Origin: a virus
Virus record (IMG/VR): IMGVR_UViG_3300046787_000286
Span: 16,060-80,059 of that record
Direction: 5' to 3' (one strand)
DNA length: 64,000 nt
The translations under genes were made by a program, and so were the position numbers. Under the pieces are notes generated by a model. It was not told the origin of the DNA and did no database searches. It saw nothing but the letters and a program-made list of their open reading frames with translations. This document shows, piece by piece, positions 1 to 64,000 of this stretch. Numbering within the stretch: position 1 is the stretch's first letter; each line of letters opens with the position of its first letter.

Positions 1-285
1 ATGACAGTACTACATACAACTGGTAAAGTTTATACTGATATTCTTGTAACATGTTTGTTAGATTACGGCGAGCCACCAGGGCAACAAGCGTTTGATAATT
101 CAACAAACTTCAACGGTGAATATGTATTTGACGAATTAGGACTAAAGTGCTGGAATGGTGCAGTAGACAATCTAAGATTGATTACACACGTAATTTTTCA
201 CCCAGTACAAAAGAGTTTGAACCGTCAGATTCAAATTGATTATACATTACGAATCCAAACTTTGACTAATTTAAGTCAAGCGTAA
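1..285 (+). CDS. hypothetical protein (3' part; the gene may start upstream of the window)
   Basis: ORF runs in from the window edge and lies just upstream of the fibre-like genes. Confidence 0.3.
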   Translation: MTVLHTTGKVYTDILVTCLLDYGEPPGQQAFDNSTNFNGEYVFDELGLKCWNGAVDNLRLITHVIFHPVQKSLNRQIQIDYTLRIQTLTNLSQA

Positions 286-336
286 TATGTATAGATTATC
301 GGTAAATAAATAAATTAAGGACACGGAGTAACCCAA

Positions 337-1626
337 ATGGCATATACAATCAATCTAACTGATGGCGCAATCTTTGCTACTATTGCAGACGGCACTATCA
401 ACACATCTAGTTCAATGATTTTAGTAGGTAAGAACTACGCTGGCTACGGCGAGTTTATAGACGAAAACTTCATCCACTTGCTAGAAAATTCATCAAACAC
501 AACAGCCCCGGGCGCACCACTAACTGGTCAGATCTGGTGGGATTCCGGCAATGGAATTTTAAACGTTTACAACGGCTCTGCCTGGAAACGTATCGGTGGT
601 GCAACTGCAAGCGCAAGTGCTCCGAGTGGCGCAACAAGCGAGCAGGGCGACTTGTGGTATGATTCAACCAACGCACAGTTGAAAGTTTATACTGGAGCTG
701 CTTGGTTATTAGTTGGCCCAGCGTTTACTGCTGGCACTGGAACCACAGGCGCGATTGTTGACACTATTGTTGATAACGTTGCTGTTAGCCACGTTGTTAT
801 TAAATTCTATGTTGAAGATAGCGTTGTAGCAATTATGAGCAAAGATGCTACCTTTACTCCACAGTCGTCTATTACAGGATTTACAACAGTTCGTCCAGGC
901 ATGACAATGGCAACAACAGTTGGCGGCCAAACTCCATTGTTCCAAGGAACTGCAACAGATTCACAATTGCTCGACGGTATTGATTCTACAGGCTTTTTGA
1001 GCGCAACTAGTAACGATACTACAACTGGTACACTAGGTATCTTGAATGATTCTGGTCTATCAGTTGGTCAAGATAGCGATGCTAAGTTGAGCGTTTCTGG
1101 CGCAGGTGTTGTTACACTTGCTAACCAAACAAGCGGCCAAAATATGACATTCTCTGTTAACGTTGGCGGAACCCCAACTACTGCATTGACAATCTACGGT
1201 GCAAACGGTACAGTAAGTGGTAATCAAATTAATGCTAACTATGCCGACGTTGCAGAACGTTTTGCAGCAGACGAAGTATACGAAGCAGGTACTGTTGTTG
1301 AGCTCGGTGGCGCTAATGAAATTACAAGAGTTACTTCGGACCTAAGCGATAAAGTATTTGGTGTCATAAGTACTAGAGCAGCTTATCTAATGAACAGCGC
1401 CGCTGGTAATGATGAAACTCATCCTCCAGTTGCTATGACCGGTCGTGTTCCAGTTAAAGTCATTGGACAAATTAACAAAGGTGATCGTTTAGTATCAGCA
1501 GGTAACGGTATTGCAAGAGCTGCACAACCAGGCGAAGCAACAGCTTTCAACGTTATCGGTCGTAGCCTAACTGCCAAGGCAGACTCAAGTCTAGGCACAG
1601 TTGAAGCGATTGTAACGATCAAATAA
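337..1626 (+). CDS. tail fibre-like structural protein
   Basis: 429 aa, Ala/Gly/Thr/Ser-rich repetitive sequence typical of phage fibres; AGGA ribosome-binding site upstream. Confidence 0.5.
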   Translation: MAYTINLTDGAIFATIADGTINTSSSMILVGKNYAGYGEFIDENFIHLLENSSNTTAPGAPLTGQIWWDSGNGILNVYNGSAWKRIGGATASASAPSGATSEQGDLWYDSTNAQLKVYTGAAWLLVGPAFTAGTGTTGAIVDTIVDNVAVSHVVIKFYVEDSVVAIMSKDATFTPQSSITGFTTVRPGMTMATTVGGQTPLFQGTATDSQLLDGIDSTGFLSATSNDTTTGTLGILNDSGLSVGQDSDAKLSVSGAGVVTLANQTSGQNMTFSVNVGGTPTTALTIYGANGTVSGNQINANYADVAERFAADEVYEAGTVVELGGANEITRVTSDLSDKVFGVISTRAAYLMNSAAGNDETHPPVAMTGRVPVKVIGQINKGDRLVSAGNGIARAAQPGEATAFNVIGRSLTAKADSSLGTVEAIVTIK

Positions 1627-1639
1627 TTAGGAATCAATA

Positions 1640-2614
1640 ATGACTTATTCAGTAGGTGGATTAATACAAGCAACAGATTATAACGGGTTTGCTAGCACTA
1701 CCGCTAGCGGCAACGTTAATAGTATTTGGGGAACAGGTGCTGGTACTTACGGTTACGGTCAGTCAACCACTTTGTCAACAGTAGCAGCTGGTGGTACTGT
1801 AACCGCAACACAATGGGCCGACTTGGTTAATAGAATTAGTTCTATTGCAAGTCACCAAGGCACAACAATAACTGCACGTACCGCACCAGTGGCTGGTAAT
1901 ACAATTGCAATTCTAAATGCAGTTGCAACTGACTTGTCTACTTGTTTTACTAACCGTAACAATGCAGTTAGCTCGGGCAGTACTATTACCCCGGCTACTG
2001 GAACTTGGTGGCAGGCGACAAATACTCCAAACGCTGCTTGGACAATCACAACAACCCATACAATTACATTCGCTAACGCAGCAGCGGCACGTTATTTCTT
2101 TAACTCCGGTGGCTTGATTAAATGGGACGTTGCAAAAACATCTACTGGTACAGAAGCTGATACAGAATGGAACGATCTAGCGCAAACGCTAGTAGGGGAC
2201 ATTTACCTCAGCGGCGCTAACACTTCGCATACAATTAATGGTACTGCATACACTGGAACTACCAAGTCGGGCGGAACAGGAACTCCTACTACGTTAAACA
2301 CCACAGTTGGGTTCTACAACTTAACCACTGTGGCAACTACTTTGTACGACCAATTTGCAGATAGTTCTCCTTACACCAGTGACCATATTAGAATACAAGG
2401 CACAGTTAACGATAATACAAATCCAACAGTATTGACTTTAACTACAGCATGGATCAACGCTAGTTCAGCTACACCAGGTTCTACTGAAATTATTACAGGC
2501 GGCGCTGCTGGTACTGGACCAACTACAGTTGTTAACTATATTGCACCTGAAACAACTTATATCGCTAACACTTGGGGCGCAATTAGTATTTCTGCTACTA
2601 CCGGAGTAGCGTAA
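1640..2614 (+). CDS. tail fibre-like structural protein
   Basis: 324 aa, Thr/Ala/Gly-rich, similar composition to the previous gene; AGGA RBS. Confidence 0.45.
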   Translation: MTYSVGGLIQATDYNGFASTTASGNVNSIWGTGAGTYGYGQSTTLSTVAAGGTVTATQWADLVNRISSIASHQGTTITARTAPVAGNTIAILNAVATDLSTCFTNRNNAVSSGSTITPATGTWWQATNTPNAAWTITTTHTITFANAAAARYFFNSGGLIKWDVAKTSTGTEADTEWNDLAQTLVGDIYLSGANTSHTINGTAYTGTTKSGGTGTPTTLNTTVGFYNLTTVATTLYDQFADSSPYTSDHIRIQGTVNDNTNPTVLTLTTAWINASSATPGSTEIITGGAAGTGPTTVVNYIAPETTYIANTWGAISISATTGVA

Positions 2615-2630
2615 CCTAATTTAGGTTAAC

Positions 2631-2662
2631 CAAAAGGGCCTTAGGGCCCTTTACTTTTATTC
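2631..2662 (+). terminator. intrinsic terminator (GC hairpin + T-run)
   Basis: aagggcc-ttag-ggccctt hairpin followed by tttacttttatt, immediately after the fibre-like genes. Confidence 0.55.
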
Positions 2663-2684
2663 ATCCTTCCTGTATACTGTTTAA

Positions 2685-2990
2685 ATGAATACTGAAAACA
2701 TTGTTGCACACGCACGAGCTCGGTTTGATCACGAGAGTGCAAAACGAGTACTTAAAGAAAAATACCAGGCCAAACTGATATTTGCCCACAACGGCGGCAT
2801 GTTTAGAGCAACTCCTGAACTGCTTGCATTTGTGCAAAGCTGGCCTATTGCCGAACTGTATATTGCAGACTTGTATAACAACCCAATTGAAGTAGACAAA
2901 CAAGTATTCCTAGTAAAGTTGCAGCAACACTACCATGAACAAATGAATGCTTGGCATGTAGAGTATACAGAAATGAGCAACAAACGATGA
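2685..2990 (+). CDS. hypothetical protein
   Basis: 101 aa ORF; its stop overlaps the next start as ATGA. Confidence 0.4.
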   Translation: MNTENIVAHARARFDHESAKRVLKEKYQAKLIFAHNGGMFRATPELLAFVQSWPIAELYIADLYNNPIEVDKQVFLVKLQQHYHEQMNAWHVEYTEMSNKR

Positions 2991-3796
2991 CCACAGGCGC
3001 ACTGATATTTGCGTTCAACAATGAAAAAACTGATTACGTTAAGATGGCCACTTGGTGTGCTAAAAGGATTCGTGCGCACCTCGACATTCCGGTTGCAATC
3101 GTCACAGATAACACAAACAGTGGATTACATCAACAATTTGATCATGTCATTAACGCAGGAGCGCAAACCGGGGGTTCTAGATACTTTGAAGATTATGCAG
3201 ACTCTGTGTCGTGGCACAACGCCGGAAGAACTGACGCTTATAACTTATCTCCATTTGAGCAAACCCTTGTACTCGATTCCGATTACGTGGTCTGCGGTGA
3301 TCAATTACAGCAAGTCTTAAACGCTCCGCAGGACTTTCTAGCACATAGAGCAGCATTTAATGTTGCTCGCCCCGAAGAACCTTTTTTAGACACATTCGGG
3401 CGCAACAAATTTCCCATGTGGTGGGCCACAGTAATGATGTTTCGTAAAAGCCCTACAGCACAATACATTTTTGATTGTATGGAAATGATCAAACACAATT
3501 GGCAGCACTACAGAAACTTATACGGAATAACAGAACACCATTACCGTAACGACTATGCACTAAGCATTGCATTGGGTATTGTGAGTGGGCACACACTAAA
3601 AGTAGATTCGATTCCTTGGCCATTGATGAGTGCTATGCCTGATACAGAATTAACAAGAGACACGTATGGCAGTGCCGAAGCCTGGATCATGAAGTATGCA
3701 GGCCGTGACGGAAAGCCTAAAAGTGTTAGCATTGCAGGGCAAGACTTTCATGCAATGGGTAAAAAGTATTTGGAGGCAATAATTGACGCCAGTTGA
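2987..3796 (+). CDS. GT-A fold glycosyltransferase-like protein
   Basis: DxD-type motif (VLDSDYVV); N-terminal region paralogous to the next gene; start taken at the ATGA overlap (MTTGAL). Confidence 0.45.
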   Translation: MTTGALIFAFNNEKTDYVKMATWCAKRIRAHLDIPVAIVTDNTNSGLHQQFDHVINAGAQTGGSRYFEDYADSVSWHNAGRTDAYNLSPFEQTLVLDSDYVVCGDQLQQVLNAPQDFLAHRAAFNVARPEEPFLDTFGRNKFPMWWATVMMFRKSPTAQYIFDCMEMIKHNWQHYRNLYGITEHHYRNDYALSIALGIVSGHTLKVDSIPWPLMSAMPDTELTRDTYGSAEAWIMKYAGRDGKPKSVSIAGQDFHAMGKKYLEAIIDAS

Positions 3797-4559
3797 AGAA
3801 CGCGGATACATTATCCCTGCATTTAATGTTGGTAAGATTGACTATGTTGACTGTGCTAGATCGTTAGCAAAAACGCTGTTGCTGCATCATCCTGATGCTA
3901 GAATCTGTTTGTTAACCAACGACAAGTCGGCGACTGATCATCACTTGTTTGCTTACACGCACATAGTAGAAGACATTGATACTGCGAACCCTTATGCGAA
4001 TGACACACTGGTGTTTAGTCACACACCGTTTAGGCAAACAATTAAACTAGAAGCAGACATGATGGTTGCTAGTGCAGTTGACCATTGGTGGACACTGTTT
4101 GAACATCGTGATGTTGTTGTTAGTCGAGGCAGTAGGGACTTTTACGATCAACCTGCTACAAGTAGAAAGTATCGCAAACTGTTTGATAACAACAACTTGC
4201 CCGATGTGTACAACGCTATAACATATTGGCGAGTAAGCAAAACTGCCACAGATTTCTTTAAACTTGTAAGGAAAATCTTTACAAATTGGGAAAGCTACAA
4301 GATTTTATTAAAGTTTCCCGAGGAAGTACCGTCCACTGATGTAGTGTATGCAATGGCTGCACAAATATTGGGACCAGAACAAGTGACATTACCTCCAGGG
4401 CTAGGTCCACAGATTGTGCATATGAAGACTGGTATGAGTCCGTTCTCTGCGCCACATTGGACTGATGAATTAGTTTGGGAAATGAATCCGCTACGTATCC
4501 AAACTGTGGCGCAATGGGGCTTCGTGCATTTACATGTAAAGGATCGTATAGATGAATGA
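3783..4559 (+). CDS. glycosyltransferase-like protein (paralog of 2987..3796)
   Basis: shared IPAFN..K.DYV..CA N-terminal pattern with the upstream gene. Confidence 0.4.
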   Translation: MTPVEERGYIIPAFNVGKIDYVDCARSLAKTLLLHHPDARICLLTNDKSATDHHLFAYTHIVEDIDTANPYANDTLVFSHTPFRQTIKLEADMMVASAVDHWWTLFEHRDVVVSRGSRDFYDQPATSRKYRKLFDNNNLPDVYNAITYWRVSKTATDFFKLVRKIFTNWESYKILLKFPEEVPSTDVVYAMAAQILGPEQVTLPPGLGPQIVHMKTGMSPFSAPHWTDELVWEMNPLRIQTVAQWGFVHLHVKDRIDE

Positions 4560-4899
4560 AACTACACAAAACTTACTGGATGTATTTGCCAACTTAGCGC
4601 CCTGGCAACCGCCTGTTGTATTTTGGAGATTGCATTACGGTGAAGTAGGAGAGCCATTGTTTTACACCCAGGAAGATAAACCAGGTAATTACATTGATGT
4701 AACGCCTGAGCAATACCAACGTGCTAGCATGCAAGTTAAGGTAGTTAACAGGAAGTTAGTAGAGCTGTCAACTAAACGTACACGCAAGTTGATGCCTAGT
4801 ACAACAGGAACTCCTTGCTATCTCTCTGATGTTAGCATTGTTGTTCCAACAACTGAACAGCACCAGTGCTGGAGATTAAAAACAAATGAAACAAATTGA
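4552..4899 (+). CDS. hypothetical protein
   Basis: 115 aa ORF in a translationally coupled series. Confidence 0.4.
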   Translation: MNETTQNLLDVFANLAPWQPPVVFWRLHYGEVGEPLFYTQEDKPGNYIDVTPEQYQRASMQVKVVNRKLVELSTKRTRKLMPSTTGTPCYLSDVSIVVPTTEQHQCWRLKTNETN

Positions 4900-5812
4900 C
4901 ATCGCAGACTTAGACTGCATTTACCTATCGTATGATGAACCACAAAAAGAAGAGCATTGGGTCAAGATTAAGAACATGGTGCCTTGGGCACGAAGGGTCG
5001 ATGGCGTTAAGGGCAGCGATGCTGCTCACAAAGCAGCGGCACAGGCCAGTAACACTGATAGATTCATTCTCATTGATGGCGACAATCTCCCCGACCCGTC
5101 GTTTTTTAATCAAACGCTTGTTCTTCCTACAGAAGAATACGAGAACGCTGTTTTCCGCTGGCGGGCACGTAACAATATCAATGGACTAATGTATGGCAAT
5201 GGTGGTTTATCTTCGTGGACCAAGGAGTTTGTCCATAATATGCAGACTCATGAAGCTTCCGACGGACGCACCGAAACCCAGGTCGAGTTCTGTTTCGATC
5301 CCCTTTATTGGGCTATGCACGATTGTTATTCTACCACCTATCCCAATGGGAGTGCGTTCCATGCCTGGCGTGCAGGATTTCGCGAGGGTGTTAAAATGTG
5401 TCTTAACCGGGGTGCAAAGCCATCTGTTGCGGAGTTCCAAAGCCGTGTTCACAGCAAGAACTTGGATAACTTAACTATCTGGCACAACGTGGGTGCAGAT
5501 GTAGAATACGGTGAGTGGGCAATTGCAGGGTCACGTATGGGCACTTATATGACTATGTTAACAGCATGGGATTATACTGCGGTACAGAACTTTGACGAGT
5601 TAGAGAAGTTATGGGACACTGTTAAAGATGATAATCCAAGACATGTTGCGCTTAGAATCGCTACAGAGTTAAACGCACAACTAGACTTACCAATGATTAT
5701 TTTAGAATCTGAACAAAGTGCTTTCTTTAAGAAACACTACCTTTCTAACTGGCACAACCGTGGCATAATGGTTAGAGAGATTGATGTTATTAGACAACAA
5801 GAAGGCTGGTAA
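4886..5812 (+). CDS. hypothetical protein (glycan cluster)
   Basis: 308 aa ORF, contains FILIDGDN. Confidence 0.4.
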   Translation: MKQIDIADLDCIYLSYDEPQKEEHWVKIKNMVPWARRVDGVKGSDAAHKAAAQASNTDRFILIDGDNLPDPSFFNQTLVLPTEEYENAVFRWRARNNINGLMYGNGGLSSWTKEFVHNMQTHEASDGRTETQVEFCFDPLYWAMHDCYSTTYPNGSAFHAWRAGFREGVKMCLNRGAKPSVAEFQSRVHSKNLDNLTIWHNVGADVEYGEWAIAGSRMGTYMTMLTAWDYTAVQNFDELEKLWDTVKDDNPRHVALRIATELNAQLDLPMIILESEQSAFFKKHYLSNWHNRGIMVREIDVIRQQEGW

Positions 5813-5818
5813 CAGTTA

Positions 5819-7210
5819 ATGACCAAAAGCGTTTTTCAAAGCTCAGCAGATGAAATGCAAAGCAAGTTAGGTCCTGCAATGTGCCTTGCTAAATGGCAAC
5901 AAACCAGTTTACACTTAACTACAGGGCACACCAATTCATGCTATCATCCTCCGTTGCACAAAATTGAACTGAGTGACATAGAAAATAATCCGTCTGGATT
6001 GCATAACACTGAGCATAAAAAACAGCAACGTGTGATAATGCTAAAGAACGAACGCCCTTCAGAATGTTCCTACTGCTGGAACATGGAAGACCTGGGCAAA
6101 ACAAGCGATAGGCACTACAGATCAGGCGAACCTTGGGCAGCAGAACACTATGACACAATCAAAAACTCAACTGGACTCGAACGGGACGTTACACCTTCAT
6201 ACGTGGAGGTTAACTTTAATAATGCTTGCAATCTACGTTGCTCTTATTGCTCTCCTCAGTATAGTTCTAGCTGGGCCGATGAGTCCAATAGGCACGGCGC
6301 ATATCCTACTAGCGTACCTCATAACGCACCTGAATATTTTAGTGGCAGTAGGAGACCTATCCCGTCTAGGGAAGCTAATCCATACGTTGATGCGTTTTGG
6401 GAGTGGTGGCCGGAGCTTTACCCTAATCTAAAACATTTTAGAATGACTGGCGGCGAGCCACTAATGGATAAGAATACACACCGTGTATTAGATTACGTTA
6501 TAGCTAACCCCAGCCCGCAACTGCACTTGAACGTAACTTCAAACTTTTCAGTAGAAGAAGTACTGTGGCAAAAGTATCTAGACAAAGTCAAGCGCATTTG
6601 CGACGGCCGCATCGAACACTTTATGCAGTATGTGAGTTTAGATGGCTTTGGATCGCAAGCAGAATACATTAGACACGGGCTTGACTTTAGATTACTGTGG
6701 GACAGAGTAAATCAATTCTTAACAGAAGTTCCTGAGTATTCTAGTTTGACATTTATTGTAACAATGAATAATCTAAGCGTGAATTCATTCAGCAGCTTGA
6801 TGTCGGGCATATTTGGGTTGCGTCAGATATATTCTAAAACGTATCAACGTGTGTGGTTCGACACCCCTGTGCTTCGCGATCCTGCGTGGCAAAGTTTACA
6901 AATACTACCTGAAAGCTATGCTGACCGTTTGGAAACAACCTGGGCATGGATGGTAAATCCCTGTAAAGATGTGTCTGAGCCTAATCCGCTGCATGTGTTC
7001 AAGGACTATGAGCTTGCTAGATTAGATCGTGACATAGCGTGGATGCGTGAAGGGCAGAAAATGGACCCTGTGGAATTAAACAAGCGCAAAGCAGACTTCT
7101 ATCGTTTCTTTTCGGAGCACGATCGACGTCGCGGCACAGACTTCAATTTAATATTCCCTGAAATGAAATCATTCTGGCAGGAATGTGAGTACCATGCCAA
7201 AAACTCCTAA
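5819..7210 (+). CDS. radical SAM family protein, paralog 1
   Basis: CNLRCSYC (CxxxCxxC) and GGEP motifs; N-terminal C..C..CxxC; C-terminal D.RR..FPE motif. Confidence 0.7.
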   Translation: MTKSVFQSSADEMQSKLGPAMCLAKWQQTSLHLTTGHTNSCYHPPLHKIELSDIENNPSGLHNTEHKKQQRVIMLKNERPSECSYCWNMEDLGKTSDRHYRSGEPWAAEHYDTIKNSTGLERDVTPSYVEVNFNNACNLRCSYCSPQYSSSWADESNRHGAYPTSVPHNAPEYFSGSRRPIPSREANPYVDAFWEWWPELYPNLKHFRMTGGEPLMDKNTHRVLDYVIANPSPQLHLNVTSNFSVEEVLWQKYLDKVKRICDGRIEHFMQYVSLDGFGSQAEYIRHGLDFRLLWDRVNQFLTEVPEYSSLTFIVTMNNLSVNSFSSLMSGIFGLRQIYSKTYQRVWFDTPVLRDPAWQSLQILPESYADRLETTWAWMVNPCKDVSEPNPLHVFKDYELARLDRDIAWMREGQKMDPVELNKRKADFYRFFSEHDRRRGTDFNLIFPEMKSFWQECEYHAKNS

Positions 7211-8270
7211 GCTAGTGTTAGACACATTCTCAGAAGTATACAATCTACTAAAGCCTTATGCTGATGACGAATTCTGGGATTTGTCACAGCACGATATTAT
7301 CCCGGGCGCCACGTATGTTGTAGGGCGCAAGCAATGTATAGATCATCGCGAGCGTTTACTAGAGTTAGCAAATAACAACACTATACAGCTAGTTATAAGC
7401 AACCCGCACGAAGGTTCGCAAACACTAGCAGGGCAAATGACACGTCTGGGGTTCAAGAACGCCAACATCAAGCTAATAGGCGGGGGCAACATGCCTGCAG
7501 ACTGGGACTACATACTCTACGATAAGTTCCTGCCCGAAATACTGGACTACGAAGAAAACTTGATAGCAGCAGACTCTACTCTTGCAATATACAACAAAAC
7601 ATCTAAGCCATACCAGTTTCTTTTTCTAAATGGCAGAGCTCGCCCACATAGGGCAGACTTAATTCGCAAGCTCGCTACCAGATCATTGCTAAACAACAGC
7701 TTGTGGACCAATCTAGACTCAGGAAATGGTGCTGTGCAAACACTGCACCCAGCTTACGAAGTTCCTCGCTATAGAAACAATGCCACAACTGATCACTATG
7801 TCAAGTTCGAATTGTTTAATAATGAATGGGGAGAAATCTATTTAGAACCTGCGCCTTATATTGATACCTATTTTAGTTTGATAACAGAAACAGTATTTGA
7901 TATTCCTTATAGTTTCCGCACAGAAAAGATTTGGAAACCCATTGTTATGGGTCATCCTTGGATAGCAGTGGCCAACGCAGGCTTTTATAGAGACATGCGC
8001 AACCTAGGCTTCCAAACATACTCGCATCTAATAGACGAATCCTTTGACAGTATTGAAAATAATACAGACAGATTGGATAGAATAGTCGATATAGTAAAAG
8101 ATTTATGCAGTCAAGACCTTGCGGCTTTCTTGCAAGAGTGCTATAATACTAGTAAATACAATCAGCAACATCACAGGGAAATGGCCGCAAAGGTCCGAAA
8201 AGAATTTCCCGAACGCTTTTTCCAATTTATCAATGAACGATCTAGAATACCGCCAGCAAGTACTGGATAA
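7185..8270 (+). CDS. glycosyltransferase-like protein (TEK motif, fucosyltransferase-like)
   Basis: ETVFD..YSFRTEKIWKPIVMGHPW resembles the GT10 'ENS..TEK..PI..G' signature; two paralogs at 18810..21126. Confidence 0.4.
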   Translation: MSTMPKTPKLVLDTFSEVYNLLKPYADDEFWDLSQHDIIPGATYVVGRKQCIDHRERLLELANNNTIQLVISNPHEGSQTLAGQMTRLGFKNANIKLIGGGNMPADWDYILYDKFLPEILDYEENLIAADSTLAIYNKTSKPYQFLFLNGRARPHRADLIRKLATRSLLNNSLWTNLDSGNGAVQTLHPAYEVPRYRNNATTDHYVKFELFNNEWGEIYLEPAPYIDTYFSLITETVFDIPYSFRTEKIWKPIVMGHPWIAVANAGFYRDMRNLGFQTYSHLIDESFDSIENNTDRLDRIVDIVKDLCSQDLAAFLQECYNTSKYNQQHHREMAAKVRKEFPERFFQFINERSRIPPASTG

Positions 8271-9561
8271 ACTTTCACCTAGCTTTTGTGCTGCCAAATG
8301 GTACAATGCTACTATATGGCTGGGCTCAGGGCAAACAACCAGTTGCCATCACCCTCCTGCACATGCCATAGATGCAGAAGCAGTTAAAACAAACCCTGCT
8401 GCATTGCACAATACCAAACAAAAGAAAATTGATCGTTTAATGATGCAAAATGGGGAAAGACCCTCAGGTTGCGAATACTGTTGGAAAATTGAAGACATGG
8501 GAGTAGATGCAGTTAGCGATCGTGTGTACAAATCCAAGATATATCCCATAAAGGCTTTAAATGACGCATACTCGACACCTGCTGCACATGACGTGGATCT
8601 CCGTACTTTGGAGATTGCTTTTGATCGTACTTGTCAGTTTGCTTGTAGCTATTGCAACCCAGCATTTAGTTCTACATGGGTTAATGATATTAAACGTAAC
8701 GGACCCTACACTAACTTGGTTAGCGATGGTAGGAATCACTTCACTCATACTCATGAGTCTAGTCAGCTATATCGCTACGGGGAAACCAATCCGTATGTTG
8801 AGGCATTTTTTGACTGGTGGGAATCGAGCTTACATAGAACACTTCAAGAGCTACGAATCACAGGAGGAGAGCCCCTCATGTCCGCCCACACATGGAAGCT
8901 CATTGATTGGTTCAAAACAAATTCGGGCAAGAGTAATACACGCTTGGCTATCAATAGTAACCTCGGGACTGAGGTCGACGTCACACGTTTACTGGAATCC
9001 ACGCAGGGTCTAGACGTAGAAATATACACTAGCATGGAAGCTGTAGGTGCGCAAGCTGAATACATTCGCGACGGACTTGTATATGCAGACTGGCAAGCAA
9101 ACGTAGATAAGCTGTTAAACGCAGGTGTTACAGTACACTTTATGGCAACCATTAATGCTCTTTGTTTGGAAACTCTAACAGATCATTTAAATTACTTGCT
9201 GACCTTGAAAGAATTATACGGGCGTGATCGTGTTAATTTTACATTAAATATTCTACGCTTTCCGTCATTTCAAAGTGCTCTAGTACTGGATCCAGATGAT
9301 CGCACCTATTTTAAATTGGCGTTGCAGTCATGGCTAAACGCCAACGGCAACAGCCCTTTATTGCACGAACACGAAGTTAATCACACACAACGATTAATTG
9401 ATTACTTGGACATTGTTAAAACACCGCACTCGGATACGTTTGACATGCCCAAGTTACTGAATGACTTTAAACATTTCTACGAGCAATACGACCTGCGTAG
9501 GAAAAAGAATTTAAAAGAAACATTCCCTATTATTGGATATTGGTATAATTTATGTCTATAA
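8233..9561 (+). CDS. radical SAM family protein, paralog 2
   Basis: FDRTCQFACSYCNP, ITGGEP; start chosen at MNDLEY by N-terminal alignment to paralog 1. Confidence 0.7.
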   Translation: MNDLEYRQQVLDKLSPSFCAAKWYNATIWLGSGQTTSCHHPPAHAIDAEAVKTNPAALHNTKQKKIDRLMMQNGERPSGCEYCWKIEDMGVDAVSDRVYKSKIYPIKALNDAYSTPAAHDVDLRTLEIAFDRTCQFACSYCNPAFSSTWVNDIKRNGPYTNLVSDGRNHFTHTHESSQLYRYGETNPYVEAFFDWWESSLHRTLQELRITGGEPLMSAHTWKLIDWFKTNSGKSNTRLAINSNLGTEVDVTRLLESTQGLDVEIYTSMEAVGAQAEYIRDGLVYADWQANVDKLLNAGVTVHFMATINALCLETLTDHLNYLLTLKELYGRDRVNFTLNILRFPSFQSALVLDPDDRTYFKLALQSWLNANGNSPLLHEHEVNHTQRLIDYLDIVKTPHSDTFDMPKLLNDFKHFYEQYDLRRKKNLKETFPIIGYWYNLCL

Positions 9562-11255
9562 CCCAGACTTTAACAACATTGCGTGAACAATACAATGTGC
9601 TAGCAGTGGTCGATTTAGACCAAACTGCTAGCATGAGTTATTCAGACATGCAAGATTGGCTGCGTAATCAGTGTCAATCCTTGTATGCGCCAGAGTTCAA
9701 CCCAGGCGACAAAATTATTTTTACTTACTCAACAGACACGTATGTAAATGATGATAAGATTGGGTTATTGATTCGCAATTTACAAATATCCATACTTGCA
9801 GTTGATATTAGTACTGCATTTATCACAGTGGTTAGCACAAACCCAACGTTGCTAGCAGAACTAAAGCTAGTGCAAGCAATGAGTGAACTAGATATAGCAA
9901 TTGACGGTGTAGTAGTTGATGCGCCTTGGAACAAAAAAATTGTCAACAAGTACCCTAGCTCTATTAGGGAGTTGTACGATTATGATTCTGTTAACCCATT
10001 AAAGATGTCAATTAATGATTTAAGTGATCGCGAGAGGTCATTGCTTACCAAAAGTAAAGTATTTTGCATATACCCTTGGACACATTTAAATGCAGGTCCA
10101 GACGGACAGGCGTACCCGTGCTGCATGACTGATTTTAAATGTTCTGTGGGGGACACTAAAAAAGATACTCTGGCTACTATATGGAACAATGACCCAATGA
10201 AGCAGGTGCGCTTAGACATGCTAAACGAAACGCCCATTGAAGGATGTAGCCGCTGTTACGAACAAGAAAAGTCGGGCTTTGTTTCTGGCAGAATCAGTGC
10301 AAACAAGCACCACGGACATCATATTAGCAAGGTACTAGAAACCAACCCCGACGGTAGCCTGGACCAATTTAAAATGGTGTACTGGGATATTCGATTTAGT
10401 AACTTGTGTAATTTACGGTGCCGTAGCTGTGGGCACATTTACAGTAGTCAATGGTATCAAGATCAGGCCAAGCTAGCAGGGCCCGCCTGGGCAATTAACA
10501 ATCAAGTGTTGAATTATGCAGGGCGCACCGAAACAGATATGTGGGAACAATTAGAACCCCATTTAGAGTACGTGGAGCAGATTTATTTCGCGGGCGGTGA
10601 GCCATTACTAATGGAAGAACACTATAACATTCTTGAAGAATTACTCAAGCGTGGCCGCACAGATGTTCGATTGATATACAATACAAACTTTACGCACACT
10701 AAGTTAAAGGACAAGTATGTGTTTGAATACTGGAAAAAGTTTGATAGTGTTAGCGTAGGTGCAAGTTTAGACGCAATGGGCCCACGTGGCGAGTATATTA
10801 GAAAAGGCACAAACTGGGCGCAAGTTGAACGCAACAGAGAAAAGATGCTTGAAATTTGCCCGGGTGTTGATTTTTATATTAGTGCAACCCTGAGCATTCT
10901 AAATGCCAAACACCTGCCGGACTTTCATAAAAACTGGGTGGAGCGTGGACTTATTAAAACTCAGGACTTTAACGTAAACATTCTATTAGATCCTTCGTAC
11001 TATCGAATTGACATTGCATCAGAACAGTACAAAGAAGAAATAGCTGCACTGTATCGCGAACACTTGTTCTGGATTGAACAACACGGTGATCATCTTGGCC
11101 GTGCTACTACAGGATTTGAATCAGCTATTAAGTTAATGAATGCAACGGACAACAGCACGTTAATTCCCAAGTTCTGGGAAAAGACTGAGCAGTTGGATGC
11201 TTTAAGAAATGAAACATGCTTGGATATCATACCTGAATTAAAGGCGCTAAAATGA
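9552..11255 (+). CDS. radical SAM family protein, paralog 3 (with N-terminal extension)
   Basis: FSNLCNLRCRSCG, FAGGEP; extra ~170 aa N-terminal domain. Confidence 0.7.
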   Translation: MSITQTLTTLREQYNVLAVVDLDQTASMSYSDMQDWLRNQCQSLYAPEFNPGDKIIFTYSTDTYVNDDKIGLLIRNLQISILAVDISTAFITVVSTNPTLLAELKLVQAMSELDIAIDGVVVDAPWNKKIVNKYPSSIRELYDYDSVNPLKMSINDLSDRERSLLTKSKVFCIYPWTHLNAGPDGQAYPCCMTDFKCSVGDTKKDTLATIWNNDPMKQVRLDMLNETPIEGCSRCYEQEKSGFVSGRISANKHHGHHISKVLETNPDGSLDQFKMVYWDIRFSNLCNLRCRSCGHIYSSQWYQDQAKLAGPAWAINNQVLNYAGRTETDMWEQLEPHLEYVEQIYFAGGEPLLMEEHYNILEELLKRGRTDVRLIYNTNFTHTKLKDKYVFEYWKKFDSVSVGASLDAMGPRGEYIRKGTNWAQVERNREKMLEICPGVDFYISATLSILNAKHLPDFHKNWVERGLIKTQDFNVNILLDPSYYRIDIASEQYKEEIAALYREHLFWIEQHGDHLGRATTGFESAIKLMNATDNSTLIPKFWEKTEQLDALRNETCLDIIPELKALK

Positions 11256-12637
11256 GCGCCTGGGCAGAGTTTTACAACAGTATTCGCGATCCTTCATGGC
11301 CGGATTGTAACAGTGAAACTGACTTTAAAACCTTGCCGCAGCACATACAGCAAGAGTGTTGTGAAGTATTTGGCTATGAGCCTGGCCACTTTGCAACCCA
11401 CAGTAAGTTGCCCAATCGAGTATTTCCTATAAAGACTGAAACTGCTTGCCAATTAAAATGGAATTGGAGTACTGTGTTCTTAACGTCTGAAGAAACTGCC
11501 AGTTGTCACAGAACAAATCATCACAAGTTTGACACAGGCTTGTTTGATTTTCACAATACTCCTTCCAAGCTGGATGATCGTGAACAAATGCTGCAAGGTA
11601 AATGGCCCCAGGCAGGCTGTGACTACTGTAAGAATATAGAAGACGCAGGCGGCGCCAGTGATCGTATTACCAATTTAGATTTCCCGGGCATGCATGCACC
11701 TGTTGAATTAGATCAAGACCCTACTGCTGTTAATGTAACGCCCAGGATACTAGAAGTGTATTTTGACAATACCTGCAACTTAAAATGCTTGTATTGCGGC
11801 CCGCACTTTAGTAGTTTGTGGGACGCTGAAAACGTACGAGCAGGTATCCCAGCATTCAATAAAAGTGCAAACATTGAACAAAATAAACAAAAGCTGTTTG
11901 ACTGGCTAAAGTTAAACCGACAGCATCTCGGTGTGTTTAATATACTAGGCGGTGAACCATTGTATCAGCGCGAGTTGGAGCAGTGTTTAGACTTGTTTGA
12001 ACAATACCCTGCGCCGGACCTAAAGCTACAAATCTTTACCAATCTAAATGCCAAATTGTTACATGTACAAAAGATAGTAGAACGTGTAAACTCGCTAATA
12101 GATAGCGGGTGTATTAGGGAGTTTGAAGTTACTGCTAGTCTTGACTGTTGGGGAGAGCAGCAGGAGTATGTGAGATACCCATTAGACTTAGCAGTTTGGG
12201 AACGTAATTTTGAATACCTGCTGAGTCAACGCTGGATCAATTTAATTGTTAGCTCAACAGTTACTCCTTTAACTATTAAAACTCTACCTGAGCTGCTGTT
12301 AAAAATTCAAACATGGAACAAGACTAGGCCTGTGTATCATTATCAGAACTCTGTAAACAGCCCTAGCTATTTGTTCATTGATATATTTGGGGATATATTT
12401 AGAAATGATTTTGATCGTGCTGTTGCACTAAAACCCGCAACTACCCCCGAAGAAGTTGCTAGTAAGAATTATCTACAAGGCATTGCAGCACAGTCTGCAC
12501 ACGCAGGTGCAAACATAAAAGAAATCAGCAAGTTGTTTAATTTTTTAAATACTATAGACCAAAGAAGAAATACCAATTGGTCAACCACATTCCCCTGGCT
12601 TGTTAATGAGTTTAACAAATACGGATTAATTAAATGA
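11252..12637 (+). CDS. radical SAM family protein, paralog 4
   Basis: FDNTCNLKCLYCGP, ILGGEP; ATGA overlap with the upstream gene. Confidence 0.7.
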   Translation: MSAWAEFYNSIRDPSWPDCNSETDFKTLPQHIQQECCEVFGYEPGHFATHSKLPNRVFPIKTETACQLKWNWSTVFLTSEETASCHRTNHHKFDTGLFDFHNTPSKLDDREQMLQGKWPQAGCDYCKNIEDAGGASDRITNLDFPGMHAPVELDQDPTAVNVTPRILEVYFDNTCNLKCLYCGPHFSSLWDAENVRAGIPAFNKSANIEQNKQKLFDWLKLNRQHLGVFNILGGEPLYQRELEQCLDLFEQYPAPDLKLQIFTNLNAKLLHVQKIVERVNSLIDSGCIREFEVTASLDCWGEQQEYVRYPLDLAVWERNFEYLLSQRWINLIVSSTVTPLTIKTLPELLLKIQTWNKTRPVYHYQNSVNSPSYLFIDIFGDIFRNDFDRAVALKPATTPEEVASKNYLQGIAAQSAHAGANIKEISKLFNFLNTIDQRRNTNWSTTFPWLVNEFNKYGLIK

Positions 12638-13842
12638 ATATTCCACACGATAAATTTTGCGTACTACCTTGGATCAGCTTAGAAGCATCACCCATTGGTA
12701 CTGTGCGCCCATGCTGTTTGGCAAAATATGAACTGTACGACAATGATGGCAGCAAGTTTAATCTAGCCACAGCTAAGTTTACTGGCATACAGAACTCTAC
12801 AGAAATGCGCTCGTTGCGCGAACAGTTCCTAGAAGGCACAAAGCCTGCCACATGCGAAAAGTGCTGGGCCGAAGAAGATGCCGGACGTACATCAAAGCGT
12901 ATGCACACACTAGATAGACTAAAGCACATGGGCATTACAGGGGACTGGACTACAGATGCCAAGCCTTTAATGTTCTTGGACCTAAAGCTGGGCAACATCT
13001 GTAACCTAAAGTGCCGTATATGCGGGTCATGGTCAAGCTCACAGTTTGCGTCAGAAGAACTAAAGTTTGTGTCTGACAAAAAGAATTCATTCCATTATCA
13101 AATGCTTCGAGACGGTGCATGGCCCAGGGAAAACGAATCATTTTGGACAGAAATAGATAATGCATTAACAGATATTCGTTACATTGAATTCACTGGTGGG
13201 GAGCCATTTCTAATACAAGAACACTTTGATATGCTGCAAGGCATTGTGGATCGTGGTATTGCGCACAATGTAGAAATACATTACAATACAAATGGCACTC
13301 AATACCCTGAGCAAGCCGAGCAGATCTGGAAGCACTTTAAAACCGTGGAAATTGCATTTTCAATTGATGATCTAGACACACGCTTTGAATACCAACGCTC
13401 TAACGCTGTGTGGGCAGAAGTATGTGCTAACCTAGATCGATTCCGCGACTTAAAAGAAACACATGCCAATATCAAGCTACAGATATGCACCACTGTAAAT
13501 GTGTTTAATGTGTACTATATAGATCAAGTTGCAGATTGGATTGCTAACAATAGAGAATCCTTTGATTTTGTATACTGGAATATGTTACACGAAATTTGGT
13601 ACTTCTCTATCAGTCGATTGCCCCACACAGTAAAAACAGTGCTAGAAACACATTTAAACTCCTGTGCTATTCCCACTGAGTTTGTGGGAGAGTTTAAAAA
13701 GATTATTGATTTTATGAACAACGGCGAATCATCAGATGGCTCTGCTATGTTAGCAGCAATGAAACAATTGGATCAACGTAGAAATCAGAACTTATCACAC
13801 GTAATGCCAGAGCTGGCAGGATTAATTGGTTATGACATTTAA
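12634..13842 (+). CDS. radical SAM family protein, paralog 5
   Basis: LGNICNLKCRICGS, FTGGEP; ATGA overlap. Confidence 0.7.
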   Translation: MNIPHDKFCVLPWISLEASPIGTVRPCCLAKYELYDNDGSKFNLATAKFTGIQNSTEMRSLREQFLEGTKPATCEKCWAEEDAGRTSKRMHTLDRLKHMGITGDWTTDAKPLMFLDLKLGNICNLKCRICGSWSSSQFASEELKFVSDKKNSFHYQMLRDGAWPRENESFWTEIDNALTDIRYIEFTGGEPFLIQEHFDMLQGIVDRGIAHNVEIHYNTNGTQYPEQAEQIWKHFKTVEIAFSIDDLDTRFEYQRSNAVWAEVCANLDRFRDLKETHANIKLQICTTVNVFNVYYIDQVADWIANNRESFDFVYWNMLHEIWYFSISRLPHTVKTVLETHLNSCAIPTEFVGEFKKIIDFMNNGESSDGSAMLAAMKQLDQRRNQNLSHVMPELAGLIGYDI

Positions 13843-14938
13843 ATGTAAACTACCCTGGCAGGCTCTGCACATTGTAACAGGTATGATCGCTCCTTGTTGC
13901 AATTTTTCAAGGGTAGGTCCACCGCCAGCTAGTCTTGACGAATATATCAACAGCGCAGAACTAAAGTCTATTAGACAGCAACTGTCGCAAGGGGTAGCTC
14001 CTCGGGAGTGCAAGAACTGTGTTCACGAAGAAAAGATTTCTGGACACAGTCATAGAACTCTTTCAAATCGATTTGAAAATAATGATCCTGTGTATGAATT
14101 TGAAAATGTGTCTATTGTTACTAGCAATACATGCAATCTAAAATGCACTAGCTGCACGGGTAATAGCAGTTTTGTTCGTGGCTTAGAATTAACAAAAATG
14201 GGTCTAGCCGCCAAGTCACCAGGACATTTTACTCATACATTAGATATTGATGCGCTAATAAATTACCCCATTAAATCATTAACAATATCTGGTGGCGAGC
14301 CATTTGTTGATAGTACTAGAGAAGTGCTGGACAAACTTGTGCATGCGGGCCGCAGCACTGTGATTGATCTAAGACTAAATTCAAACTGCACAATGATAAC
14401 ACGTGACTGGTTAGAGTATCTTAACAGTAACTTTAAATCAACCATGATCAAGGCCAGCTTGGATGGAGTAGGCGCAGTTAATGATTATTTGCGTTACCCC
14501 AGTAACTGGGATGAAATTGCAGCAAACTTAGCAATGCTCAAAGAATACCCACGCATTACTGCTGTGTTAGTAACCAGCGTATTGAGTAATCTAAGCGTGA
14601 TTAGATTTCATGATCTTATCAATTGGTGTGTTGATAACAACATTGAAGATCTAGTGGTATTAACACTTCGTAACCCTGTACACATGCAACCACATGTGCT
14701 ACCTGCAGAGCTAAAGCAACAACTGTTATTGACATATACTGAATTGAGAGAAAAACACAAACACGCTGGAGATCGCATTGTGGAATGTATTGATACATGT
14801 ATAGGGATTTGTAGCAATCAAACCTCCACTGCTGATGAATTCACTCGCGCACTAGAATGGTATCAAGCACATGATCGCCATCGCGGCAATAACATATTTG
14901 ATGTATTCCCAGAATTAAAACCATATGAACAAACCTGA
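13826..14938 (+). CDS. radical SAM family protein, paralog 6
   Basis: TSNTCNLKCTSCTG, ISGGEP. Confidence 0.7.
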   Translation: MVMTFKCKLPWQALHIVTGMIAPCCNFSRVGPPPASLDEYINSAELKSIRQQLSQGVAPRECKNCVHEEKISGHSHRTLSNRFENNDPVYEFENVSIVTSNTCNLKCTSCTGNSSFVRGLELTKMGLAAKSPGHFTHTLDIDALINYPIKSLTISGGEPFVDSTREVLDKLVHAGRSTVIDLRLNSNCTMITRDWLEYLNSNFKSTMIKASLDGVGAVNDYLRYPSNWDEIAANLAMLKEYPRITAVLVTSVLSNLSVIRFHDLINWCVDNNIEDLVVLTLRNPVHMQPHVLPAELKQQLLLTYTELREKHKHAGDRIVECIDTCIGICSNQTSTADEFTRALEWYQAHDRHRGNNIFDVFPELKPYEQT

Positions 14939-16220
14939 CACAATGTGTTTAGCGCCGTGGGTGCATACATATCTAAGCCCGCAAACAGAGCGTAGAATGT
15001 GCTGTGCGAGTCGCGAACCTGCACAGAACTTTACCCAGTATATAGACACTGGCGCCGGTACCGGGAAATACATTCCTTTAACACTGGAGCAGCACTGGAA
15101 TAGTGACCACATGAAGAGTGTGCGTAAAAGAATGATGAACGGGGAAACTCTCCCAGAATGTGAAGTATGCAATGACCGACTCCTTAACACTTCAGTATAC
15201 CGCACCTACTTCGATCATTTATTTCAGCACAAACTCCCCGAAGTTTACGCTACAACGCTGGAGGATGGTTTCACGACTATGGCTCCTGTATCGTGGGATT
15301 ATAGGTTCAGTAACTTATGTAACTTCAAGTGCAGGACCTGCGGAGATATGCTATCATCAGCCTGGGAATCAGAGCAGAAGACTCATAGCATGGTTAATTG
15401 GCACGACAGCAAAAACAATTGGATGGTACCCGAAATTCGCAAAGAGATATCACAATTTCAGGATGGTGAGATTGAGGCCGAATTTAGTGCGGCTGTAGAA
15501 AATCATTCAGTAGAAGAAATATACTGGGTAGGTGGAGAACCGCTGATGTACGAACAGCATTGGCGCTATATGAAAAGAATTGTGGAGCTGGGTGATGGAC
15601 CTAAACTATACGCTAGATACAATACTAATTTGTCTAGAATTAGCTATCGGGGTATATCTCTTTATAGGGATATCCTCGCTCATGTACGGGATTGGCAGAT
15701 ATGTGCTAGCTTGGATGGAACTAACGAAATCGGTGAATATATTCGTACAGGACTGGATTACAAACAGTTCTTTGATAATTTTGAATACGGATTACAACAT
15801 GCAAAGCACCGCAGACAAATGCGTATTGACTTTACCCTCACACTACCCGGGATGTTCGAGACTGGTGCGATACAACGCCTGGCTCAGTACTGGGGCGTGG
15901 AACTACTAAGCAAGGTAATCTTTAGCTTTAGTCCAGATATCATAATGAGTCCGCTGGCTCTGCCCCGGCACATACTGCATCCTTGGCTAGATGAATTGAT
16001 TGCAGAATGTACTCAAGACAGCATGCGTGATGTATTAACACAGCTAAAGAACCGCCCTACGTTTGATGAACAATGGCCAAATGAGTACCAAGCAGCTCTT
16101 GCTCGAGGCCGGGCTCGTGTGTTAAAATTAGAACAAATACGCACACAAAAAGTAACCATGACTGACATATTGAGTCAGCGTAAAGATGTATTAGAATGGT
16201 GGATGAACATTGAAACTTGA
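14925..16220 (+). CDS. radical SAM family protein, paralog 7
   Basis: FSNLCNFKCRTCGD, WVGGEP; the start may instead be at MCLAPW (14943). Confidence 0.7.
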   Translation: MNKPDTMCLAPWVHTYLSPQTERRMCCASREPAQNFTQYIDTGAGTGKYIPLTLEQHWNSDHMKSVRKRMMNGETLPECEVCNDRLLNTSVYRTYFDHLFQHKLPEVYATTLEDGFTTMAPVSWDYRFSNLCNFKCRTCGDMLSSAWESEQKTHSMVNWHDSKNNWMVPEIRKEISQFQDGEIEAEFSAAVENHSVEEIYWVGGEPLMYEQHWRYMKRIVELGDGPKLYARYNTNLSRISYRGISLYRDILAHVRDWQICASLDGTNEIGEYIRTGLDYKQFFDNFEYGLQHAKHRRQMRIDFTLTLPGMFETGAIQRLAQYWGVELLSKVIFSFSPDIIMSPLALPRHILHPWLDELIAECTQDSMRDVLTQLKNRPTFDEQWPNEYQAALARGRARVLKLEQIRTQKVTMTDILSQRKDVLEWWMNIET

Positions 16221-17250
16221 TGAAATTGAAATCACCCTGCGTGGCAAAGACAGTGAGTTAACTGTTTACATAGACATAGATAACAACAGTCTAAGCCGTA
16301 AATGGCTGGGTGCATTAAATCATTTAATTGCAAATGATTATCATTTAGAAAAGAATTACTGCTGGCTAGGGTGGACAGGGACAGAAAGATCAGTTGATTT
16401 ATTGTGTCAAAACATTAACCGTAGTGTTGAGCATATTAACCGCAGCGCATTAGACTATTACATAGCTACAGATCCATTTACCTCTGCTAATGTAGTAGAT
16501 GAAAAGCTAGGTGTAAACCACGAGCGCATGAATCTGCTGCATCGTTGGTTTGAAGACCTGCAAGGATGGTCTGGCAGTATCTCAAACCACTATAACAGTG
16601 CAGACACAGAAACACGCTGGCATATACGTCAATTAAATCTCCTGTGCCACGAGCTAGAAAGCCTTGTGTTAAGCATACGCAAAGACTCAACAGCACCAGA
16701 ATGGAAGCGCCCTAGTCAATTAATGTGTTGGCTAAATGCTCCACGTTATGAATTAGAGGAAGAAGATTATGAGCTCTTTGGGGTTGATACTATTAATCGT
16801 AGTCTCGGTGGTGTGTATGTGGGAGTTAATAAAGCAGTGGGCAAACATCATTGGGAAGTGTTCTGTGACGAAGGCAGAGATAGTAGAATTGGTGAGCTGG
16901 TTACTAGTTCCTTACGTTCGCAAACTCAAGCCGCTGGGGACTTTGATATTGAATGGGCCCGTGACCCTGGAGCGTTTCACTGGCAGATCAAACAACTGGG
17001 TGAGTTTAAAGAGTGGCTTACAAATAACGGGTTCGACCCAGACGATAAGCACCTTACAATCGGGCACCCGCAAGTGGGACAAGTGGATCTCAACAGGTCG
17101 TTTGGGTCAACTGACTATCGAGAGATATGGCGCCAGCTATCCACTAAGCTGGATGTGTATAAAATACGCACATCATCTGCTGAAGCTATATATGATTACA
17201 GATGGTCGGATATCGATTATGCTAAACAACAACAAAGGTATTTAAAATGA
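16210..17250 (+). CDS. hypothetical protein
   Basis: 346 aa ORF coupled to the radical SAM array. Confidence 0.45.
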   Translation: MKLDEIEITLRGKDSELTVYIDIDNNSLSRKWLGALNHLIANDYHLEKNYCWLGWTGTERSVDLLCQNINRSVEHINRSALDYYIATDPFTSANVVDEKLGVNHERMNLLHRWFEDLQGWSGSISNHYNSADTETRWHIRQLNLLCHELESLVLSIRKDSTAPEWKRPSQLMCWLNAPRYELEEEDYELFGVDTINRSLGGVYVGVNKAVGKHHWEVFCDEGRDSRIGELVTSSLRSQTQAAGDFDIEWARDPGAFHWQIKQLGEFKEWLTNNGFDPDDKHLTIGHPQVGQVDLNRSFGSTDYREIWRQLSTKLDVYKIRTSSAEAIYDYRWSDIDYAKQQQRYLK

Positions 17251-17344
17251 AATGGATTAAAAATCTATGGGCAAGGATCACGTTAGAAATACGTTATCGT
17301 AAAAAACTAAAAGAACTACGTAAACGCGACCCATTTATCTACAA

Positions 17345-18826
17345 ATGAATACACTAGGCATATCAGCAGGGTTTCATGATGCAGCAGCGTCTGTAATTGA
17401 CCGCGACGGTAACATACTGTTTGCCAGTCATTCTGAACGTTATAGTAAACAAAAGAGTGACTCAGATATTTCGTTAGAAATGTTAAACGAAATAGATATG
17501 AGTACTGTAGATACCATTGCGTACTACGAGCGTCCTTTAGTTAAACAACTACGTCAATTTTATTCCGGACAAGGGATTGAGTGGGATAAGCTAACTACTC
17601 GACAAGTATTAGAACAACAGTTGGGCTACAACAGAATTGGCAATCGCAAGCTAAAAAGCTACAATCATCACTTGTGTCATGCAGCCGCAGGCTTTCAAAC
17701 CAGCTCGTTTGATCGTGCTACTGTAGTTGTGATTGATGCAGTAGGCGAGTTTGAAACCATTACTATATGGGGAGCAGAATATGATAAACACGGTCGTGCA
17801 AAGTATAAGAAACTTTGGCAACAACATTACCCACATTCAATTGGACTCTTTTACACTGGAGTTACTCAGCGGGTTGGCCTACGCCCACTAGACGAAGAAT
17901 ACATTCTAATGGGAATGGCAGCATACGGCAGTAACGACGTTAGTAATCGCATGCGTTATGATCTAATAGACGACGAATGGGAAATACGTTTCAAGGAGAA
18001 CTTGCATCTAGGACTGTCAGTTAAATATCTAAGCGATTATTCAGACTTTGATATTGCTGCCGGCGCACAAGACTTGGTAGAAGACCTGATACTCAACGTT
18101 ATGGTTCGAGCAAGAAAGTTCAAGTGGAGCAGTAATTTAGTCTACATGGGCGGTGTTGCTCTTAATTGCTCTGCTAATAGGAGAATTGGAAATTATTTCG
18201 ATAATATATGGATTATGCCTAATCCTGGCGATGCTGGCAGTAGTCTTGGCGCTGCCGCTTTGGCTCATGGGCGTAAAATTAACTGGAGCAACGCTTATCT
18301 CGGGCATGATATTCCTGGTGCTTATCCTGTTAACGACATACTTGATGAGCTACTTGTTCGGAAGATTGTGGGAGTGGCTTCCGGGAGAGCCGAGTTCGGT
18401 CCAAGAGCACTTGGAAACAGAAGCCTGCTTGCAGATCCTAGAGGCAGCGAGATTAAGGAGAAAGTAAATGACATTAAACGTAGACAACAATTCAGACCAT
18501 TTGCGCCCGTTATTTTGGAGGAACTGGCTGATACTTACTTTGATATGCCTCGTGGCTTCAGTAATAGTAGGTATATGCAGTCAGTCGCTCGTTGTAGGGT
18601 ACCTGAGTTATTTCCTGCTATCGTTCACGCTGACGGCACTAGTCGTGTTCAGACAGTGCCGAAAGATGGATCAGGCATTAGAGAACTGCTTGAAAAATGG
18701 TACGTAATGACTGACTGCCCCATGTTGCTTAACACAAGTTTAAACATACGTGGGGAGCCTATGGTTAACGATCGAGCAGACGCTGACCGCTTTGAACGAG
18801 AGTATGGGGTTAGAGTATGTTCTTAA
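17345..18826 (+). CDS. carbamoyltransferase (NodU/CmcH family)
   Basis: N-terminal MNTLGISAGFHDAAASVID..HSERYSKQK and overall architecture typical of O-carbamoyltransferases. Confidence 0.7.
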   Translation: MNTLGISAGFHDAAASVIDRDGNILFASHSERYSKQKSDSDISLEMLNEIDMSTVDTIAYYERPLVKQLRQFYSGQGIEWDKLTTRQVLEQQLGYNRIGNRKLKSYNHHLCHAAAGFQTSSFDRATVVVIDAVGEFETITIWGAEYDKHGRAKYKKLWQQHYPHSIGLFYTGVTQRVGLRPLDEEYILMGMAAYGSNDVSNRMRYDLIDDEWEIRFKENLHLGLSVKYLSDYSDFDIAAGAQDLVEDLILNVMVRARKFKWSSNLVYMGGVALNCSANRRIGNYFDNIWIMPNPGDAGSSLGAAALAHGRKINWSNAYLGHDIPGAYPVNDILDELLVRKIVGVASGRAEFGPRALGNRSLLADPRGSEIKEKVNDIKRRQQFRPFAPVILEELADTYFDMPRGFSNSRYMQSVARCRVPELFPAIVHADGTSRVQTVPKDGSGIRELLEKWYVMTDCPMLLNTSLNIRGEPMVNDRADADRFEREYGVRVCS

Positions 18827-20000
18827 CCAGCTCTGCTAGCTTTAGTTTCTTATCCAAGCTGCTGAGATATAGCTGACGATTATACTGCATATCTTCCCAC
18901 ATACTCATATACCAGGCGTGCATGTCCAGGTTTTTTATTTTCTTTACAGCTTCCACACATAGTTTAAAACGCTCAGTGTTATCTTCCACTTCGTCATAAC
19001 TGTTGTCAATTGCATAGTCATAGGTTCTGTACCCTAATTTACGCAAAGTCTTTAATGTATGTGGAGTACCGAATACCACAAATGGTTGTCCGTGACGAAT
19101 AGGTTTAAACACCTTTTCACTAATGAAACAACCGTTGCTGCCGTCTGCATCAAAGAACGTTTCTAGTACTAAATGACAATAGCTATCAGCATAGTGCTCA
19201 GGTACAAACATCCAGTGACTGTTATGTTCTGTGGCGTTTTGTTCGTCGCACTTGTAAGGCCCTGCTGCTAAAAACTCAGCCATGCTGGTATCTAGCCTGG
19301 CAAATTGATGCACTTGAATTGGGTTGTCTTCGTAACGATCGCCAATGTCCACATTGCCGTAACTCCAGTAGCTATTGCCCAGCAACTGATTATTATACAA
19401 ATGACTCACAATAGTTGAGCGCCACCATTTGTGTACACGACTTAATAGTGTAAACTCTCTATTGCGCTTGAACAGGTGAGGCTCACACCCAATTTGCGGA
19501 ATATCATTCCATACTACACTATTGCGCCAGTAAAACAATTCGTGATCAGCAAAGTAAACAAAGTTATCTATACTGTCTGCTTCTGTGTTACCGGATATAA
19601 AGCGATAGCAGTCTACTGGCAAGTTATGCTCCGCACACAGTTGATCTAGTCGTGCTTTTTCGTGATGCGGATTGTCGCCTTCGTGATAATAGAATAACGC
19701 ACGTAATTTGCCACTACGCAGATAGCTTCTAACTTGCTCGCTCATTAGGCCAAAGAAGTCTAGTGAAAAGTCAAACCAACTGATACCAATAGGGTAGAAC
19801 GCATTGGGCGGCAATGACTCGTTGATGTAGCTGATGTTAATAGGAAAGCCGTGATCCGCTGCATAGTAGAATATGCGTATGGGACAAATAAATGGATACT
19901 CGTCACCTATGTCACTGTATCCTGTGCGTGTGTCTGTCCAGGGTGCTAGATTAGGGTAAGGCCCTGCAGAGCCTGTTCGATCATAAACGAGATTCAGCAT
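18810..20000 (-). CDS. glycosyltransferase-like protein (TEK-motif paralog)
   Basis: LETFFD...ISEKVFKPIRHGQPF, paralogous to 7185..8270. Confidence 0.4.
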   Translation of the reverse strand: MLNLVYDRTGSAGPYPNLAPWTDTRTGYSDIGDEYPFICPIRIFYYAADHGFPINISYINESLPPNAFYPIGISWFDFSLDFFGLMSEQVRSYLRSGKLRALFYYHEGDNPHHEKARLDQLCAEHNLPVDCYRFISGNTEADSIDNFVYFADHELFYWRNSVVWNDIPQIGCEPHLFKRNREFTLLSRVHKWWRSTIVSHLYNNQLLGNSYWSYGNVDIGDRYEDNPIQVHQFARLDTSMAEFLAAGPYKCDEQNATEHNSHWMFVPEHYADSYCHLVLETFFDADGSNGCFISEKVFKPIRHGQPFVVFGTPHTLKTLRKLGYRTYDYAIDNSYDEVEDNTERFKLCVEAVKKIKNLDMHAWYMSMWEDMQYNRQLYLSSLDKKLKLAELVKNIL

Positions 20001-21126
20001 GAATATCCTTTAACATAGATTGTAGCTCGTCCCACAGAATCTCTTCAAAACCACCATTATAGAAGTGTTTCCAATTATGCTCGACCGTCTCACGACAAAG
20101 GTGGAATAGTGCAATTCTTTCTTCAACGGAAAGGTCACAAAGAGTTTTAAGCAAGCTGGCAATCGCTGCGATACGCTCATGAGGATCCGCAATTGTGTCG
20201 TAGGTCTCATCCCATATATGCCCAAAAGTCTTAAATCCATAACTACGCAAATACTCCAAACTGCCTTGTGTTGCTACTAGCACAAACGGCATACCTAATG
20301 CAATAGGTTTAAATGTTTTCTCTGTTAAATGATGTCTGCGACCATCTGCAACAGTTTCGGTTACTAAGTATAGCAGACTATCTGCTGCTTGGTCAAACAA
20401 ACTGAGCCAGCATGAATGCATGGGGTGATCAGTTTCGTTCTCAAAGTTAATAGGCAACTGCTGTGCAGCAAACACATCCTGTATATCTGGGTAGATTCCT
20501 AACAATGGCTCAGCAGCATCTACTATGCTTATGTTCTCAGCAGGGCACACAGCAGGGCACGAAATGTGATTGTCTGTTAGATTGTTCTTGAATATGTGAT
20601 AAAGCATTTCCAATCTGTGTTTGCGTTCGCCTGCAATAATACGGTTAGGTGCTATAAACGTTCGAGTAGGAGCACGTTTAGCAATAGGTGTAATTAGGAA
20701 TGTTTTATTATATCCTCTATACCAGTCTAGTGCTGCCCAACCGTGAAAGAAATAGTAATAACTGCGCCAGCCAAAAGATGCACACAATTCATCCACAGCA
20801 TCGCTATCACGTTCACTGGTTACAATGCTACCGGGCCACTTTTTGTAACCTTCAAATTTGGGTAAATTCTCAGCGTTCCAGTGAATGTCGTAATTGTGGT
20901 AATCTCTAACTCGATCAAACGTAGGTAAGTGTATACCCAAATGAATTGGCTCTTGATCAAAAAATAGTGTATAATTATACTCGGGTATGTCATTTAGTCC
21001 ATAATTAAGTATACTATCAGGATCGCTTCTACCGAATGGATCGCAAAATTGTATTCTATGGCCTGGTAAATTTTTCTTAAACCACGGCCAAAATGTATTT
21101 TGATATATTTCGTCTATTCTAAACAT
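19981..21126 (-). CDS. glycosyltransferase-like protein (TEK-motif paralog)
   Basis: VTETVADG..LTEKTFKPIALGMPF. Confidence 0.4.
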   Translation of the reverse strand: MFRIDEIYQNTFWPWFKKNLPGHRIQFCDPFGRSDPDSILNYGLNDIPEYNYTLFFDQEPIHLGIHLPTFDRVRDYHNYDIHWNAENLPKFEGYKKWPGSIVTSERDSDAVDELCASFGWRSYYYFFHGWAALDWYRGYNKTFLITPIAKRAPTRTFIAPNRIIAGERKHRLEMLYHIFKNNLTDNHISCPAVCPAENISIVDAAEPLLGIYPDIQDVFAAQQLPINFENETDHPMHSCWLSLFDQAADSLLYLVTETVADGRRHHLTEKTFKPIALGMPFVLVATQGSLEYLRSYGFKTFGHIWDETYDTIADPHERIAAIASLLKTLCDLSVEERIALFHLCRETVEHNWKHFYNGGFEEILWDELQSMLKDIHAESRL

Positions 21127-22930
21127 GTTTGATATTTTTTATATTGGCCAGAAGCCAAATCTTTTTGCCCACGAGCAGCCAGTTGATAGCATAAAGCAAG
21201 CACAAGAACTCAGCAGAACTAGATATTGTTGGGTAATAAATTACTTAGCGGATCTGGGCAGTTGGGATTTTCTTTGGGAACCAAGTCCGTGGCAAAGTCA
21301 CTTTAGACATGCATGGCCCAGCCAACATCAAAAAGACGCAGGCGTATATCTTGTTCCCAAGACCTGGAATGGAACTGACACACACTACCATACTAGCCCT
21401 GCTGTAACTAGACTATCAGGTGTCGACAACTGGAGCGGTGTTAATTATAACTTTGACTATTCGTGGCACCCAGACTACAGTGAGCCACCGTACATTTATC
21501 AGTTTGGTACACAGCACCAACGCACAGGTGGCCCACAATATATTATTCCGGGCGCAACAGAAATCAAGTTTGTAGACCAATACAAGGTCAAAGTTGATAG
21601 GGTTGCTACAGCTATTGTAGAAATTGATCACTTGGACGGTAATGCAGGACACATACCCGGTGCTACTGATAGAGCAAGATACTTTGACAACTACAGAGAT
21701 ACGCTGATTCGTATTGCAAAAAAATTAAACGGGCAACACGAATTTGCTTGGATATGTTCTAGCATCTGCGACTACGAAGGGTTTGACTTTTCGTGGCACC
21801 CAGAGCAGTGGCAAGCAACAATGCTTCATGTATTCCCCAGCAATGATCAAAAGTTTGGCGATACATTCTTTATGCATGTGCCTACCTTTGCGTATCGAGC
21901 AGAACAGTTTAAATTACTAGACTGGTATGATGTAAACTTTATTGATACAGTAGTACCTAGACGTCGATTACCTGTGATAGAACACACCAGTGACAGTCAA
22001 GCAGAAGCAATCAAAAGCACCGACTGGGCAGGGCCATTGGCATTGTTTACAGTGGACGGATTGCCAATGACTATCCCCGCAGTGTCTTTATGGAGACAAG
22101 AAACAAAAACAATCATGCCGTTGAGTAAGGGCGCAAGTTCTGTAATTGTTCCTAAAACAGCAGTGCCATATATCAAAACACAGCTATACGATTACCCTTA
22201 CATAGATAAAACTAATACTAGGCGTGCTAGCGATCAACCTCTAGACATTGTGTTTATCAGCAACGGTGAATCAAATGCAGAAGACAACTGGATGATGTTG
22301 GAAAACAGGATCTTGTTGTTGGAACCAAACAAACTACACAGAGTAGATAGAGTCAACGGTCGAGCTGCTGCTTATCATGCCGCTGCTAGAGCAAGTACTA
22401 CACCTTGGTTCTTTGCAGTGTTTGGCAAGTTAGCAATCGATTTAAGATTTGATTGGGAGTGGCAACCTGATCGCATGCAGGAAGCCAAGCACTACATCTT
22501 CCACGCTCGTAATCCTGTTAATGGATTAGAGTATGGCCATCAGGCAATGATTGCTTACAACAAGCAATTGGTATTAAACAATCCTGGGGTAGGACTAGAC
22601 TTCACACTAGATAGCCCACACGAGGTTGTTCCTATCCTTACAGGCACAGCCTATTATAATGATAGTGCGTGGCAGTGCTGGCGCACAGCGTTTCGCGAAG
22701 TTCTAAAGCTCAAAGCAAGTCTTCCTGATGTAGAAGCAGAGTATCGTATTAGTCGCTGGCTACTCCCTAACTTTGGAGATATTGATAAGTGGAGCCAGTT
22801 GGGCGCACAAGATGCAGTTGAGTACTACGATGAAGTGGACGGAGACTTCGATGCTCTTAAAAAGAGCTATGAATGGGAATGGCTAGCAAGCTATGCGTTC
22901 GTTAAACGCAGTCTAGTACCTGGTCAATAA
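21125..22930 (+). CDS. hypothetical protein with internal repeats
   Basis: 601 aa; repeated FD(Y/F)SWHP motifs; its start codon overlaps the divergent gene's start (CATG). Confidence 0.5.
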   Translation: MFDIFYIGQKPNLFAHEQPVDSIKQAQELSRTRYCWVINYLADLGSWDFLWEPSPWQSHFRHAWPSQHQKDAGVYLVPKTWNGTDTHYHTSPAVTRLSGVDNWSGVNYNFDYSWHPDYSEPPYIYQFGTQHQRTGGPQYIIPGATEIKFVDQYKVKVDRVATAIVEIDHLDGNAGHIPGATDRARYFDNYRDTLIRIAKKLNGQHEFAWICSSICDYEGFDFSWHPEQWQATMLHVFPSNDQKFGDTFFMHVPTFAYRAEQFKLLDWYDVNFIDTVVPRRRLPVIEHTSDSQAEAIKSTDWAGPLALFTVDGLPMTIPAVSLWRQETKTIMPLSKGASSVIVPKTAVPYIKTQLYDYPYIDKTNTRRASDQPLDIVFISNGESNAEDNWMMLENRILLLEPNKLHRVDRVNGRAAAYHAAARASTTPWFFAVFGKLAIDLRFDWEWQPDRMQEAKHYIFHARNPVNGLEYGHQAMIAYNKQLVLNNPGVGLDFTLDSPHEVVPILTGTAYYNDSAWQCWRTAFREVLKLKASLPDVEAEYRISRWLLPNFGDIDKWSQLGAQDAVEYYDEVDGDFDALKKSYEWEWLASYAFVKRSLVPGQ

Positions 22931-23990
22931 CATATTCAACTTCTGAATCTGTTAGCTCAGGATAGATAGGCAAGCTCAAACAACGTCTGCTTAGAGCTTC
23001 TGCGCCACTAAAGAAACGTTCGCTGTGGTAGCAATTACTATATGCTGGTAAACTCCACAAAGGCTCTGTGTAATGCACTTTTGTTTCAATGCCACGTTCT
23101 TTAAGTTTAGCGGCCACTTGATCTCGGTTGTCTAGTGCAATAACAAACTTGTGATAGCAATGCTTGTCAAAGTTTGTTTTATCTATTAAACTACGCACAG
23201 GGCTATTTTCTAAACGAGTCATCCAGTCTTGTGCAATAACTCGTCTACGATGTTGCCAGTAATCAATAGCGCGAGTCTTGACCATCATTTGGGCACAGTC
23301 TATTTCACTCATGCGAGAGTTAGATCCTGCCATGTGATGTTTGTGATGTTTTCCGTGTGTGGTCCAGTCTCTAGCAAACGAAGCCAGTAACGAATCATCT
23401 GTTACAATAGCGCCGCCGTTGCCATAGTTTGCTAGATTCTTTGTGGGATCGAAACTAATAGCAGTGGCTTTACTGCGACGTCTACATTTATCTGCAAGCC
23501 AATGCTGGGCACCATCCTCGATTACGTAGTCTGAATAGTAATACGCAGTATCATCAGCAAGTGCCTGTCCGTATAACCCAACTACGCATACGGCTTGACG
23601 ACTACGACTGCGATCGATCTTGTTGTAGTCTATTTGTCCGTAAGCATCTGTGTCAATAAGATCTATTTCCCAACCTGCACGACTCCATGCGTTGGCAGTA
23701 GCAGGGAATGTTAGTGCAGGGAGTATCACACGCGGAGGGTGTATACTTTGTTCTTCGGCATAATACGCAGCAATAATTTCTAATGCTTGTGTGCCAGAGT
23801 GGCAGGTTACTGCATGTCGTTGACGATTCTTGTTAGCAAGCCATTCTTCGAACAGTGTAGTTTGTTCCCCGCTCATGAGGTTACCTGAACGCAACACTCG
23901 ATCAGTTGCATCCAGGATTTCTTCTCTGAGATTGTTATACTGCCTTTGGATTCCAGTAAACGGAATTGTTAAGCCATTTGTAGTATTCAT
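22902..23990 (-). CDS. DegT/DnrJ/EryC1/StrS-family PLP-dependent sugar aminotransferase
   Basis: IPF..QY N-terminus, SFDPTKNL.. lysine region, HAVTCHSGTQALE. Confidence 0.75.
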   Translation of the reverse strand: MNTTNGLTIPFTGIQRQYNNLREEILDATDRVLRSGNLMSGEQTTLFEEWLANKNRQRHAVTCHSGTQALEIIAAYYAEEQSIHPPRVILPALTFPATANAWSRAGWEIDLIDTDAYGQIDYNKIDRSRSRQAVCVVGLYGQALADDTAYYYSDYVIEDGAQHWLADKCRRRSKATAISFDPTKNLANYGNGGAIVTDDSLLASFARDWTTHGKHHKHHMAGSNSRMSEIDCAQMMVKTRAIDYWQHRRRVIAQDWMTRLENSPVRSLIDKTNFDKHCYHKFVIALDNRDQVAAKLKERGIETKVHYTEPLWSLPAYSNCYHSERFFSGAEALSRRCLSLPIYPELTDSEVEYVIDQVLDCV

Positions 23991-24903
23991 GGAATCCTTG
24001 TTCTACGTCAATCTTGGGGTCAAAACCTAGTTTAGCTCTAGCCTTGTCAATGTTTAGTGCGCCACGACTTGGAAAGTCTGCGTCTTTGTCTTTTACTTCT
24101 ATTGAGCCTTTGCCCACAATACTAACCACCATTTGGGCGGCTTGGAGGAGTGAGACTGAATGAGATTTAGTAATGTTGTAAGTATCGTTCGCAGCACCCA
24201 CTTCCAGTGCAGCCGCCACAATTCCATCCGCAGCGTCATCGACATAGGTAAAGTCCAGTGTCTCCGACGCTCCGTTAACCTTAAGGGTTTCACCACGCAT
24301 GGCTGTAAGCATAAACTTTGCAACAACTCTATCTTCCACGTCCAGAGGCCCGTATACTGCCGATGGACGTATGATAACATACTCCATTCCTGTTCGTCGT
24401 GCGTAATCTTTGACAAGCCATTCTCCTGCAAGTTTCATAATGCCGTATTGTCCCTGTGGGTTGCATACTGCATCTTCTGTGACTTGATCTTGAAAGTCAC
24501 CATACACCATTGAACTGGAGATATAAACAAAACGTCTAACTCCGTGTGCTTTAGCACTTTCTAGCAAGTTGATCAAGCCACGCATCATTACATCCGCACC
24601 TGCTTGTGGGTTTGCGTTTACAACTTTCTGTCTAGGAAAGCTGGCCATGTGTATCAACACTTCTGGCTTGGTAGATTTTACAACAAAATCAATATTGTCT
24701 TTGTCTGCAATATTAGTACTGTAATGCAAGTGGTACCCAATCTTATCACCACGTTGATGCATTAAGTAATCAATTTCGCTTTGCGGAATGATGCCGTAGG
24801 TTGTTTTGTTGTCGACAATACTTGTGTGATGTTTTAAATCTTTCAAGCGTTTGATAACGTTGTGACCGATTAGGCCGTACCCGCCTGTTACTAATATTTT
24901 CAT
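23935..24903 (-). CDS. NAD-dependent sugar epimerase/dehydratase
   Basis: MKILVTGGYGLIGHNV Rossmann motif; YxxxK region (YGIMKLAGE). Confidence 0.75.
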   Translation of the reverse strand: MKILVTGGYGLIGHNVIKRLKDLKHHTSIVDNKTTYGIIPQSEIDYLMHQRGDKIGYHLHYSTNIADKDNIDFVVKSTKPEVLIHMASFPRQKVVNANPQAGADVMMRGLINLLESAKAHGVRRFVYISSSMVYGDFQDQVTEDAVCNPQGQYGIMKLAGEWLVKDYARRTGMEYVIIRPSAVYGPLDVEDRVVAKFMLTAMRGETLKVNGASETLDFTYVDDAADGIVAAALEVGAANDTYNITKSHSVSLLQAAQMVVSIVGKGSIEVKDKDADFPSRGALNIDKARAKLGFDPKIDVEQGFHEYYKWLNNSVYWNPKAV

Positions 24904-25181
24904 TTATTCATCCATTTCATTTGATACCATGTGTAGACTTTTTCGTCCATTACTGTAAAGTCTCCACCTATGCTATACTGCCAGTATCTTCCGTTTTTAT
25001 AAACGCCCGGCCATCCATATGTTTCTTTTAGCCATTGTATTTGATCACTAGTTGGAATGCCCTTGCTTTTGTGTAACGTCATTGGGATAAATGTTTTTGT
25101 ATCGTTATCCCAAACTTGTTTCTTTACTGGAGGCGGAAGTGTGACTTCTACATCAATGTATTCTATTTTTTGTTCCCACAT
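24900..25181 (-). CDS. hypothetical protein
   Basis: 93 aa ORF overlapping its neighbours. Confidence 0.4.
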   Translation of the reverse strand: MWEQKIEYIDVEVTLPPPVKKQVWDNDTKTFIPMTLHKSKGIPTSDQIQWLKETYGWPGVYKNGRYWQYSIGGDFTVMDEKVYTWYQMKWMNK

Positions 25182-25495
25182 AGCAGCCTCCAGAATGTTT
25201 CGTTTTGTTCACTAAGGCGGGCCATTATTTGATACTTGGTGCCCCAGCTATTGTAGTCCATGCCACTGATCCAGTAAGGTTTTTCTTCGGCATGCTCCAT
25301 TACAAACTTGCCAGCTTCGGTCTGCTGCCAATCGTAAATTGGACTAGCGACCCACAAGTCTGGATCTTCTACATCACCCATTGTTATTTCATGCACACAT
25401 ACATCGCGAAAACGCACTGCCTTCCCGTCTATTACTTTTGTAAATTCAGGTTGCCAGTGCTTGTATTCGGCTTGTTCGTTTCGTGTTATTGCCAT
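25163..25495 (-). CDS. hypothetical protein
   Basis: 110 aa ORF with a promoter-like element upstream. Confidence 0.4.
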   Translation of the reverse strand: MAITRNEQAEYKHWQPEFTKVIDGKAVRFRDVCVHEITMGDVEDPDLWVASPIYDWQQTEAGKFVMEHAEEKPYWISGMDYNSWGTKYQIMARLSEQNETFWRLLCGNKK

Positions 25496-25500
25496 ATATT

Positions 25501-25529
25501 AGTATAGCATACCTGCTAGTACTAATCAA
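25501..25529 (-). promoter_or_regulatory. sigma70-like promoter (TTGATT-N17-TATACT)
   Basis: -10 at 25501-25506 and -35 at 25524-25529, both read on the minus strand. Confidence 0.4.
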
Positions 25530-25532
25530 CTA

Positions 25533-26432
25533 CTACACAGCCATTTTGGCTTTGATTGAGTCCATTGGTGCATAGTTTTCTAGACGCATACTATCCATTG
25601 TAAATTTATCAATTTCGTGTATGTTAGCATCTAGCCAAAGCTGCGGAAGCTCTGTTGGTGTGCGTGTTAACTGTTCTTTAACTTGCTCGATATGATCTTG
25701 ATAGATATGTGTGTCGCCTGTAGAGATAACAAGCTCTCCTACCTTTAAGTCGCACACTTGAGCGATCAGGTGTGTTAACAATGCGTAACTAGCAATGTTA
25801 AACGGCAACCCCAAGAACACATCAACACTTCGTTGGTACATGTGGCAACTGAGTTCACGGTTCTTGTTTACATAGAACTGACTCATAACATGACAAGGTG
25901 GCAAGCCCATTTGATCCAGTTCGCCTACATTCCATGCACTTAGAATGTGTCTACGCCCGTTTGGATCTGACTTTAATCCTGCAATAAGATTTGCAAGTTG
26001 ATCAACTTCAATTTGATCTACAGCTAGTCTTGTTCCGCCTTTATGTGCAGCACCCAGATCTTTTTCAACACGATACTTGTTCCAGTGTCTCCACTGCACA
26101 CCATATACTCTACCCAAGTCACCATCAAACTGTGCTCGTGGTTTCCAATAAGGCGCTTGAGCATTGGGGGTCCAAATTGTGACTTTTCCTTCTGCGGTAC
26201 CGTGTGTAATTTCTGCAAGTCTGCGCTCATCGTTGCTTCCTTCGATGAACCAAAGTAGCTCACCACTACAGGCTTTCCAAGCTAGCTTCTTTGTAGTCAC
26301 AGCAGGAAAGCCCTTACGCAAATCAAAACGAAGACTACGGCCAAATACACTAATAGTGCCGGTGCCAGTTCTATCGTCCTTGGCCTCGCCATTGTCTAAT
26401 ATATCTTGCAGTAGGTCTAAGTATTGTTTCAT
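25533..26432 (-). CDS. thyA: thymidylate synthase
   Basis: DRTGTGT.SVFG, LPPCH active-site motif, full-length ThyA. Confidence 0.9.
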   Translation of the reverse strand: MKQYLDLLQDILDNGEAKDDRTGTGTISVFGRSLRFDLRKGFPAVTTKKLAWKACSGELLWFIEGSNDERRLAEITHGTAEGKVTIWTPNAQAPYWKPRAQFDGDLGRVYGVQWRHWNKYRVEKDLGAAHKGGTRLAVDQIEVDQLANLIAGLKSDPNGRRHILSAWNVGELDQMGLPPCHVMSQFYVNKNRELSCHMYQRSVDVFLGLPFNIASYALLTHLIAQVCDLKVGELVISTGDTHIYQDHIEQVKEQLTRTPTELPQLWLDANIHEIDKFTMDSMRLENYAPMDSIKAKMAV

Positions 26433-26734
26433 GATAATTTTTGTAGTAGTTCGTCTGTTTTGGGCTGGAGCATTTCTGCTACCATTGCAGCGTCAATCAC
26501 ATATTCGAGATCGCGGACTTGATCGCCGTAATCACCGATAGTGCGAATTACCGCTGTTTCGATTTCGTCAAAGTCGAGACCTTGACGTTTGAGATTATGT
26601 AGATTAATTGTGCGTTGCTTGCCACCTTTAAGTTTTATTAGAACTTTTTTAATACATTCTAATGGAACTTCGGTGGCAGTTACTTCGCTAATTAATCTTT
26701 CCCAGTGTTGCAGTGTTCGATTATCAAGCGGCAT
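26429..26734 (-). CDS. hypothetical protein
   Basis: 101 aa ORF. Confidence 0.4.
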   Translation of the reverse strand: MPLDNRTLQHWERLISEVTATEVPLECIKKVLIKLKGGKQRTINLHNLKRQGLDFDEIETAVIRTIGDYGDQVRDLEYVIDAAMVAEMLQPKTDELLQKLS

Positions 26735-27452
26735 TAGTAGCAGTAACCTTGCTAGCGTTAGAAGGGCGACCGCGCTTTGGCTTTACTGACTCTTTAGAAG
26801 TTAGCGGAACATTAGTAGGAATTGGAGCAGGTGCAACAACAGTTGGATCCATGCGCTCCGCATCCTTTTTCATTCTAGCAGCTTCGGCAATTAAACCTTT
26901 GGCCTCTGCTTCCATTCGGGTAGCCTGAGTAAGCATGTTTTGCGCAATTGCACGATCACTTAGTGCATCGTCACTTGACTGAACAGGTGCCTGCGGGTTC
27001 TGACTATTTTTGTACGCAGCTTCGGCAGCACGTTTAATTTCTGGTGCAACCATGCCACGGGCAGCATCGTTTTGTGCCATGCGTCGAATAGCTTCTTCGC
27101 CAGTCTTCATCTCGTTTAACATGTTGTTGAGTTCGTCTAGACGAATTGAACTATCAGGCCGAGGTGTAACTAACACATCGGCAGTTCGAACTTTCTTGAT
27201 CATGTTCTCTTTATGGAGAGTTTCAAGGATCACGCGACCGTCGGGTAATAGGCTGCGATGTAATGCGTCGGCAAAGTTTTCTGCTTGCTGCCCCATGTCG
27301 CTTTCGATTACCTTCATGATAGCCGATTCCCAAGGTGCTGGTAGTGTGTCTGGATAAATGACCAAGCACATGTGACCTTCTTGCGGCACCTCACGGAATA
27401 GCACAGCTACTTTGCGATCACCGTGGCGACCAATATGTTTCATAATTTTCAT
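26724..27452 (-). CDS. hypothetical protein
   Basis: start moved to MKIMKH, which has an AAGGAG RBS; Ala/Glu-rich with a basic C-terminus. Confidence 0.45.
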   Translation of the reverse strand: MKIMKHIGRHGDRKVAVLFREVPQEGHMCLVIYPDTLPAPWESAIMKVIESDMGQQAENFADALHRSLLPDGRVILETLHKENMIKKVRTADVLVTPRPDSSIRLDELNNMLNEMKTGEEAIRRMAQNDAARGMVAPEIKRAAEAAYKNSQNPQAPVQSSDDALSDRAIAQNMLTQATRMEAEAKGLIAEAARMKKDAERMDPTVVAPAPIPTNVPLTSKESVKPKRGRPSNASKVTATNAA

Positions 27453-27453
27453 T

Positions 27454-27687
27454 TTATTCTCCTTGGGGTTGTTCAGCATCATCTGCTGATTGTTCTTGCG
27501 CTTGTGACTGTGCAATAACGGCTTCTAAGAAGTTTGACAGCTTGGTATAGACTGTTCCTACTTCTAACATTTCTTCTGCTTTATACGCACCGCGTTCTGC
27601 GGCTAGGTTAATAACATTGCGAATGCTAACAAGATCGCTGATTGAGATATTTGTTTCCATGACAATATTTAATGTTGTATTGTTCAC
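27454..27687 (-). CDS. hypothetical protein
   Basis: 77 aa ORF. Confidence 0.35.
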   Translation of the reverse strand: MNNTTLNIVMETNISISDLVSIRNVINLAAERGAYKAEEMLEVGTVYTKLSNFLEAVIAQSQAQEQSADDAEQPQGE

Positions 27688-27698
27688 GGGAATAGTTT

Positions 27699-27730
27699 TT
27701 GAACGTAAAAAATACCCCTTTACGGGGTAT
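27699..27730 (-). terminator. intrinsic terminator
   Basis: atacccc-hairpin-ggggtat followed by TTTTTT on the minus strand. Confidence 0.55.
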
Positions 27731-27744
27731 TTCGGTAAGATTGA

Positions 27745-27993
27745 TTAGCTGTTTTTCTGCTTGAGAAGATACATTGTGACTTCTGCGCCACTAACTTTAA
27801 CTAATTCAGTTGGATACTTGTTGCAAGATCCCCAGCTTCTGGCACCCACCGCTTTAACACCAACCATCTTGGGATTGAGTTTGACTACTGTGCCCACGTG
27901 CATCATGTTGGAACGAGGGTACACAATACAATCGCCTATTTCAAGTGGTTGCCCAAACAGATCGTTATGTTTGATAGGTTCTTTTACAGCCAT
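27745..27993 (-). CDS. hypothetical protein
   Basis: 82 aa ORF. Confidence 0.4.
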   Translation of the reverse strand: MAVKEPIKHNDLFGQPLEIGDCIVYPRSNMMHVGTVVKLNPKMVGVKAVGARSWGSCNKYPTELVKVSGAEVTMYLLKQKNS

Positions 27994-28298
27994 GAATGAG
28001 CGCTCCAGTTGTTGAGATAACGCATACTACCTTTGCCAGCTGCGCCGAAATGTTTGATCATAAAATTGTTATAAGTCACACGCCACTTCTTTTGAATAGG
28101 CTCCGGTGAGTGGCAAGCGAGGTGGTGTAAGCGACTGTGAATACTGCCGATGGTGCGCTTATTAACTCCCCAGCCTGCTAGAAACCATTTGGCACGAGTT
28201 GGAAAGTTGTAGTTAATCCATGCGTTATCGTAGCCCATGCGGCGCAACTTAATAGTTGCCTTCTTGCTTGATTCCATTGGGCGAAACATTTTATTCAT
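27984..28298 (-). CDS. hypothetical protein
   Basis: 104 aa ORF. Confidence 0.4.
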   Translation of the reverse strand: MNKMFRPMESSKKATIKLRRMGYDNAWINYNFPTRAKWFLAGWGVNKRTIGSIHSRLHHLACHSPEPIQKKWRVTYNNFMIKHFGAAGKGSMRYLNNWSAHSWL

Positions 28299-28534
28299 TT
28301 GTATGCCTTGATGTCTTTGTGTTTAACAACAATAATATTATGGATGTTACCTTGATACTTAATAGGCAGGTCTAAGTGTATGGTAACTTCAGGACCGTCG
28401 CGATCATTGAGCTGACGATCATTGCCTACACTTCCTACAAACGGAATCTTGTTCCACTTGCCAGTTACACGATCGCCGATGTTCCATTTGCTATGATAAC
28501 GATTAGCCTCAAAGTAATTTGCTACATTGCTCAT
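28295..28534 (-). CDS. hypothetical protein
   Basis: 79 aa ORF. Confidence 0.4.
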   Translation of the reverse strand: MSNVANYFEANRYHSKWNIGDRVTGKWNKIPFVGSVGNDRQLNDRDGPEVTIHLDLPIKYQGNIHNIIVVKHKDIKAYK

Positions 28535-28737
28535 ACTTCCAAGCTCTTGATATAGTCGTTGGCACGTTGAGTGGCTTCTTCAATAGACTCCGCTAACAAA
28601 GTAATAAACGCATGGTCTCCGAGTATCTCCATGTCATATGGCACACTTCCGTTAAATTGGAAACGCTTGGGCATGGTAACTTGAACTTCGAACTCTTGAA
28701 GTTTGCCAATGCGATTAATTACTTGTTTCGCGTCCAT
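28531..28737 (-). CDS. hypothetical protein
   Basis: 68 aa ORF. Confidence 0.35.
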   Translation of the reverse strand: MDAKQVINRIGKLQEFEVQVTMPKRFQFNGSVPYDMEILGDHAFITLLAESIEEATQRANDYIKSLEV

Positions 28738-28987
28738 TGTCTACTCCAAAATGTTGTTTGATCAATGCTTGATAGTTTGCCATTGCGTATGCAAGATCAG
28801 TTTCTCCCATTTCGAGATACCTGTCTTCTTCTTGTTCCGCTAACTGGATACATTTATCAACAATCAATTTTGCAAATGCTTCCTGCATGTTGGGATTGAT
28901 ACTGGGGTAGTGGCTACCGCCTGCTTGGAGACTAAAGTTCTTTAGTATTGGATTCATTAAATTGTCTTTCTGCACACATGATTTCAA
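28715..28987 (-). CDS. hypothetical protein
   Basis: 90 aa ORF. Confidence 0.35.
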   Translation of the reverse strand: MKSCVQKDNLMNPILKNFSLQAGGSHYPSINPNMQEAFAKLIVDKCIQLAEQEEDRYLEMGETDLAYAMANYQALIKQHFGVDNGRETSN

Positions 28988-29147
28988 ATGTGCCCCACAG
29001 TTGATTAAACTTGTGTTCGTAGTAGGTACTTAGTGCGTTGAGACTATCGGTGCTGGCATTTTGTTTTGCCATCATTGTGATGTCTTCTGTTACTTTCCAA
29101 CACTCTAGTATCTGTTGCTCTAAATCAAATCGATTAGTCATTACCAT
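28932..29147 (-). CDS. hypothetical protein
   Basis: 71 aa ORF. Confidence 0.35.
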   Translation of the reverse strand: MVMTNRFDLEQQILECWKVTEDITMMAKQNASTDSLNALSTYYEHKFNQLWGTFEIMCAERQFNESNTKEL

Positions 29148-29265
29148 TCATCCTTTGCTTTACGTGCTTCGCTTACAATCTTCTTGATTATAGTCCAAAT
29201 AGGATGCCATAGATATCCTGCTACAAATCCCCAGGCAAACATTTCAACTGCTTCTTTAAAGCTAG

Positions 29266-29448
29266 TCATGGGTTCAATCCAAATCCAGATGCGTCAAGAG
29301 CATCCATCTCGCGGGTCCAACGTTCAAGTAACTTGCGAAACTCTTTGCGGTTGTCTTCGTCGTGGAATACGTCTCCACTAAACACAGCCGCATCTACTGC
29401 GTCGAGGTGCTCGTCGTCTAGACGTTTGTATGCTTGTTCGTATGTCAT
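29266..29448 (-). CDS. hypothetical protein
   Basis: 60 aa ORF. Confidence 0.3.
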   Translation of the reverse strand: MTYEQAYKRLDDEHLDAVDAAVFSGDVFHDEDNRKEFRKLLERWTREMDALDASGFGLNP

Positions 29449-29694
29449 TTTTCTGTTTCCTTGCTAGCTTTGCCTGCACGATAACCTGTGTAGATTAGAC
29501 TACCAACAACAGCTACAATGCCTACTGCCATTAAAAATTCTACTAGCACAATCATTTTAAGTCCTCTACATTAAAACGTTTGCGAAGTTTAGTTGCAAAA
29601 TAACCTTTAAGGATGACTTCATCAAACATAAAGAACAGCCCAATCAACATTACAAACGTCATTGTAATCATAAAAAGGTCAGCAAAAAACATAA

Positions 29695-30816
29695 TTAATC
29701 CCAGCTAGATGAGCTTGATGAAGAACTGTCGCTTGAGCTAGAGCCACTGTCCCAGCTACTTGAGCTAGATGAGCTATCTGAACTGCTACTCCAACTAGAG
29801 CTTGACTTGCTTGAACTAGAGCTGTCGTCGTCCCAGCTAGAGCTACGTGAGCTAGACTTAGCAGGAGCATCGTCCCAGGAGCTGTCTCGACTTGGGGCAG
29901 GTACTTCACGTACAGTTTCACGAACCACAGTGCGCTCAGTATCGTGCGAGTGGTGCGACCCACTCAACATGTTACCAATCAACACACCAGTCAGCATGTC
30001 GTTGCTACCTGAGTTAGTATGCACTACAGTCTGAGTTGGCTGCACTGCTTGTGCCGAAGTGCGGTACATTCGTGCGCTGGCTTCTGCGGCATCTGCACGG
30101 GCTTGTGCTTCACGGCGCTCTTGTGCTTCAAGGAACAGGCGTTGCTTTTCTGCCGCTTCTTCTTTAACCTGCTTAACCGATTTCAACTTGTCAGGATTCT
30201 CTGGATCGAAACGTTCGTGTCCGTAGTTCTTATGAGCTTTGAGAGCAGCTTCAGCAGCCAGTTCAGCTTTGCGTTCGGCATCTTGTTTGGCAAGCATGTC
30301 CATATGTTCCTGCTTACGCTTTGCATCACGTTCTGCGCGGATGCGATCCAATTCTGCTTCACGTTCTGCTTCTGCTTTTGCTTCGGCTTCTTGTTCTTTA
30401 CGCATATACAGCATGAATGCAAAACCAATTGCACTTGCTAGGATCAACGCCATAATAGTGTTGCGCCAAAAGTGCGTTTCCTCGATGCTCTCAATCTTTG
30501 AAACTTGCGGAGTAATTGCATCCTTTAAACTTTGCACACTTGATGCAGGTGCAAAGTCCAACGTCGGGTTCAACCCTGTTGCAATGTTAAGAGCTTTTTG
30601 TGCTTTTTCCAAGTTACCCATGCCCGCTTGTGCTTGTGCCATTGCATAAAATGCTTTGGCTGACTTGGGATGGTTTTGGATAATTGTTTCCAACCCACTT
30701 GCGGCAGCTTGGTATTGATGTTGTTGGATCAGTGTTTGGATCTGATCAAATGACGCTTCAGCTTGTGCGGCAATTGCCATCAAACCAAACGCTACTGCTA
30801 CTAGAAACTTTTTCAT
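29695..30816 (-). CDS. secreted/membrane protein with TPR-like N-terminal domain, coiled coil and Ser-rich tail
   Basis: signal peptide MKKFLVAVAFGLMAIAAQA; one internal TM segment; EAKAEAEREAE charged coiled coil; SSSSS/SSW low-complexity C-terminus. Confidence 0.5.
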   Translation of the reverse strand: MKKFLVAVAFGLMAIAAQAEASFDQIQTLIQQHQYQAAASGLETIIQNHPKSAKAFYAMAQAQAGMGNLEKAQKALNIATGLNPTLDFAPASSVQSLKDAITPQVSKIESIEETHFWRNTIMALILASAIGFAFMLYMRKEQEAEAKAEAEREAELDRIRAERDAKRKQEHMDMLAKQDAERKAELAAEAALKAHKNYGHERFDPENPDKLKSVKQVKEEAAEKQRLFLEAQERREAQARADAAEASARMYRTSAQAVQPTQTVVHTNSGSNDMLTGVLIGNMLSGSHHSHDTERTVVRETVREVPAPSRDSSWDDAPAKSSSRSSSWDDDSSSSSKSSSSWSSSSDSSSSSSSWDSGSSSSDSSSSSSSSWD

Positions 30817-30824
30817 ACTTGTCC

Positions 30825-31067
30825 TTACTTAGGTGAATACTCTTTGCCGTCAATGATAACCGAAGTAGTTCCGGATTTGTCACTTTGACGAACTGCGGTT
30901 GTGCTGTTTGGGCATCGTGCCACTGTAATGCTTGCACCATCTCCGTCTGTTAAACGAAAGAACTTGCAGTCCTTTAATTCGTCGGGTAGAACTGGATAGT
31001 TTTTAACTCGTGCATCAGGACTGCATCCAGCTAGCACCAACAGTCCGATAATAAACAAATGCTTCAT
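30825..31067 (-). CDS. putative lipoprotein
   Basis: signal peptide with LAGC lipobox. Confidence 0.5.
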   Translation of the reverse strand: MKHLFIIGLLVLAGCSPDARVKNYPVLPDELKDCKFFRLTDGDGASITVARCPNSTTAVRQSDKSGTTSVIIDGKEYSPK

Positions 31068-31096
31068 AGTGTCCTTTTGATGCTGTCTATGTGTAT

Positions 31097-31125
31097 ATTA
31101 TAGCAAATCAATAGTTTTTAGTCAA
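31097..31125 (-). promoter_or_regulatory. sigma70-like promoter TTGACT-N17-TATAAT
   Basis: -10 at 31097-31102, -35 at 31120-31125 (minus strand); member of a repeated promoter family. Confidence 0.6.
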
Positions 31126-31129
31126 CTAA

Positions 31130-31423
31130 TTAGCGTACCTTAAAGAATTGGAACTCTTGGAACAGGACTGTAAAAGCAACGCCTTTGACAGCTGGATTAG
31201 TGCTCTTGCGCACGCCAAACATCTTGGCGCCTTTAGCCAAGTCCATCTCCCAACCCACAAGGGTCATGCCAGCCATGAACAAGATAGCAAGGATGCTCAA
31301 GGGCCACAGGACGCCCAGCAAGAACACAACGCTTACATCTTCGTGCGGTACACGAGCGGCAAATGCACCAACGAGTAGGATAACGCCTGTTGCGTAGATT
31401 GCGTATGCTGTAAGAAAGTCCAT
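31130..31423 (-). CDS. membrane protein
   Basis: 97 aa, three hydrophobic helices. Confidence 0.45.
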   Translation of the reverse strand: MDFLTAYAIYATGVILLVGAFAARVPHEDVSVVFLLGVLWPLSILAILFMAGMTLVGWEMDLAKGAKMFGVRKSTNPAVKGVAFTVLFQEFQFFKVR

Positions 31424-31456
31424 GTTCTACTCCTGTTTGTTGCTGTCTATGTGTAT

Positions 31457-31485
31457 ATTATAGCAAATCGGGCATTATTGGTCAA
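31457..31485 (-). promoter_or_regulatory. sigma70-like promoter TTGACC-N17-TATAAT
   Basis: identical 31-nt core GTTGACCAATAATGCCCGATTTGCTATAATA also present at 34598 and 51223. Confidence 0.65.
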
Positions 31486-31537
31486 CCGTGAAAAAAGGTA
31501 ACACTTTCGTATTACCTTTTGTAGGGGCTAGTTTTTG

Positions 31538-32383
31538 TTATTTGCTTACGTTAATAAACGGGACATTGTTGCCAAGCACAGTGTTGGGCAGTTGACCGTT
31601 CCACTTTTCGATTGCTTGCAATTGTACGTATGCCGCGCCGCCTTGATGTTGAATGGCACTTGCTTGGATCGCAATAGCTTCGGCTTCACCTTTAGCTTGT
31701 GCAATACGGCTCTTAGCTTCAACTTGAATACGTTCGTAGTCTTGATCAGCTCGCAATTTGGCCTGTGTAGCAATAACCTTTTGCTCAATAGCATCTTGAT
31801 ATGCTTTGCTGAATCCAAAGTTAACCAAGCTCACGTTGTTCACAACAATGTTGAATGGTGCCAACTTTTCGCTCAGTCGAGCCATAATGTCTAAGTTAAC
31901 TGCATCGCGTTTGGTGATCAGTTCTTCACTGGTATAGTGACCAACTGCTGACTTAAACGATTCGTTAATAGCCGGTCCTAGCACCTTTGTGTCTACGTCC
32001 AGTCCAAACTCTTTGTAGATGTGCGGCACTTTGTTTGGCGTCAAGCGATAGTTGATAACAATATCAGTATGCACTTGTTGAATATCTTTGGTGCCGGCAC
32101 TTGCGTTATTCAAGTTAGCACGAGCAAGTCGAACGTCAACATACTTGACATTACTAATTGGATTAACAAACTGAGCGCCTTCGGTTAGCACAGTTTGATT
32201 AACTTCGCCCATTGTAATCTGCACACCCACGTGACCAGCAGGCACAATAGTGAATGAGCTATAGATTACACCAATAGCAAAGATTACAATACCTGCTACA
32301 TTAGCCAGCACTTTTTGCTGGAGGAAAACTGCAATAGCCGCAGATGCAACTACTGCAAGAATAAAGAAAAATACAATTGTAAA
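31538..32383 (-). CDS. SPFH/band-7 (prohibitin/HflC-like) membrane protein
   Basis: N-terminal TM anchor then the band-7 region (VPAGHVGV...); start moved to MFTIVFFF, which overlaps the upstream small gene's stop (TAATG). Confidence 0.7.
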   Translation of the reverse strand, partial: FTIVFFFILAVVASAAIAVFLQQKVLANVAGIVIFAIGVIYSSFTIVPAGHVGVQITMGEVNQTVLTEGAQFVNPISNVKYVDVRLARANLNNASAGTKDIQQVHTDIVINYRLTPNKVPHIYKEFGLDVDTKVLGPAINESFKSAVGHYTSEELITKRDAVNLDIMARLSEKLAPFNIVVNNVSLVNFGFSKAYQDAIEQKVIATQAKLRADQDYERIQVEAKSRIAQAKGEAEAIAIQASAIQHQGGAAYVQLQAIEKWNGQLPNTVLGNNVPFINVSK

Positions 32384-32385
32384 CA

Positions 32386-32544
32386 TTATTTGATCCCACA
32401 AGCCGTTTTGATTTTGTCTGCTTCGACGCCGGCTTTGATAGCCTCGATGCGACATTGATTGTTACCGTATTCGATGATCACCAAGGGTGAAAACATTATT
32501 ACGATAAACCCCATGAACATACCAACGATCCACTTATCACTCAT
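32386..32544 (-). CDS. small membrane protein (52 aa)
   Basis: GGAGG RBS 6 nt upstream; hydrophobic helix; coupled to the SPFH gene. Confidence 0.4.
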   Translation of the reverse strand: MSDKWIVGMFMGFIVIMFSPLVIIEYGNNQCRIEAIKAGVEADKIKTACGIK

Positions 32545-32782
32545 TTGTTACCTCCGGAACGTCTTTCCAGGCACTCCACTGCATGTTAGCAGTTTTTGCA
32601 AGACTTTCATTGTCCCACATGCCTGCAGCCGCAGCACGAATTGTAACGTCAACCATTTGACGATACTGTAGCTTCTGCTTAACCACTGTGTGTTTGTCAA
32701 ACTCCTTACCAAATTGGATTTCGTGCGCAGGAGGAACAATGTATTCTTCCTCCTCCCGGGCTAGCCACCGCATCTCTATCAT
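32537..32782 (-). CDS. hypothetical protein
   Basis: 81 aa ORF. Confidence 0.35.
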   Translation of the reverse strand: MIEMRWLAREEEEYIVPPAHEIQFGKEFDKHTVVKQKLQYRQMVDVTIRAAAAGMWDNESLAKTANMQWSAWKDVPEVTNE

Positions 32783-34090
32783 TTAGCGACCTTTCTTTTC
32801 TTCGTCGTAGTAGGCGTATTGTCCCCATGGTGGAACAATGGTAGTAGTTCCGTGCAAGATAAACACTGTGTCAGTGTAGTTCTCGTCGCCCCAGCTACCA
32901 AATGGGTAACCGTCAGTAAACATAATCAAACGCTTGGGTTCAATTTCTTCTGCCTTCAAGTAGTTGTAAACACAGTCAAAGTCTGTGCCACCGCCACCTT
33001 TGACTTCGTAGTCACAGATTGAATCTAAGTTTTCTGAATCGTACTGAGCAGGATTGTATGCTTCAGTATCAAACGTCACAACGTGAATCTTGTAAGCAGG
33101 GAACGAGTCCATGATGCCTTGGATCTCACTCAAGAAGTCCTTTAGCATGCTTTCTGAAATAGAACCAGATGCGTCCAATGCCACAGCAATGTCAATCATT
33201 GGGTCCAGTTTCATGCCAGGCATAACTGCATCCATGTGCCAGCCTTTGCGGCTTGAGCGCATCCATGTGTAGTCGGACTTGATAGTAGATTCCAATTGCA
33301 TACGCAACAGTTCACGCCAGTTCATCTTTGGCTCAGTCAAGTCATTGATCATGCGTTTGACGCCAGCTGGGATATTGCCTGCATCTTGTGTGGCACTTGC
33401 CGCTGCCAACATAGCTTCTTTGATCTCGTCCTTGATAGCGTCGCGATCAGCCTGGCTCAACTTTGGACGACCTTTGCCTTCTTGGTCGCCGTCGCCGTCG
33501 CCGTCACCTTCGCCATCCAAATGCTCGTCGATCATTTTGTCCAACAAGTCACTCATGTTGATCTTTTGAGCGTTTTGCATCAAGTCGTCATAAACTTCTT
33601 CTGAGCTCATGCCTTCGTATTTTTTGTCATACAAGCAAGGCACAGTAGTAATCATTTCGCCCACGTTGTGCTTTTTCAAGTCTGCGTTAACACAGAAGTC
33701 GTTGGCAAAGTTCCAGATTTTTGGATCACGATCGCCACGGCGACCAAAGTGATCATAAACGCAGTGTAACACTTCGTGTCCAAACAAGAATTCAATTTCC
33801 TTTGGACGAAGCATTTCAACGAAACGAGTGTTGTAATAAAAATTACGGCCGTCAGTTGCCGCAGTACCGCACCATTCATCGGCATTGATCAACTTCAAAC
33901 GAGTGGCCAAGTTACCAAAGAAGCTGGCTTTCAACAGCAAGCCCACGCGGGCAGTGATCAGTTTTTCGCGAACTTTGCGATCCAGTGCTGGGTCTGTAGG
34001 GCCGATAAGATCTTTAAACTTAGCTGACTCTTTGCTGTCGGCAGTAGTGCCAGCAGTAGCATGCAGTACGTCTGGGTTAAAATATTGCAT
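32783..34090 (-). CDS. von Willebrand factor A domain protein (CobT-like partner of the CobS ATPase)
   Basis: MIDAS motif DASGS; acidic D/G-rich linker; vWA fold. Confidence 0.65.
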   Translation of the reverse strand: MQYFNPDVLHATAGTTADSKESAKFKDLIGPTDPALDRKVREKLITARVGLLLKASFFGNLATRLKLINADEWCGTAATDGRNFYYNTRFVEMLRPKEIEFLFGHEVLHCVYDHFGRRGDRDPKIWNFANDFCVNADLKKHNVGEMITTVPCLYDKKYEGMSSEEVYDDLMQNAQKINMSDLLDKMIDEHLDGEGDGDGDGDQEGKGRPKLSQADRDAIKDEIKEAMLAAASATQDAGNIPAGVKRMINDLTEPKMNWRELLRMQLESTIKSDYTWMRSSRKGWHMDAVMPGMKLDPMIDIAVALDASGSISESMLKDFLSEIQGIMDSFPAYKIHVVTFDTEAYNPAQYDSENLDSICDYEVKGGGGTDFDCVYNYLKAEEIEPKRLIMFTDGYPFGSWGDENYTDTVFILHGTTTIVPPWGQYAYYDEEKKGR

Positions 34091-34116
34091 AGGTATCCTT
34101 TGTTGTGTTATGTGTT

Positions 34117-34145
34117 AGTATAGCAGATCACAATTTACTGGTCAA
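34117..34145 (-). promoter_or_regulatory. sigma70-like promoter TTGACC-N17-TATACT
   Basis: -10 at 34117-34122, -35 at 34140-34145, upstream of the vWA gene. Confidence 0.55.
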
Positions 34146-34149
34146 CGTA

Positions 34150-34563
34150 TTACTTGACTAATGCGTAGGGTTTATCCCAGCGGCCAATGTTGATGTCAAT
34201 GTAGTGCGAGCGATGAAAGTAATCTGTTTGGATGTCGCTGTGATCAAAGTAGTCTGGGCCTTTCATTGCCGCAACAATCTCAGTCAAAAACGTTTTAGCA
34301 ACACCGCTGAAGTGCTCGTGATACCAGTATGTGTTGACATCGATAGAGTTAGTAGCAGGTTGAAATGGCAAGTGTTCTGGGCGAGATTTTGCACCGCATA
34401 CTTGGTTGTAATTGCCAATGAAGTCGATGCCACCTTGCTGGATGTTAAGCACAAGGCTGGAGTGATGACGAACTGCAAGGCTAGCTTTGACACCGTACTT
34501 TTTGCAGATTGCTTTGATAGCTGGTGCCAATTTTGCTTTCATTTCCTGGGATACAAATGCCAT
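34150..34563 (-). CDS. hypothetical protein
   Basis: 137 aa ORF, promoter upstream. Confidence 0.45.
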   Translation of the reverse strand: MAFVSQEMKAKLAPAIKAICKKYGVKASLAVRHHSSLVLNIQQGGIDFIGNYNQVCGAKSRPEHLPFQPATNSIDVNTYWYHEHFSGVAKTFLTEIVAAMKGPDYFDHSDIQTDYFHRSHYIDINIGRWDKPYALVK

Positions 34564-34597
34564 CTCAAACTCCTGTTTTGTTGCTGTCTATGTGTAT

Positions 34598-34626
34598 ATT
34601 ATAGCAAATCGGGCATTATTGGTCAA
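34598..34626 (-). promoter_or_regulatory. sigma70-like promoter TTGACC-N17-TATAAT
   Basis: identical core to 31457..31485. Confidence 0.65.
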
Positions 34627-34661
34627 CCAAAAAGTGTAACTTAAAAAGTAGTACTAGAGTA

Positions 34662-34949
34662 TTACAAATTCAAGTACTTTAGCTGGAACCAGCTTTGTGC
34701 TTTGTCGTCAAAGAAATCTAGATGTACTTGGTCTTCGTAGTGCATGTTGGTACCATTATTAGTCTTGTGTTCGTTTGGTACGAGCCCTTGGTGGTAGCGA
34801 TATGTAAACCCAAGCTCACGTTTCATTCGCGGTCGCACTGCCATGCCCATGCCAAAGTCCCGGAGGATGCTTGCATAGATGTCTGACCACTCTCCAGGAT
34901 TGTGAAAGATGATTAGATGTTTTTTAACAGTGACTTTGCTCACGACCAT
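34662..34949 (-). CDS. small protein, WF.LK-motif paralog family
   Basis: C-terminal ..QSWFQLKYLNL. Confidence 0.4.
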   Translation of the reverse strand: MVVSKVTVKKHLIIFHNPGEWSDIYASILRDFGMGMAVRPRMKRELGFTYRYHQGLVPNEHKTNNGTNMHYEDQVHLDFFDDKAQSWFQLKYLNL

Positions 34950-35311
34950 CCACCGCCTAGCCGTTTCCAGGCCAGCCGTTGTTCCATTATTAATTTGAAC
35001 TTACGTGCTTCATCTTCTTTGATAAATTTGCAGCCAATAACCACATGATGATCTGATACGTATCGCGCGGCGCCTTCTTGATCTTGGAACCATGCAGCTT
35101 CGTTGAGATACATAGTTTCAAATTGGTCCGGCTTGTTGTATTCATGCACGCCGAGTATGGCCTCAACAACACCAATGTCATCAAACAAGATTGCCAACAA
35201 GTTTTTGGCTTTGTTTGCATTGTTTACAACAACCATTTCAAATCCAGGCCAGCTCACTGACCAGTGATTATCAGGCAAGTCTTTTAAAACAAAACGTTCT
35301 GTTACTTCCAT
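34940..35311 (-). CDS. small protein, paralog family (divergent)
   Basis: part of the tandem overlapping array. Confidence 0.35.
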   Translation of the reverse strand: MEVTERFVLKDLPDNHWSVSWPGFEMVVVNNANKAKNLLAILFDDIGVVEAILGVHEYNKPDQFETMYLNEAAWFQDQEGAARYVSDHHVVIGCKFIKEDEARKFKLIMEQRLAWKRLGGGWS

Positions 35312-35610
35312 TTTAACATCAACATGGTGTAAAGTTTTTCGTGCATGTCAAACACATTGAAGTGCATGTACCACTGCTTATCTATATGCTCGTGTCTGTG
35401 CCACATGTCGGGATCTTGTTCTTGCACCCAGCCACTAACTAGGCTAGGCTTACATTGTACTGTATACCAGGTTTCTCCGTCAACTTGGGCTTGATCCAAA
35501 ATGCGAATTGCTGGCGGGTTCGCTATGTCCATGTATGTGCTTTTGCCCGTTTGTTGAGCAGCCATTAGTGTAGTAATTTGGCCTTTACGCCATCCTGTTG
35601 CTGTGGTCAT
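35302..35610 (-). CDS. small protein, paralog family
   Basis: C-terminal ..YTMLMLKWK. Confidence 0.35.
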   Translation of the reverse strand: MTTATGWRKGQITTLMAAQQTGKSTYMDIANPPAIRILDQAQVDGETWYTVQCKPSLVSGWVQEQDPDMWHRHEHIDKQWYMHFNVFDMHEKLYTMLMLKWK

Positions 35611-35827
35611 CTAATAAGATTTCAAAAAGTGTTGCGTATTGTGTTTCGGGTTCCATGTGAAACCCTGAACCCCAAACTATCCATACCTTACGCTTATATG
35701 CCTGCTGCCAGCCAATACGTTGTCCTGTAATTGTCTTGCGTGGCCACATAACAAATGTCTTGGTCCAAGGATAACAATCTGCTCCATCGGTAATAATTTG
35801 TTTTATTTCCATCGTAACAAAAACCAA
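35585..35827 (-). CDS. small protein (array member)
   Basis: 80 aa. Confidence 0.3.
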   Translation of the reverse strand: MVFVTMEIKQIITDGADCYPWTKTFVMWPRKTITGQRIGWQQAYKRKVWIVWGSGFHMEPETQYATLFEILLDDHSNRMA

Positions 35828-36063
35828 TCACGGTCTGCTTCATTTCTAAACCAAAACTTAGCATTGTTTACATACCAACGACAGCTAGGTGTAAACACAC
35901 CATCTTTAGGAGTGGGACCAAATGTTTCTACACACCACGCAACCATGTTATTCCAAGTGTCAATCCCGCCCCAGTCACCGGCTGGATCCCAGTTGGGCAC
36001 TGGCTTCACAGTCCAGTACCTTGCACCAAATACTCGACCTTCGTTGATCTCAAATTGTCTCAT
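35803..36063 (-). CDS. small protein, paralog family
   Basis: C-terminal ..DRDWFLLRWK. Confidence 0.4.
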   Translation of the reverse strand: MRQFEINEGRVFGARYWTVKPVPNWDPAGDWGGIDTWNNMVAWCVETFGPTPKDGVFTPSCRWYVNNAKFWFRNEADRDWFLLRWK

Positions 36064-36323
36064 GAAAACTTCAGCGCAAATATTGTAGCATCCTCGTCGT
36101 CTTCAAACTCAACAAATTTGCCAGCCCAATCGGGTGCCATATAGGACGGCGCCTGGCAATTCTGTTTGCACCAGTAATGAATTTCGCCCCAGTTATATTT
36201 GGGGTTGTAAGTTGCTCTGTGCAATTTTGGCACTTTAAAAGTTGGATGTTCTTTCCAAGGGTAAGTGTATGTAATCATGCTGTTCCAAATTTTAATGCAA
36301 ACATTATAGCAGGCTGTTCCCAC
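36060..36323 (-). CDS. small protein, paralog family
   Basis: C-terminal ..EDDEDATIFALKFS. Confidence 0.4.
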   Translation of the reverse strand: MGTACYNVCIKIWNSMITYTYPWKEHPTFKVPKLHRATYNPKYNWGEIHYWCKQNCQAPSYMAPDWAGKFVEFEDDEDATIFALKFS

Positions 36324-36604
36324 TCGAACTGATATGTGACATATCCATTGTCAAACTCTCTAGTGTCTAAGTACCAACGCTGAAAGTAGCCTGTACCAGT
36401 TACTGGGTACGCTTCACACCATTCATATGCGCCTTCACAAGCATCACGGCGCAGCCGCACCTTGTAGCGAAAGTCTGGGTTTGATCGGCCGCCGCCACCG
36501 TAGAACTTTTCCATTAACTCCACCTCAAACAAAATGCAGTCAGAGTTGACGTATTGGGGAATACCACAGTCATTCCAACAAATGCAGAACCGTTGTCCCA
36601 GCAC
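36275..36604 (-). CDS. small protein, paralog family
   Basis: C-terminal ..QPAIMFALKFGTA. Confidence 0.4.
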   Translation of the reverse strand: MLGQRFCICWNDCGIPQYVNSDCILFEVELMEKFYGGGGRSNPDFRYKVRLRRDACEGAYEWCEAYPVTGTGYFQRWYLDTREFDNGYVTYQFEWEQPAIMFALKFGTA

Positions 36605-36723
36605 CAGTTTCGCAATTCAGTTTCATGATCTGCCCAGTAATGGAAGTCTGACAGTATAACCATTTGTTCGGCGTCAGTTAACACGCAAGGGACGACAATG
36701 AATCTCTCTTGAGTTGAAACCAT
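36514..36723 (-). CDS. small protein (array member)
   Basis: 69 aa. Confidence 0.25.
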   Translation of the reverse strand: MVSTQERFIVVPCVLTDAEQMVILSDFHYWADHETELRNWCWDNGSAFVGMTVVFPNTSTLTAFCLRWS

Positions 36724-36962
36724 GTTGCATCCTTGTGTGCTTTAAAGTATATGTCGCACCATTTGCGTTTAATAACAGCAGGAGCAGAGTCAAGCCATTC
36801 ATATCGTGTCCGATGAAACCATGTGCCTTTTCTAGTGCCACCTTTGCCAAATAAATTTTGTGCAAGTATTAGAGCATTAAACACATGCTCGTCATAATCT
36901 TTACGAGTCCACCATCCGTTGCCTTGTTCTTCTGCTAGTACACTAATTCTTGTAGACTTCAA
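36678..36962 (-). CDS. small protein, paralog family
   Basis: C-terminal ..KDATWFQLKRD. Confidence 0.4.
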   Translation of the reverse strand: MKSTRISVLAEEQGNGWWTRKDYDEHVFNALILAQNLFGKGGTRKGTWFHRTRYEWLDSAPAVIKRKWCDIYFKAHKDATWFQLKRDSLSSLAC

Positions 36963-36966
36963 TTGA

Positions 36967-37209
36967 TCAACCCCACTTTAATTTAAAGATCATAGCGTCC
37001 GAACTTTTTTCAAATGCAAATTTACGCATTGCAAAACTTCCAACCCAATGTCCACTACACCGGCTATTGCACCAAATAGTGAGTCCCATCCAACTTGTTG
37101 CCGCAGTATGTTCGTCTCCAGGCTCTAGCACAGTCCAGCCACGTTTGACAGCACCGCGCACACTCCGGGGATTTGACACTTTGTATGGTAAATGATATCC
37201 TCTAGACAT
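36967..37209 (-). CDS. small protein, paralog family
   Basis: C-terminal ..SSDAMIFKLKWG. Confidence 0.4.
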   Translation of the reverse strand: MSRGYHLPYKVSNPRSVRGAVKRGWTVLEPGDEHTAATSWMGLTIWCNSRCSGHWVGSFAMRKFAFEKSSDAMIFKLKWG

Positions 37210-37591
37210 TTGTTATATCAATTGGGTGAGACAACTGGAACCAACCAAGTTCTTTTTCACTGGCCAAGTAGATTCGATAGTCATTGTATTGCACAGAGTA
37301 AGCCCAATGCTGGTTGATGTCTTCATCTTGTACCACAGTATTAATTGGATCCATTCTGCGTTGTAACAAGTTGGAACGAGTCTCCACGTCTTGTGACCAA
37401 CCCCAATTAGTAGTCATCCAACGTCTAGAACGATCAAAGTCTAATACGCCAGTGCCTTTCCAGGTGCTTTTAGAAAACTCTAGCATATAAGCAAATTGAG
37501 CACACCAGCTATGTCGACGATCTAATTTAGTTACTTCGTATCTCATAATAAAGAAAAAGGCTGTGGGGGACACAGCCTGTGCAACCCCCAC
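37202..37591 (-). CDS. small protein, paralog family
   Basis: ..EKELGWFQLSHP. Confidence 0.4.
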   Translation of the reverse strand: MGVAQAVSPTAFFFIMRYEVTKLDRRHSWCAQFAYMLEFSKSTWKGTGVLDFDRSRRWMTTNWGWSQDVETRSNLLQRRMDPINTVVQDEDINQHWAYSVQYNDYRIYLASEKELGWFQLSHPIDITNV

Positions 37592-37602
37592 TGCCTTCTA
37601 GT

Positions 37603-38694
37603 TTAGGCCGAAGCCTGCAAAATGTACTTGCCGTACTTGTCGTGGAACTGATCAAAGTTCTTCAACTTGGTAGGCTGGAATGGCAAGTTGTATGTGGTAA
37701 GCGCAATACGAGCACCCATCACAACCAACTCAGTTTCAAAGTTCTTCATCATGTATGAGAAGAAGTTATCTGCCATTTCGTGGAACTTCTTAGAATCCAC
37801 TTTTGCTTCCACTGCACCCTTCAATTCGTAGCACATGGAAATCACCAGTGAGTACATCGCTGACACTTCCTTGACATTCAAGTCCATGACCTTGCCTGAC
37901 AAAATGTCTTCTGGCTTGGGCATGCGACCTGCAATCTTACGGTGAGCCATAAACTTCACAGCAAGACCTTCGCCAACAGTACCTGCAATCAAGTTGGTTG
38001 CTGTTTCGTCATCTACAGTTTCGTCATCCAACAGCTGGCTCACAAAGGTCCATGAACGTGGAGTAGCGAACGCCCGGCTTGCAGATTTTGCATCAAAGTC
38101 ATACAAGTCTTGCTTGGCAAAGCTCAAGTAACCCACAACGTCTTTGTTGATGTTGGCGTTAACGGCCCATTCTTGCCAGCTTGGGAAGTCAACACGCATT
38201 TCTTGGTGAACAAAACGGTTGCTCAACGGAGTTGGCATACGATATGTCACACCTTTGTCTGACTCACGGTTACCTGCGGCAACCATAACCACGTTGTCTG
38301 GCAACATATACTTGCCAATACGACGGTTCAAAATCAACTGATAAGCCGCAGATTGCACAGAAGGTGCAGCCGAGTTCATTTCGTCCAAGAACAACACCAC
38401 AACTGGGTATTGTGCGGCAGTTTCTGCGTCGGGCAAGTCAACTGGAGCTGCCCAGTCCATTTTGCCATTGTCTTTGTTGTAGAATGGGATACCACGAATG
38501 TCTGTGGGCTCCATCTGACCTAAACGCAAGTCATACATGATACCACCGAGGTCCTTGGTAATACCTTCAACAAGCTCTGACTTACCGATACCAGGAGGGC
38601 CCCACAAGAAGATTGGGCGTTTAACTTTGAAAGCCTGCAAAATGGATTTACGGGCTTGGACTGCGGTAACGGTACGTGCATCTGATACTGACAT
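37603..38694 (-). CDS. cobS: CobS-like AAA+ ATPase (MoxR/CbbQ family)
   Basis: Walker A GPPGIGKS, Walker B LFLDE; same size and architecture as the phage CobS proteins reported from cyanophages and pelagiphages. Confidence 0.75.
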   Translation of the reverse strand: MSVSDARTVTAVQARKSILQAFKVKRPIFLWGPPGIGKSELVEGITKDLGGIMYDLRLGQMEPTDIRGIPFYNKDNGKMDWAAPVDLPDAETAAQYPVVVLFLDEMNSAAPSVQSAAYQLILNRRIGKYMLPDNVVMVAAGNRESDKGVTYRMPTPLSNRFVHQEMRVDFPSWQEWAVNANINKDVVGYLSFAKQDLYDFDAKSASRAFATPRSWTFVSQLLDDETVDDETATNLIAGTVGEGLAVKFMAHRKIAGRMPKPEDILSGKVMDLNVKEVSAMYSLVISMCYELKGAVEAKVDSKKFHEMADNFFSYMMKNFETELVVMGARIALTTYNLPFQPTKLKNFDQFHDKYGKYILQASA

Positions 38695-38735
38695 GGGCTG
38701 TGCCTTTCTGTTTAAAAATTAACTACTGAAACTCT

Positions 38736-38764
38736 ATTATAGCAAAAGTTGATTTATTGGTCAA
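38736..38764 (-). promoter_or_regulatory. sigma70-like promoter TTGACC-N17-TATAAT
   Basis: -10 at 38736-38741, -35 at 38759-38764, upstream of cobS. Confidence 0.6.
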
Positions 38765-38767
38765 CTA

Positions 38768-38932
38768 TTAGCTGTTGATTGTTGCAAACGGACTGTTGTT
38801 TTCATGCAACTGTTCTTGCTCTTCGAAGATCCAAGAAATTGGAATATCAAGCGCATAAGCAATGTCAACTGGTTCTTCGCCACGCTCAAGGCGCTCTTGG
38901 ATCATTATTGATAAATCACTCATCTTGCTCAT
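38768..38932 (-). CDS. small acidic protein (54 aa)
   Basis: start moved to MSKMSDL, which has an AAGGAG RBS; the annotated longer start lies upstream of the promoter's predicted transcription start. Confidence 0.4.
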   Translation of the reverse strand: MSKMSDLSIMIQERLERGEEPVDIAYALDIPISWIFEEQEQLHENNSPFATINS

Positions 38933-38962
38933 TTGCAACTCCTTGTTTCTTACTATGTACAT

Positions 38963-38991
38963 AGTATAGCAAAAACAGAATTAATGGTCAA
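38963..38991 (-). promoter_or_regulatory. sigma70-like promoter TTGACC-N17-TATACT
   Basis: -10 at 38963-38968, -35 at 38986-38991. Confidence 0.5.
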
Positions 38992-39020
38992 TAAAAAACC
39001 CTACACAGTGTAGGGTTTAA
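38991..39020 (-). terminator. intrinsic terminator (hairpin with A/T runs on both sides)
   Basis: aaaaaaccctacacagtgtagggtttaaaaa, directly after the stop of 39038..40174. Confidence 0.5.
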
Positions 39021-39037
39021 AAAGTAGTACTTGAGTA

Positions 39038-40174
39038 TTACACACTAGCAACTTTATACAACGGGCTTAGATGCCCTTTTAATCCTTCGTTGACTGTGTT
39101 GTTATTGAACCATTTTTTGCCGCATTGGCGTTCTAGTTCCCACAGGCTACCTTCCCACTTGAGTCTCGCTTCTAACTGCCCATCCAAAAACCACTTGGAC
39201 AGTTCGTTGTAGATAGCACCAGTTGGCTTTTTAATCTGCCATGTGTTATGATTCCAGTCTGCATAGATACTGAAGTTTACTTCTTTGTAATAACTTTCGT
39301 CGTGGAAGCTAGCAACATTACTCATGTGTTTGATTAGATTGAGTTTGTTGTTGGCACGAAGCCAGTTTACAACCACATGACTTTGCTTGATTGCTAGTTC
39401 GGGCATGTTCGGAGACCAATAAAAGTACTCGTCGTTCTCCCAGTACTCGCCAAGTATGTCATTAGTTGGCAAGGTGCCAGTGGTCATAATAACATCTAAA
39501 AATGCAAAGTAGATGTTATTGTCATCACGAAGCAGTCTTGGCTTATCTACCCCGTAAACAAACCCAACACGTTTTCCGCGATGCACTAACTCGTTGTGCT
39601 CTCGGAATACTTTGTGAAACTTGCTACGAACCATGCAAGTAGGATCGAATCTAACTCCGGCTGACCAAATCCAATCAGGGTCGTTAGCAGCTTCTACTAT
39701 GTGCTTGGTCCAATCAAACACGTTAACTTTGATTTTTTTATCCGCTACAAGTTTTTTAAGAGCGGGCAGGGCCTGTTGAATTTCTCTAGTGTAGTAACCG
39801 GGGTCACGACCAAATCCCAATCGAGAGTATTCTTTCTCTTCGGCTTCGAATGCACCGAACATGTAGATCTCATCTATGCGGATATTATTTTTAATAAACG
39901 CATTGAGGATATTCCAACTATCAACTCCGCCTGAATAGAACAACACTAAATGGTCATATGCTTCGCGAAGTTGTAATGCTCGCTGTTTGTATAGCTCTTC
40001 TAGCTCTACAGTTGGTTCGAGATCCCACTTGTGCGCTCCGAAGATAGCGTCGTGATAGTCCCACTCAATCCACGAACCTGGATTAGCGTTGACTTCTAAT
40101 ATGGCTTCTAGTTTGTTTAAAAAAGGTTTACCGTTTGCACAGTAAATCCCTTTATTATGATACAGATATGTCAT
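39038..40174 (-). CDS. PP-loop (SGGxDS) ATP pyrophosphatase superfamily protein
   Basis: LVLFYSGGVDSWN motif; 378 aa. Confidence 0.5.
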   Translation of the reverse strand: MTYLYHNKGIYCANGKPFLNKLEAILEVNANPGSWIEWDYHDAIFGAHKWDLEPTVELEELYKQRALQLREAYDHLVLFYSGGVDSWNILNAFIKNNIRIDEIYMFGAFEAEEKEYSRLGFGRDPGYYTREIQQALPALKKLVADKKIKVNVFDWTKHIVEAANDPDWIWSAGVRFDPTCMVRSKFHKVFREHNELVHRGKRVGFVYGVDKPRLLRDDNNIYFAFLDVIMTTGTLPTNDILGEYWENDEYFYWSPNMPELAIKQSHVVVNWLRANNKLNLIKHMSNVASFHDESYYKEVNFSIYADWNHNTWQIKKPTGAIYNELSKWFLDGQLEARLKWEGSLWELERQCGKKWFNNNTVNEGLKGHLSPLYKVASV

Positions 40175-41064
40175 TGGCGAGCGTTATTAATTTGTTGCTT
40201 AAATTGTTCTTGTTTGATTCTAACAGTGTTCATAGATGTTGCATAAAACTCTTCTACAGTAACATTATCAAACACTGGAGGTCTAACAGCAGATAGCTTG
40301 TAGATTTCTTCTGGTCCTACGAATTTTGTGGCATTGTTCAAGATAATACCAATAGCTTTCCTGCGAGTTTCGTTCATGCTTTTAGAAGCAACGATAATAT
40401 TAAAAACATATGGTGCGTCCATACCAAGTTCTTTAAGAGTTTTTACTTTGGGCTCTTGCGGCAAACGAGTTTGACAACTTGCTGCTACCATTTTTAAATT
40501 TGAATTTTTTGTCTTTAGAGCTGCATAGGATTCGTAACGATCGATAACAAACTCAACACCATTATTGCCGGCCATGTTGATTAACGCATCATTATTAGAT
40601 TTGAACACAATATAACGAGTTTTAAACTTATACTTTTCTGCAAGCATTAGACCGGTTAGATGTGAAGCATTGCCGTATCCTACTCCCCCGAGTGTAAACT
40701 CAGTTTGATTTTTAAAATCCTTGTTAGTCACAACAGCCCAACATGCATTTCCTAATGCATACACTGGCACGTAGTTTTCTTCTTTAAGTTTGCCAGTAGC
40801 AATATTATCAACATACGCCGGTGCTATAATAGCTAGACTATTTTCTGTAGTTAGTGATGTTACTGCAATTGTTTGATTACCACCTGGTTTAAACTCTAGT
40901 ATAAAGGTATAGGCGGTTTGAGATGAATTTGCTGCATCAATGATTTTATACAAGGCAGGCGTTGCACTATGGCTTGGTGAATACGGCGAATAAATTTTGA
41001 TAACTTCGCTAGCGTTAACAACTGCCGAGCCAAGAAGTAATAATGTAAAAAAAAGTTTTTTCAA
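40171..41064 (-). CDS. secreted periplasmic solute-binding-like protein
   Basis: signal peptide MKKLFFTLLLLGSAVVNA; ~300 aa, alpha/beta character. Confidence 0.35.
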   Translation of the reverse strand: MKKLFFTLLLLGSAVVNASEVIKIYSPYSPSHSATPALYKIIDAANSSQTAYTFILEFKPGGNQTIAVTSLTTENSLAIIAPAYVDNIATGKLKEENYVPVYALGNACWAVVTNKDFKNQTEFTLGGVGYGNASHLTGLMLAEKYKFKTRYIVFKSNNDALINMAGNNGVEFVIDRYESYAALKTKNSNLKMVAASCQTRLPQEPKVKTLKELGMDAPYVFNIIVASKSMNETRRKAIGIILNNATKFVGPEEIYKLSAVRPPVFDNVTVEEFYATSMNTVRIKQEQFKQQINNARQ

Positions 41065-41242
41065 TTTTAAATCTCCTAAATAAGAATAACTTAAGAGCTA
41101 GTAGAAGACCTCTACTCACGGACGGCGTTATAGGCATATTATGCTAGTAAAAGAGTAAAGTACTCTAGGCGTCGATTTGATTCCGACGTCGGAAAGAACT
41201 CCGGCGTTGCAATATTATTTATTATCTGATACCCGAAGAAAA

Positions 41243-41548
41243 TTATTCTTCAGGTGTAATACCGTTTGAGTGCTTGTCTGTCTGCCGTTCCACATCTTGC
41301 ATCAGTCTGCGTTCTTGCGTTGTTAACCGTTCTTTCTTAGTCCAGGCATTTCTACGAGGGTTGCCGCAAAGTGTGCATCCTGGTGTACCACAATCCATAG
41401 CATGGCGCTTGGCTAGACGATGTGGTTCCTTGTCTAGTTTTGTGTTATGGCTGCTGCTTTGTTTGGCAATTTTAAGTTGTCTTGCAATAAACACATCTGT
41501 CTTATGACGACGGCGGGAATTTAAGAATTTTGCTGTTTCGTTGCTCAT
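41243..41548 (-). CDS. basic Cys-containing small protein (possible zinc-binding regulator)
   Basis: CGTPGCTLCGNPRR, lysine/arginine-rich. Confidence 0.35.
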   Translation of the reverse strand: MSNETAKFLNSRRRHKTDVFIARQLKIAKQSSSHNTKLDKEPHRLAKRHAMDCGTPGCTLCGNPRRNAWTKKERLTTQERRLMQDVERQTDKHSNGITPEE

Positions 41549-41599
41549 ACAGTTATTTAAGTTGGGTAGAACTAATTATAAAAGTTCTACCCCTTAAAA

Positions 41600-42115
41600 T
41601 CAACTGTTTAGAACACGAGCAACACTAGTGATTACACTAGCAATCCGCCCGATATCGCGCAACTGCTCAACTGTGTAACCTTCTTGTTTTAAAGTCTCGT
41701 AGTGAGCCTTTACACAAAAATGGCACTTGCCTACAATACTCGCTGCCAAGCTGTATGCTTCGAATCGAGCTTTAGTTGTGCCGCCATGTGAACTAATAGC
41801 GTTCATGCGTAACTGGGCCGGCAAACCTTTTAAGTTCTCGTCATCGGCCATTTCGACATAGGGGTACCAGATGTTGTTTTGTGCCATGATCGAGCCGGCT
41901 GTTAGTGCAGCATCACGCTCTTTTGTGTCAACAATGCTGCTACTAATAAAAGTAATCAGTTTGCCGTTACCTGTTGCAAAGGCCGCAGCCAGTGCAATTG
42001 CTTCTGCTTCCTCTGGTGCCAAGGTACTGCGTTTGATCACAGCGTCAAGATTTAACTTGGTGTCCTTAGCATACTCAGGAAGACCTTCTTTAAGTTGGTC
42101 TACCCATGCAGTCAT
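41600..42115 (-). CDS. AhpD-like/carboxymuconolactone decarboxylase family protein (alkylhydroperoxidase D-like)
   Basis: CxxC..H-type core (GKCHFCVKAH); size matches; stop overlaps the peroxiredoxin gene. Confidence 0.55.
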   Translation of the reverse strand: MTAWVDQLKEGLPEYAKDTKLNLDAVIKRSTLAPEEAEAIALAAAFATGNGKLITFISSSIVDTKERDAALTAGSIMAQNNIWYPYVEMADDENLKGLPAQLRMNAISSHGGTTKARFEAYSLAASIVGKCHFCVKAHYETLKQEGYTVEQLRDIGRIASVITSVARVLNS

Positions 42116-42654
42116 TACAGAGTCTCCCCGCCTACTGTACGGTTACAAGCGCAAAGTTCGCCAGTCTGCAATGCGTCAAGAATACGCAGAGTTTCTTCTG
42201 GGCTACGGCCAACGTCCAAGTTGTTGACAGTAACGTGTTGGATAACGTTGTCCGGGTCAACGATGAATGTTGCGCGAAGTGCCGCACCTGCTGGCGCATA
42301 GAACACACCTAGTTGTTCGACCAAGCTCAACTCACCACGCTGTGTATCAGCAAACTGAGTGTGAGTAATTTTCTTCAAATCACTGTGTGCCATTTGCCAT
42401 GCTGTCTTACAGAACTCGTTGTCTGTTGAACCTGTTAGCAATACTGCATCGCGATCAGCAAAGTCACCAGTCAACTTATCGTAGGCCACAATTTCAGTTG
42501 GGCAAACGAATGTGAAGTCTTTTGGATAGAACACGATTACTTTCCATTTGCCTTCGAAGCTTTGGTCTGTAATTGTGAAGTATGCGTCTTCTGGTTGGCC
42601 TGGCTTAACTCCTGTGACTGCGAACGCTGTTAGTTTATCACCGATTGTTTTCAT
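42115..42654 (-). CDS. peroxiredoxin (AhpC/TSA family, 2-Cys)
   Basis: FTFVCPTEI peroxidatic Cys motif; resolving Cys near the C-terminus. Confidence 0.8.
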   Translation of the reverse strand: MKTIGDKLTAFAVTGVKPGQPEDAYFTITDQSFEGKWKVIVFYPKDFTFVCPTEIVAYDKLTGDFADRDAVLLTGSTDNEFCKTAWQMAHSDLKKITHTQFADTQRGELSLVEQLGVFYAPAGAALRATFIVDPDNVIQHVTVNNLDVGRSPEETLRILDALQTGELCACNRTVGGETL

Positions 42655-42758
42655 TGGGTTCTCCTATTAAAAAATGAAAGTATATGTCTTGTTGACATGT
42701 TGTTATTATAATAGTATATAGCAATGAAGTCTACGAAAAAATAGGTTTTTCCTATTGT

Positions 42759-42998
42759 TTATCGCAATGTCGACAATATAGATTTTCTATAGTGCTTGGT
42801 GTAGATTTTGGGATAGGGAGCTTCCGGTTGCCACGCTGTCTCGGCGGCAGGAAAGTAATGTTGCACAAATGCAGGTGCTGTCTTTTGCGGAAAGCTATCT
42901 GTGAACTCTGTGATGCAAGTGTAGGTTGCAGGATTGTATGGCAACCCACTTGTGGTTGCACGAAGTAGTTGTAGATTTTCTTCGTCGTGGTCTGACAT
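42759..42998 (-). CDS. hypothetical protein
   Basis: 79 aa; the alternative overlapping ORF 42752..43057 runs into the tRNA. Confidence 0.3.
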   Translation of the reverse strand: MSDHDEENLQLLRATTSGLPYNPATYTCITEFTDSFPQKTAPAFVQHYFPAAETAWQPEAPYPKIYTKHYRKSILSTLR

Positions 42999-43009
42999 AC
43001 TTTATTTAT

Positions 43010-43093
43010 TGGTGCCCAGGGCGAGACTCGAACTCGCACGGATTTCTCCACTACCACCTCAAGATAGCGTGGCTACCATTACACCACCTGGGC
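43010..43093 (-). tRNA. tRNA-Leu (anticodon GAG), class II
   Basis: acceptor GCCCAGG/CCTGGGC, anticodon loop TTGAGGT, long variable arm, encoded CCA. Confidence 0.75.
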
Positions 43094-43468
43094 TTATCTT
43101 ATTGCTTTTGCTCTAGCGTGAATAACATCATCAACATTGCCTTTAACAATGACATTGGTGTAGGTGTCTACAAATTCGCTAGCATGATCTACCACACGAT
43201 TGTCAGGTTCGTGGTAGGTCCTAACTCGCTCGCTACCTGCTAGGTTGCGTTCCTTGTCTTTGTGGAAGTGTGCCTGAATGCGTGACAAGCAGGTAATGTA
43301 GGCTGCACGTTTGTTATCTTCGCGGCTACGGCTGTTAGTGCCGTTCGCTTGAATGCCAGTGGGCTCATGAATGCATCGGCAACAATTTTGATGCTTGTTA
43401 CGATGTTGCCCACCTTTGCCTGTTCCAGAGAACCACTCGTAACGAAATTGATCTTCTGTAATTTTCAT
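43094..43468 (-). CDS. peptidyl-tRNA hydrolase domain protein (ArfB/class I release factor-like, GGQ motif)
   Basis: SGTGKGGQHRNK...HEPTGIQANG; start moved to MKITEDQ so that it does not overlap the tRNA. Confidence 0.6.
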   Translation of the reverse strand: MKITEDQFRYEWFSGTGKGGQHRNKHQNCCRCIHEPTGIQANGTNSRSREDNKRAAYITCLSRIQAHFHKDKERNLAGSERVRTYHEPDNRVVDHASEFVDTYTNVIVKGNVDDVIHARAKAIR

Positions 43469-43483
43469 TGCAGTCTCCTGATT

Positions 43484-43557
43484 GGTGCGCGATGAGAGAT
43501 TCGAACTCCCGACATCTGTCGAGTCAGAACAGCGCTCTACCACTGAGCTAATCGCGC
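43484..43557 (-). tRNA. tRNA-Val (anticodon GAC) probable
   Basis: GCGCGAT acceptor, D arm GCTC/GAGC, anticodon loop CTGACTC (T at position 37 is unusual), T loop TTCGAAT. Confidence 0.55.
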
Positions 43558-43735
43558 AAAAAAAGCAGTAGGGTTACTGCAAACAGAATGAACTGAGTGG
43601 CTTGCCCTACTGCGGATGTTGTGTGCATACTACTTGTCTCATTATACTCCGCATGCAAGGGAGAGGCTTCTAACAGTAGGCGTTTAGAGTTCGGCGTTAG
43701 CGGAAACATCTAACCGTTTTGTCCTACTGTGTTAT

Positions 43736-43818
43736 TGGTGCGGACGGTGAGACTCGAACTCACACGCACTAGGCACTGGCTTCTAAGACCAGCGTGGCTA
43801 CCATTACACCACGTCCGC
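43736..43818 (-). tRNA. tRNA-Leu (anticodon TAG), class II
   Basis: acceptor GCGGACG, anticodon loop CTTAGAA, long variable arm. Confidence 0.75.
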
Positions 43819-43824
43819 AATTTT

Positions 43825-44052
43825 TTATCTAACTTTTTTAAGATACTCTGGACCGACTTTGCCGGCTTGCACTTCAAGTAATGCAGTAACTGAAGCATTC
43901 AACTGACCAGGATTTTCTGATCGTTTATGCCTGACAATAAGTTCACGCACTCTAGCAGATGCTGCGATTACTAAATCGAATCTGTTGCCAATTTGTTCAA
44001 CACAAGCGTCTGTATCAATTTGAGTTCCGCGACTTTCAGTGAGAATTTTCAT
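43825..44052 (-). CDS. hypothetical protein
   Basis: 75 aa ORF between tRNAs. Confidence 0.4.
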   Translation of the reverse strand: MKILTESRGTQIDTDACVEQIGNRFDLVIAASARVRELIVRHKRSENPGQLNASVTALLEVQAGKVGPEYLKKVR

Positions 44053-44072
44053 AAAATATCTAAGTTAGTTGT

Positions 44073-44146
44073 TGGATGCGGGAGACAGATTCGAACTGCC
44101 GATGCACCTGGCTTATGAGACCGGTGTGGTGGCCACCCTTCCCGCG
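44073..44146 (-). tRNA. tRNA-Met (anticodon CAT), atypical with short D arm and C1:A72 mismatch
   Basis: CGCGGGA...CTCATAA...GGCAGTTCGAATCTGTC TCCCGCA T CCA; resembles the initiator tRNA 5' end but is only 71 nt before CCA. Confidence 0.45.
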
Positions 44147-44153
44147 TAATTAC

Positions 44154-44720
44154 TTATACCAATTGTTCTGCTTGGAGCAAAGCAACTGTGTCGGCATCCA
44201 ATTCGATTTCGGTGCGAACGTTGAGTTCTAACACTTTGTCATTGATGCTTTGCTTTTCTTTCTTGAGGCTTCGCATGTCGGCTTTGTAGGCTTCGATTTG
44301 AAGGTTGTCTAACACGCCAGTGTCGACGTTGTCGTTGTAACCGTAAACACGGTTCTTGTTGTCTGTGTTGCGAAGTTTTTCTAACTTGCCGTTGAGAACA
44401 ACGTAAGACTCAGCAGCCTTGCTCTCTGTCAGGCCTTTCAGGTGTCCTAGACGCTTGTCAACAAACGCAGCTTCAGCAAGCAAATCGCTTACGCCACTTT
44501 CTACGTTAGCACGACCAACACGGGCACGGATGCCATACAACACCTTGGTCAACTTTGCACGACGAAGGTCGCTTTCAACTAATGCACCACGTGCAACAGC
44601 GATCTCACCTTCAACGGTCTGGAACTCGTTTAGGGAGATCGATGTTTTTACATCAATGGTTTTGATGTGATCCTGAATTGTGTTTTGCAGGGCGTTTGCT
44701 TTGCGAAGTGTAATCTTCAT
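44154..44720 (-). CDS. hypothetical protein
   Basis: 188 aa, coiled-coil character. Confidence 0.5.
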   Translation of the reverse strand: MKITLRKANALQNTIQDHIKTIDVKTSISLNEFQTVEGEIAVARGALVESDLRRAKLTKVLYGIRARVGRANVESGVSDLLAEAAFVDKRLGHLKGLTESKAAESYVVLNGKLEKLRNTDNKNRVYGYNDNVDTGVLDNLQIEAYKADMRSLKKEKQSINDKVLELNVRTEIELDADTVALLQAEQLV

Positions 44721-44743
44721 ATTCGAGTTCCTTTCTATTTGAA

Positions 44744-44772
44744 TTAGTAGCAGTGAGCGTATGGCAAGTCAA
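44744..44772 (-). promoter_or_regulatory. sigma70-like promoter TTGACT-N17-TACTAA
   Basis: -10 at 44744-44749, -35 at 44767-44772. Confidence 0.45.
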
Positions 44773-45025
44773 TCGCCGGACAATGTGCAAGAGACATTAG
44801 CGAATGATAATTTTTCAGGTTATCACTTTACTAAAGCAAAATACAAGAGACAGAGGATACCAATATTTCCGAGCATCAACAAACAGCGACTATAACAGCC
44901 AGTATAATCTCGGATCACTGGATCACGATTGGTAATTCCAGTAAGCATTTCAAGTGCTAACTAGAGGTGCAATCTCTCATCTCCATACACATCACAGTCC
45001 TGTTTTAAGAAACAGGCAAAAACTT

Positions 45026-45103
45026 TGGAGTCCCGGGTAGGATTCAAACCTACGAATCGATGGATTTGCAATCCACGCCATTAAGTCGCTCTGGTACCGA
45101 GAC
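45026..45103 (-). tRNA. tRNA-Cys (anticodon GCA)
   Basis: acceptor GTCTCGG/CCGGGAC, anticodon loop TTGCAAA, T arm GTAGG-TTTGAAT-CCTAC, CCA. Confidence 0.65.
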
Positions 45104-45526
45104 ATATTCTTTATATGTAAACACACTAAAACGCGACCTTAGTTTCCCAGTTACGGTATTGTCAGTTGGTATAATGTGTTTGCATATAAAGTGGCGGACT
45201 GAGAATACATCCTAACCTAGTAACACCTCGGACATTATTACAAACCTTGCGAGTCTGCTTTCTTCCGACTTCCACTAAAACCATATTGCTATGTATTCTA
45301 GTCTGTTACCAGTATCGCCGTTTTTAAAGACAGGCAGTAGTCTTGTCGTCACATGCTACTCTACACCATCTATCCCGTTGACCTTTAGAGCCATTCACTG
45401 TCGCTAAACAGCTACGAAACTTCCAGTATAAACAGATTTCACCTTGCGAGTTACGTCTGACTGTATTGCCTTGCGGCTACAGCATTAGATACTTTTCACA
45501 CATGACCGAGTCAGTCTTTGCATTTT

Positions 45527-45598
45527 AATCGTTAGCGGGAGTTGAACCCGCAGTCGACTCCTTAACAGGGAGTTGGCCTACCATTAGCCTATAACAAC
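45527..45598 (-). tRNA. tRNA-Asn (anticodon GTT), no encoded CCA
   Basis: GTTGTTA TA GGCT AATGGTA GGCC A ACTCC CTGTTAA GGAGT CGACT GCGGG TTCAACT CCCGC TAACGAT T. Confidence 0.65.
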
Positions 45599-46105
45599 CT
45601 ACTGCGATGTGCTGACTCAGTTGCTTCATACTCTTTTGGAATACAAAATACAACACACCACGTTCCTTTTGTCTTGCGAACTACTCAGACGTCTTTTGCG
45701 ATATGTGTCGGGTCTCGGCTTTCGCGTACCTCCACTTACCACTCAAACTGCATACGAGCCCTAGGGTGCAACCCCTCGGACAAATACACTACCCTTTCTC
45801 ATACCAATTAACTGGACTGGTTTCGTTGTGAAGTCAGCACCACCTGTTACTTTCCATCTACTCAAGTTCCCCTTGATGCAATCTCAGGCTTGTAAGCAAA
45901 CGTTCTTTCCACAACATCCAGCGTCATTGTTACAACCACCGGTCTTATCAGTGATCGCTCCCTTGCAGGAGTGAGCAGGCTTGCCTAAGTGAACTATTTT
46001 TAGTAGCGGAGTTATGTAGGCATACCTCCTTTGGCTGTGTCACCACAGTTATTCTTCACTAGATAGCAAGCTACCTAGTAGGACATTAAGCTGCCCTTAT
46101 ATTCT

Positions 46106-46134
46106 ATTATAACATTGATTGCTGCACTTGTCAA
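46106..46134 (-). promoter_or_regulatory. sigma70 consensus promoter TTGACA-N17-TATAAT
   Basis: -10 at 46106-46111, -35 at 46129-46134; faces the ORF-free RNA region. Confidence 0.6.
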
Positions 46135-46164
46135 CCATCAACATTACCAAATCTGTAAACAACT

Positions 46165-46240
46165 GCACACTTACAGGACTCGAACCTGACGACCAGGGCA
46201 ATAGCCCTAGCTATGAATCCAACCATATCAGCGTGGCCTA
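46165..46240 (-). other. tRNA-like element (T-arm CAGG-TTCGAGT-CCTG), unresolved
   Basis: canonical T-loop but I could not build an acceptor or anticodon stem. Confidence 0.25.
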
Positions 46241-46288
46241 CGCCTTTATGTGCATGTGTTTAAAGACTTTGTTACTGTCTAAGTATCT

Positions 46289-46317
46289 ATTATAGCAAAT
46301 TACGATATACTTGTCAA
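46289..46317 (-). promoter_or_regulatory. sigma70 consensus promoter TTGACA-N17-TATAAT
   Basis: -10 at 46289-46294, -35 at 46312-46317; divergent from the radical SAM gene 46333. Confidence 0.6.
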
Positions 46318-46332
46318 CTACTTTTTTGCATT

Positions 46333-47541
46333 TTGGGTAAAGTGTTATATAAATATTCCACTATGAATAAATCTAAAACTTTTTGTATAGCCACTCATGT
46401 TTGTATGGCAGTACAAAACGAAGTTGACTACTGTTGTTGCAACGCCAACAAAGAAAGTTGGAAAACAAATGACCACCAAGTCATGCGTGTAAACGAACAC
46501 TCTCCCAAACAAGCCTGGAACAGCTATTCTCGTAAAATAATAAGAGAAGTATTAGATAATGGGCAACAACATCATTCGTGCCAGAAGTGTTGGGACATTG
46601 AGGCTGCTGGTAGCATAAGTCAACGTATGACATTGAATAATATGTTTGTTGATGTTGAGTTACTCAACGACCAACCGCAGATTATAATTATAAAACCCGG
46701 AAATACTTGTAATTTTGCATGCCGAATGTGCAATCCTGAAACTAGCTCAAGCTGGTATTCGGATGCATACAAATTAGAAAAATCTACTTTGCCCTTTTCC
46801 GAATACACTCGTAAGTTTGAAACTATACGAAACAGTTTTAACCGTGATAATGAAAATTTTTGGAATACCTTCAAACAGTGGTTGCCAACTATAAAGTACA
46901 TTGACATTTACGGCGGAGAACCATTCTTAGCTCCTGCATTGTTTGATCTACTAGAGCACGGAGTTAACATAGGTGCTGCAAAAGAAGTTTCTTTGCAACT
47001 GCATACAAATGCATCAATCATGAATCAACATTATCTTGATATTTTAAGTCAGTACAAAAAAGTTACCTGTAAAGTAAGTATTGATTCAAGTGATCCGAAG
47101 AAAAACGATTACATACGGCATCAAGGAAACTTTGATAAAACAATAGCTAATGCAAAATTATTCAAAACATTTTTTGATCAACATAAAAATTTAAATTTTG
47201 GAGTAACATACACACTTACGCCGTTGAATGTGTTCCATGTGGATCAAGATAAAGAACTTATTAGCGAACTATTAGAATTACCTAAAATAGATGTAAACAT
47301 AGTAACTACACCAGAATACGACATACGTCACTTACCGATTCCAGTTAAGGACTTTCTAATTAATAATATTAACGATAGCTCGGTGAACAATTTTCTAAAA
47401 CAAACTATACCAGGTTGCGACATTGAGTGGCCAAAATTCTGTAAAGTAACTGATGAGTTAGATGCCATACGCAACCAAAGTTTTGCCGAAACATTCCCCG
47501 AATGGTGGGAAATGCTCAAACCATACTGGGTGTCTCAATGA
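46333..47541 (+). CDS. radical SAM family protein, paralog 8 (isolated copy)
   Basis: PGNTCNFACRMCNP, IYGGEP, C-terminal FPEWW motif; N-terminal Cys cluster. Confidence 0.65.
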   Translation: MGKVLYKYSTMNKSKTFCIATHVCMAVQNEVDYCCCNANKESWKTNDHQVMRVNEHSPKQAWNSYSRKIIREVLDNGQQHHSCQKCWDIEAAGSISQRMTLNNMFVDVELLNDQPQIIIIKPGNTCNFACRMCNPETSSSWYSDAYKLEKSTLPFSEYTRKFETIRNSFNRDNENFWNTFKQWLPTIKYIDIYGGEPFLAPALFDLLEHGVNIGAAKEVSLQLHTNASIMNQHYLDILSQYKKVTCKVSIDSSDPKKNDYIRHQGNFDKTIANAKLFKTFFDQHKNLNFGVTYTLTPLNVFHVDQDKELISELLELPKIDVNIVTTPEYDIRHLPIPVKDFLINNINDSSVNNFLKQTIPGCDIEWPKFCKVTDELDAIRNQSFAETFPEWWEMLKPYWVSQ

Positions 47542-47969
47542 AACTATTACTAGGACTTAGGGGCACAGCAGAATGTAATGATGTTTGTGTTGAGGTTTTT
47601 GTAAATCAAAAATTAATTGCTCAACGCACATCTCAACTTGACGAATTTATAACCGAACTAGTATTGCCAGAAAACCCTGCTGCTCATGTGGTAGAGATCT
47701 GCATATCTGGGAAAACAGAAAAACATACAGAAGTCGATGCACAGGGCAACATTGTATCTGATGTAGCATTTATAATAGAAACGCTACAAATCGAAGACAT
47801 AGACATGAAGCCAGTGTTCTGCCAAGGCAGACAGTGCTACTATCACTCATCGAACATTCCCAATGGGCCAATAATTCAAGATGAGTTATACGATTATATA
47901 GGGTTTAACGGAAAAGTTCAACTCGAATTCTTTACACCTATATATCTATGGATGAGTGAATACTTTTGA
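47538..47969 (+). CDS. hypothetical protein
   Basis: start at MKLLLG, ATGA-coupled to radical SAM paralog 8. Confidence 0.4.
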   Translation: MKLLLGLRGTAECNDVCVEVFVNQKLIAQRTSQLDEFITELVLPENPAAHVVEICISGKTEKHTEVDAQGNIVSDVAFIIETLQIEDIDMKPVFCQGRQCYYHSSNIPNGPIIQDELYDYIGFNGKVQLEFFTPIYLWMSEYF

Positions 47970-47979
47970 ACTTTTCCTG

Positions 47980-48471
47980 TTACGCTACTTGAGCATGCCC
48001 GCGAGCATTGCCTAAGCTACGGAAGCGATCAGCTGCATAAGAAGCTGCAAACGCTTGTGGCTTAACTAAGGGTTCAACGTTGCATACGCCACGTATGTAA
48101 CCGATAGCTTGGCTAACAACACAGCTTGAACCGTGCATTTCGTTAGGGTTAATATCCAAGTGAACTTCGACATCGCGACCTTCTAACACATCGGCTAACT
48201 TCAAATACAATGCTGACACTTTATAAACTTCAGTCATCAAGCGAGTGCTAGGACGGCTTGCACGTTGGTCATAATCGCGTTCGCGAGTTACTTCACCAAA
48301 CAGCTTACAACCGTGGTTGCCATCGATATGAACCACAATGACTGCTGTATAAACAGCATGCCATACGCCGTTGATTCTTGTACGTTCAGAGTCACAACCA
48401 ATATAAATTTTAGTTTCTAGACTTTGTTCTACTATGAAGTCACGGATTTCATCGATGTTAAATTTTGTCAT
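47980..48471 (-). CDS. hypothetical protein (possibly RNase H-like fold)
   Basis: 163 aa ORF. Confidence 0.35.
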   Translation of the reverse strand: MTKFNIDEIRDFIVEQSLETKIYIGCDSERTRINGVWHAVYTAVIVVHIDGNHGCKLFGEVTRERDYDQRASRPSTRLMTEVYKVSALYLKLADVLEGRDVEVHLDINPNEMHGSSCVVSQAIGYIRGVCNVEPLVKPQAFAASYAADRFRSLGNARGHAQVA

Positions 48472-48487
48472 TATTTCCTCTTTTATT

Positions 48488-48563
48488 TGGCGACCCCTGA
48501 TGGATTCGAACCACCGACACGCGGCTTTGGAGACCGCTGTTCTGCCAACTGAACTAAGGAGCC
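48488..48563 (-). tRNA. tRNA-Trp (anticodon CCA)
   Basis: GGCTCCT TA GTTC AGTTGGCA GAAC A GCGGT CTCCAAA GCCGC GTGTC GGTGG TTCGAAT CCATC AGGGGTC G CCA. Confidence 0.8.
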
Positions 48564-48568
48564 ATTTT

Positions 48569-48642
48569 TGGTAGCCTGTAGAGGTTACGATCCTCTGTCG
48601 CTCGATTATCAGTCGAGTGCTCTACCATTGAGCTAACGGGCT
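48569..48642 (-). tRNA. tRNA-Ile (anticodon GAT), atypical T-loop ATCGTAA
   Basis: anticodon arm CTCGA-CTGATAA-TCGAG; acceptor has one C:A mismatch. Confidence 0.55.
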
Positions 48643-48826
48643 ATTTTACTTTTACCTTTTGCAGGATATCTTTTCGCATCAAAAAGATTCTTGGGGAATT
48701 CTCTTGATGCACTGCAATATACTCTACCCCATCTATCCACTGGGAGAGTTTTGTGTTATCACATACAACACGTTCGCGATTTAGTTTATTCTCAAATGTC
48801 ACGGGTTTCATCTCCTCCTCCCTTCA

Positions 48827-48901
48827 TGGCCGGTCCTGCAGGAATCGAACCCACATCTCCAAGTTCGAAGCATGGCATTCTATCCATTGAACTAAGGACC
48901 G
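48827..48901 (-). tRNA. tRNA-Arg (anticodon TCG)
   Basis: acceptor CGGTCCT/AGGACCG, anticodon loop CTTCGAA, T:T mismatch in the anticodon stem. Confidence 0.65.
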
Positions 48902-48908
48902 AAAATTA

Positions 48909-49085
48909 ATTACCTTCTAACTGCTCTATTTTATCGGCAGCTTCTTCAAGTAAGTCAGCAATGCGATCGGGCTTGCCCTCTTCTACACTCTTGCGTCCTT
49001 GAATCTGTCGCCTAATCTCTGCTCGCTTACGCAAGCGAAAGACTAGGCTTTGTTCACTAACAGGTAGATGACTTTCGTCAATCAT
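48909..49085 (-). CDS. small ORF (58 aa) coupled to the RNA ligase gene
   Basis: ATG overlaps the ligase stop; charged helical peptide. Confidence 0.25.
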
Positions 49086-49987
49086 ACTGTTTCCATATAG
49101 TTACGTACCCACTCTAAACGAGCTTGCTCGTCCATAGCAGTATACTCAACAATGTTAGCACGGATAGCATCCACTAGTGGATAGTATTCTTCGTCTAGTT
49201 GGTGCTTGATGTCTTTGTTCAAGTCTACTAACTTGTCTGTACGTGGATTGCGAGCAACCCACTTTGAAGTCAAGTAGTATGGTGACTTGATTTTAGCACT
49301 CACACCTTCGTTAGTGTAGAATACAAAACCTTCGTGCTTGCATTCCTTTGCTAAGTTCTTCAATGCAGCCATTGAAGTTGTTACACTTTCTGGCTTGTGA
49401 CAGTTAAACAACAATGCTAAGTCTTGCAACACACATGGATCGTGCCCCACTTTAGATCCAAACTCGTTTTCGCGATAGCCTAAAACATACATGCCTGCCT
49501 TCTCTGGAACGATATGAGGGTCACTTGGGTGAACACACTCGAACATCACAGTCATACCGTCTAGTTCATCGTCACAAAATGCTATACGCCAATCAGCTAA
49601 AGAACCATGAGTCAACATCATTTCTTTTGCCAGGTCAACGTATGGGCTGTCAGTGCTACCTGTAGTAGAAACTAGCACGTCGCCGTTATACCAAGTTATA
49701 GCAACCATAAAGCCGTTGACCTTACGATATGCTAGCACTTCTGTATCGTCGGCCAGCACTGGTGCTTCCTTTTCGATACCGTAGTTGTAGATCTTTGTGA
49801 ATGGATATGACACTAGGTTGAAATCCTTGTCCACAATAGACCCACGACATTCAGCAATGTATTCATTCCACAGGTTATCGTAGAACACTTTCTTCTTGTA
49901 CTTTAGCACGTAGATACCGTCGCCGGCTTCCTTCATGTTAACCAAGTTAGAAGTAGCTACATACTCCTTCAACTCATCTTTAAACAT
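49082..49987 (-). CDS. ATP-dependent RNA ligase-like protein
   Basis: nucleotidyltransferase motifs: KVNG (motif I-like), EGFVF (motif IV), AKIKSPYY (motif V); start placed at MFKDEL, which overlaps the kinase stop. Confidence 0.55.
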   Translation of the reverse strand: MFKDELKEYVATSNLVNMKEAGDGIYVLKYKKKVFYDNLWNEYIAECRGSIVDKDFNLVSYPFTKIYNYGIEKEAPVLADDTEVLAYRKVNGFMVAITWYNGDVLVSTTGSTDSPYVDLAKEMMLTHGSLADWRIAFCDDELDGMTVMFECVHPSDPHIVPEKAGMYVLGYRENEFGSKVGHDPCVLQDLALLFNCHKPESVTTSMAALKNLAKECKHEGFVFYTNEGVSAKIKSPYYLTSKWVARNPRTDKLVDLNKDIKHQLDEEYYPLVDAIRANIVEYTAMDEQARLEWVRNYMETV

Positions 49988-50441
49988 ACCAAATTTCCTT
50001 AAAGCCTTCTTCTTCAGTTGGCATTTCAAAATTGTTAATCATTGAACGCATAACGTTCTCCGGAATTGCCTTACCTGGTCGGCTAGCTAATCGACGTTCG
50101 TGTTCTTCCTTTTCGGGAGTACGAAACACAACAGCAATCTTTTCATAGTTAGACAAAATTGCCAACTTAGACTTGCGAGATTTTGCGCTAGTATTAGTTT
50201 GATCCCAAATACAATCTACTTGGTTCGCGTGGCAAACTCGTGCTTGATTGTCCATCAACTTCATTGCAATAGGCGCATATTCTTTGAACACTTCGTTGTA
50301 AGTTTTACCTACACGTTCTGCATGCTCGTCAATAAAACGATCGCTAGAGATAACCGGAACACCATCAGTCCAATTTTGTGCTTTGATCCAAGTGCTCTTA
50401 CCTGAACCTGGCACACCAATTAACATGTAAACTTTTGGCAT
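49980..50441 (-). CDS. P-loop polynucleotide kinase-like protein
   Basis: MLIGVPGSGKST Walker A; 153 aa. Confidence 0.55.
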   Translation of the reverse strand: MPKVYMLIGVPGSGKSTWIKAQNWTDGVPVISSDRFIDEHAERVGKTYNEVFKEYAPIAMKLMDNQARVCHANQVDCIWDQTNTSAKSRKSKLAILSNYEKIAVVFRTPEKEEHERRLASRPGKAIPENVMRSMINNFEMPTEEEGFKEIWYV

Positions 50442-50450
50442 AATTACTCC

Positions 50451-50993
50451 TTAGTGGTGAGCTCGAATCTCACCTTTTAATGCGTCTGCAATCATGTCGT
50501 CCATGTTGCTAACCACACGACCTGTTGCGTCAAAAGCTACATCACGGGCACGATACTTTTCCATGCCAGTCTTTGCACCATGTACATGACCGTAGAAGTG
50601 AACACTACCACGATGCATTTGGTCCCACTCCCAGATAGGGTAGTGCAACATGATAACAATTTGACCTTCATGGTTGTAACGCAAGTACTGATGCACTTCC
50701 TTAAACTCTGCACGGAATGCAGGGTCATTCAACAACTTGCGGTCATGATTGCCTTCAACCAAAATCTTACTACCATTCAACCGGCGCAAGATATCCACTG
50801 CGTCTTTTGCTGGCAAGAAAGCAAAGTCACCCAAGATGAATGTTTCATCTTCTGGCGCAACACTTGCGTTCCATTCTTTAATCATCTTTTCTCGCATGTC
50901 AGCCACATCAGTGAAGCCTGCCCGAGTTACTGGGCAAAACTTCATAATGTTTGCGTGACCAAAATGCAAGTCACTTGTAATCCATTTTGTCAT
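50451..50993 (-). CDS. calcineurin-like metallophosphoesterase
   Basis: SDLHFGH, GDFAF, GNHD motifs. Confidence 0.7.
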   Translation of the reverse strand: MTKWITSDLHFGHANIMKFCPVTRAGFTDVADMREKMIKEWNASVAPEDETFILGDFAFLPAKDAVDILRRLNGSKILVEGNHDRKLLNDPAFRAEFKEVHQYLRYNHEGQIVIMLHYPIWEWDQMHRGSVHFYGHVHGAKTGMEKYRARDVAFDATGRVVSNMDDMIADALKGEIRAHH

Positions 50994-50995
50994 TA

Positions 50996-51193
50996 TTATT
51001 CTCCGATGTATTCACGAACCCAATCAAAGTGAGCTTCGTCTGCTTTAACCCACTTGAACTGTTCTCGACGACGGTTGATTTTGTCAAAGTCAAAACAGAT
51101 AAAGATCCAGCCCTTGTCCTCTGAGAACATGACGGTATTTTGGACTTTGACAATCTGTACGATTTTGTCTTTCATCTTTGCTACTATCATCAT
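50996..51193 (-). CDS. hypothetical protein
   Basis: 65 aa ORF, promoter upstream. Confidence 0.35.
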   Translation of the reverse strand: MMIVAKMKDKIVQIVKVQNTVMFSEDKGWIFICFDFDKINRRREQFKWVKADEAHFDWVREYIGE

Positions 51194-51222
51194 GCTAGAT
51201 CCTTTTGCTTTGTTATGTGTAT

Positions 51223-51251
51223 ATTATAGCAAATCGGGCATTTTTGGTCAA
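51223..51251 (-). promoter_or_regulatory. sigma70-like promoter TTGACC-N17-TATAAT
   Basis: -10 at 51223-51228, -35 at 51246-51251; same core as 31457 and 34598. Confidence 0.6.
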
Positions 51252-51271
51252 CCAAAAAATGTAGTACTTAA

Positions 51272-51754
51272 TTACACATCGCCTTCGCGGGTTGGACTAT
51301 CTTCTAATCCCCACTCAACGCCATTGATTGTGTGGGGCTCTGCTTCGTCATAAGTCCAACCCAGCGCCTTCATCATCTTGTGCTTGACAAGTAAGTTAGG
51401 ACTACGAAATGCTTCAGTGTCATCAAAGCCTAACATTACCCCAATTTCTGCAACTGCACCCGAACGGCACACTCCTGCGTGGCAATGAACAATAACGTTC
51501 ATGCGTTGACCGTATGCTTTGAGCAACAAGTCAACCAATTGCTTGGCCTGTTCATCTGTGCATTTGCATTCGTCTGGAAAGTTATCTTTGTCCTCAGCAT
51601 CCAAGAATTCAAACTGATGAACTTCACGGAATTCATACTTGGGAACAGGAAACTCGTATGCTGGATCTACAATCTGAATCAGCATAGAGTTAATGCCGGG
51701 GGTAATATGAAACCCTTGACGAATGTCACTCATGCTTACATTTTGAATCCACAT
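51272..51754 (-). CDS. dual-specificity/protein-tyrosine phosphatase
   Basis: HCHAGVCRSG CX5R active-site signature. Confidence 0.7.
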   Translation of the reverse strand: MWIQNVSMSDIRQGFHITPGINSMLIQIVDPAYEFPVPKYEFREVHQFEFLDAEDKDNFPDECKCTDEQAKQLVDLLLKAYGQRMNVIVHCHAGVCRSGAVAEIGVMLGFDDTEAFRSPNLLVKHKMMKALGWTYDEAEPHTINGVEWGLEDSPTREGDV

Positions 51755-51755
51755 A

Positions 51756-51800
51756 AAAAATCTCCTTTAATGCGTTATTATAACACTAAAGGAGATTTTG
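51756..51800 (-). terminator. hairpin with flanking A/T runs (terminator at the end of the tRNA cluster)
   Basis: aaatctcctttaa...ttaaaggagattt. Confidence 0.4.
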
Positions 51801-51830
51801 GTCAAGTACTACCTTAGTACTACTTTTGTT

Positions 51831-51905
51831 TGGTACCTGGTGACGGTTTCGAACCGCCGACCCGCTGCGTGTAAAGCAGCCGCTCTCCCCCTGAGCTAAC
51901 CAGGC
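51831..51905 (-). tRNA. tRNA-Val (anticodon TAC)
   Basis: GCCTGGT TA GCTC AGGGGGA GAGC G GCTGC TTTACAC GCAGC GGGTC GGCGG TTCGAAA CCGTC ACCAGGT A CCA. Confidence 0.8.
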
Positions 51906-51913
51906 AAATTGTT

Positions 51914-51987
51914 TGGAGCGGGGTGCGGGAATCGAACCCGCAACTTCAACTTGGAAGGATGGTGTTTTACCACTAAACTAACCCCGC
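51914..51987 (-). tRNA. tRNA-Gly (anticodon TCC) probable
   Basis: acceptor GCGGGGT/ACCCCGC, loop CTTCCAA; two mismatches in the anticodon stem. Confidence 0.5.
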
Positions 51988-51995
51988 ATTAAATC

Positions 51996-52071
51996 TGGCT
52001 CCCCAGCGTGGGATCGAACCACGGACACCTTGATTAACAGTCAAGTGCAACTACCGCTGTGCTACTGGGGA
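51996..52071 (-). tRNA. tRNA-Asn (anticodon GTT)
   Basis: acceptor TCCCCAG/CTGGGGA, anticodon arm CTTGA-CTGTTAA-TCAAG. Confidence 0.75.
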
Positions 52072-52080
52072 ATATTTTTT

Positions 52081-52170
52081 TGGCGGTGCGAAAGAGACTC
52101 GAACTCTTAAAGCGGCTTTCACCACTCGACGGATTAGCAATCCGCTCCAATACCATTATGGGACCGCACC
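52081..52170 (-). tRNA. tRNA-Ser (anticodon GCT), class II
   Basis: anticodon loop TTGCTAA, long variable arm, T arm AAGAG-TTCGAGT-CTCTT. Confidence 0.75.
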
Positions 52171-52174
52171 AAAC

Positions 52175-52549
52175 TTAACAAGGTATCGAACTTAGTTCAT
52201 CTACCTGCTGCCTAGTAATATAATGAACTTTTTTACCGTCCATAATACTTATAGGCATATAAACTACTCTATCTATGTCTGACAGATAAACTGCCCAACA
52301 GTCGATTAAATCTCTATTAATAGCAACACCCTTCCCGTTTACCATAGAAGATGCTGCTATTTCATATCTATCACCTCTTCCCGGTGATCTATATTTTATT
52401 TGCAATCTAAACAATCTACCCTCTGAATCAACTGCTATACAGTCAACTGGATTATAGTCATCAAACGGTGTAAACGCGGTAAATCCTTTGGTGTATAAGT
52501 CTCCTATAACTTTAATAAGTCCTAGGTTGCCTTTTTCATTAACATTCAT
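52175..52549 (-). CDS. PD-(D/E)xK-type nuclease-like protein (Hjc/restriction-fold)
   Basis: D..(V)D.E...RLQIK motif; sits between tRNA genes and has its own promoter. Confidence 0.4.
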   Translation of the reverse strand: MNVNEKGNLGLIKVIGDLYTKGFTAFTPFDDYNPVDCIAVDSEGRLFRLQIKYRSPGRGDRYEIAASSMVNGKGVAINRDLIDCWAVYLSDIDRVVYMPISIMDGKKVHYITRQQVDELSSIPC

Positions 52550-52626
52550 GTGTATCTCCTGCTATGTTTATTTAGCAGATGATGCATCTGTTTGAATTAC
52601 CGTCCTGCCCGTCTTCCAATTATTCT

Positions 52627-52655
52627 ATTATATATCCAACTGCATGTGCAGTCAA
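52627..52655 (-). promoter_or_regulatory. sigma70-like promoter TTGACT-N17-TATAAT
   Basis: -10 at 52627-52632, -35 at 52650-52655. Confidence 0.55.
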
Positions 52656-52661
52656 CTATTT

Positions 52662-52744
52662 TGGTACCCCTGGTCAGATTCGAACTGACATATTATACTC
52701 CTCTGTTTGAGAGAGGCGACTTTACCAAGTTTGTCCACAGGGGC
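52662..52744 (-). tRNA. tRNA-Leu (anticodon CAA), class II
   Basis: anticodon arm CCTCT-CTCAAAC-AGAGG, long variable arm. Confidence 0.75.
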
Positions 52745-52749
52745 ATTTA

Positions 52750-52824
52750 TGGTGGATGTAGCTAGATTCGAACTAGCGGTAGGCACCGTATGAAGATGCT
52801 GCATTACCACTTTGCTATACATCC
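52750..52824 (-). tRNA. tRNA-Met/Ile2 (anticodon CAT)
   Basis: GGATGTA ... GCATC TTCATAC GGTGC ... GCTAG TTCGAAT CTAGC TACATCC A CCA. Confidence 0.75.
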
Positions 52825-52939
52825 ATATAGAAGCACTCTCAAATGCAGGCCTAGGAGGAGTCAAGCTCTGAAACCTTTGCGTATGCATCCACTAGGGTCT
52901 CTTCTCCCGCTTTGACTTATGCTAAGAATACTTCTATAT

Positions 52940-53014
52940 GGGGTGTTAGATGGGGAACGATCCCATACTATCGCTTTCACAGAGCAATGTGCAGACCACT
53001 ACACTACTAACACC
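52940..53014 (-). tRNA. tRNA-His (anticodon GTG) with encoded G-1
   Basis: G-1 pairs with C73; anticodon arm TTGCT-CTGTGAA-AGCGA; T-loop ATCGTTC; CCA. Confidence 0.75.
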
Positions 53015-53639
53015 ATAAATATTTTTGTGAAAACTTACTACAGTCAAACACCAGCCGGATTAGACTTTCAATTGAGTCTAAGTGATGATGGCGTGTGTTG
53101 CATTATAGTTTACGACACTTACGATTGTGAACTTGTCATGCGCTATTTCACTAACGTCAATCGAGCTCTACGCTTTATCAACAATCTCTAATACCATATA
53201 GAAACACATTCTTGACGTAAAGGGTCTTTTCATCGCGCTGGTTAGGCTGCTTCATAGTGAGACTCAACTATTAACCAAGTTGCTCGAAGTCTACTATCAA
53301 TGATGAATGCATTTCTATATGGCATTTGTAAAGCCGGCTCACTTTGAGCACCCTCGTCCTCCACGGACGGAGTTCTATTGTCATCATCAGTAGCATCCAA
53401 CAACGCAGGGCCCATTGTTATCTTACTCTACCAACTTATCGCGTCCCTTGCTCATACCCGTCGGTAATCACTCAGGCTTTCATTTAAACTACAGCTTAAC
53501 AAATACCATATGAAAACATTCTGTTGTGCTTGAAACAGTGACAACCCATCTTCCTGGCAACTTTTACCTGTATAGTCGACTTCAGGGTTACTCGATGAAC
53601 TCCAGTGTAGTTGTTCAGAATGTTTACATATAGCAAGCT

Positions 53640-53730
53640 CATTGTAGGCAGGGCTCGAACCTGCACACAGTCCTTACGGATAATGTCGCCCCTATAACGG
53701 GGCAATGTCTACCAATTCCATCACTACGAG
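53640..53730 (-). other. tRNA-like element (T-arm GCAGG-TTCGAGC-CCTGC plus GCCCC hairpin), unresolved
   Basis: T-arm is clear but acceptor pairing is not. Confidence 0.25.
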
Positions 53731-53963
53731 CTCCTGGAGTTAATTACTCTCCAGCATGGGTGTTACCTGCAGATAACACTTACCATATGTAAACACACTA
53801 ACGAACCTGGCTGTGGGCCGCGAACCCACTGTTTTCGCGTGGCACCAGCAAGTATTGCCACAATTACTGGTTAATGTGTTTGCATATGGTAGGGCTGCGG
53901 GGTAATGATCCCCGTTCTACTGGTTAAAAGCCAGTTGCTTCACCTTAAAGCTTCAACCCCATA

Positions 53964-54039
53964 TGGTCCCTCTGGTGGGAGTCGAACCCACACGTCACGG
54001 ATTAAGAGTCCGGCATGCTGCCTTAACATCTCAAAGGGA
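53964..54039 (-). tRNA. tRNA-Lys (anticodon CTT)
   Basis: CCCTTTG AG ATGT TAAGGCA GCAT G CCGGA CTCTTAA TCCGT GACGT GTGGG TTCGACT CCCAC CAGAGGG A CCA. Confidence 0.7.
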
Positions 54040-54148
54040 TGGATTGTAAAAATTGTCTTTTACGTGCCATCCCGGACCATACAGGGTACAGGGATGACAC
54101 TAACGTTTACCTGAACGTTTCATATCAAAGTTTCCTTATAAAAAATTT

Positions 54149-54224
54149 TGGTGCCGAAGAATGGATTTGAACCAGTGACACACGGATTTTCAATCCGCTG
54201 CTCTACCAACTGAGCTACATCGGC
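54149..54224 (-). tRNA. tRNA-Phe (anticodon GAA)
   Basis: GCCGATG TA GCTC AGTTGGTA GAGC A GCGGA TTGAAAA TCCGT...; close to the E. coli tRNA-Phe consensus. Confidence 0.8.
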
Positions 54225-54231
54225 AATTGTT

Positions 54232-54305
54232 TGGTGCTCTCACCAGGTATCGATCCTGGGTTTCTACATTACCAATGTAGTGTAATGCCTTTATACTATG
54301 AGAGC
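54232..54305 (-). tRNA. tRNA-Thr (anticodon GGT)
   Basis: acceptor GCTCTCA/TGAGAGC, anticodon arm CTACA-TTGGTAA-TGTAG, T-loop ATCGATA. Confidence 0.75.
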
Positions 54306-54560
54306 TTATTCTTCGTCGACTTCTTCTGAGTCGATTACTACAATATCTTCTGCATCGATGTCTTCTTCATCGATTTCGTCGAGTACAACTTCTGCTTCTT
54401 CAACTACAGGTGCAGCCACAGGTTTCTTAGGTCTACCCCATGCCGAGTAACTTGCACCTTCTACTCTACCGCTTACATTCGGTTCAATTTTTTGAATAGT
54501 GCCTCCACGAGCTAAGAACTCCTGGATAGCAAGGTCGGTTGAATTGTCTCTGTTACTCAT
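54306..54560 (-). CDS. small acidic protein (84 aa)
   Basis: start moved to MSNRDN to avoid overlapping the tRNA; Asp/Glu-rich C-terminus. Confidence 0.35.
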   Translation of the reverse strand: MSNRDNSTDLAIQEFLARGGTIQKIEPNVSGRVEGASYSAWGRPKKPVAAPVVEEAEVVLDEIDEEDIDAEDIVVIDSEEVDEE

Positions 54561-54578
54561 ATGTTCCTTTAAGTTAAT

Positions 54579-54653
54579 TGGTCCGGCGTGCAGGAATCGA
54601 ACCCACATTCATGAGGTAGAAGCTCATTGTACTATCCATTGTACTAACGCCAG
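54579..54653 (-). tRNA. tRNA-Arg (anticodon TCT)
   Basis: anticodon arm ATGAG-CTTCTAC-CTCAT, acceptor CTGGCGT/ACGCCGG. Confidence 0.7.
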
Positions 54654-54659
54654 ATATGG

Positions 54660-54770
54660 TAGGAGCGGTGGGAATTGAACCCACGTTAACTGCCTTATCT
54701 AGACAGTGCTTACGGCTGTATAAGGGCCGCCCTTAGGCCAACATTAGCAACACTCCCATTGAAAAACACA
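54660..54770 (-). other. tRNA-like element ~110 nt (T-arm GTGGG-TTCAATT-CCCAC, CCA), class II-like or disrupted
   Basis: possible acceptor GGGAGTG/CGCTCCT, but I found no canonical anticodon arm. Confidence 0.3.
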
Positions 54771-54845
54771 CTTAGACGTAGTAGTTCTTTAGTCCACTAA
54801 GATACACGACTACCACTCGTGTCATTAGTTAAATGTGTTTATCAA

Positions 54846-54920
54846 TGGAGTCGCATACGGGTTACGATCCCGTCTGGTCACCTTGAAAGGGTGATGACCT
54901 CACCAGAAGTCTAATGCGAC
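54846..54920 (-). tRNA. tRNA-Glu (anticodon TTC)
   Basis: GTCGCAT TA GACT TCTGGTGA GGTC A TCACC CTTTCAA GGTGA CCAG ACGGG ATCGTAA CCCGT ATGCGAC T CCA. Confidence 0.75.
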
Positions 54921-55148
54921 ATTGTTGAATTTGTAAGTAGTTGAGCCACTTTTATCTCAACTTTTTTCCTGATTATACAAGTCCGGACAGGGGGCGGCAT
55001 GACACTTGGGATACTAAGTCCAGCGTGGCAACCATACTGCACCGATCCTTTCGGATCAGCCGGGAGTCGAACCCGCTTGCCTTTTACTACACAACACCTT
55101 CGAAGAATATTGAATAGCGTGACATTCTCTTGCTGACACTTACAAAAT

Positions 55149-55222
55149 TGGTGGAGGATAACAGAATCGAACTGTTGCGAAAACCTTGCAAAGGTCCCAG
55201 GCTACCACTACATCAATCCCCC
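55149..55222 (-). tRNA. tRNA-Ala (anticodon TGC)
   Basis: acceptor GGGGGAT/ATCCTCC, loop TTTGCAA, T arm AACAG-TTCGATT-CTGTT. Confidence 0.7.
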
Positions 55223-55233
55223 GAATTTTTTAC

Positions 55234-55308
55234 TGGAGCCTTTGTAAAGAATCGAACTTCAGTTCCCGGCTTCGTAGACCAGTGTATTATCCATTATACG
55301 ACAAAGGC
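55234..55308 (-). tRNA. tRNA-Arg (anticodon ACG)
   Basis: acceptor GCCTTTG/CAAAGGC, anticodon arm CTGGT-CTACGAA-GCCGG. Confidence 0.7.
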
Positions 55309-55317
55309 AAATTGTTA

Positions 55318-55393
55318 GGCCCCGGAGGGAGGAATCGAACCTCCATTGGTTGTATACGGACCGTGTTACCATTACACTACAACCGGGATATAG
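55318..55393 (-). other. pseudo-tRNA/tRNA-like element (canonical D and T arms, no anticodon stem, ends CCT)
   Basis: GTGT-AATGGTA-ACAC and GGAGG-TTCGATT-CCTCC arms, but the middle does not fold. Confidence 0.3.
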
Positions 55394-55546
55394 GTTTTTG
55401 AGAGTTCCAACTATCTTTCTCAAGGACTCGCCGGGCTTGTCTCGTATGAGGGAGTTTAAACTACCTTGTGTTGCTACTGGTGTGTCAGTCTCAAGAATAG
55501 GGACCTAGCGCACAAGGGACTCAACCTCTACGTCTATCTCAAAAAT

Positions 55547-55620
55547 TGGTGCCCCATAACAGAATCGAACTGCTATCCCCGGATTACAAAACCGGTGTTC
55601 TACCATTTAACTAATGGGGC
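55547..55620 (-). tRNA. tRNA-Thr (anticodon TGT)
   Basis: acceptor GCCCCAT/ATGGGGC, loop TTTGTAA, T:T at 31:39. Confidence 0.65.
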
Positions 55621-55629
55621 AAATTGTTG

Positions 55630-55715
55630 GCTCCGTGTGTGAGATTCGAACTCACCTAGTCACTGATTAACAGTCAGGTCCTTGCACCTAGCTTGGATTT
55701 CACGGAATAAAATTG
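55630..55715 (-). other. tRNA-like element with GTT anticodon-type hairpin and aberrant 5' half
   Basis: CCTGA-CTGTTAA-TCAGT hairpin and GTGAG-TTCGAAT-CTCAC T-arm; acceptor has one mismatch; too long in the D region. Confidence 0.3.
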
Positions 55716-55728
55716 GCGTTCCTTGTAG

Positions 55729-55915
55729 ATTTTCACTACTGCTACACTAACGAGAGCGTTACAAGTCTTCCTTATCGTGCAGCTGGTTAGGCCTATTGTC
55801 AGGAGTTACGAAGCGTTTAGTATTCAGATCTGACCTGCGACCAAGCAGCGATGCCTGTCAACTACTACTTCACCTTGCAGAGCACTGAGAGCTCGCTGTG
55901 TCATCCTTTACGGAG
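55729..55915 (-). other. ~190-nt RNA with tRNA-like termini (acceptor GTTCCTC/AAGGAAC + G + CCA, T-loop-like TGAAAAT) enclosing a ~115-nt insert
   Basis: begins and ends at the conserved inter-tRNA spacer; the internal part has GAGC-TCTCAGT-GCTC hairpins. Confidence 0.3.
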
Positions 55916-55926
55916 GAACATAAAAT

Positions 55927-56001
55927 TGGCGGTCCCAGGGGGTAACGATCCCCCTCCTCAGCAGTGACAGTGCTGTGTGCGTCCATGAACACCTTGAGAC
56001 C
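55927..56001 (-). tRNA. tRNA-Asp (anticodon GTC)
   Basis: GGTCTCA AG GTGT TCATGGAC GCAC A CAGCA CTGTCAC TGCTG AGGA GGGGG ATCGTTA CCCCC TGGGACC G CCA. Confidence 0.75.
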
Positions 56002-56076
56002 TAAATTAAGAAAAACACATTGTAAGGGGTTCTCTGGTCACCTCTACACGCTTTTGTATACGCAATGTGTCTTATA

Positions 56077-56161
56077 TGGTGGAGGTGGCTGGACTTGAAC
56101 CAACAATGCACAAGGGCGGCGGATTTACAGTCCACTGGGGATACCATTTTCCTACACCTCC
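56077..56161 (-). tRNA. tRNA-Tyr (anticodon GTA), class II
   Basis: acceptor GGAGGTG/CACCTCC, anticodon arm GTGGA-CTGTAAA-TCCGC, long variable arm. Confidence 0.75.
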
Positions 56162-56265
56162 ATAATTCTTCTGCCGACCGGACCTGCCCCGATAATATAC
56201 TAGATACGTTAAATCTAGCCTTTCTAATGATACGTGCTTTCTTCACACGAATGACGACAAATTCT

Positions 56266-56349
56266 TGGTAGGACCGACCGGAATCGAACCGGTACGCATT
56301 ACGCGGCAGATTTTAAGTCTGCTGTGGCTACCTATTACACCACGGTCCC
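56266..56349 (-). tRNA. tRNA-Leu (anticodon TAA), class II
   Basis: anticodon arm GCAGA-CTTAAAA-TCTGC, long variable arm, T arm ACCGG-TTCGATT-CCGGT. Confidence 0.75.
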
Positions 56350-56360
56350 ATAAATTGTTC

Positions 56361-56568
56361 TGGCGGTGCGAAACCATCTGCACACTTACGCCTCTTAGCT
56401 TCTCACACCCGGGTGTTTACGCTTGGGTCATCGCCTGAAACTTGGTGGACAACAATGGGAATCTAACCCACTTCTCCCTCCTATGCTATTAGGAAGTTTC
56501 AGCACAGCATCAGTGCATCACGACAGTAAGTCCATAAACTTGGAAGAGCGTAGGGGAGTCGAACCCCT
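56361..56568 (-). other. unresolved structured region with tRNA 3'-half-like elements (..TCGCACC G CCA; AGGGG-TTCGACT-CCCCT ACGCTCT T CCA)
   Basis: two CCA-terminated T-arm/acceptor-like 3' halves with no matching 5' halves, downstream of the HNH gene. Confidence 0.25.
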
Positions 56569-57006
56569 CTACAAGTCTTCTAAATCTTTTATACTCAAAC
56601 TGGCTCGGTTAGTTTTTCCACTGCCCCAGCCAGTTTGCAATCCTTTTAGCATATTTGCTTTTGCCTCTGGGCTAGCGTTTCTGCTACCCCATGTGTCTGT
56701 TTGTGTATGACAGTTAGGACAAAGCCAAGTCACATTGTCAATGGTATTGTTTTTTGGATCGCCGTCGATATGTTCTAACTGGAGAACTAATTTCTTGCCA
56801 TTCCAATCACTAATACCACAACAACTGCACTTATACTCTGAAAATCTCTTTAGATAAGTTTTAGCATTGCCTTTATTGGCTTTGCCACTTTCCATTATAG
56901 TTTTTATCCTATAATCTTGAGTGCATTCTCTACTACAAAAATGCCCTGATTGTTGCGAATCAAAATACTTGTATTCTGTGTTGCAACTTTTACACAATCC
57001 AATCAT
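56569..57006 (-). CDS. HNH homing endonuclease
   Basis: HIDGDPKNNTIDNVTWLCPNCH HNH/zinc motif; N-terminal CxxC..CxxC. Confidence 0.7.
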   Translation of the reverse strand: MIGLCKSCNTEYKYFDSQQSGHFCSRECTQDYRIKTIMESGKANKGNAKTYLKRFSEYKCSCCGISDWNGKKLVLQLEHIDGDPKNNTIDNVTWLCPNCHTQTDTWGSRNASPEAKANMLKGLQTGWGSGKTNRASLSIKDLEDL

Positions 57007-57048
57007 TGGTTAGTTCTCCTTGCATTTATTTAGCAAACTAACCAATAA

Positions 57049-57123
57049 TGGTACTCCGAAGGAGAATCGAACTCCTCTTTCCGCCTTGAAAGGGCAGCGT
57101 CCTAACCGATAGACGACCGGAGC
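57049..57123 (-). tRNA. tRNA-Glu (anticodon TTC), second copy
   Basis: GCTCCGG TC GTCT ATCGGTTA GGAC G CTGCC CTTTCAA GGCGG AAAG AGGAG TTCGATT CTCCT TCGGAGT A CCA. Confidence 0.65.
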
Positions 57124-57632
57124 ATAATAAACACTATACATAAACACATTGGGATGATTGACAACAACCTATCTAGGCTAACCACGCTATCGTCTAGCGA
57201 CTGGCTGTCAAACACATTACAATCCTACCTGGTCCAGCGTGACTACTGATCAAAGCCTAAGCCGATTTCCATCTTTCATGTAACATAGCACGGCTGACAC
57301 GGCTGTCAACATCGCGATGCTATTGTTACCTACTGGGGCGGTAACCCAATGCGTTTGTGTATAGTGTCCGGAACTGAATCCGGATTCACTATACAAAAAT
57401 AAATTTTTAATGAACATTAGCTAGTTGCCTAACTAAGTGTCTAGTATAACATGATTGCCGATACTAGTCAATTTATTTGTTGCAAGTCCTTACACTTTGT
57501 AGGGTTACTTGGTATTCAGTTAGTTGCCTAACTTCCTAACTAGCCTCTAGTATAACACTCTTTTGATAAGTGGTCTACCACAAAATATTAACCCTACGCA
57601 ATGTAGGGTTATGTAATACTTTTGTTTGTAGA

Positions 57633-57708
57633 TGGTCTCCATAGAAGGATTTGAACCTTCACCACATGCTCCCAAAGCATGGACGCTACCAGGTTACGCC
57701 ATACGGAG
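57633..57708 (-). tRNA. tRNA-Pro (anticodon TGG)
   Basis: anticodon arm CATGC-TTTGGGA-GCATG, T arm GAAGG-TTCAAAT-CCTTC. Confidence 0.7.
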
Positions 57709-57713
57709 ATAAA

Positions 57714-57935
57714 TTATTTTACTTTTGGTTCTTTTGATTTGTCAAGCTCATGTGGCTCAGCAAATCTTGTAGGTGGATGGTCAAATGTTAGCCCCATCGA
57801 CTTAAACCAACCTAATGGTTTCCAGTACTTGTGTATAATGTTGTTGACTATAACTAACCCAACAATGATTACAACAAAACCCATCATTGTCAATACTGAC
57901 CCGGCTAAAAATACCGCTGCTTGATCCATGTCCAT
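57714..57935 (-). CDS. small single-pass membrane protein (73 aa)
   Basis: hydrophobic helix GSVLTMMGFVVIIVGLVIV; fits exactly between two tRNAs. Confidence 0.35.
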   Translation of the reverse strand: MDMDQAAVFLAGSVLTMMGFVVIIVGLVIVNNIIHKYWKPLGWFKSMGLTFDHPPTRFAEPHELDKSKEPKVK

Positions 57936-57951
57936 AATTTTTAAAGTCCTT

Positions 57952-58027
57952 TGGAGCGGGCAAAGAGACTCGAACTCTCGACATCTTCCTTGGCAAGGAA
58001 GTGCTCTACCAACTGAGCTATACCCGC
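57952..58027 (-). tRNA. tRNA-Gly (anticodon GCC)
   Basis: GCGGGTA TA GCTC AGTTGGTA GAGC A CTTCC TTGCCAA GGAAG ... Confidence 0.8.
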
Positions 58028-58077
58028 ATTATATTTTACTTATTATACAACACTCTTGCTGTGTTGTAAAGACATTT

Positions 58078-58154
58078 TGGTGCCGCCACGTGAACTCGAA
58101 TCACGGACCTTCCGCTTATCAAGCGGATGCTCTAACCAACTGAGCTATGGAGGC
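58078..58154 (-). tRNA. tRNA-Ile (anticodon GAT)
   Basis: GCCTCCA TA GCTC AGTTGGTTA GAGC A TCCGC TTGATAA GCGGA AGGTC CGTGA TTCGAGT TCACG TGGCGGC A CCA. Confidence 0.8.
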
Positions 58155-58159
58155 ATATT

Positions 58160-58248
58160 TGGAGGAAGGATGGTAGAATCGAACTCCAACCGCTTTCGCA
58201 GTCCATCTGTTTTCAAGACAGTGCAGGGCCCAGCCCTGATAACCTTCC
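58160..58248 (-). tRNA. tRNA-Ser (anticodon TGA)-like, class II, aberrant T-stem
   Basis: GGAAGGT... CTTGAAA anticodon loop, GCGAAAGC variable hairpin; T-stem TGGAG/CTACC pairs poorly and there is an extra nucleotide before the acceptor 3' strand. Confidence 0.4.
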
Positions 58249-58254
58249 ATGTTG

Positions 58255-58328
58255 TGGTCTGGGTAGGAAGAATCGAACTTCCGCATCAAGTATCCAAGAC
58301 TCGGAGACTACCACTATCTTATACCCAG
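58255..58328 (-). tRNA. tRNA with anticodon TGG (Pro-like), second copy
   Basis: acceptor CTGGGTA/TACCCAG, anticodon arm CGAGT-CTTGGAT-ACTTG, T arm GGAAG-TTCGATT-CTTCC. Confidence 0.5.
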
Positions 58329-58335
58329 ATTGTTT

Positions 58336-58410
58336 TGGTGGACCGTAGGAGAATCGAACTCCTGCTAAAGCGTTGCAAACGCCCTGTGCTACCATTATCA
58401 CTAACAGCCC
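58336..58410 (-). tRNA. tRNA-Ala (anticodon TGC), second copy
   Basis: GGGCTGT ... GGGCG TTTGCAA CGCTT ... AGGAG TTCGATT CTCCT ACGGTCC A CCA. Confidence 0.65.
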
Positions 58411-58419
58411 ATAAATTGT

Positions 58420-58493
58420 TGGCACGGGAACTAGGGATCGAACCTAGGACGACAGAGTCAAAGTCTGTTGTGTTACCTCTACACCATTCCCGA
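58420..58493 (-). tRNA. tRNA-Gln (anticodon TTG)
   Basis: D arm GTGT-AGAGGTA-ACAC, anticodon arm ACAGA-CTTTGAC-TCTGT, T arm CTAGG-TTCGATC-CCTAG; T1:T72 mismatch. Confidence 0.65.
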
Positions 58494-58666
58494 ACAAATT
58501 TTTAACGCACTGTTGCCAATGCGTGTATTAAAAAGCACAGATGTCTATGCTCTTTAATACGCTGGGTTTTTTCACACACCACAAAAGGTGCTTCTCATCC
58601 CCCAGGCCGCCCTCATTCTAGATTTTTATAGTGACTCTACGGCTCGCGTTGCCTAACCACTGTTGC

Positions 58667-58822
58667 TTAACCCAAGACCGGAGTCTTGCGTCTAGCCTTA
58701 AACTGTGCTGTTGCACGTTCTAGCTTCTGAGTAATGAGCGTTTGTCTTTGCTCAGAAGTTAAAGTATGCGTCCTCAACCAATCCTTCTTATCGTTGGGTA
58801 TGGATTTTACTATGTCTGTCAT
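58667..58822 (-). CDS. small ORF (51 aa) upstream of the tRNA array
   Basis: MTDIVKSIPNDKKDW...; weak AGGAA RBS. Confidence 0.25.
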   Translation of the reverse strand: MTDIVKSIPNDKKDWLRTHTLTSEQRQTLITQKLERATAQFKARRKTPVLG

Positions 58823-58854
58823 TAATTGTCAATTCCTACTTTAGTTTTACAAAA

Positions 58855-58900
58855 CAAAAAACCCTAGGAGTTTTAGTCCTAGGGTCCTTTAGTTTGTAAG
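58855..58900 (-). terminator. bidirectional hairpin terminator
   Basis: aaaaaa-ccctagga-gttttagt-cctaggg-tcctttagttt. Confidence 0.5.
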
Positions 58901-59067
58901 TTACTTGCTGTTAAGCGTAACCTGCTCCCTCGGACCCTAAGATAATCTCTGGTGTGCGATCATTACTATTCATTCCTGATGCAAACCATACGGCGGGGCA
59001 TGTGCCCAAGCCTTTAGCCTGTGTCTGGAGTGATAACGAATAATAATGTATGTTGTTCATGTTAGTA

Positions 59068-59096
59068 TTATATGTGTTTATTTATACCTTGTCAAC
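59068..59096 (-). promoter_or_regulatory. sigma70 consensus promoter TTGACA-N17-TATAAT
   Basis: -10 at 59068-59073, -35 at 59091-59096; faces the tRNA array. Confidence 0.55.
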
Positions 59097-59145
59097 CTAG
59101 TGTTGAGCTTTTATTTAGCCTTTTGGCAAAATTAGTTTGATTATG

Positions 59146-59328
59146 TTATGATTTTCGTCTAGAACAGTTGGGATCATTGCAAACACTAATTCTCTTGCGA
59201 TCACAGTGTGGACAATCTTTTGCGATCATCCATGTTTTTAAAAACATGGGTTTTTCATTCTTACCCGGTTTATCATTGCCTGAACATTGCGTGTAAATCA
59301 TAATAGCCTCCTTGGCTACTATATACAA
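59146..59328 (-). CDS. small Cys-rich (zinc-ribbon-like) protein
   Basis: strong AAGGAGG RBS; CxxC...CxxC. Confidence 0.5.
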   Translation of the reverse strand: MYIVAKEAIMIYTQCSGNDKPGKNEKPMFLKTWMIAKDCPHCDRKRISVCNDPNCSRRKS

Positions 59329-59361
59329 CGCCTTGCAAGTTACTTACGTTGACACAAAAGG

Positions 59362-59390
59362 TAAAAAAGAATGCCCGCCGAAACGGGCAT
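59362..59390 (-). terminator. intrinsic terminator of the tmRNA gene
   Basis: ATGCCCG-UUUCGG-CGGGCAU followed by UCUUUUUU on the minus strand. Confidence 0.65.
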
Positions 59391-59776
59391 GGTTGTTTAG
59401 GTTACAAGGTAAGTCCTACCCCGGGTGCATGGGTTATTAAGCCAATACAGCAGCACGACGAGCGATTTTTACACCGCGAGCGTTGATAGCTACTTCACCT
59501 TTTGTATTTGCGTTTGCATTTACGTTTTTTTGCGTCTACGGCCGAGTTCCCCCAACCCTACGGCTTCTGCTTTGCCGAGCTGTCCACTTGTTTACTTGTT
59601 GCCCTGTCGAAACCATGGCAGGCCCATTATAAAACACACTATTCCGTTATCCCACGTCTAGAACGATAACTGGGGCTCCGTAGAGCTAATGTGTTTTATG
59701 GTGGACCTGGCGGGAGTCGAACCCGCGTCCAGAACACTTTTCTCTTTGCTTCTTTCCTTACGGTTTTTACAGCAAT
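59365..59776 (-). ncRNA. ssrA: circularly permuted (two-piece) tmRNA gene: acceptor piece (~59699-59776) - intervening hairpin - coding piece (~59365-59625) with tag reading frame 59440..59517
   Basis: 3' acceptor/T-arm GGACGCGGGTTCGACTCCCGCCAGGTCCACCA is nearly identical to the E. coli tmRNA 3' end. Downstream of it on the RNA lie GGGCCUGCCAUGGUUUCGACAGGG (5' acceptor/P2-like), resume codon GCA, the frame ANANTKGEVAINARGVKIARRAAVLA, and UAAUAA. Confidence 0.8.
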
Positions 59777-59782
59777 ACAACA

Positions 59783-59811
59783 ATTATATATGACTTCTTT
59801 TAAAAAGTCAA
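59783..59811 (-). promoter_or_regulatory. sigma70 consensus promoter TTGACT-N17-TATAAT driving ssrA
   Basis: -10 at 59783-59788, -35 at 59806-59811, minus strand. Confidence 0.7.
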
Positions 59812-59814
59812 TAG

Positions 59815-59840
59815 AAAAGCCCACCGAAGTGGGCTTAATA
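59815..59840 (-). terminator. intrinsic terminator after the OMP gene, overlapping the ssrA -35 box
   Basis: AAGCCCAC-UUCG-GUGGGCUU followed by UUCUAUUGACUUUUU. Confidence 0.5.
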
Positions 59841-59856
59841 GTTAATCTAGTTTAGA

Positions 59857-60405
59857 TTAGAAGCCGAAACTTAGACCTAAACCAAATGCTTTCTCTTTGA
59901 TATCCTGAGCAGAACGGCTTGCATTTAAGTTAACTGCAACATTCTTTGCGACTGGCAAAGAGTATGTTGCAAATGAAACTGTTTGCTTAGTACGTGCGCC
60001 GTCTTCAGTTGAACCTACACGAGTCTTTGCACCCAACAACAAGAAGCCTGGACCGACTGGGCGACCATAAGTTGCACCAACTAAGCCATAGTTGAAACTT
60101 GCGCCACCGTTGAAGCCATTGTCATGACCAGCACCGATGAATGGAGTAATACCTGCGATGTTAACCTTGTTGTTAGCAACAGTAGTTTCCAAACTGTTCA
60201 CAACAACGCCGTCATTAAAACGTGCGGTTCGAGATTGCAAGTTGACTTGGTAGTCACCGAAGCCTTTTCCAGCACGAATATATTGGGCTGTGCTGTCAGT
60301 TGCACCTTTGCGACCTTGTACGTTTTCAACGTCAACTGATACAAAGTCTACTGCAAAAGCAGAGCTAGAAATGGCCAAAGCCAAGATTGCGAAGATTTTT
60401 TTCAT
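59857..60405 (-). CDS. outer-membrane beta-barrel protein (OmpX/OmpA-like small OMP)
   Basis: signal peptide MKKIFAILALAISSSAFA; alternating beta-strand pattern; C-terminal ...GLSFGF with a terminal Phe. Confidence 0.55.
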   Translation of the reverse strand: MKKIFAILALAISSSAFAVDFVSVDVENVQGRKGATDSTAQYIRAGKGFGDYQVNLQSRTARFNDGVVVNSLETTVANNKVNIAGITPFIGAGHDNGFNGGASFNYGLVGATYGRPVGPGFLLLGAKTRVGSTEDGARTKQTVSFATYSLPVAKNVAVNLNASRSAQDIKEKAFGLGLSFGF

Positions 60406-60487
60406 GTAATTTCCTTTTAGTTAAAATGACTTGCGTCACTTTACATTATATATTCGTAGCTACGTTAAGTCAAGTAAAAACGACAAA

Positions 60488-61042
60488 TTACTTGTTGGTG
60501 TCTTCTACAGGAACCCATCCTAATTTAAAAAAGTCTTCTCGGATCTCATCTGTGACACAGCTTTCACTAACATACTTGACAATGTCCATGCCTTGCTCTA
60601 GAGCCGATGCTATCTGCTGTTCAGTAAGCTCGCCTTTAATTCCTGAGCAGTACCAATCAATGTAGTCCCCAGACTCTACCATGTCAGCAACAATACCCCC
60701 GGCATAACGCCAGGAGCAAGAGTAAGTTTGCCCTTTCAGCAGCGGCCACACATCATTCTTTTGCCAGTCTTGATTGCACAAGGCAGCATAGATATTTTGT
60801 GCATAGCTTTCACGAGACTTAGCTTTGTCGCAGATCCACTCAGTGCTACGAAGATCATATTCCAAATTGTTCTGTTGCCACTCGGGCTCGGCTTCTTTTT
60901 TCTTAACCATATCACTCCACACACGCTCCCGCTCAATGGTTTGTCGAACTTCTTCATCAGTGTTGGGATCGCGCCCTTCTGCTATTACATCGTCGATGCG
61001 ACACTTGCTGTGAAAGGTACCTTTAATGGGACTTGAGTTCAT
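60488..61042 (-). CDS. hypothetical protein
   Basis: 184 aa ORF with a consensus promoter upstream. Confidence 0.45.
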   Translation of the reverse strand: MNSSPIKGTFHSKCRIDDVIAEGRDPNTDEEVRQTIERERVWSDMVKKKEAEPEWQQNNLEYDLRSTEWICDKAKSRESYAQNIYAALCNQDWQKNDVWPLLKGQTYSCSWRYAGGIVADMVESGDYIDWYCSGIKGELTEQQIASALEQGMDIVKYVSESCVTDEIREDFFKLGWVPVEDTNK

Positions 61043-61143
61043 ATAGCTAAGAAAGTTAAATGGTGCGACTGGAGGATTACGATACCTCGACCCAGCGATT
61101 ATGAGTCGCTTGCTCTTCCTCTGAGCTACAGTCGCTTATGTGT

Positions 61144-61172
61144 ATTATACAACTATCCTAGATAATTGTCAA
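61144..61172 (-). promoter_or_regulatory. sigma70 consensus promoter TTGACA-N17-TATAAT
   Basis: -10 at 61144-61149, -35 at 61167-61172. Confidence 0.55.
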
Positions 61173-61552
61173 TTGTAATTATCTAAAAACTTTTCCAAAT
61201 CGCCGTATAAGTTAACTAACACAGCTTCACGGCTGCTAAAGAAAATTAGTTTAGCGACTCTTTGTTTTTCTACTTTGATGTAGTATGGCATTTGCAGCCT
61301 ACGATCTAACTCTAAAATAGTTTTTTGGTTAAATCTAGACTTTGCCGGAATGTCAAATTCGTAGAACTCTATCTCTAACTCTTTAACAAATGCATCGTAC
61401 CCATGTTTGGTTAAACGCATGCCACCGTTTTCTCTAAAGTTGTACCACCAAGTTATCCTTGCTTGGTCCACAGTCCAACTACCTGGTGGCAGTTTCTCCA
61501 CCAGTTGTCGGGTGAGCTCTACCTTATCGCGCACCTGGGTAGATTTGTTCAC
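61169..61552 (-). CDS. hypothetical protein
   Basis: 127 aa ORF. Confidence 0.4.
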   Translation of the reverse strand: MNKSTQVRDKVELTRQLVEKLPPGSWTVDQARITWWYNFRENGGMRLTKHGYDAFVKELEIEFYEFDIPAKSRFNQKTILELDRRLQMPYYIKVEKQRVAKLIFFSSREAVLVNLYGDLEKFLDNYN

Positions 61553-61820
61553 CTTGTGTTAGTAACACTACAGTGAACTTGTCTGTTTTGAATTGAGTAT
61601 TCAACTTCTTGGCCAAGTTAATAGCATGCCCTGGATTAGAGAATGATACCTTCTTATACTTCGGCCCTGGATATTGCACCAAAAGATTAGAAGTTTTAAG
61701 ATTGATTGGCTTGTTATCATAGAACACTGCCCATACACCCTCACTGGCTAATACCTGCTCAGATTTGTATGTTGCTTTGTCTGTTAGTTCAACAAGAACT
61801 TTTGGTTTAGGTCTACTCAT
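61524..61820 (-). CDS. hypothetical protein
   Basis: 98 aa ORF. Confidence 0.4.
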   Translation of the reverse strand: MSRPKPKVLVELTDKATYKSEQVLASEGVWAVFYDNKPINLKTSNLLVQYPGPKYKKVSFSNPGHAINLAKKLNTQFKTDKFTVVLLTQGEQIYPGAR

Positions 61821-61850
61821 AACAATATTTATCCAAGAAAACGGCGCAGT

Positions 61851-62060
61851 TTACTTAAACGTGCCGCCTTCTATGGAAACTTGTATTATTTCTTCTGCAG
61901 GCTTTGCAGCCATCTGCTCTCGGTAACTTTGTAACTCTAACAAAATTCTTGTGATTTCAGCTGACATTGCCTTAGCATCAGACAACGGAATGCTCATGTC
62001 TCGTAGTCCACGAGCTTCCGTACCTTGTACCCTATCGATAAACTTTTGTAAGTGTATCAT
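61851..62060 (-). CDS. hypothetical protein
   Basis: 69 aa ORF. Confidence 0.35.
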   Translation of the reverse strand: MIHLQKFIDRVQGTEARGLRDMSIPLSDAKAMSAEITRILLELQSYREQMAAKPAEEIIQVSIEGGTFK

Positions 62061-62473
62061 TGCTTTCTAACAAACGGTTTAAGATCAGGTGCTACCCAGC
62101 CCAGCGGCTTGAGTACTTTACCATCTTCGCGCTTGCGTACCATACCTGTTTCACTGTCAATTTTAGCAAAGTTAGTTTTCATAACTTCTTTCCAGGCACC
62201 TTCGGCGTCTGCGCCCATTGAATGTATAGCACCAATAGTAACAACTAAAATGTCAATCAATGCATCCAAGTCGTCTTCCATGGTAACAGAATCTTCTAAT
62301 TCCTGCACTTCTTCTTTGATAAGATTAAAATAGAGTTTATATTGCTCTATATTTTCGCCAGCAGTGGATTGACCACATGCTTGCATAAATTTTTGTTGGT
62401 CCTTAAATGGATTGGTCATTTGCTTCTTCCTTTGTATGAAATGGTCCATGGTATTTGTAACGCTGTAGTGCAA
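62057..62473 (-). CDS. mazG: MazG-like nucleotide pyrophosphohydrolase
   Basis: FMQACGQ...EEVQEL...DALIDILVV...WKEVMKTNFAK pattern of the phage MazG family. Confidence 0.55.
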   Translation of the reverse strand: MHYSVTNTMDHFIQRKKQMTNPFKDQQKFMQACGQSTAGENIEQYKLYFNLIKEEVQELEDSVTMEDDLDALIDILVVTIGAIHSMGADAEGAWKEVMKTNFAKIDSETGMVRKREDGKVLKPLGWVAPDLKPFVRKQ

Positions 62474-62855
62474 TCAACTTTGGGTTTTGAATTGTTTTCC
62501 AATTCTTGCCTCGTTGAATAGTATACCACCCGGCAGCGAACCATGATTTAGATTTGTTAGATTTTGTAAACAACGGTAATCGATGTTTAACGTCCCAAAT
62601 TGGATTGTAAATCCTACCGGCAGTTTCGTAACCGTGTACGTCACCTACCGCAGTTTTCTTTTTTGTTTTAGGAGGCTGCTCGAACACAATATTGTGTAGT
62701 TGAGTAACCATCTTGATAGATTTGTACTGCTGAATAGTATCGTTTAAACGAACTTGAAACCCGCCACTTTGACATGCTTCGACATTGCCTATTTTTTTGT
62801 CGTCTTGTTGTAGAATCCAAAACTGTTTATCAATTACTGGTTTAGCTACGATCAT
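62403..62855 (-). CDS. hypothetical protein
   Basis: 150 aa ORF. Confidence 0.4.
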   Translation of the reverse strand: MIVAKPVIDKQFWILQQDDKKIGNVEACQSGGFQVRLNDTIQQYKSIKMVTQLHNIVFEQPPKTKKKTAVGDVHGYETAGRIYNPIWDVKHRLPLFTKSNKSKSWFAAGWYTIQRGKNWKTIQNPKLIALQRYKYHGPFHTKEEANDQSI

Positions 62856-63885
62856 TTAATACTCCTTTGTATGTTTCATTCATCCAGCGACTAATTGGAT
62901 CAGCAAACTCACTCAACTTGTTAAGTTCGAATTTTCCACAGAACTTGAGAAAGTGCATGCCCACTTGCCCAACATCTTTGTGGCTAATTTGCTCTAAGAT
63001 TGCTGCATCTACAGTTGCTTTGATGTCGTCGGGTTGAGCTGTTAAATCAATCAAGGTTCGATTGCGTTCGTAGTCGTCGAGAACTTTGTGCTCTTGTTCA
63101 TTATGATCGGTCCAGCGTTGCAACATGAGATTGTTCCAAGAATATCCTTTCTTGTCACGATCTTCAAACGCTTCTGTAAGACCTACTCGATTCTTGCTAC
63201 CTTTGATAGGAGCACCAGGGTAAGCAGAAAATACATTATCGCCAGTATCACCTCGGATACATTTCAAGAACAATGCCCATTTGTGCCAGTTTGTGGGAGC
63301 CACAAAGCTGGGATCATGTTTTTCAACTTTAATCTTGCTGTCACTCTTAACTGTAAACTTCAACGAACGACCCTTGTCATCTTCTACCCCGTTGACAGTA
63401 AACAAGTGATCGGTGATACCATTATAGAGACTGACGTTTGGTGCAACCAATTGCACAAAATCAGAATCTGAACTTACAATAACATGTTCGTCTTGAGGGT
63501 GTAAAGCAATCCAACGTGCAATGATGTCATCAGCTTCTGCTGTAGCACAGCGAATAACACTACAGTTGGTTTTTGTAGACAAGTATTTAGTCATCTCGTC
63601 ATACGTTTGCCAAAACAGGGTATCTTCTTCTGCTTCTGTTTCTGTCATTGCCTGGCGTGCTACTGTGCGATTGGCTTTGTAAGGCTTGTATGCGTCTTTG
63701 CGCCAGCTACGCCCTTCCAGTGCGAAAACCATGTGATCTGCGCCAAACTTGCGAGCTACTTTGTTTGCGCTCATCATTGTAACTTGCAACGAGAACCCTA
63801 ATTTAGTCCAAGTATCACTAGCACGGTGCGCTGAATGACGGGCACGAAAAAACATATTGGATGTGTCAATTAGCACATATTTCAT
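62842..63885 (-). CDS. rnh: RNase H / 5'-3' flap endonuclease (T4 rnh-like, FEN family)
   Basis: MKYVLIDTSNMFFRA N-terminus; acidic clusters EADDIIA and SSDSDFVQL typical of 5' nucleases. Confidence 0.75.
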   Translation of the reverse strand: MKYVLIDTSNMFFRARHSAHRASDTWTKLGFSLQVTMMSANKVARKFGADHMVFALEGRSWRKDAYKPYKANRTVARQAMTETEAEEDTLFWQTYDEMTKYLSTKTNCSVIRCATAEADDIIARWIALHPQDEHVIVSSDSDFVQLVAPNVSLYNGITDHLFTVNGVEDDKGRSLKFTVKSDSKIKVEKHDPSFVAPTNWHKWALFLKCIRGDTGDNVFSAYPGAPIKGSKNRVGLTEAFEDRDKKGYSWNNLMLQRWTDHNEQEHKVLDDYERNRTLIDLTAQPDDIKATVDAAILEQISHKDVGQVGMHFLKFCGKFELNKLSEFADPISRWMNETYKGVLNDRS

Positions 63886-64000
63886 TAGAAGCCTTAGATT
63901 ATCTGGTTACGAACAATGTATTGTAGCATATAATTTGCCCAAAAGCAATGAGCGTCTTTACCAAAATGCCAAGAATCGGGCGCTACAGTTTGAAACCCGT

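What the first reader, a model, noticed from the sequence alone, without database searches (positions are those of the whole stretch)
43010..58493. Exceptionally large minus-strand tRNA array (at least 35 parsable tRNAs) with duplicated isoacceptors and non-canonical features
Hand-folding gives tRNAs for:
- Leu (GAG, TAG, CAA, TAA), Val (GAC?, TAC), Met/Ile2 (CAT x2), Cys, Asn (GTT x2), Trp, Ile (GAT x2), Arg (TCG, TCT, ACG).
- Gly (TCC, GCC), Ser (GCT, TGA-like), His (with G-1), Lys (CTT), Phe, Thr (GGT, TGT), Glu (TTC x2), Ala (TGC x2), Asp, Tyr, Pro (TGG x2?), Gln.

Most encode CCA. Several show recurrent oddities: T:T mismatches at 30:40 or 31:39 or 1:72, and T-loops reading ATCGTAA/ATCGTTA/ATCGATA instead of TTCRANY. 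Duplicated isoacceptors have unrelated sequences, which suggests independent acquisition.
Basis: seen in the sequence. Interest (0 to 1): 0.6.

Follow-up and report, generated by a model that had tools for sequence, protein, structure and literature searches.

The report
Jumbo-phage tRNA and structured-RNA island
This is a genuine, near-complete set of about 38 transfer RNA genes carried by a very large bacterial virus; such arrays are already known, but its spacers also hold odd tRNAs and undescribed folded RNAs.

Summary
ARAGORN minus-strand tRNAs in 43010-58493, against 0 in 30 shuffles and 0 in the other 43 kb. Rfam. Thirty-three genes are canonical and encode CCA, and they cover all 20 amino acids.

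The A54 T-loops (seven tRNAs), the U·U mismatches and the encoded G-1 of tRNA-His are real.

The array is not exceptional. Relatives in IMG/VR (186 hits, contigs up to about 520 kb) carry up to 36 tRNAs in 15 kb or less, and huge phages are reported with up to 67.

The region is an RNA island driven by consensus sigma-70-type promoters. It also holds:
- a GOLLD RNA with a tRNA-like domain in its linker;
- a two-piece tmRNA;
- an RNA-repair cassette (Rnl1 ligase, polynucleotide kinase, phosphoesterase);
- an HNH endonuclease gene.

The likely role is to keep phage translation running when host tRNAs are depleted or cut. That is an inference.

Less ordinary parts:
- a widespread CAU tRNA of initiator type without a supported D-stem (at least 119 contigs);
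- a tRNA-Ser(UGA) with a tRNA-Sec-like fold;
- three covariation-supported spacer RNAs absent from Rfam.

The parts
43010..43093 (-). tRNA-Leu(GAG), CCA encoded
   Evidence: ARAGORN. Not in the Rfam gathering list.
43483..43557 (-). tRNA-Val(GAC), CCA encoded
   Evidence: ARAGORN. Rfam 62.6 bits.
43736..43818 (-). tRNA-Leu(TAG), CCA encoded; 76% identical to Leu(GAG)
   Evidence: 57.7 bits.
44073..44146 (-). Non-canonical CAU tRNA of initiator type. It has a GCGGG(A/U) acceptor, an unpaired 1:72, no supported D-stem, a 7-bp bulged anticodon stem, a canonical T-arm and CCA.
   Evidence: My T-arm/CCA scan. ARAGORN only at -ps85. Compensatory changes in relatives. At least 119 IMG/VR contigs. Pair counts on 32 sequences.
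45026..45103 (-). tRNA-Cys(GCA), CCA encoded
   Evidence: 47.1 bits.
45166..46117 (-). GOLLD RNA. The Rfam core is 45196-45661. The conserved 5' part runs up to about 46117, and its extent is inferred from conservation.
   Evidence: RF02032, 197.6 bits against a gathering score of 150, full model length. Conserved in L001, L011, L046, L067 and L072. A 12/12 promoter lies at 46134-46106.
45526..45599 (-). tRNA-Asn(GUU)-like domain in the GOLLD linker, no CCA
   Evidence: Rfam tRNA 64 bits, lying in the unstructured linker of the GOLLD alignment. A tRNA in the GOLLD linker is already reported (PMC12286853).
46165..46253 (-). tRNA-like domain just 5' of GOLLD. It has a 6-nt 'anticodon' loop, no CCA, and an acceptor-like stem extended by an outer stem.
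   Evidence: ARAGORN '???'. Eight homologues with covarying D-stem and variable-arm stems. A 12/12 promoter lies at 46317-46289.
46333..47969 (+). Opposite-strand insert: a radical SAM protein (46333-47541) and a 155-aa ORF. Local GC is 37%.
   Evidence: Pfam PF04055; PHROGs; composition.
47980..48471 (-). RNase H-like protein (PF04308)
   Evidence: E 2.5e-16; phrog_11311.
48488..48563 (-). tRNA-Trp(CCA), CCA encoded
   Evidence: 59 bits.
48569..48642 (-). tRNA-Ile(GAU), copy a, T-loop AUCGUAA (A54:U58)
   Evidence: 62.2 bits.
48827..48901 (-). tRNA-Arg(UCG), U30·U40
   Evidence: 58.9 bits.
49082..50029 (-). Rnl1-type RNA ligase
   Evidence: PF09511. phrog_562, E 4e-52. 186 IMG/VR relatives.
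49980..50441 (-). Polynucleotide-kinase-type P-loop kinase
   Evidence: PF13671. phrog_505, polynucleotide kinase.
50451..50993 (-). Phosphoesterase
   Evidence: phrog_547, E 7e-48. Conserved in nearly all 80 loci.
51272..51754 (-). Dual-specificity-phosphatase-like protein (weak match)
   Evidence: Pfam hits below the cut-off. phrog_5614 and phrog_32716.
51831..51905 (-). tRNA-Val(UAC)
   Evidence: 59.7 bits.
51914..51987 (-). tRNA-Gly(UCC), U30·U40
   Evidence: 67.3 bits.
51996..52071 (-). tRNA-Asn(GUU), copy a
   Evidence: 55.9 bits.
52081..52170 (-). tRNA-Ser(GCU), long variable arm
   Evidence: 48.9 bits.
52662..52744 (-). tRNA-Leu(CAA)
   Evidence: 52.6 bits.
52750..52824 (-). tRNA-Met(CAU), copy a (elongator Met or Ile2; not decided)
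   Evidence: 62.9 bits.
52939..53014 (-). tRNA-His(GUG) with encoded G-1 (base 53014) and T-loop AUCGUUC
   Evidence: 54 bits.
53190..53325 (-). Structured spacer RNA 'A7', about 125 nt, closed by an 18-20-bp stem. No Rfam family.
   Evidence: 20 of 39 predicted pairs have compensatory changes in 10 sequences. No Rfam match at E up to 5.
53620..53800 (-). Structured RNA module that contains the tRNA-like domain 53640-53730 (hexaloop GUUAUA, no CCA), two 5' hairpins and a long closing stem
   Evidence: ARAGORN '???'. Alignment with four relatives.
   Evidence: 50.2 bits.
53964..54038 (-). tRNA-Lys(CUU)
   Evidence: 46.6 bits.
54039..54127 (-). Conserved spacer: a Shine-Dalgarno-like site, a 7-codon mini-ORF (54123-54100, MKRSGKR*) and a conserved hairpin
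   Evidence: Alignment with three relatives, which read MKRSGKL*, MKRTGKL* and MKRSKR*.
54149..54224 (-). tRNA-Phe(GAA), U6·U67
   Evidence: 65.9 bits.
54232..54305 (-). tRNA-Thr(GGU), T-loop AUCGAUA (A54:A58)
   Evidence: 61 bits.
54579..54653 (-). tRNA-Arg(UCU); 81% identical to Arg(UCG)
   Evidence: 55.8 bits.
54657..54757 (-). 101-nt tRNA-like RNA ending in CCA, with extra hairpins. Function unknown.
   Evidence: Rfam tRNA 38.5 bits. It matches the ends of the tmRNA models. Folding. Two homologues.
54846..54920 (-). tRNA-Glu(UUC), copy a, T-loop AUCGUAA
   Evidence: 43.6 bits.
54962..55146 (-). Structured spacer RNA 'A6', with a T-loop-like hairpin and a covarying hairpin capped by GAA(A). 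No Rfam family.
   Evidence: 19 of 33 pairs have compensatory changes in 15 sequences. The only Rfam match is tRNA-Sec at 21 bits, E 1.4.
55149..55222 (-). tRNA-Ala(UGC), copy a, G3·U70
   Evidence: 49.6 bits.
55234..55308 (-). tRNA-Arg(ACG)
   Evidence: 53.6 bits.
55318..55387 (-). Degenerate tRNA-like sequence (short anticodon arm, mismatched acceptor, no CCA); probably a relic
   Evidence: Rfam 32.8 bits. Folding z-score -0.03. No close relatives.
55388..55546 (-). Structured spacer RNA 'A5', about 150 nt. No Rfam family.
   Evidence: 14 of 47 pairs and 21 of 45 pairs in 46 sequences have compensatory changes. 73 IMG/VR contigs hold its invariant 19-mer. No Rfam match.
55547..55620 (-). tRNA-Thr(UGU), U31·U39
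   Evidence: 64.5 bits.
55628..55706 (-). tRNA-Asn(GUU), copy c. Irregular D-arm, A7·A66, CCA encoded.
   Evidence: ARAGORN at -ps85. Rfam 26.3 bits. 31 related loci at 80% identity or more.
55927..56001 (-). tRNA-Asp(GUC), T-loop AUCGUUA
   Evidence: ARAGORN only. Not reported by Rfam.
56077..56161 (-). tRNA-Tyr(GUA), long variable arm
   Evidence: 45.7 bits.
56266..56349 (-). tRNA-Leu(UAA)
   Evidence: 54.4 bits.
56540..57006 (-). HNH endonuclease gene (56569-57006), followed by an orphan T-arm + acceptor 3' strand + CCA fragment (56540-56575)
   Evidence: phrog_10822, E 8e-27. Sequence. No 5' half was found.
57049..57123 (-). tRNA-Glu(UUC), copy b
   Evidence: 52.7 bits.
57633..57708 (-). 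tRNA-Pro(UGG), copy a
   Evidence: 58.3 bits.
57952..58027 (-). tRNA-Gly(GCC)
   Evidence: 69.6 bits.
58078..58154 (-). tRNA-Ile(GAU), copy b
   Evidence: 66.1 bits.
58160..58248 (-). Irregular tRNA-Ser(UGA). It has a 6-bp D-stem with a 3-4-nt loop, a long variable arm, U7·U66, a bulged T-stem, U73 and CCA (tRNA-Sec-like / allo-tRNA-like fold).
   Evidence: ARAGORN at -ps85. Rfam tRNA-Sec 45.9 bits against a gathering score of 47. 10 of 28 pairs compensatory in 3 sequences.
58255..58328 (-). tRNA-Pro(UGG), copy b
   Evidence: 56.7 bits.
58336..58410 (-). tRNA-Ala(UGC), copy b, G3·U70
   Evidence: 51.3 bits.
58420..58493 (-). tRNA-Gln(UUG), U1·U72
   Evidence: 60.4 bits.
59346..59811 (-). Two-piece (permuted) tmRNA gene with its promoter (59811-59783) and terminator (59390-59371). 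G3·U70 is present. Predicted tag: ANANTKGEVAINARGVKIARRAAVLA.
   Evidence: ARAGORN. RF04321 91.1 bits against a gathering score of 47, and beta_tmRNA 62.4 bits. Promoter and terminator scan.
61061..61172 (-). tRNA-Met(CAU), copy b (T-loop AUCGUAA), with a 12/12 promoter at 61172-61144
   Evidence: 53.4 bits.

Best explanation
The region is the tRNA gene island of a very large (jumbo or 'huge') bacteriophage from a widespread environmental clade.

Shown:
- It holds 33 canonical tRNA genes that encode CCA, plus four irregular CCA-ending tRNA-like genes, all on the minus strand. Tyr, Asp, His and Asn are among the tRNAs present.
- Together they cover all 20 amino acids and read about 92% of the window's codon occurrences under strict wobble rules.
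- The island is punctuated by several consensus sigma-70-type promoters, so host RNA polymerase could transcribe it as several polycistrons.
- Interleaved with the tRNAs, or next to them, are an RNA healing-and-sealing cassette (polynucleotide kinase, phosphoesterase, Rnl1 ligase), a GOLLD RNA with a tRNA-like domain in its linker, a two-piece tmRNA, an HNH endonuclease gene, and structured spacer RNAs.

Inferred mechanism:
- The island gives the phage its own decoding set, largely independent of the host. This keeps late translation going when host tRNAs are depleted by host shut-off or cut by anticodon nucleases.
- The kinase, phosphoesterase and ligase repair cleaved tRNAs, as T4 Pnkp and Rnl1 do after PrrC cleavage.
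- The tmRNA frees stalled ribosomes.
- Variant tRNA features (A54:U58 T-loops, stem mismatches, irregular Ser and initiator-type tRNAs) may reduce recognition by host tRNA-targeting enzymes.
- The islands evolve by reassortment among related phages.
For: The tRNA genes are real:
- Searches identify them; the controls give 0 calls in 30 shuffles and 0 in window 1-43000.
- Identity elements are in place: G3·U70 in both tRNA-Ala, and G-1 in tRNA-His.

Decoding coverage: all 20 amino acids, and 92% of codon occurrences in 50 window ORFs under strict wobble. What remains is the TCY, CCY and GCY codons, which U34 can usually read in four-codon boxes, and ATA.

Phage context:
- 186 IMG/VR stretches encode the ligase homologue at 73-92% identity, on contigs up to 364 kb.
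- The initiator-type tRNA is on contigs up to 524 kb.
- Window ORFs match phage protein families (PHROGs) for thymidylate synthase, exonuclease and HNH endonuclease.

Repair cassette:
- Rnl1 (PF09511, phrog_562), PNK-type kinase (PF13671, phrog_505) and phosphoesterase (phrog_547).
- It is the most conserved segment among 80 loci.
- It lies within 10 kb of tRNAs in 7 of 10 loci examined.

Promoters: four 12/12 and nine 11/12 sigma-70-type sites, all on the minus strand.

Published parallels:
- Phage tRNAs are proposed to evade anticodon nucleases (PMC10264068).
- GOLLD lies near tRNA islands and can hold a tRNA in its linker (PMC12286853; PMC6582537).

Reassortment: each paralogue has its own orthologues in relatives, and tRNA order differs between relatives.
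Against: - No expression, charging or cleavage data exist.
- The host is unknown. A scan of bacterial genomes with the tmRNA motif matched only the T-arm region. Neither codon-usage compensation nor anticodon-loop divergence from host tRNAs could therefore be tested.
- The repair cassette is not always beside tRNAs: 3 of 10 ligase loci had none within 10 kb.
- No SmpB partner for the tmRNA was found in the window; the neighbouring ORFs have no Pfam match.
- The link between A54:U58 or the stem mismatches and nuclease evasion is speculation. Nothing on it was found in the paper library.
Confidence: 0.7

Rival explanations
1. Codon-usage compensation. The phage carries tRNAs mainly for codons that are common in its own genes (GC3 about 40%) but rare in a host of different base composition.
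For: - The window's ORFs favour A/T-ending codons, with GC3 of 0.40.
- Both U34 tRNAs and G34 or C34 tRNAs are supplied for many boxes.
- This is the classical explanation for phage tRNAs (discussed in PMC10264068).
Against: - The set is nearly complete rather than selective. It also covers codons the phage rarely uses, such as CTC (6% of Leu codons), CGG (4% of Arg) and ACG (4% of Thr).
- It has no canonical tRNA for ATA, which makes up 22% of Ile codons.
- The co-located repair enzymes and tmRNA are not explained.
- The host is unknown, so there is no direct test.
Confidence: 0.2
2. Selfish accretion. The array grows through mobile cassettes (homing endonucleases, recombination between related phages), and many members are redundant passengers or relics with little selective value.
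For: - An HNH endonuclease gene sits inside the array, with an orphan tRNA 3' fragment right after it.
- A degenerate tRNA-like relic lies at 55318-55387.
- A low-GC insert lies on the opposite strand at 46333-47969.
- Gene order is highly variable among relatives.
- Isoacceptors are duplicated.
Against: - 97% of 2129 unique tRNAs in relatives keep an encoded CCA.
- Stems keep pairing through compensatory changes, even in the irregular tRNAs.
- Identity elements are kept.
- Both copies of each duplicated isoacceptor are conserved in many contigs.
- These all indicate purifying selection.
Confidence: 0.08
3. The array is not viral. It is a horizontally transferred tRNA array on a bacterial chromosome or plasmid, like the Mycobacterium tRNA arrays that also carry GOLLD and HNH.
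For: Mycobacterial arrays of 32-37 tRNAs with GOLLD and an HNH endonuclease exist (PMC6582537). No terminase or capsid gene was identified in this window.
Against: - All relatives found are IMG/VR viral contigs, many of 100-520 kb.
- Window ORFs match phage protein families, including virion-structural and scaffold-like hits (weak), thymidylate synthase and exonuclease.
- There is no match in GenBank phages at the DNA level, and the plasmid collection was not searched.
Confidence: 0.02

Closest known systems
tRNA islands of huge and jumbo phages (Al-Shayeb et al. 2020, PMC7162821) and of cluster C1 mycobacteriophages (about 33 tRNAs; PMC10264068)
   Same: Dozens of clustered tRNA genes covering most or all amino acids. 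tmRNA and RNA-ligation genes sit in the same genomes. The proposed role is to sustain or redirect translation and to counter tRNA-targeting defence.
   Different: This clade has no close relative among GenBank phages. Its island is unusually rich in non-tRNA structured RNAs and irregular tRNAs. The count of about 38 is within the known range of up to 67.
GOLLD RNA in tRNA arrays (Lactobacillus prophage and lake metagenomes; Mycobacterium tRNA arrays with GOLLD and HNH, PMC6582537; cryo-EM 14-mer cage, PMC12286853)
   Same: Full-length Rfam match above the gathering score. It lies inside a tRNA array, has a tRNA-like sequence in its linker, and an HNH endonuclease gene is in the same array.
   Different: Here it has its own 12/12 consensus promoter and a second tRNA-like domain immediately 5' of it. 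Oligomeric state and function were not tested.
Phage T4 tRNA region plus Pnkp and Rnl1, which repair tRNA-Lys cut by PrrC (my own knowledge; summarised in PMC10264068)
   Same: Phage tRNA genes are combined with polynucleotide kinase/phosphatase and an Rnl1-family ligase. T4's tRNA cluster also encodes stable small RNAs of unknown function.
   Different: T4 has 8 tRNAs, and its kinase and phosphatase are fused in one protein, encoded elsewhere in the genome. Here the kinase and phosphoesterase are separate genes embedded in the array. No cognate host nuclease is known.
(8/4) tRNA-Ser and allo-tRNAs in tRNA clusters of alphaproteobacterial phages (Mukai et al. 2017, PMC5389517)
   Same: A serine anticodon, a long variable arm, a tRNA-Sec-like long D-stem with a tiny loop, U73, and location in a phage tRNA cluster.
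   Different: The acceptor/T branch reads better as 6 bp + U7·U66, followed by a 5-bp T-stem with a bulged A, than as a clean 8/4. The tRNA-His here is ordinary 7/5 with G-1.
Phage-encoded two-piece tmRNAs (Melnitz-like marine phages; 53 two-piece types among 402 tmRNA-carrying phages, PMC9004378)
   Same: Permuted gene order, G3·U70, and a tag reading frame, in an aquatic-type phage.
   Different: The best clan match is to the betaproteobacterial two-piece model, but below its gathering score (62 against 84 bits). No riboswitch and no SmpB gene were seen nearby.
Bacterial initiator tRNA-fMet
   Same: CAU anticodon in a CUCAUAA loop, G2-C71/C3-G70/G4-C69 as in E. coli tRNA-fMet (my own knowledge), and an unpaired 1:72 in 28 of 32 family members.
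   Different: There is no supported D-stem, and the D-region is too short to hold the usual G18-G19. The anticodon stem has 7 bp with a bulge, and the pair next to the loop is U31·G39. It therefore lacks the three consecutive G-C pairs typical of initiators.

Membership tests
Phage tRNA gene island | Many tRNA genes clustered on one strand, far above chance | tested here: met
   36 ARAGORN and 34 Rfam calls in 15.5 kb, against 0 in 30 shuffles and 0 in the other 43 kb.
Phage tRNA gene island | Viral genomic context | tested here: met
   Relatives are IMG/VR viral contigs of up to 364-524 kb. Flanking ORFs match PHROG families. No capsid or terminase gene lies within this window.
Phage tRNA gene island | The tRNAs are expressed and aminoacylated during infection | not testable with these tools
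   Only promoter-like sites and conserved identity elements are available.
GOLLD RNA (RF02032) | Covariance-model score at or above Rfam's gathering score over the full model | tested here: met
   197.6 bits against 150, model positions 1-416.
GOLLD RNA (RF02032) | Phage or prophage location next to tRNA genes, with an optional tRNA in the linker | tested here: met
   It lies between tRNA-Cys and the tRNA-like domain at 46165. The Asn-like tRNA sits in the linker. Literature.
GOLLD RNA (RF02032) | Assembly into a 14-mer RNA cage | not testable with these tools
   This needs cryo-EM or native gels.
Two-piece (permuted) tmRNA | Match to the permuted tmRNA model above the gathering score, with the 3' acceptor/T-arm piece upstream of the 5' acceptor and coding piece | tested here: met
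   RF04321, 91.1 bits against 47. The alignment shows T-arm, acceptor 3' strand and CCA, then about 70 nt, then GGGCCUG and the coding part.
Two-piece (permuted) tmRNA | G3·U70 alanine identity pair, and a tag ORF with a resume codon and a stop | tested here: met
   GGGCCUG pairs with CAGGUCC to give G3·U70. ARAGORN predicts the tag ANANTKGEVAINARGVKIARRAAVLA**.
Two-piece (permuted) tmRNA | SmpB partner encoded by the phage | tested here: not met
   The neighbouring ORFs 59857-60405 and 60488-61042 have no Pfam match. A host SmpB could serve. This is not a strict membership criterion.
T4-type RNA healing-and-sealing pathway (Pnkp + Rnl1) | Rnl1-family RNA ligase | tested here: met
   PF09511, 50.5 bits against 28.3. 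phrog_562, E 4e-52.
T4-type RNA healing-and-sealing pathway (Pnkp + Rnl1) | 5'-kinase and 2',3'-phosphate-removing activities | tested here: inconclusive
   A kinase (PF13671, phrog_505) and a separate phosphoesterase (phrog_547) are present by family match. Their substrates were not tested.
T4-type RNA healing-and-sealing pathway (Pnkp + Rnl1) | A host anticodon nuclease whose damage is repaired | not testable with these tools
   The host is unknown.
(8/4) tRNA-Ser / allo-tRNA (Mukai 2017) | 12-bp acceptor branch arranged 8/4 or 9/3 | tested here: inconclusive
   ARAGORN draws 8 bp with a U·U mismatch and a poor 4-5-bp T-stem. The three-sequence consensus supports a 6-bp acceptor and a T-stem with a bulge.
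(8/4) tRNA-Ser / allo-tRNA (Mukai 2017) | tRNA-Sec-like long D-stem with a very small loop, a long variable arm, and G73 or U73 | tested here: met
   A 6-bp D-stem with 3 covarying pairs, a covarying variable arm, and U73. tRNA-Sec model 45.9 bits.
Bacterial initiator tRNA | CAU anticodon and an unpaired 1:72 | tested here: met
   The CUCAUAA loop is invariant, and 1:72 is unpaired in 28 of 32 sequences.
Bacterial initiator tRNA | Three consecutive G-C pairs at 29-31:39-41 | tested here: not met
   The pairs next to the loop are U·G, G-C, and G-C or A-U, followed by a bulge.
Bacterial initiator tRNA | Canonical cloverleaf with a D-arm (A11:U24) | tested here: not met
   The candidate D-stem shows no covariation and is broken in 14 of 32 sequences at one pair. 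It works like an initiator at most; it is not filed as a standard member.

The most novel reading that the evidence does not exclude
The island is more than a tRNA array. It would be a toolbox of RNA classes not yet described.

- One is a D-stem-less CAU tRNA of initiator type, conserved with compensatory changes in at least 119 large-phage contigs. If it is charged and used, it would be a structurally non-canonical tRNA working in bacterial translation, possibly an initiator that escapes VapC-type nucleases.
- The others are at least three structured spacer RNAs (about 125-185 nt) and tRNA-like domains closed by long stems. These could be processed out of the polycistron and act with GOLLD in translation takeover or in countering host defence.
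Probability: 0.45. Interest if true: 0.7.

Novelty: new member of a known kind. Interest (0 to 1): 0.42.

Why it matters
As a tRNA array it adds one more example to a known pattern. Very large phages carry near-complete decoding sets, a tmRNA and RNA-repair enzymes, which fits the idea that tRNA supply is contested between phage and host.

Its value lies in the details.
- It is a compact locus where canonical tRNAs, irregular tRNAs, GOLLD, a tmRNA and repair enzymes can be studied together.
- It exposes RNA families that standard tRNA and Rfam scans miss.
[quoted passage not shown] A conserved phage tRNA without a D-stem would be a natural counter-example worth testing.
- The recurrent A54:U58 swap is a natural experiment on the T-loop.

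Tried and rejected
- Source contig. An exact-protein look-up for the ligase and the RNase H-like protein found nothing. Megablast of the window against GenBank phages gave only short tRNA matches. No locus fetched is 97% or more identical over 500 nt.
- Host identification through the tmRNA. A motif scan of bacterial genomes returned Rhodocyclales, Chlorobi, Chloroflexi and others. BLAST of the whole phage tmRNA against them matched only about 40 nt of the T-arm region. No host call is made.
- Intron-containing tRNAs. ARAGORN with -i found none.
- The 98-101-nt element at 54657-54757 considered as tRNA-Sec or as an intron-bearing tRNA. Rejected, because there is no UCA anticodon and no recognisable anticodon loop.
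- The HNH gene considered as an intron inside a split tRNA. No matching 5' acceptor strand was found within 1.1 kb upstream, and there is no group I intron hit in Rfam.
- The spacer at 54921-55148 considered as a circularly permuted tRNA gene. The comparative alignment supports separate hairpins of a larger RNA instead.
- The degenerate 55318-55387 considered as a functional tRNA-Ile(UAU). It folds no better than shuffled sequence and has no conserved relatives.
- Literature on A54:U58 T-loops and on D-arm-less phage tRNAs. Nothing relevant was found.

Full report

It also reports tRNA-Met at 61061-61135 and a permuted tmRNA at 59346-59791. Rfam's covariance models report 34 tRNA matches above the gathering score, a full-length GOLLD RNA, and a permuted tmRNA.

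Thirty dinucleotide-preserving shuffles of 43010-58493 gave no ARAGORN call. The other 43 kb of the window holds none. The array is therefore real and far above chance.

The second CAT (44073-44146) and the 'TGA-like' Ser (58160-58248) are irregular and appear only at lowered ARAGORN thresholds. The Ser also scores 45.9 bits against the tRNA-Sec model.

**2. Anatomy of the tRNA set**

They cover all 20 amino acids.

Expected identity elements are in place:
- Both tRNA-Ala have G3·U70.
- tRNA-His has an encoded G-1 opposite C73.
- tRNA-Gln has an unpaired 1:72.

Under strict wobble rules the set reads 92% of the codon occurrences in 50 long ORFs of the window. Two groups are left. TCY, CCY and GCY are usually reached by modified U34 in four-codon boxes (my own knowledge). 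ATA makes up 22% of Ile codons and has no canonical decoder here, unless one of the CAU tRNAs is an Ile2 species.

**3. The 'non-canonical features'**

Seven tRNAs have A at position 54: Ile-GAU 48569, His, Lys-UUU, Thr-GGU, Glu 54846, Asp and Met 61061. Six of them have U at 58, which is a swap of the usual T54:A58 pair. One has A58.

In 2129 unique tRNAs from related contigs the 54:58 combinations are:

| 54:58 | Count |
|---|---|
| T:A | 2000 |
| A:T | 82 |
| A:A | 35 |
| C:A | 8 |
| C:G | 2 |
| G:G | 2 |
| T:T | 0 |

The variants sit mostly in the same isoacceptors as in the window. It is therefore a heritable, coordinated variant of particular tRNA lineages in this clade, not noise. The window is enriched for it (7 of 37, against 5.5% in relatives). 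I found nothing about it in the paper library.

**4. Duplicated isoacceptors**

The Ile, Glu, Pro, Met and Asn copies are 54-67% identical, and the Ala pair is 73%. Any two tRNAs of the array are 61 +/- 5% identical. They are not recent duplicates.

Each copy, however, has its own orthologues at 80% identity or more in 3 to 42 related contigs. tRNA order differs widely among relatives. The better description is old paralogous lineages kept within the clade and reassorted by recombination.

Arg-UCG/Arg-UCU (81%) and Leu-GAG/Leu-UAG (76%) look like duplication followed by an anticodon change.

**5. What else is in the interval**

- GOLLD RNA. The Rfam core is 45196-45661 (197.6 bits against a gathering score of 150). 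The 'tRNA-Asn' at 45526-45599 has no CCA and lies in the model's unstructured linker. Conservation in five relatives extends the RNA 5' to about 46117, where a 12/12 consensus promoter sits.
- RNA-repair cassette. It comprises Rnl1-family ligase (49082-50029), a polynucleotide-kinase-type kinase (49980-50441), a phosphoesterase (50451-50993) and a weak dual-specificity-phosphatase-like protein (51272-51754). This is the most conserved segment among 80 related loci.
- An HNH endonuclease gene (56569-57006), followed by an orphan T-arm + CCA fragment.
- An RNase H-like protein, and an opposite-strand, low-GC radical SAM insert.
- Just outside the interval, a two-piece tmRNA (91 bits against 47). 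It has G3·U70, its own promoter and its own terminator.
- Promoters. Thirteen sigma-70-type sites matching 11 or 12 of 12 consensus positions all lie on the minus strand.

**6. Irregular tRNAs supported by comparison**

The Ser(UGA) gene has a 6-bp D-stem with a 3-4-nt loop, a long variable arm, U73 and a T-stem with a bulge. Ten of its 28 predicted pairs show compensatory changes in just three sequences. It resembles the tRNA-Sec-like (8/4) tRNA-Ser, or allo-tRNAs, already reported in phage tRNA clusters (PMC5389517). A clean 8/4 branch is not shown here.

On 32 distinct sequences:
- 93% of cells are paired, and 9 pairs covary.
- The acceptor stem (G2-C71, C3-G70, G4-C69 invariant), a 7-bp bulged anticodon stem and the T-stem are supported.
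- 1:72 is unpaired in 28 of 32 sequences.
- The candidate D-stem is not supported.

It therefore looks like an initiator tRNA in its acceptor end and anticodon loop, but it lacks a normal D-arm and the three G-C pairs of initiators.

**7. tRNA-like domains that are not tRNAs**

The two ARAGORN '???' calls have 6-nt loops and no CCA. Their acceptor-like stems continue into an outer stem built from AAACACAU / AUGUGUUU-type repeats. Both are conserved with covariation in relatives.

One lies immediately 5' of GOLLD. The other is part of a 180-nt module. Together with the domain in the GOLLD linker, they suggest that tRNA-like folds serve here as parts of larger RNAs or as processing signals. That is an inference.

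The 101-nt CCA-ending RNA at 54657-54757 remains unexplained.

**8. Structured spacer RNAs**

Three spacers are conserved and fold with abundant compensatory changes:

| Name | Coordinates | Compensatory pairs | Sequences |
|---|---|---|---|
| A5 | 55388-55546 | 21 of 45 | 46 |
| A6 | 54962-55146 | 19 of 33 | 15 |
| A7 | 53190-53325 | 20 of 39 | 10 |

The invariant 19-mer of A5 occurs in 73 IMG/VR contigs. A permissive Rfam search of 52100-59400 gives no family for any of them. Their function is unknown. Phage T4's tRNA cluster likewise encodes stable RNAs of unknown function (my own knowledge).

**9. What it is and how it probably works**

Relatives are IMG/VR viral contigs up to 364-524 kb. 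There is no close relative among GenBank phages. The region is the tRNA and RNA island of a huge phage.

What is shown: the genes, their conservation, the promoters, and the family assignments.

What is inferred: the island lets the phage keep translating when host tRNAs are depleted or cleaved; the kinase, phosphoesterase and ligase heal and seal cut tRNAs, as in T4; and the tmRNA rescues stalled ribosomes.

This agrees with published proposals (PMC7162821, PMC10264068). It could not be tested here, because the host was not identified.

**10. Novelty and score**

Large phage tRNA arrays (up to 67 tRNAs), GOLLD within tRNA arrays, phage two-piece tmRNAs (PMC9004378), RNA-repair genes and irregular tRNA-Ser are all known. 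Relatives of this phage carry up to 36 tRNAs in 15 kb or less.

The finding as stated is therefore a new member of a known kind, of moderate interest. The D-stem-less initiator-type tRNA family, the A54:U58 lineages and the three spacer RNA families are the parts that merit follow-up.

Noticed in passing
window 45166-46117 (-): Full-length GOLLD RNA (Rfam 197.6 bits) with a tRNA-Asn-like domain in its linker, its own 12/12 consensus promoter, and a second tRNA-like domain (46165-46253) just upstream.
   Followed up: yes
window 59346-59811 (-): Two-piece (permuted) tmRNA with G3·U70, a promoter and a terminator. Its best clan match is the betaproteobacterial two-piece model, below that model's threshold. 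No SmpB gene lies nearby.
   Followed up: partly
window 55388-55546, 54962-55146, 53190-53325 (-): Three conserved spacer RNAs with many compensatory base-pair changes and no Rfam family. The first has an invariant 19-mer present in 73 IMG/VR contigs.
   Followed up: yes
window 44073-44146 (-); L081-L198: CAU tRNA of initiator type without a supported D-stem, present in at least 119 viral contigs of up to 524 kb. ARAGORN at default settings and Rfam both miss it.
   Followed up: yes
window 54100-54123 (-) and the hairpin to 54039: A 7-codon mini-ORF (MKRSGKR*) with a Shine-Dalgarno-like site. It is conserved as MKRSGKL*, MKRTGKL* and MKRSKR* in three relatives and is followed by a conserved hairpin.
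   Followed up: partly
L031:4461-4555, L058:4626-4719, L061:4-95, L013:4784-4875 and others: Relatives carry CCA-ending tRNAs with a UAU anticodon and a long variable arm, some with a tRNA-Sec-like D-arm. These resemble the allo-tRNA(UAU) described by Mukai et al. The window lacks one, although ATA makes up 22% of its Ile codons.
   Followed up: partly
L005:4332-4407: One relative encodes a tRNA with a CUA anticodon (an amber-suppressor type, labelled Pyl by ARAGORN). No suppressor tRNA is in the window.
   Followed up: no
window 5819-18826 (+), 22902-24903 (-): A run of six radical SAM proteins, one of them with a SPASM domain, plus a Nol-like carbamoyltransferase, an aminotransferase and a nucleotide-sugar epimerase. 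A seventh radical SAM gene lies at 46333-47541. This is a large auxiliary biosynthetic or modification cluster of unknown product.
   Followed up: partly
window 56540-56575 (-): An orphan tRNA 3' fragment (T-arm, acceptor 3' strand, CCA) lies directly after the HNH endonuclease gene. No 5' half was found.
   Followed up: partly
window 53780-53800, 53620-53640, 54760-54850, 53800-53886, 46254-46270 (-): Repeated AAACACAU... / ...AGUGUGUUU motifs form long stems that close individual RNA modules. They may be double-strand-specific processing sites; this was not tested.
   Followed up: partly
window 61172-61144, 59095-59067, 46317-46289, 46134-46106 (-): Four perfect 12/12 sigma-70 consensus promoters (TTGACA, 17 nt, TATAAT) and nine 11/12 sites, all on the minus strand of the island.
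   Followed up: partly

Follow-up and report, generated by a model that had tools for sequence, protein, structure and literature searches.

What occupies the 1.2 kb at positions 45104-46330 of this viral DNA, where no ORF of 60 aa or more is present? Within the window, i.e., the whole stretch of DNA that was analyzed (64,000 nt), the longest ORF between 44720 and 46333 has 58 aa (46119-46295, plus strand). The sequence-only reading of this DNA was right in finding no ORF of 60 aa or more there, and had taken the stretch for a probable locus of stable non-coding RNA on the minus strand. We are confident, at a probability of about 0.93, that this stretch without ORFs is a compact block of RNA genes, located within the tRNA island of a large phage that is uncultured, and that it is occupied mainly by a full-length GOLLD RNA encoded on the minus strand. 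The block holds two promoters, a tRNA-like element, GOLLD with a tRNA inside it and a 3' hairpin, which cover nearly all of 45104-46330, and for the annotation a seemingly empty 1.2-kb stretch becomes an explained block of RNA genes. Family membership, extent of the RNA, secondary structure, embedded tRNA and genomic context are established in this analysis.

The genome has a GC content of 43% and the proteins of the window match phage PHROGs; close to the locus an RF-1-domain protein, AhpC, an RNase H-like protein and radical SAM proteins are encoded. ARAGORN and Rfam gave 38 tRNA or tmRNA calls in the window, consisting of 37 tRNA or tRNA-like genes and one permuted tmRNA. When the region was compared with 50,697 phage records by megablast and blastn no match was obtained, and a 24-kb query matched these records only in short tRNA segments. 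Therefore, no cultured close relative of this genome exists among the deposited phage genomes. A host search with a motif specific for the 5' domain described below returned only seven MAG contigs from 185,579 species genomes. These come from five unrelated phyla and are probably mis-binned phage contigs.

The large RNA and its two domains

The window was scanned against all Rfam families, and GOLLD is the one strong match in the region apart from tRNAs. The conserved core of the GOLLD 3' domain (RF02032) is located at 45196-45661 on the minus strand and reaches 197.6 bits in cmscan (E = 3e-54), which exceeds the gathering score of 150 by 48 bits. The match covers model positions 1-416 of 416 without truncation. 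In a permissive Rfam scan (E ≤ 1) of 44700-46500 nothing was found besides GOLLD and two tRNAs, and ROOL (RF03087) gave no match in the window at gathering score or in this region at E ≤ 1. The RNA is a new member of GOLLD, and thus belongs to a known family and not to a new class of RNA. The description of GOLLD reportedly dates from 2009 and its cryo-EM structures from 2025. The sequence-only reading had proposed an Rfam scan as a check and had held that known elements alone would speak against its idea of the locus; such elements, with GOLLD as the large RNA, are essentially what explains the region. Its proposal of a stable minus-strand RNA stood nevertheless, as a structured and covarying RNA of ~0.9 kb starts just past the -10 box of the downstream promoter P2 (see below).

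Upstream of the 3' domain, 444 nt are covered by no Rfam model. Relatives were collected by scanning IMG/VR with a generic motif of the GOLLD 3' end, from which 120 loci were fetched. An nhmmer search with the window sequence matched the Rfam part together with the 444 nt that precede it in 24 of these loci, with E-values between 1e-32 and 1e-98 for the 5' domain. In the 24 loci of this clade, all from viral metagenome contigs, the 5' and 3' domains are full-length and contiguous and form units of 849-902 nt. All 16 relatives tested exceed the RF02032 gathering score (175-226 bits). They sit in tRNA-dense regions on viral contigs of up to 385 kb. Since L081 and L089 are identical, the alignment consists of 23 distinct relatives and the window (24 sequences).

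The consensus fold of the whole RNA, calculated with RNAalifold from the 24 sequences, has 233 pairs, of which 164 show at least one compensatory change. For the 5' domain (46097-45664) RNAalifold and pair counting gave 112 pairs with 96.5% of the cells paired and compensatory changes in 80 of the 112. Its covariation score is 0.557, compared to 0.05-0.09 when the partners were slid by 1-3 columns, and none of 500 shuffles equaled it. The covariation together with the contiguity to the 3' domain therefore shows that the ~440 nt at 45662-46099 (minus strand), delimited by nhmmer conservation and covariation, are a genuine multi-helix domain of the same RNA. In the 3' domain, the long-range helix that surrounds the multi-stem junction (alignment columns 742-750/895-903; window 45506-45498/45356-45348) covaries in seven of its nine pairs. 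The comparative alignment, which had been suggested earlier as a further check, thus revealed strong covariation across the ~0.9-kb RNA, and the GNRA-type hairpins named at the same time are present, with at least seven GNRA tetraloops (GCAA, GAAA, GUGA) capping minus-strand helices. GOLLD extends from ~46099 to 45196 (~904 nt) or, with the 3' hairpin, to 45109, which amounts to roughly 0.9-1.0 kb.

In a profile search of all 120 loci the 3' domain was detectable in 56 and the 5' domain in only 27, i.e., in the 24 clade loci and in L094, L118, and L005. This asymmetry reproduces the published one between the GOLLD domains.

Promoters and flanking elements

Two perfect TTGACA-N17-TATAAT sites had been reported on the minus strand, and both were recovered at the same positions with 12/12 matches to the consensus. 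Promoter P1 (46289-46317, minus strand) has its TTGACA at 46317-46312 and its TATAAT at 46294-46289, and promoter P2 (46106-46134, minus strand) has these boxes at 46134-46129 and 46111-46106; the spacer is 17 nt in both, and in both a TG precedes the -10 box. If one mismatch is allowed, the pattern occurs at 15 sites in the window, all of them on the minus strand between 31 and 61 kb. From shuffles 0.69 sites are expected and none of 100 shuffles reached 15, so that the promoters are not due to chance. P2 keeps its -35 and -10 boxes in the same place in five relatives (L084, L039, L004, L008, and L034). In the 24-sequence alignment the conservation of GOLLD begins 6-8 nt past the -10 box of P2, and the predicted transcription start of P2 at ~46099 is where this conservation begins. 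This suggests that P2, a consensus promoter of the sigma70 type, transcribes GOLLD. P1 points at the tRNA-like element just upstream of GOLLD and would drive its expression, as far as promoter use can be read from the sequence.

This non-canonical type-II tRNA-like element (46162-46256, minus strand) was recognized by its fold and by ARAGORN, which calls it 'tRNA-???' at 46165-46253. It comprises a 7-bp acceptor stem (UGCACAU/GUGUGCA), a D arm, an 8-bp variable arm and a T arm (CAGG-UUCGAGU-CCUG). The TTCGAGT hairpin described earlier as T-arm-like is indeed part of a tRNA-like fold, with its T-loop at 46184-46178 (minus strand). The anticodon arm is degenerate with a 6-nt loop (UUGGAU) in place of the 7-nt loop on a 5-bp stem that a canonical tRNA has, and ARAGORN assigns no anticodon. 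RF00005 does not match the element even at E ≤ 1. Because of the failing Rfam tRNA model and the 6-nt anticodon loop we filed it as tRNA-like and not as a tRNA. A covariance model was built from six clade copies, one of them the window, which scores 87.9 bits by construction. Outside the model set it matched L022 with 96.1 bits (E = 3.7e-21) and, weakly, L003, L047, and L049, all of which are clade loci; no match was obtained in ~77 non-clade loci. In L109, L006, L016, and L042 only ~20 nt separate the element from the GOLLD 5' end, and this gap holds no -35 box; in these loci the element may set the 5' end by being processed like a tRNA. The corresponding gap of the window is occupied by P2.

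At the other side of the RNA a conserved hairpin (45109-45191, minus strand) follows directly after the Rfam 3' end. Its arms at 45191-45172 (CUUUAUAUGCAAACACAUUA) and 45128-45109 (UAGUGUGUUUACAUAUAAAG) form 19 pairs, and the fold has a z-score of -2.95 with none of 200 shuffles as stable. At least 15 relatives share this hairpin, and their loops range from 4 to 97 nt. The sequence of the upper stem does not vary (AAACACAUUA/UAGUGUGUUU), one C.A/A.C mismatch is conserved, and the lower stem covaries. Pair counting gave 94.4% paired cells, compensatory changes in 8 of 18 pairs and a covariation of 0.394 compared to at most 0.126 in the slid controls, where the lower stem is the unbiased part of the test as the sequences had been chosen by the upper-stem motif. 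No U-run follows the hairpin. It is possibly a 3'-end or processing element, perhaps an RNase III-type site or a block for exonucleases. As both the hairpin and the tRNA-like element are absent from the published description of GOLLD, we infer from their co-conservation that they belong to the unit. A helix closing the RNA between its leader and its 3' tail was considered as well and rejected, since RNAalifold gives three weak pairs for it, none of them compensatory. A more convincing place for the 3' tail is in the 3' hairpin, as its 5' arm, than in a closing helix. The hairpin and the nesting of the tRNA-Asn within a larger RNA had both been overlooked in the sequence-only reading.

The next gene downstream, 5 nt after the hairpin and just outside the locus, is tRNA-Cys(GCA) at 45026-45103 on the minus strand (ARAGORN; Rfam tRNA 47.1 bits). 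No terminator-like site was found in the sequence between GOLLD and this gene, and tRNA-Cys is probably co-transcribed with GOLLD.

The tRNA in the linker

The tRNA-Asn that had been noted earlier was confirmed by ARAGORN and by the Rfam tRNA model (64 bits) at 45526-45599 on the minus strand, with the anticodon GTT. In the GOLLD alignment it lies in the variable stretch of the model, a linker of the 3' domain which comes after the first 3'-domain hairpin and before the AAAAUGCAAAGACUG segment. A seemingly intact tRNA occupies the same slot in 20 of the 24 clade loci, compared to 4 of the 96 other GOLLD loci; in these the linker carries a tRNA for His, Leu, Gly or Ser. Of the remaining clade loci, L006 and L015 align across the slot but have no tRNA call, and L009 and L013 lack the linker tRNA.

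The anticodon of the embedded tRNA differs between the loci of the clade. GTT was found in 11 loci, CTT in three and TTA in two (identical copies), and ATT, TTT, TGT, TCT, and GAT occur once each. These correspond to Asn-GUU, Lys-CUU, an ochre suppressor UUA, Asn-AUU, Lys-UUU, Thr-UGU, Arg-UCU, and Ile-GAU, respectively. T36 is kept in seven of the eight anticodons, which means that ANN codons are decoded. The tRNA bodies are homologous, as illustrated by Arg-TCT of L109 and Lys-TTT of L072, which are 89% identical. This indicates that the anticodon has shifted within one embedded tRNA lineage, and a swapping of unrelated tRNAs into the linker as cassettes was rejected.

Alternative explanations, known systems and a proposed role

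A stretch between tRNA genes may also be a mere spacer of the tRNA island, with one real tRNA (Asn), decayed tRNA pseudogenes and promoters, and without any large functional RNA. The window is a dense tRNA array, and the element at 46162-46256, which is tRNA-like but degenerate and has no match to the Rfam tRNA model, fits this picture. However, in 24 viral loci the conservation extends over the full ~900 nt and 164 pairs covary, and compensatory upkeep of base pairs is not expected of a decaying spacer; with the full-length match of the GOLLD model 48 bits above threshold, we regard this explanation as extremely improbable. The size of the RNA, its many helices and its wealth of GNRA loops would also suit a different or new catalytic RNA, be it an intron of group I or II, an RNase P or some novel ribozyme, and catalysis is conceivable for this family. 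Yet no group I or II intron, RNase P RNA or ribozyme family matches at gathering score in the window or at E ≤ 1 in 44700-46500. The sequence-only reading had thus been correct in not recognizing RNase P or group I motifs, whereas its suggestion of a ribozyme is very unlikely to hold, as the 5' and 3' domains of GOLLD account for the whole length. What the cryo-EM studies describe is a cage of structural nature, and no active site is reported in them (PMC12286853).

The RNA could finally be mainly a precursor or processing scaffold for tRNAs (the tRNA-like element, Asn and Cys), in which the structured parts serve only as leader and spacer and direct the cleavage by RNase P, Z, E or III, and the excision of tRNA-Asn would then split the mature 'GOLLD' in two. 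Several features of the locus agree with this: tRNA-Asn is located inside the RNA, the linker tRNA appears intact in most of the clade, a tRNA or tRNA-like gene directly adjoins the 5' end in several relatives, and the 19-pair hairpin, which resembles dsRNA, stands between GOLLD and tRNA-Cys. Spacers do not need 440 and 466 nt of covarying structure of a tertiary type, however, and 92 of the 96 GOLLD loci outside the clade do without a linker tRNA. The whole fold is kept in L009 and L013 although the tRNA is missing, and in Mycobacterium GOLLD is expressed in a 32-tRNA cluster, but no product of the pseudo-tRNA inside it was detected (Behra 2019, PMC6582537). As the main function of the RNA, tRNA processing is therefore highly improbable; it is compatible with the GOLLD explanation as an added layer and not as a replacement.

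GOLLD RNAs are longer than 800 nt, are found in phages and prophages near tRNA islands and combine a conserved 3' with a variable 5' region (PMC12286853). The env-38 GOLLD forms a protein-free D7 14-mer nanocage of 380 Å across, in which the 5' domains are the caps and the 3' domains the rings, and a disordered linker, sometimes with a tRNA, lies inside (PMC12286853). The GOLLD of S. agalactiae is a dodecamer, and in Mycolicibacterium, where tRNA-Phe is found in J13/15, a role in 'inhibited storage' was suggested (PMC12990946). The RNA described here shares with the references (RF02032; env-38 tetradecamer, PDB 9MEE; S. agalactiae dodecamer, PDB 9L0R) the full-model match of the 3' domain, a separate and less conserved 5' domain, the linker past the first 3'-domain hairpin, a length of more than 800 nt and the location in a phage tRNA island. 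In difference to the reference GOLLDs, this clade adds the conserved 3' hairpin, and a linker tRNA is the usual case. The 5' domain cannot be aligned by sequence with env-38 beyond the 13-nt motif ACGGGUGGUGCCG, the only one common to the 5' domains of the window and env-38, and a clade profile gave no nhmmer match to env-38; the env-38 text used for both comparisons is imperfect, with 816 of 833 nt and a 3' end that disagrees with the reverse primer.

The copies in mycobacterial tRNA arrays (PMC6582537; Morgado 2020 as cited in PMC12990946) resemble this locus in the surrounding tRNA cluster, in the internal tRNA-like gene and in its position in J13/15. As far as these sources describe them, the mycobacterial copies belong to a large, horizontally acquired tRNA cluster. 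They are found in high-GC actinobacterial prophages or arrays and carry tRNA-Phe or a pseudo-tRNA, whereas the GOLLD of this phage with 43% GC carries an apparently intact tRNA-Asn(GUU) (64 bits). ROOL is likewise a large ornate RNA that phages and prophages encode close to tRNA islands; its nanocage, too, consists of RNA only and has an internal linker that is disordered (PMC12286853). ROOL (RF03087) is thus like GOLLD in size, context and cage but unlike it in sequence and fold. The sequence-only reading had drawn an analogy to the small stable RNAs of T4, which holds for the location in a tRNA region and extends no further, with no homology implied. The stable RNA species 1 and 2 of T4 are ~120-140 nt long, lie among the phage tRNA genes with which they are co-transcribed, and are not related to GOLLD.

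To a specialist, a phage tRNA island is where a GOLLD that carries a tRNA in its linker would be expected. The remaining value lies in the features of the clade, i.e., the full 5' domain, the 3' hairpin, the tRNA-like neighbor at the 5' end and the shifting linker tRNA, which bear on the function of GOLLD. The window and the 23 distinct relatives are a tight clade, and with its covarying 5' domain, 3' hairpin and linker tRNA this comparative set can be used to ask if the tRNA in the cage is a cargo, and if the transcript ends are set by the hairpin and the tRNA-like element.

We propose that a minus-strand RNA is made from ~46099 to 45196 and continues into the clade-specific 3' hairpin that ends at 45109, where ends and processing of the transcript are predicted from the DNA. 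Its parts would be the structured 5' domain and the 3' domain that defines the family, with tRNA-Asn(GUU) inserted into the variable linker of the latter. By homology with the GOLLDs solved by cryo-EM, it may assemble by itself, with no protein involved, into a dihedral nanocage of 12 to 14 subunits, with the 5' domains as caps, the 3' domains as rings and the linker with tRNA-Asn toward the lumen. The number of subunits in GOLLD oligomers varies within the family (10, 12 or 14). As a member of this family, the RNA should form a multimeric nanocage with an inward-facing linker tRNA. As a GOLLD, the RNA would be expressed at levels that rise in the lytic growth of the phage, and the most likely candidate role is in phage translation or tRNA supply at this stage.

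An idea that we consider unlikely, though worth stating, is that the linker tRNA of this clade is a maintained cargo and that the cage shelters, stores or displays tRNAs targeted by nucleases, countering the anticodon nucleases of the host. If this were true, the caged tRNA would act as a protected reserve or as a decoy against these enzymes. The PARIS nuclease AriB cleaves Lys-UUU, Thr-UGU, and Asn-GUU tRNAs, and all three occur among the embedded species of the clade. This overlap is only suggestive, as much of the pattern is explained by shared ancestry. The window contains a second tRNA-Asn(GUU) at 51996-52071, which could not be aligned with the embedded tRNA-Asn. Decoding alone therefore does not require the embedded copy, as the window has this second, unrelated tRNA of the same anticodon.

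A possible phage-encoded ribosome-rescue set

The window carries a permuted, two-piece tmRNA gene at 59346-59791 on the minus strand (Rfam RF04321, 91 bits), which was also detected by ARAGORN, with the predicted tag peptide ANANTKGEVAINARGVKIARRAAVLA. A permuted tmRNA is also present in L047, a relative from the clade of IMG/VR loci that match the window over both GOLLD domains (754-1160, 98 bits). Permuted two-piece tmRNAs are usually carried by alpha- and beta-proteobacteria and by cyanobacteria, and the tmRNA type may thus give a hint to the host.

Inside the tRNA island an ORF with an RF-1 domain is found (43094-43543, minus strand; Pfam E-value 3e-14), by this match a ribosome rescue factor, either ArfB-like or peptidyl-tRNA-hydrolase-like. 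As listed, the ORF overlaps with tRNA-Val (43483-43557) and adjoins tRNA-Leu (43010-43093), and therefore its real start is probably located further downstream. Together, the RF-1 domain ORF and the tmRNA suggest that the phage encodes its own ribosome-rescue set.

The linker tRNA and suppressor tRNAs near GOLLD

In the A1 alignment, which holds the clade loci, the tRNA embedded in the variable linker of the GOLLD RNA (slot at about +495 from the 5' end) forms a single homologous lineage. Within this lineage the anticodon has changed between GTT, ATT, CTT, TTT, TGT, TCT, GAT, and TTA, with T retained at position 36 in seven of the eight. The tRNA is deleted in L009 and L013; for L006 and L015 the alignment spans the linker slot, yet no tRNA was called there by ARAGORN. 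The linker tRNA of L081 (region 1002-1460) and of the identical L089 has the ochre anticodon UUA, and in L059 an amber CUA tRNA precedes the GOLLD by about 100 nt. These suppressor tRNAs near GOLLD may indicate stop-codon recoding in the respective phages.

Other tRNA-like genes and the stretch behind tRNA-Cys

A second 'tRNA-???' of 91 nt was called by ARAGORN at 53640-53730 (minus strand; fold z = -2.4). Its acceptor stem and T arm are good and the variable arm is long, while the anticodon stem-loop GCCCC-GUUAUA-GGGGC has a loop of just 6 nt with UUA within. It could not be aligned with the tRNA-like element at 46162-46256. Rfam tRNA matches without an ARAGORN call lie on the same strand at 54660-54757 (38.5 bits) and 55320-55386 (32.8 bits). 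The former covers 98 nt on a model of 71 positions, which may point to an insertion or intron.

Between tRNA-Cys and a 188-aa ORF (44154-44720), for which neither a Pfam nor a PHROG match was obtained, a non-coding stretch of about 300 nt is located (44721-45025, minus strand), in which the hairpin CCUGUUU-CUUA-AAACAGG immediately follows tRNA-Cys.

Promoter family and radical SAM genes

Near-consensus sigma70 promoters occur 15 times versus 0.69 expected, all on the minus strand between 31097 and 61172. The 29-mer TTGACCAATAATGCCCGATTTGCTATAAT is identical at 31457 and 34598, differs by one base at 51223, and recurs in related form at 38736.

Three radical SAM proteins are encoded on the plus strand (5819-7210, 9552-11255, and 46333-47541), one of them with a SPASM domain. 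Together with the carbamoyltransferase (17345-18826) reported beside them, they may constitute a modification pathway. The third gene is divergent from P1, the GOLLD block promoter at 46317-46289.

Follow-up and report, generated by a model that had tools for sequence, protein, structure and literature searches.

A permuted tmRNA gene among phage tRNA genes

The DNA analyzed here (hereafter, the window, meaning the whole 64-kb stretch of an uncultivated IMG/VR virus record) carries 37 tRNA genes and, on its minus strand, a gene for a permuted tmRNA (tmRNA*), which ARAGORN called at 59346..59791 with the tag ANANTKGEVAINARGVKIARRAAVLA followed by two stops. The Rfam family tmRNA_permuted (RF04321), whose gathering score is 47, aligned to this locus over its full model (positions 1-213) with 91.1 bits (E=3.1e-16 in a search of all 64 kb against 4227 families). 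An earlier note on this DNA, made from the sequence alone, had claimed a phage-borne, circularly permuted two-piece ssrA gene and had named these two kinds of search as suitable checks; both returned a significant match, and the claim is further borne out by the covariation in relatives described below. The gene order is permuted in that the encoded CCA (59701-59699) lies upstream of the acceptor 5' strand GGGCCUG (59625-59619), both on the minus strand, and the tRNA-like 3' end, the downstream acceptor 5' strand, the resume codon GCA, the 26-codon tag frame, the UAAUAA double stop and the terminator were all found where the note had placed them. That is, every listed tmRNA element is present on the minus strand, and the locus is far beyond chance.

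The promoter consists of a -35 hexamer TTGACT (59806..59811, minus strand) and a -10 hexamer TATAAT (59783..59788, minus strand) with a 17-nt spacer, and in relatives a TTGAC-N17-TATAAT promoter precedes the P2-distal strand (below) by an equal distance. Judging from this spacing, transcription likely starts near A59776. The promoter had been described as perfect but matches the consensus at 11 of 12 positions (TTGACT vs. TTGACA). Within 2.9 kb of it, the same strand has four further promoters that match at 11-12 of 12 positions. At the other end of the gene, an intrinsic terminator (59363..59390, minus strand) is formed by ATGCCCG-TTTCGG-CGGGCAT (59390-59371) and then TCTTTTTT, the T-run extending to 59363, and aligns with the terminal hairpin of the beta_tmRNA model.

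Architecture of the two predicted pieces

Based on the Rfam alignment and covariation, the predicted acceptor piece is ~78 nt long (59699..59776, minus strand; all elements below are on this strand) and comprises the P2 5' strands, the T arm, the acceptor 3' strand and ACCA; its 5' end would, from the position of the promoter, fall at 59776. The P2-distal 5' strand GCUGU (59769..59773) pairs with ACAGC (59583-59579), and the P2-proximal 5' strand UGUUCUG (59730..59736) with CAGGGCA (59606-59600). Among relatives, both-sided changes affect four of six pairs in the distal helix and five of seven in the proximal one, where 99.4% of cells are paired; the P2 pairing, which the earlier note had singled out for a covariance check, does covary in both helices. 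ViennaRNA cofolding did not reproduce the comparative P2 pairing, and P2 therefore rests on covariation, not on energy. The P2 internal loop of the window also holds a 14-nt insertion, AAAACCGUAAGGAA (59754..59767), which is specific to the window (missing from 28 of 28 aligned relatives) and could form a CC-GUAA-GG mini-hairpin.

The T arm (59710..59726), assigned by Rfam alignment and sequence, has the stem GCGGG/CCCGC and the T loop UUCGACU, and its stem covaries in protein-anchored loci (GUGGG/CCCAC, GCGAG/CUCGC, GGGGG/CCCCC and CCGGG/CCCGG). It is followed by the acceptor 3' strand CAGGUCC (59709-59703), discriminator A and encoded CCA (ACCA at 59702-59699; the whole element at 59699..59709). 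The acceptor 5' strand GGGCCUG (59619..59625) pairs with 59709-59703 over its full length, giving a 7-bp stem GGGCCUG/CAGGUCC in which G59623 is G3 and G59623·U59705 corresponds to the alanine identity pair G3·U70. Five variants of this stem occur in protein-anchored loci, with G1, G2 and G3·U70 fixed and positions 4-7 covarying. Directly after the acceptor 5' strand, CCAUGGUUUCGACAGGG provides the D-loop analogue (GGUUUCGAC).

The predicted coding piece of ~262 nt (59363..59625) would begin at G59625 with a 5' end of RNase P type and extend to the terminator, these ends being set by analogy with known two-piece tmRNAs. It includes the P3 hairpin CGGC-AAAGCAGAA-GCCG (59561..59577), the first stem of PK1, whose closing pair covaries (CG, GC or UA), while a candidate second PK1 stem of 2-3 bp shows one-sided changes only, with 87% of cells paired. 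An extra 7-bp hairpin, GGGUUGG-GGAA-CUCGGCC (59540..59558), characterizes a "108-nt" subclass (98.8% of cells paired, two both-sided pairs). The tag frame called by ARAGORN (59440..59517) encodes ANANTKGEVAINARGVKIARRAAVLA, from the resume codon GCA (59517-59515) through 26 codons to GCU (59442-59440), and the conserved resume context GUAAAU|GCA is present in the window and in relatives. The double stop UAA UAA (59434..59439) lies in the loop of a P5-like helix GUAUUGG/CCCAUGC (59448-59427); in relatives, the helix around the stop loop changes from GCAG/CUGC to GCUG/CAGC at the same place. Finally, a conserved 3' stem, CGGGGUA-GGACU-UACCUUG (59405..59423), is paired, with compensatory variants, in 86 unique relatives and probably belongs to a pseudoknot.

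Covariation across 23 sequences was assessed on MAFFT alignments of joins from which the intervening sequence (IVS) had been removed, with the window's 14-nt insertion taken out and three loci with a different 5' arm excluded. Overall, 97.5% of cells were paired and 15 pairs had changed on both sides, a result reached by none of 500 shuffles, and slid controls gave 35-46% of cells paired with at most two both-sided pairs. The acceptor stem, the T arm, both P2 helices and two hairpins are thus supported by compensatory changes.

Subtype and comparison with published two-piece tmRNAs

The earlier note had taken the permuted order as the hallmark of the permuted ssrA genes of alpha-proteobacteria and marine cyanobacteria, but this choice of lineages needs correction. 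The alpha_tmRNA (RF01849) and cyano_tmRNA (RF01851) subtypes were rejected, beta_tmRNA (RF01850) being the sole clade-specific model left at the locus after clan competition. The window itself scores 62.4 bits with beta_tmRNA, below the gathering threshold of 84, yet aligns to it end to end from promoter to terminator, and the shortfall is accounted for by the extra hairpin that precedes the tag together with the 14-nt P2 insertion. Its close relatives pass the threshold, with 102-134 bits for L012, L083, L128, L115, L106 and L009, and with 94-134 bits across relatives of the same architecture when the phage QDWS595 is included. Like the window, beta_tmRNA has the permuted order, a P2 made of a distal 5-bp and a proximal 7-bp helix, a hairpin followed by the resume context UAAAUGCAAAC, and a terminal hairpin-terminator. 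It differs in that the 14-nt P2 insertion and the extra 7-bp hairpin before the tag are features of the window, and in its tag, which is roughly ANDExFALAA as opposed to the 26 basic residues of the window. The betaproteobacterial two-piece lineage was described by Sharkady & Williams 2004, as cited in PMC9004378.

Two-piece tmRNA genes of phages are already documented, and the present one is a well-built further example that stands out mainly for the unusual length and basic character of its tag. Of 133 unique phage tmRNAs, Buchholz et al. 2022 found 53 to be two-piece, that of the jumbo phage XacN1 among them, and the published cases comprise the OM43 phage Melnitz, pelagimyophages, the Xanthomonas jumbo phage XacN1, the Caulobacter phage Ccr29 and the Ruegeria phage V10 (PMC9004378, Table S1). 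These share with the window a phage-borne permuted ssrA gene called by ARAGORN and an early sigma-70-type promoter, and some are likewise found in jumbo phages with many tRNAs. The Melnitz gene, however, is alpha-type and linked to a glutamine riboswitch, as opposed to the beta-type gene of the window, where a search with Rfam models found no such riboswitch. The experimental paradigm for such molecules is the two-piece tmRNA of Caulobacter crescentus (Keiler, Shapiro & Williams 2000, as cited in PMC9004378), in which tRNA-processing enzymes cut one precursor into base-paired acceptor and coding pieces; it differs from the window gene in being alpha-type and chromosomal, with another P2 and pseudoknot layout and a short acidic tag.

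We also found permuted tmRNA genes that had been left unannotated in two cultured phages, Alcaligenes phage vB_Af_QDWS595 (OK149171.2, about 54972-55348, complement) and Xanthomonas phage X1 (OQ427096.1, about 120978-121428). Both genes adjoin tRNA genes and have an acceptor-piece arm and tRNA-like domain (TLD) homologous to those of the window (83-93% identity over 40-65 nt), and the QDWS595 gene passes beta_tmRNA with 93.8 bits. In contrast to the 26-residue tag of the window, their tags are short (ANDNVYAAAA and VAANDADYSVARYA); moreover, QDWS595, at 70 kb, is no jumbo phage but a schitovirus, and the rest of both genomes is unrelated to the window.

Proposed function and genomic context

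With a probability of roughly 0.9, we consider the locus to be a functional ssrA gene, circularly permuted and of the betaproteobacterial two-piece type, which lies in the region of the tRNA genes of an uncultivated jumbo phage with a Gram-negative host. Its functional steps (processing, charging and trans-translation) are proposed by analogy with Caulobacter and the general pathway. Host RNA polymerase would transcribe the gene from the sigma-70-type promoter, starting near A59776, to the terminator, yielding a precursor of ~410 nt, and an RNase P cut 5' of G59625 together with tRNA 3'-end trimming to the CCA at 59699 would release the structured 73-nt IVS. The acceptor (~78 nt) and coding (~262 nt) pieces would remain joined through the acceptor stem (7 bp) and the two P2 helices (7 and 5 bp). 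Host AlaRS would charge the CCA end, with G3·U70 as the identity element, and host SmpB and EF-Tu would bring the charged complex to ribosomes stalled on broken mRNAs, where translation would resume at GCA, add Ala and the 26-residue tag, and stop at UAA UAA, with release of the ribosome. The phage would likely benefit in that ribosomes are kept available while host mRNA is degraded, alongside the supply of ~37 tRNAs and a tRNA-repair module, which in the window consists of an Rnl1-like ligase, a kinase and a phosphatase. The affinity to jumbo phages is indicated by ~50% amino-acid identity to proteins of PA5oct and Phosso. A tblastn search of the 64-kb window, which is probably part of a larger genome, with an approximate E. 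coli SmpB query found no SmpB (a weak negative), and a fit with host SmpB and AlaRS is therefore assumed.

The large tRNA array reported in the earlier note is indeed present, but the neighboring protein that it had called ArfB-like is not adjacent and is better described otherwise. This GGQ-domain protein (43094-43468) is encoded 16 kb from the tmRNA gene, at the far end of the tRNA array, matches Pfam RF-1 (PF00472) with 52.2 bits against a cutoff of 35, and contains the GGQ motif. In NCBIfam, it matches RF1 (63 bits, positions 210-338 of 347), PrfH (49.6) and RF2, with an alignment to the C-terminal third of RF1 and a weaker one to PrfH. No ArfB model was matched in the NCBIfam search, and tblastn with an approximate E. 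coli ArfB query gave nothing at 43094-43468 (also a weak negative), and we rejected the ArfB identity on these two grounds. The protein is a stand-alone RF-1/GGQ domain.

The tag peptide and its possible fates

The tag of the window is 26 residues long, compared with a commonest length of 10 among relatives (44 of 93 unique tags), and is basic, beta-strand-prone and ends in VLA, while most relatives end in LAA, MAA or VAA. It falls in a small, rare class sharing roughly the pattern A[NK]A[NS]T..G.V.V..GK..[KR]F..AR.. with the endings VLA, FAV, LAV or AFA. The tag frame is open in more than 90 unique relatives. Counted by codon position (1/2/3), changes number 14/9/31 for long-tag class ii and 30/28/45 for the basic class; the frame of these long tags behaves as coding sequence, with a bias that is modest for the basic class alone (p about 0.08, chi-square on 30/28/45). 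The supplements of PMC11915505 contain no tag sequences for comparison.

As the earlier note had suggested, the VLA ending may alter the degradation signal, and the long, basic VLA tag probably changes the fate of tagged proteins. Because VLA is unlike the LAA, MAA or VAA of most relatives, the proteolysis step of the pathway may fail. It is conceivable, though we hold it to be somewhat unlikely, that the tmRNA works but carries a repurposed tag, directing proteins not to ClpXP but to another protease (Lon-like or phage-encoded) or an adaptor, or serving for marking or inactivation, such that the phage would control nascent chains of the host. The length of the tag relative to that of its relatives, its membership in a small class with a common peptide pattern and non-LAA endings, and the third-position bias, which indicates selection on the peptide, are consistent with such a role. 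There is also a precedent in Mesoplasma florum, where a longer SsrA tag, ending in NYAFA, is recognized by Lon instead of ClpXP (PMC9382460); it shares with the window the long tag and the non-LAA hydrophobic ending, but belongs to a standard one-piece tmRNA in a bacterium without ClpXP and has an unrelated sequence. On the other hand, VLA remains a small, hydrophobic ending that closes with Ala and may yet serve as a degron for ClpXP or ClpAP, the codon bias of the basic class is modest as noted, and the window was not found to encode a partner protease or adaptor. More doubtful still is a wider proposal, in which the gene would belong to a phage-restricted, module-swapping beta-type lineage whose IVS is a slot for small protein genes; the rare, long VLA tag of the window gene would then be an adaptation that diverts the proteins of stalled host ribosomes away from ordinary quality control by ClpXP and toward a fate chosen by the phage (another protease or adaptor, or inactivation). 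If long tags do change protein fate, phage tmRNAs would not be mere spare parts but active means of remodeling the host proteome, and such tags could supply new orthogonal degrons.

A functional tmRNA is also to be preferred over a decoy, in which the TLD would tie up host SmpB or act as a competitor of host tmRNA and thereby inhibit host trans-translation. The RNA of mycobacteriophage DS6A is little more than a TLD and has been proposed to inhibit host trans-translation, and a similar molecule inhibits tmRNA (PMC4131195); further, no phage SmpB is seen in the window, and the phage RNA must therefore draw on the host SmpB pool. However, a decoy would have no need of the mRNA-like domain, which is conserved as a whole here (resume context, biased open tag, double stop in a loop, 3' structure), nor of a tag frame kept open in so many unique relatives, and we regard the decoy as very improbable.

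Relatives, mosaic origin and distribution

Over 150 permuted tmRNA copies were found in IMG/VR contigs, and the acceptor end of the window gene is present in more than 120 viral contigs. In comparison, a scan of 185,579 species genomes for the acceptor 26-mer revealed no permuted tmRNA that ends in this way; the exact matches, 21 in all, were tRNA-Ala genes or standard tmRNAs of unrelated phyla. When the locus and the surrounding 24 kb were compared at the nucleotide level with 50,697 deposited phages, for near as well as distant similarity, only tRNA- or TLD-sized matches resulted (i.e., no nucleotide similarity beyond the TLD), and tblastn of a conserved flanking protein against cultured phages gave no match. 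By this search of deposited phages, the window phage appears to have no cultured close relative.

One relative, L121, represents a natural swap: its coding half is 99.6% identical to that of the window gene, but the TLD attached to it is another one, likewise fully paired. The window gene itself is a recombinant mosaic of two family modules. Both of its outer flanks match L121, and a single-switch assembly chimera is therefore excluded. Although tmRNA genes are frequent integration sites with fragments in prophages (PMC9004378) and the gene is a mosaic, a non-functional remnant of a host ssrA gene (left by imprecise prophage excision or integration-site duplication) or an assembly chimera is the least credible explanation of all, given that the gene has two complete halves as well as a promoter and a terminator of its own, that permuted tmRNAs with this acceptor end are confined to viral contigs in the scans above, that compensatory changes reveal purifying selection on structure, that the flanks agree, and that there was no integrase among the ORFs examined. 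The locus adds a cleanly annotated, structurally validated case to the known phage tmRNA set, and beta-type two-piece tmRNAs are common in uncultivated, mostly large phages and unannotated in at least two cultured phage genomes.

Finally, the IVS of the window (73 nt, 59626..59698, minus strand), predicted to be removed on maturation, folds into a branched hairpin whose ends pair (MFE -23.5 kcal/mol) and shares 93% identity with those of L115 and L087. It contains no ORF, SD motif or start codon, and a search for nested tRNAs in the long IVS of relatives found none. Small ORFs do occur inside the IVS of relatives, as opposed to that of the window, which suggests that the two-piece layout can deliver mini-mRNAs through tRNA-type processing.

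A permuted tmRNA gene of the beta type

The minus strand from 59811 to 59363, read directly from the sequence and with computed coordinates, forms one complete transcription unit. The promoter TTGACT-N17-TATAAT (59811-59783) is followed by an A-rich arm, the T arm GCGGG-UUCGACU-CCCGC (59726-59710) and the acceptor 3' strand CAGGUCC with ACCA (59709-59699), after which come a 73-nt intervening sequence (IVS; 59698-59626) and, from 59625, the acceptor 5' strand GGGCCUG and CCAUGGUUUCGACAGGG. Beyond two hairpins, the context GUAAAU precedes the resume codon GCA (59517-59515), which opens a tag frame of 26 sense codons, ANANTKGEVAINARGVKIARRAAVLA (59440-59517), closed by a UAA UAA double stop (59439-59434); a conserved stem, also seen in relatives, and an intrinsic terminator (59390-59363; terminator scan) complete the unit. 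ARAGORN called a permuted tmRNA with the identical tag at 59346..59791, and the Rfam tmRNA_permuted model scored 91.1 bits (threshold 47, E=3.1e-16). Hence, the permuted tmRNA gene that the earlier note had proposed, with promoter, 26-codon tag frame from GCA to UAA UAA, and terminator, is confirmed. The sole factual slip in that observation was to call the promoter perfect, as the promoter scan, which also detected the terminator, matches it to the consensus at 11 of 12 positions.

The lineage had to be corrected, and with this and the other corrections given here the interpretation is supported. That is, the gene had been likened to those of alpha-proteobacteria and cyanobacteria, whereas the only clade-specific model surviving at the locus in a permissive Rfam scan was beta_tmRNA, the third known permuted lineage, with an alignment spanning promoter to terminator hairpin and a score (62.4 bits) under the threshold of 84. 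The low score is attributable to a 14-nt insertion relative to 28 aligned relatives (AAAACCGUAAGGAA, 59767-59754), located in the internal loop between the two P2 helices, which link the acceptor and coding pieces, and to an extra 7-bp hairpin ahead of the tag, borne by the subclass within which the window falls. The relatives' scores point clearly to the beta type: 6 of the 15 viral loci tested reached 102-134 bits, and the cultured Alcaligenes phage QDWS595 scored 93.8 bits.

Covariation of the two-piece structure

The earlier note had suggested checking P2 pairing between the pieces, and both P2 helices covary. We aligned the window with 22 distinct relatives (MAFFT; acceptor piece fused to the coding piece as far as the resume codon, without the IVS) and counted 39 pairs against a structure that we specified. 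Standard pairs occupied 97.5% of cells and 15/39 pairs changed on both sides, values reached by none of 500 shuffles; when the partners were slid by 1-3 columns, pairing was 35-46% and no more than 2 pairs showed such changes. Both-sided changes affected 4 of 6 distal P2 pairs (GCUGU/ACAGC in the window) and 5 of 7 proximal P2 pairs (UGUUCUG/CAGGGCA). Covariation extends to the P3 hairpin and the extra hairpin, and a second stem for pseudoknot PK1 is weakly supported.

Since the first 120 loci had been picked by an exact 26-mer of T arm and acceptor, variation in that region was taken from loci anchored on the neighbouring protein. These provided five acceptor-stem variants (GGGCCUG/CAGGUCC, GGGGGUG/CACCUCC, GGGGAUG/CAUCUCC, GGGGGAG/CUCCUCC, GGGCCAG/CUGGUCC), all fully paired and all keeping G1, G2 and the G3·U70 alanine identity pair, as well as five covarying T-stem variants. 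At the downstream end of the tag, the stop codons are placed in a hairpin loop, and the 7-bp stem 3' of the tag (CGGGGUA/UACCUUG) has compensatory variants across 86 unique relatives.

By analogy with the established two-piece tmRNA pathway (Keiler, Shapiro & Williams 2000, cited in PMC9004378), transcription would start about 7 nt past the -10 box. As this leaves just 3 nt before the distal P2 strand, the acceptor piece probably keeps the primary 5' end; the relatives' promoters lie at the same distance from this strand. RNase P would cleave before G59625 and 3' processing would expose the encoded CCA at 59699, discarding the IVS, which is predicted to fold into a stable branched hairpin (-23.5 kcal/mol). 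The two pieces, presumably held together by the acceptor stem (P1) and P2, could then be charged by AlaRS via G3·U70 and delivered to stalled ribosomes by host SmpB and EF-Tu (tblastn with E. coli SmpB detected no SmpB in the window), where Ala and 26 residues would be appended before termination at UAA UAA.

Distribution among phages

Phage-borne permuted tmRNA is not novel as a kind. Phage ssrA genes were listed by Hudson et al. 2014, and tmRNAs and SmpB were described in huge phages by Al-Shayeb et al. 2020. Of 18,146 phage genomes, 402 had tmRNA genes in the survey of Buchholz et al. 2022 (PMC9004378), which predicted 53 of 133 unique phage tmRNA forms to be two-piece; its table gives Caulobacter phage Ccr29 and the jumbo phage XacN1 (385 kb) as permuted. 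A 2025 database contains 79 phage tmRNAs. The acceptor-end 26-mer matched at least 120 viral contigs, and the tmRNAs called among the viral matches listed were all permuted; in 185,579 species genomes the same 26-mer occurred only in tRNA-Ala genes and standard tmRNAs. Homologous permuted tmRNAs, unannotated in the records, are also present in Alcaligenes phage vB_Af_QDWS595 (OK149171.2, ~54972-55348, complement; fetched locus L223, 2445-2821) and Xanthomonas phage X1 (OQ427096.1, ~120978-121428; L222, 2462-2912). The matching stretch of the related phage BUDD is annotated as a hypothetical protein.

A long tag and an exchanged cassette

What is unusual about the window's gene is its tag. Among 93 unique viral permuted tmRNAs from the fetched loci (L001-L259), 44 have 10-residue ANDxxFALAA-type tags and 35 have tags of at least 20 residues (20-33), which sort into recognisable conserved peptide classes (e.g., ANADTFDFSAMSFTGNTVSGKSKVALAA, AKANTFEYFQVPVTLATANDAEFAIAA and a basic class). 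The rare basic class, comprising the window and L121, L069, L083, L158, L035, L080 and L089, shares alternating hydrophobic residues, a GK[GN] turn and an AR[RT] motif, with endings such as VLA, FAV, LAV and AFA. Changes at codon positions 1/2/3 numbered 14/9/31 in the FDFSAMSFTGNTV class, 30/28/45 in the basic class and 12/10/20 in short tags, and length differences among class members keep the frame. Therefore, the extensions behave as translated sequence under selection, and the third-position bias in long tags suggests that selection acts on more of the peptide than its C-terminal degron. A precedent for a long tag with an altered ending accompanying a protease switch is Mesoplasma florum, whose tag ending NYAFA is recognised by Lon (PMC9382460).

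The window's tag sequence was found only in the window and on contig L121. From the P2 3' strand onward, L121 is 99.6% identical to the window, tag and downstream small ORF included, and its neighbouring protein is 93% identical to the window's counterpart; its tRNA-like domain differs (GUGGG T stem, GGGGGUG/CACCUCC acceptor), its IVS has 23 nt, and it has neither the outer-membrane-protein (OMP)-like gene nor a separate promoter. This type of domain occurs on 36 viral contigs, nearly all with short tags. Contig L128 has the window's gene order (a conserved 184-aa gene, the OMP-like gene and a tmRNA with a GCGGG-type domain) and a short tag, ANDEQFALAA, unlike the window's. Given that L121 shares the coding half with another domain and L128 the order with another tag, the window's gene is a cassette replacement within an L121-like backbone, whose breakpoint falls in conserved P2; the swapped cassette comprises the OMP-like gene, promoter, acceptor piece, IVS and 5' end of the coding piece. 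With L121-like sequence on both outer flanks, an assembly chimera formed by a single switch is unlikely. More novel and speculative readings would be a repurposed long tag and a modular, phage-restricted lineage.

The OMP-like protein (182 aa, 59857-60405, minus strand) has a signal peptide and an outer-membrane beta-barrel-like C-terminal ending, ...GLGLSFGF, with no family match; its gene has its own promoter (60473-60445, 11/12) and terminator (59836-59817), and homologues lie within ~2 kb of the tmRNA, on either side, in 8 fetched loci. Directly 3' of the tmRNA terminator lies a 51-aa Cys-rich ORF (CPHC...CNDPNC; 59146-59300, minus strand) whose SD, AAGGAGG, is strong; its conservation in L121 (6970-7122) is 96%, and it too has no family match.

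Small ORFs in the intervening sequences of relatives

The window's own 73-nt IVS (59626-59698) holds no ORF. In relatives, with the IVS delimited between CCA and GGGCCTG, those of at least 115 nt carry an SD-like motif and start codon right after CCA (TAAGGAAGTTT[AG]ATG), and a forward ORF covers at least 85% of the IVS in 16 of 21 cases (200 shuffles: mean 0.53, maximum 4; reverse strand: 0). Relatives with IVS ORFs include L001, L003, L004, L010, L027, L030, L036, L041 and L053, and further L054, L069, L071, L075, L085, L089, L093 and L095. Many of the products (35-83 aa) are hydrophobic or rich in Cys, with a phrog_13558 match for one of them (E=1e-12). IVSs of 82-93 nt encode ~23-aa hydrophobic peptides; in these as well, the SD-like motif and start codon come straight after CCA and the frame takes up the entire insert. 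The literature searched yielded no report of IVS-borne small ORFs; a 2025 database paper names just a repeat element and a tRNA-Ala as IVS contents. A further novel and speculative reading is that the IVS may act as a gene slot.

Genomic context

The window is phage-like, with genes for a structural/scaffold protein, a 5'-3' exonuclease, thymidylate synthase and radical-SAM paralogues. Nucleotide searches against deposited phages returned no close relative; two conserved proteins share ~50% identity with jumbo phages PA5oct and Phosso and 36% with Atu_ph07, and viral contigs carrying relatives of the flanking gene reach 520 kb. The large tRNA array noted earlier is borne out: ARAGORN finds ~37 tRNA genes on the minus strand (43010-61135), and the tmRNA closes this array at one end. 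The rescue factor described as ArfB-like is present as a stand-alone 124-aa GGQ protein (43094-43468, minus strand), between tRNA-Leu and tRNA-Val and 16 kb from the tmRNA, with an RF-1/GGQ domain (Pfam, 52 bits) and without codon-recognition domains; however, it matches no ArfB model, nor E. coli ArfB (tblastn); its resemblance is to RF1 (C-terminal third) and, to a lesser degree, to PrfH.

The 37 ARAGORN calls, all on one strand, include duplicates for Asn, Glu, Pro, Ile, Ala and Met and two calls with two-base "anticodons" (46165-46253, 53640-53730); Rfam adds two tRNA matches that ARAGORN missed (54660-54757, 98 nt with a possible insert; 55320-55386). A full-length GOLLD RNA (Rfam RF02032, 45196-45661, minus strand, 197.6 bits) with a nested tRNA-Asn gene (45526-45599) also lies within the array, and another is found in the related jumbo-phage contig L123 (11355-11819, 204 bits). 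The array further contains a putative RNA-repair set with ligase, kinase and phosphatase (47980-51754, minus strand), which consists of an RNaseH-like protein (47980-48471), a T4 Rnl1-type RNA ligase (49082-50029), an AAA_33 kinase (49980-50441) and a dual-specificity-phosphatase-like protein (51272-51754). Embedded among the tRNA genes are two small minus-strand proteins with host-RNA-polymerase-related domains, SutA RNAP-binding (54306-54608, E=4.5e-8) and Rpb6/omega-like (43825-44052, E=2.5e-8), and, on the opposite strand in a low-GC stretch (36.8%), a radical-SAM ORF (46333-47541, plus strand). Four or five other radical-SAM-like paralogues (5819-18826, plus strand) are followed by a Nol-type carbamoyltransferase. 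Finally, host-like auxiliary genes occupy 40171-42654 (minus strand), namely a TctC-family solute receptor (weak match), a CMD/AhpD-like protein (41600-42115) and an AhpC/TSA peroxiredoxin (42115-42654).
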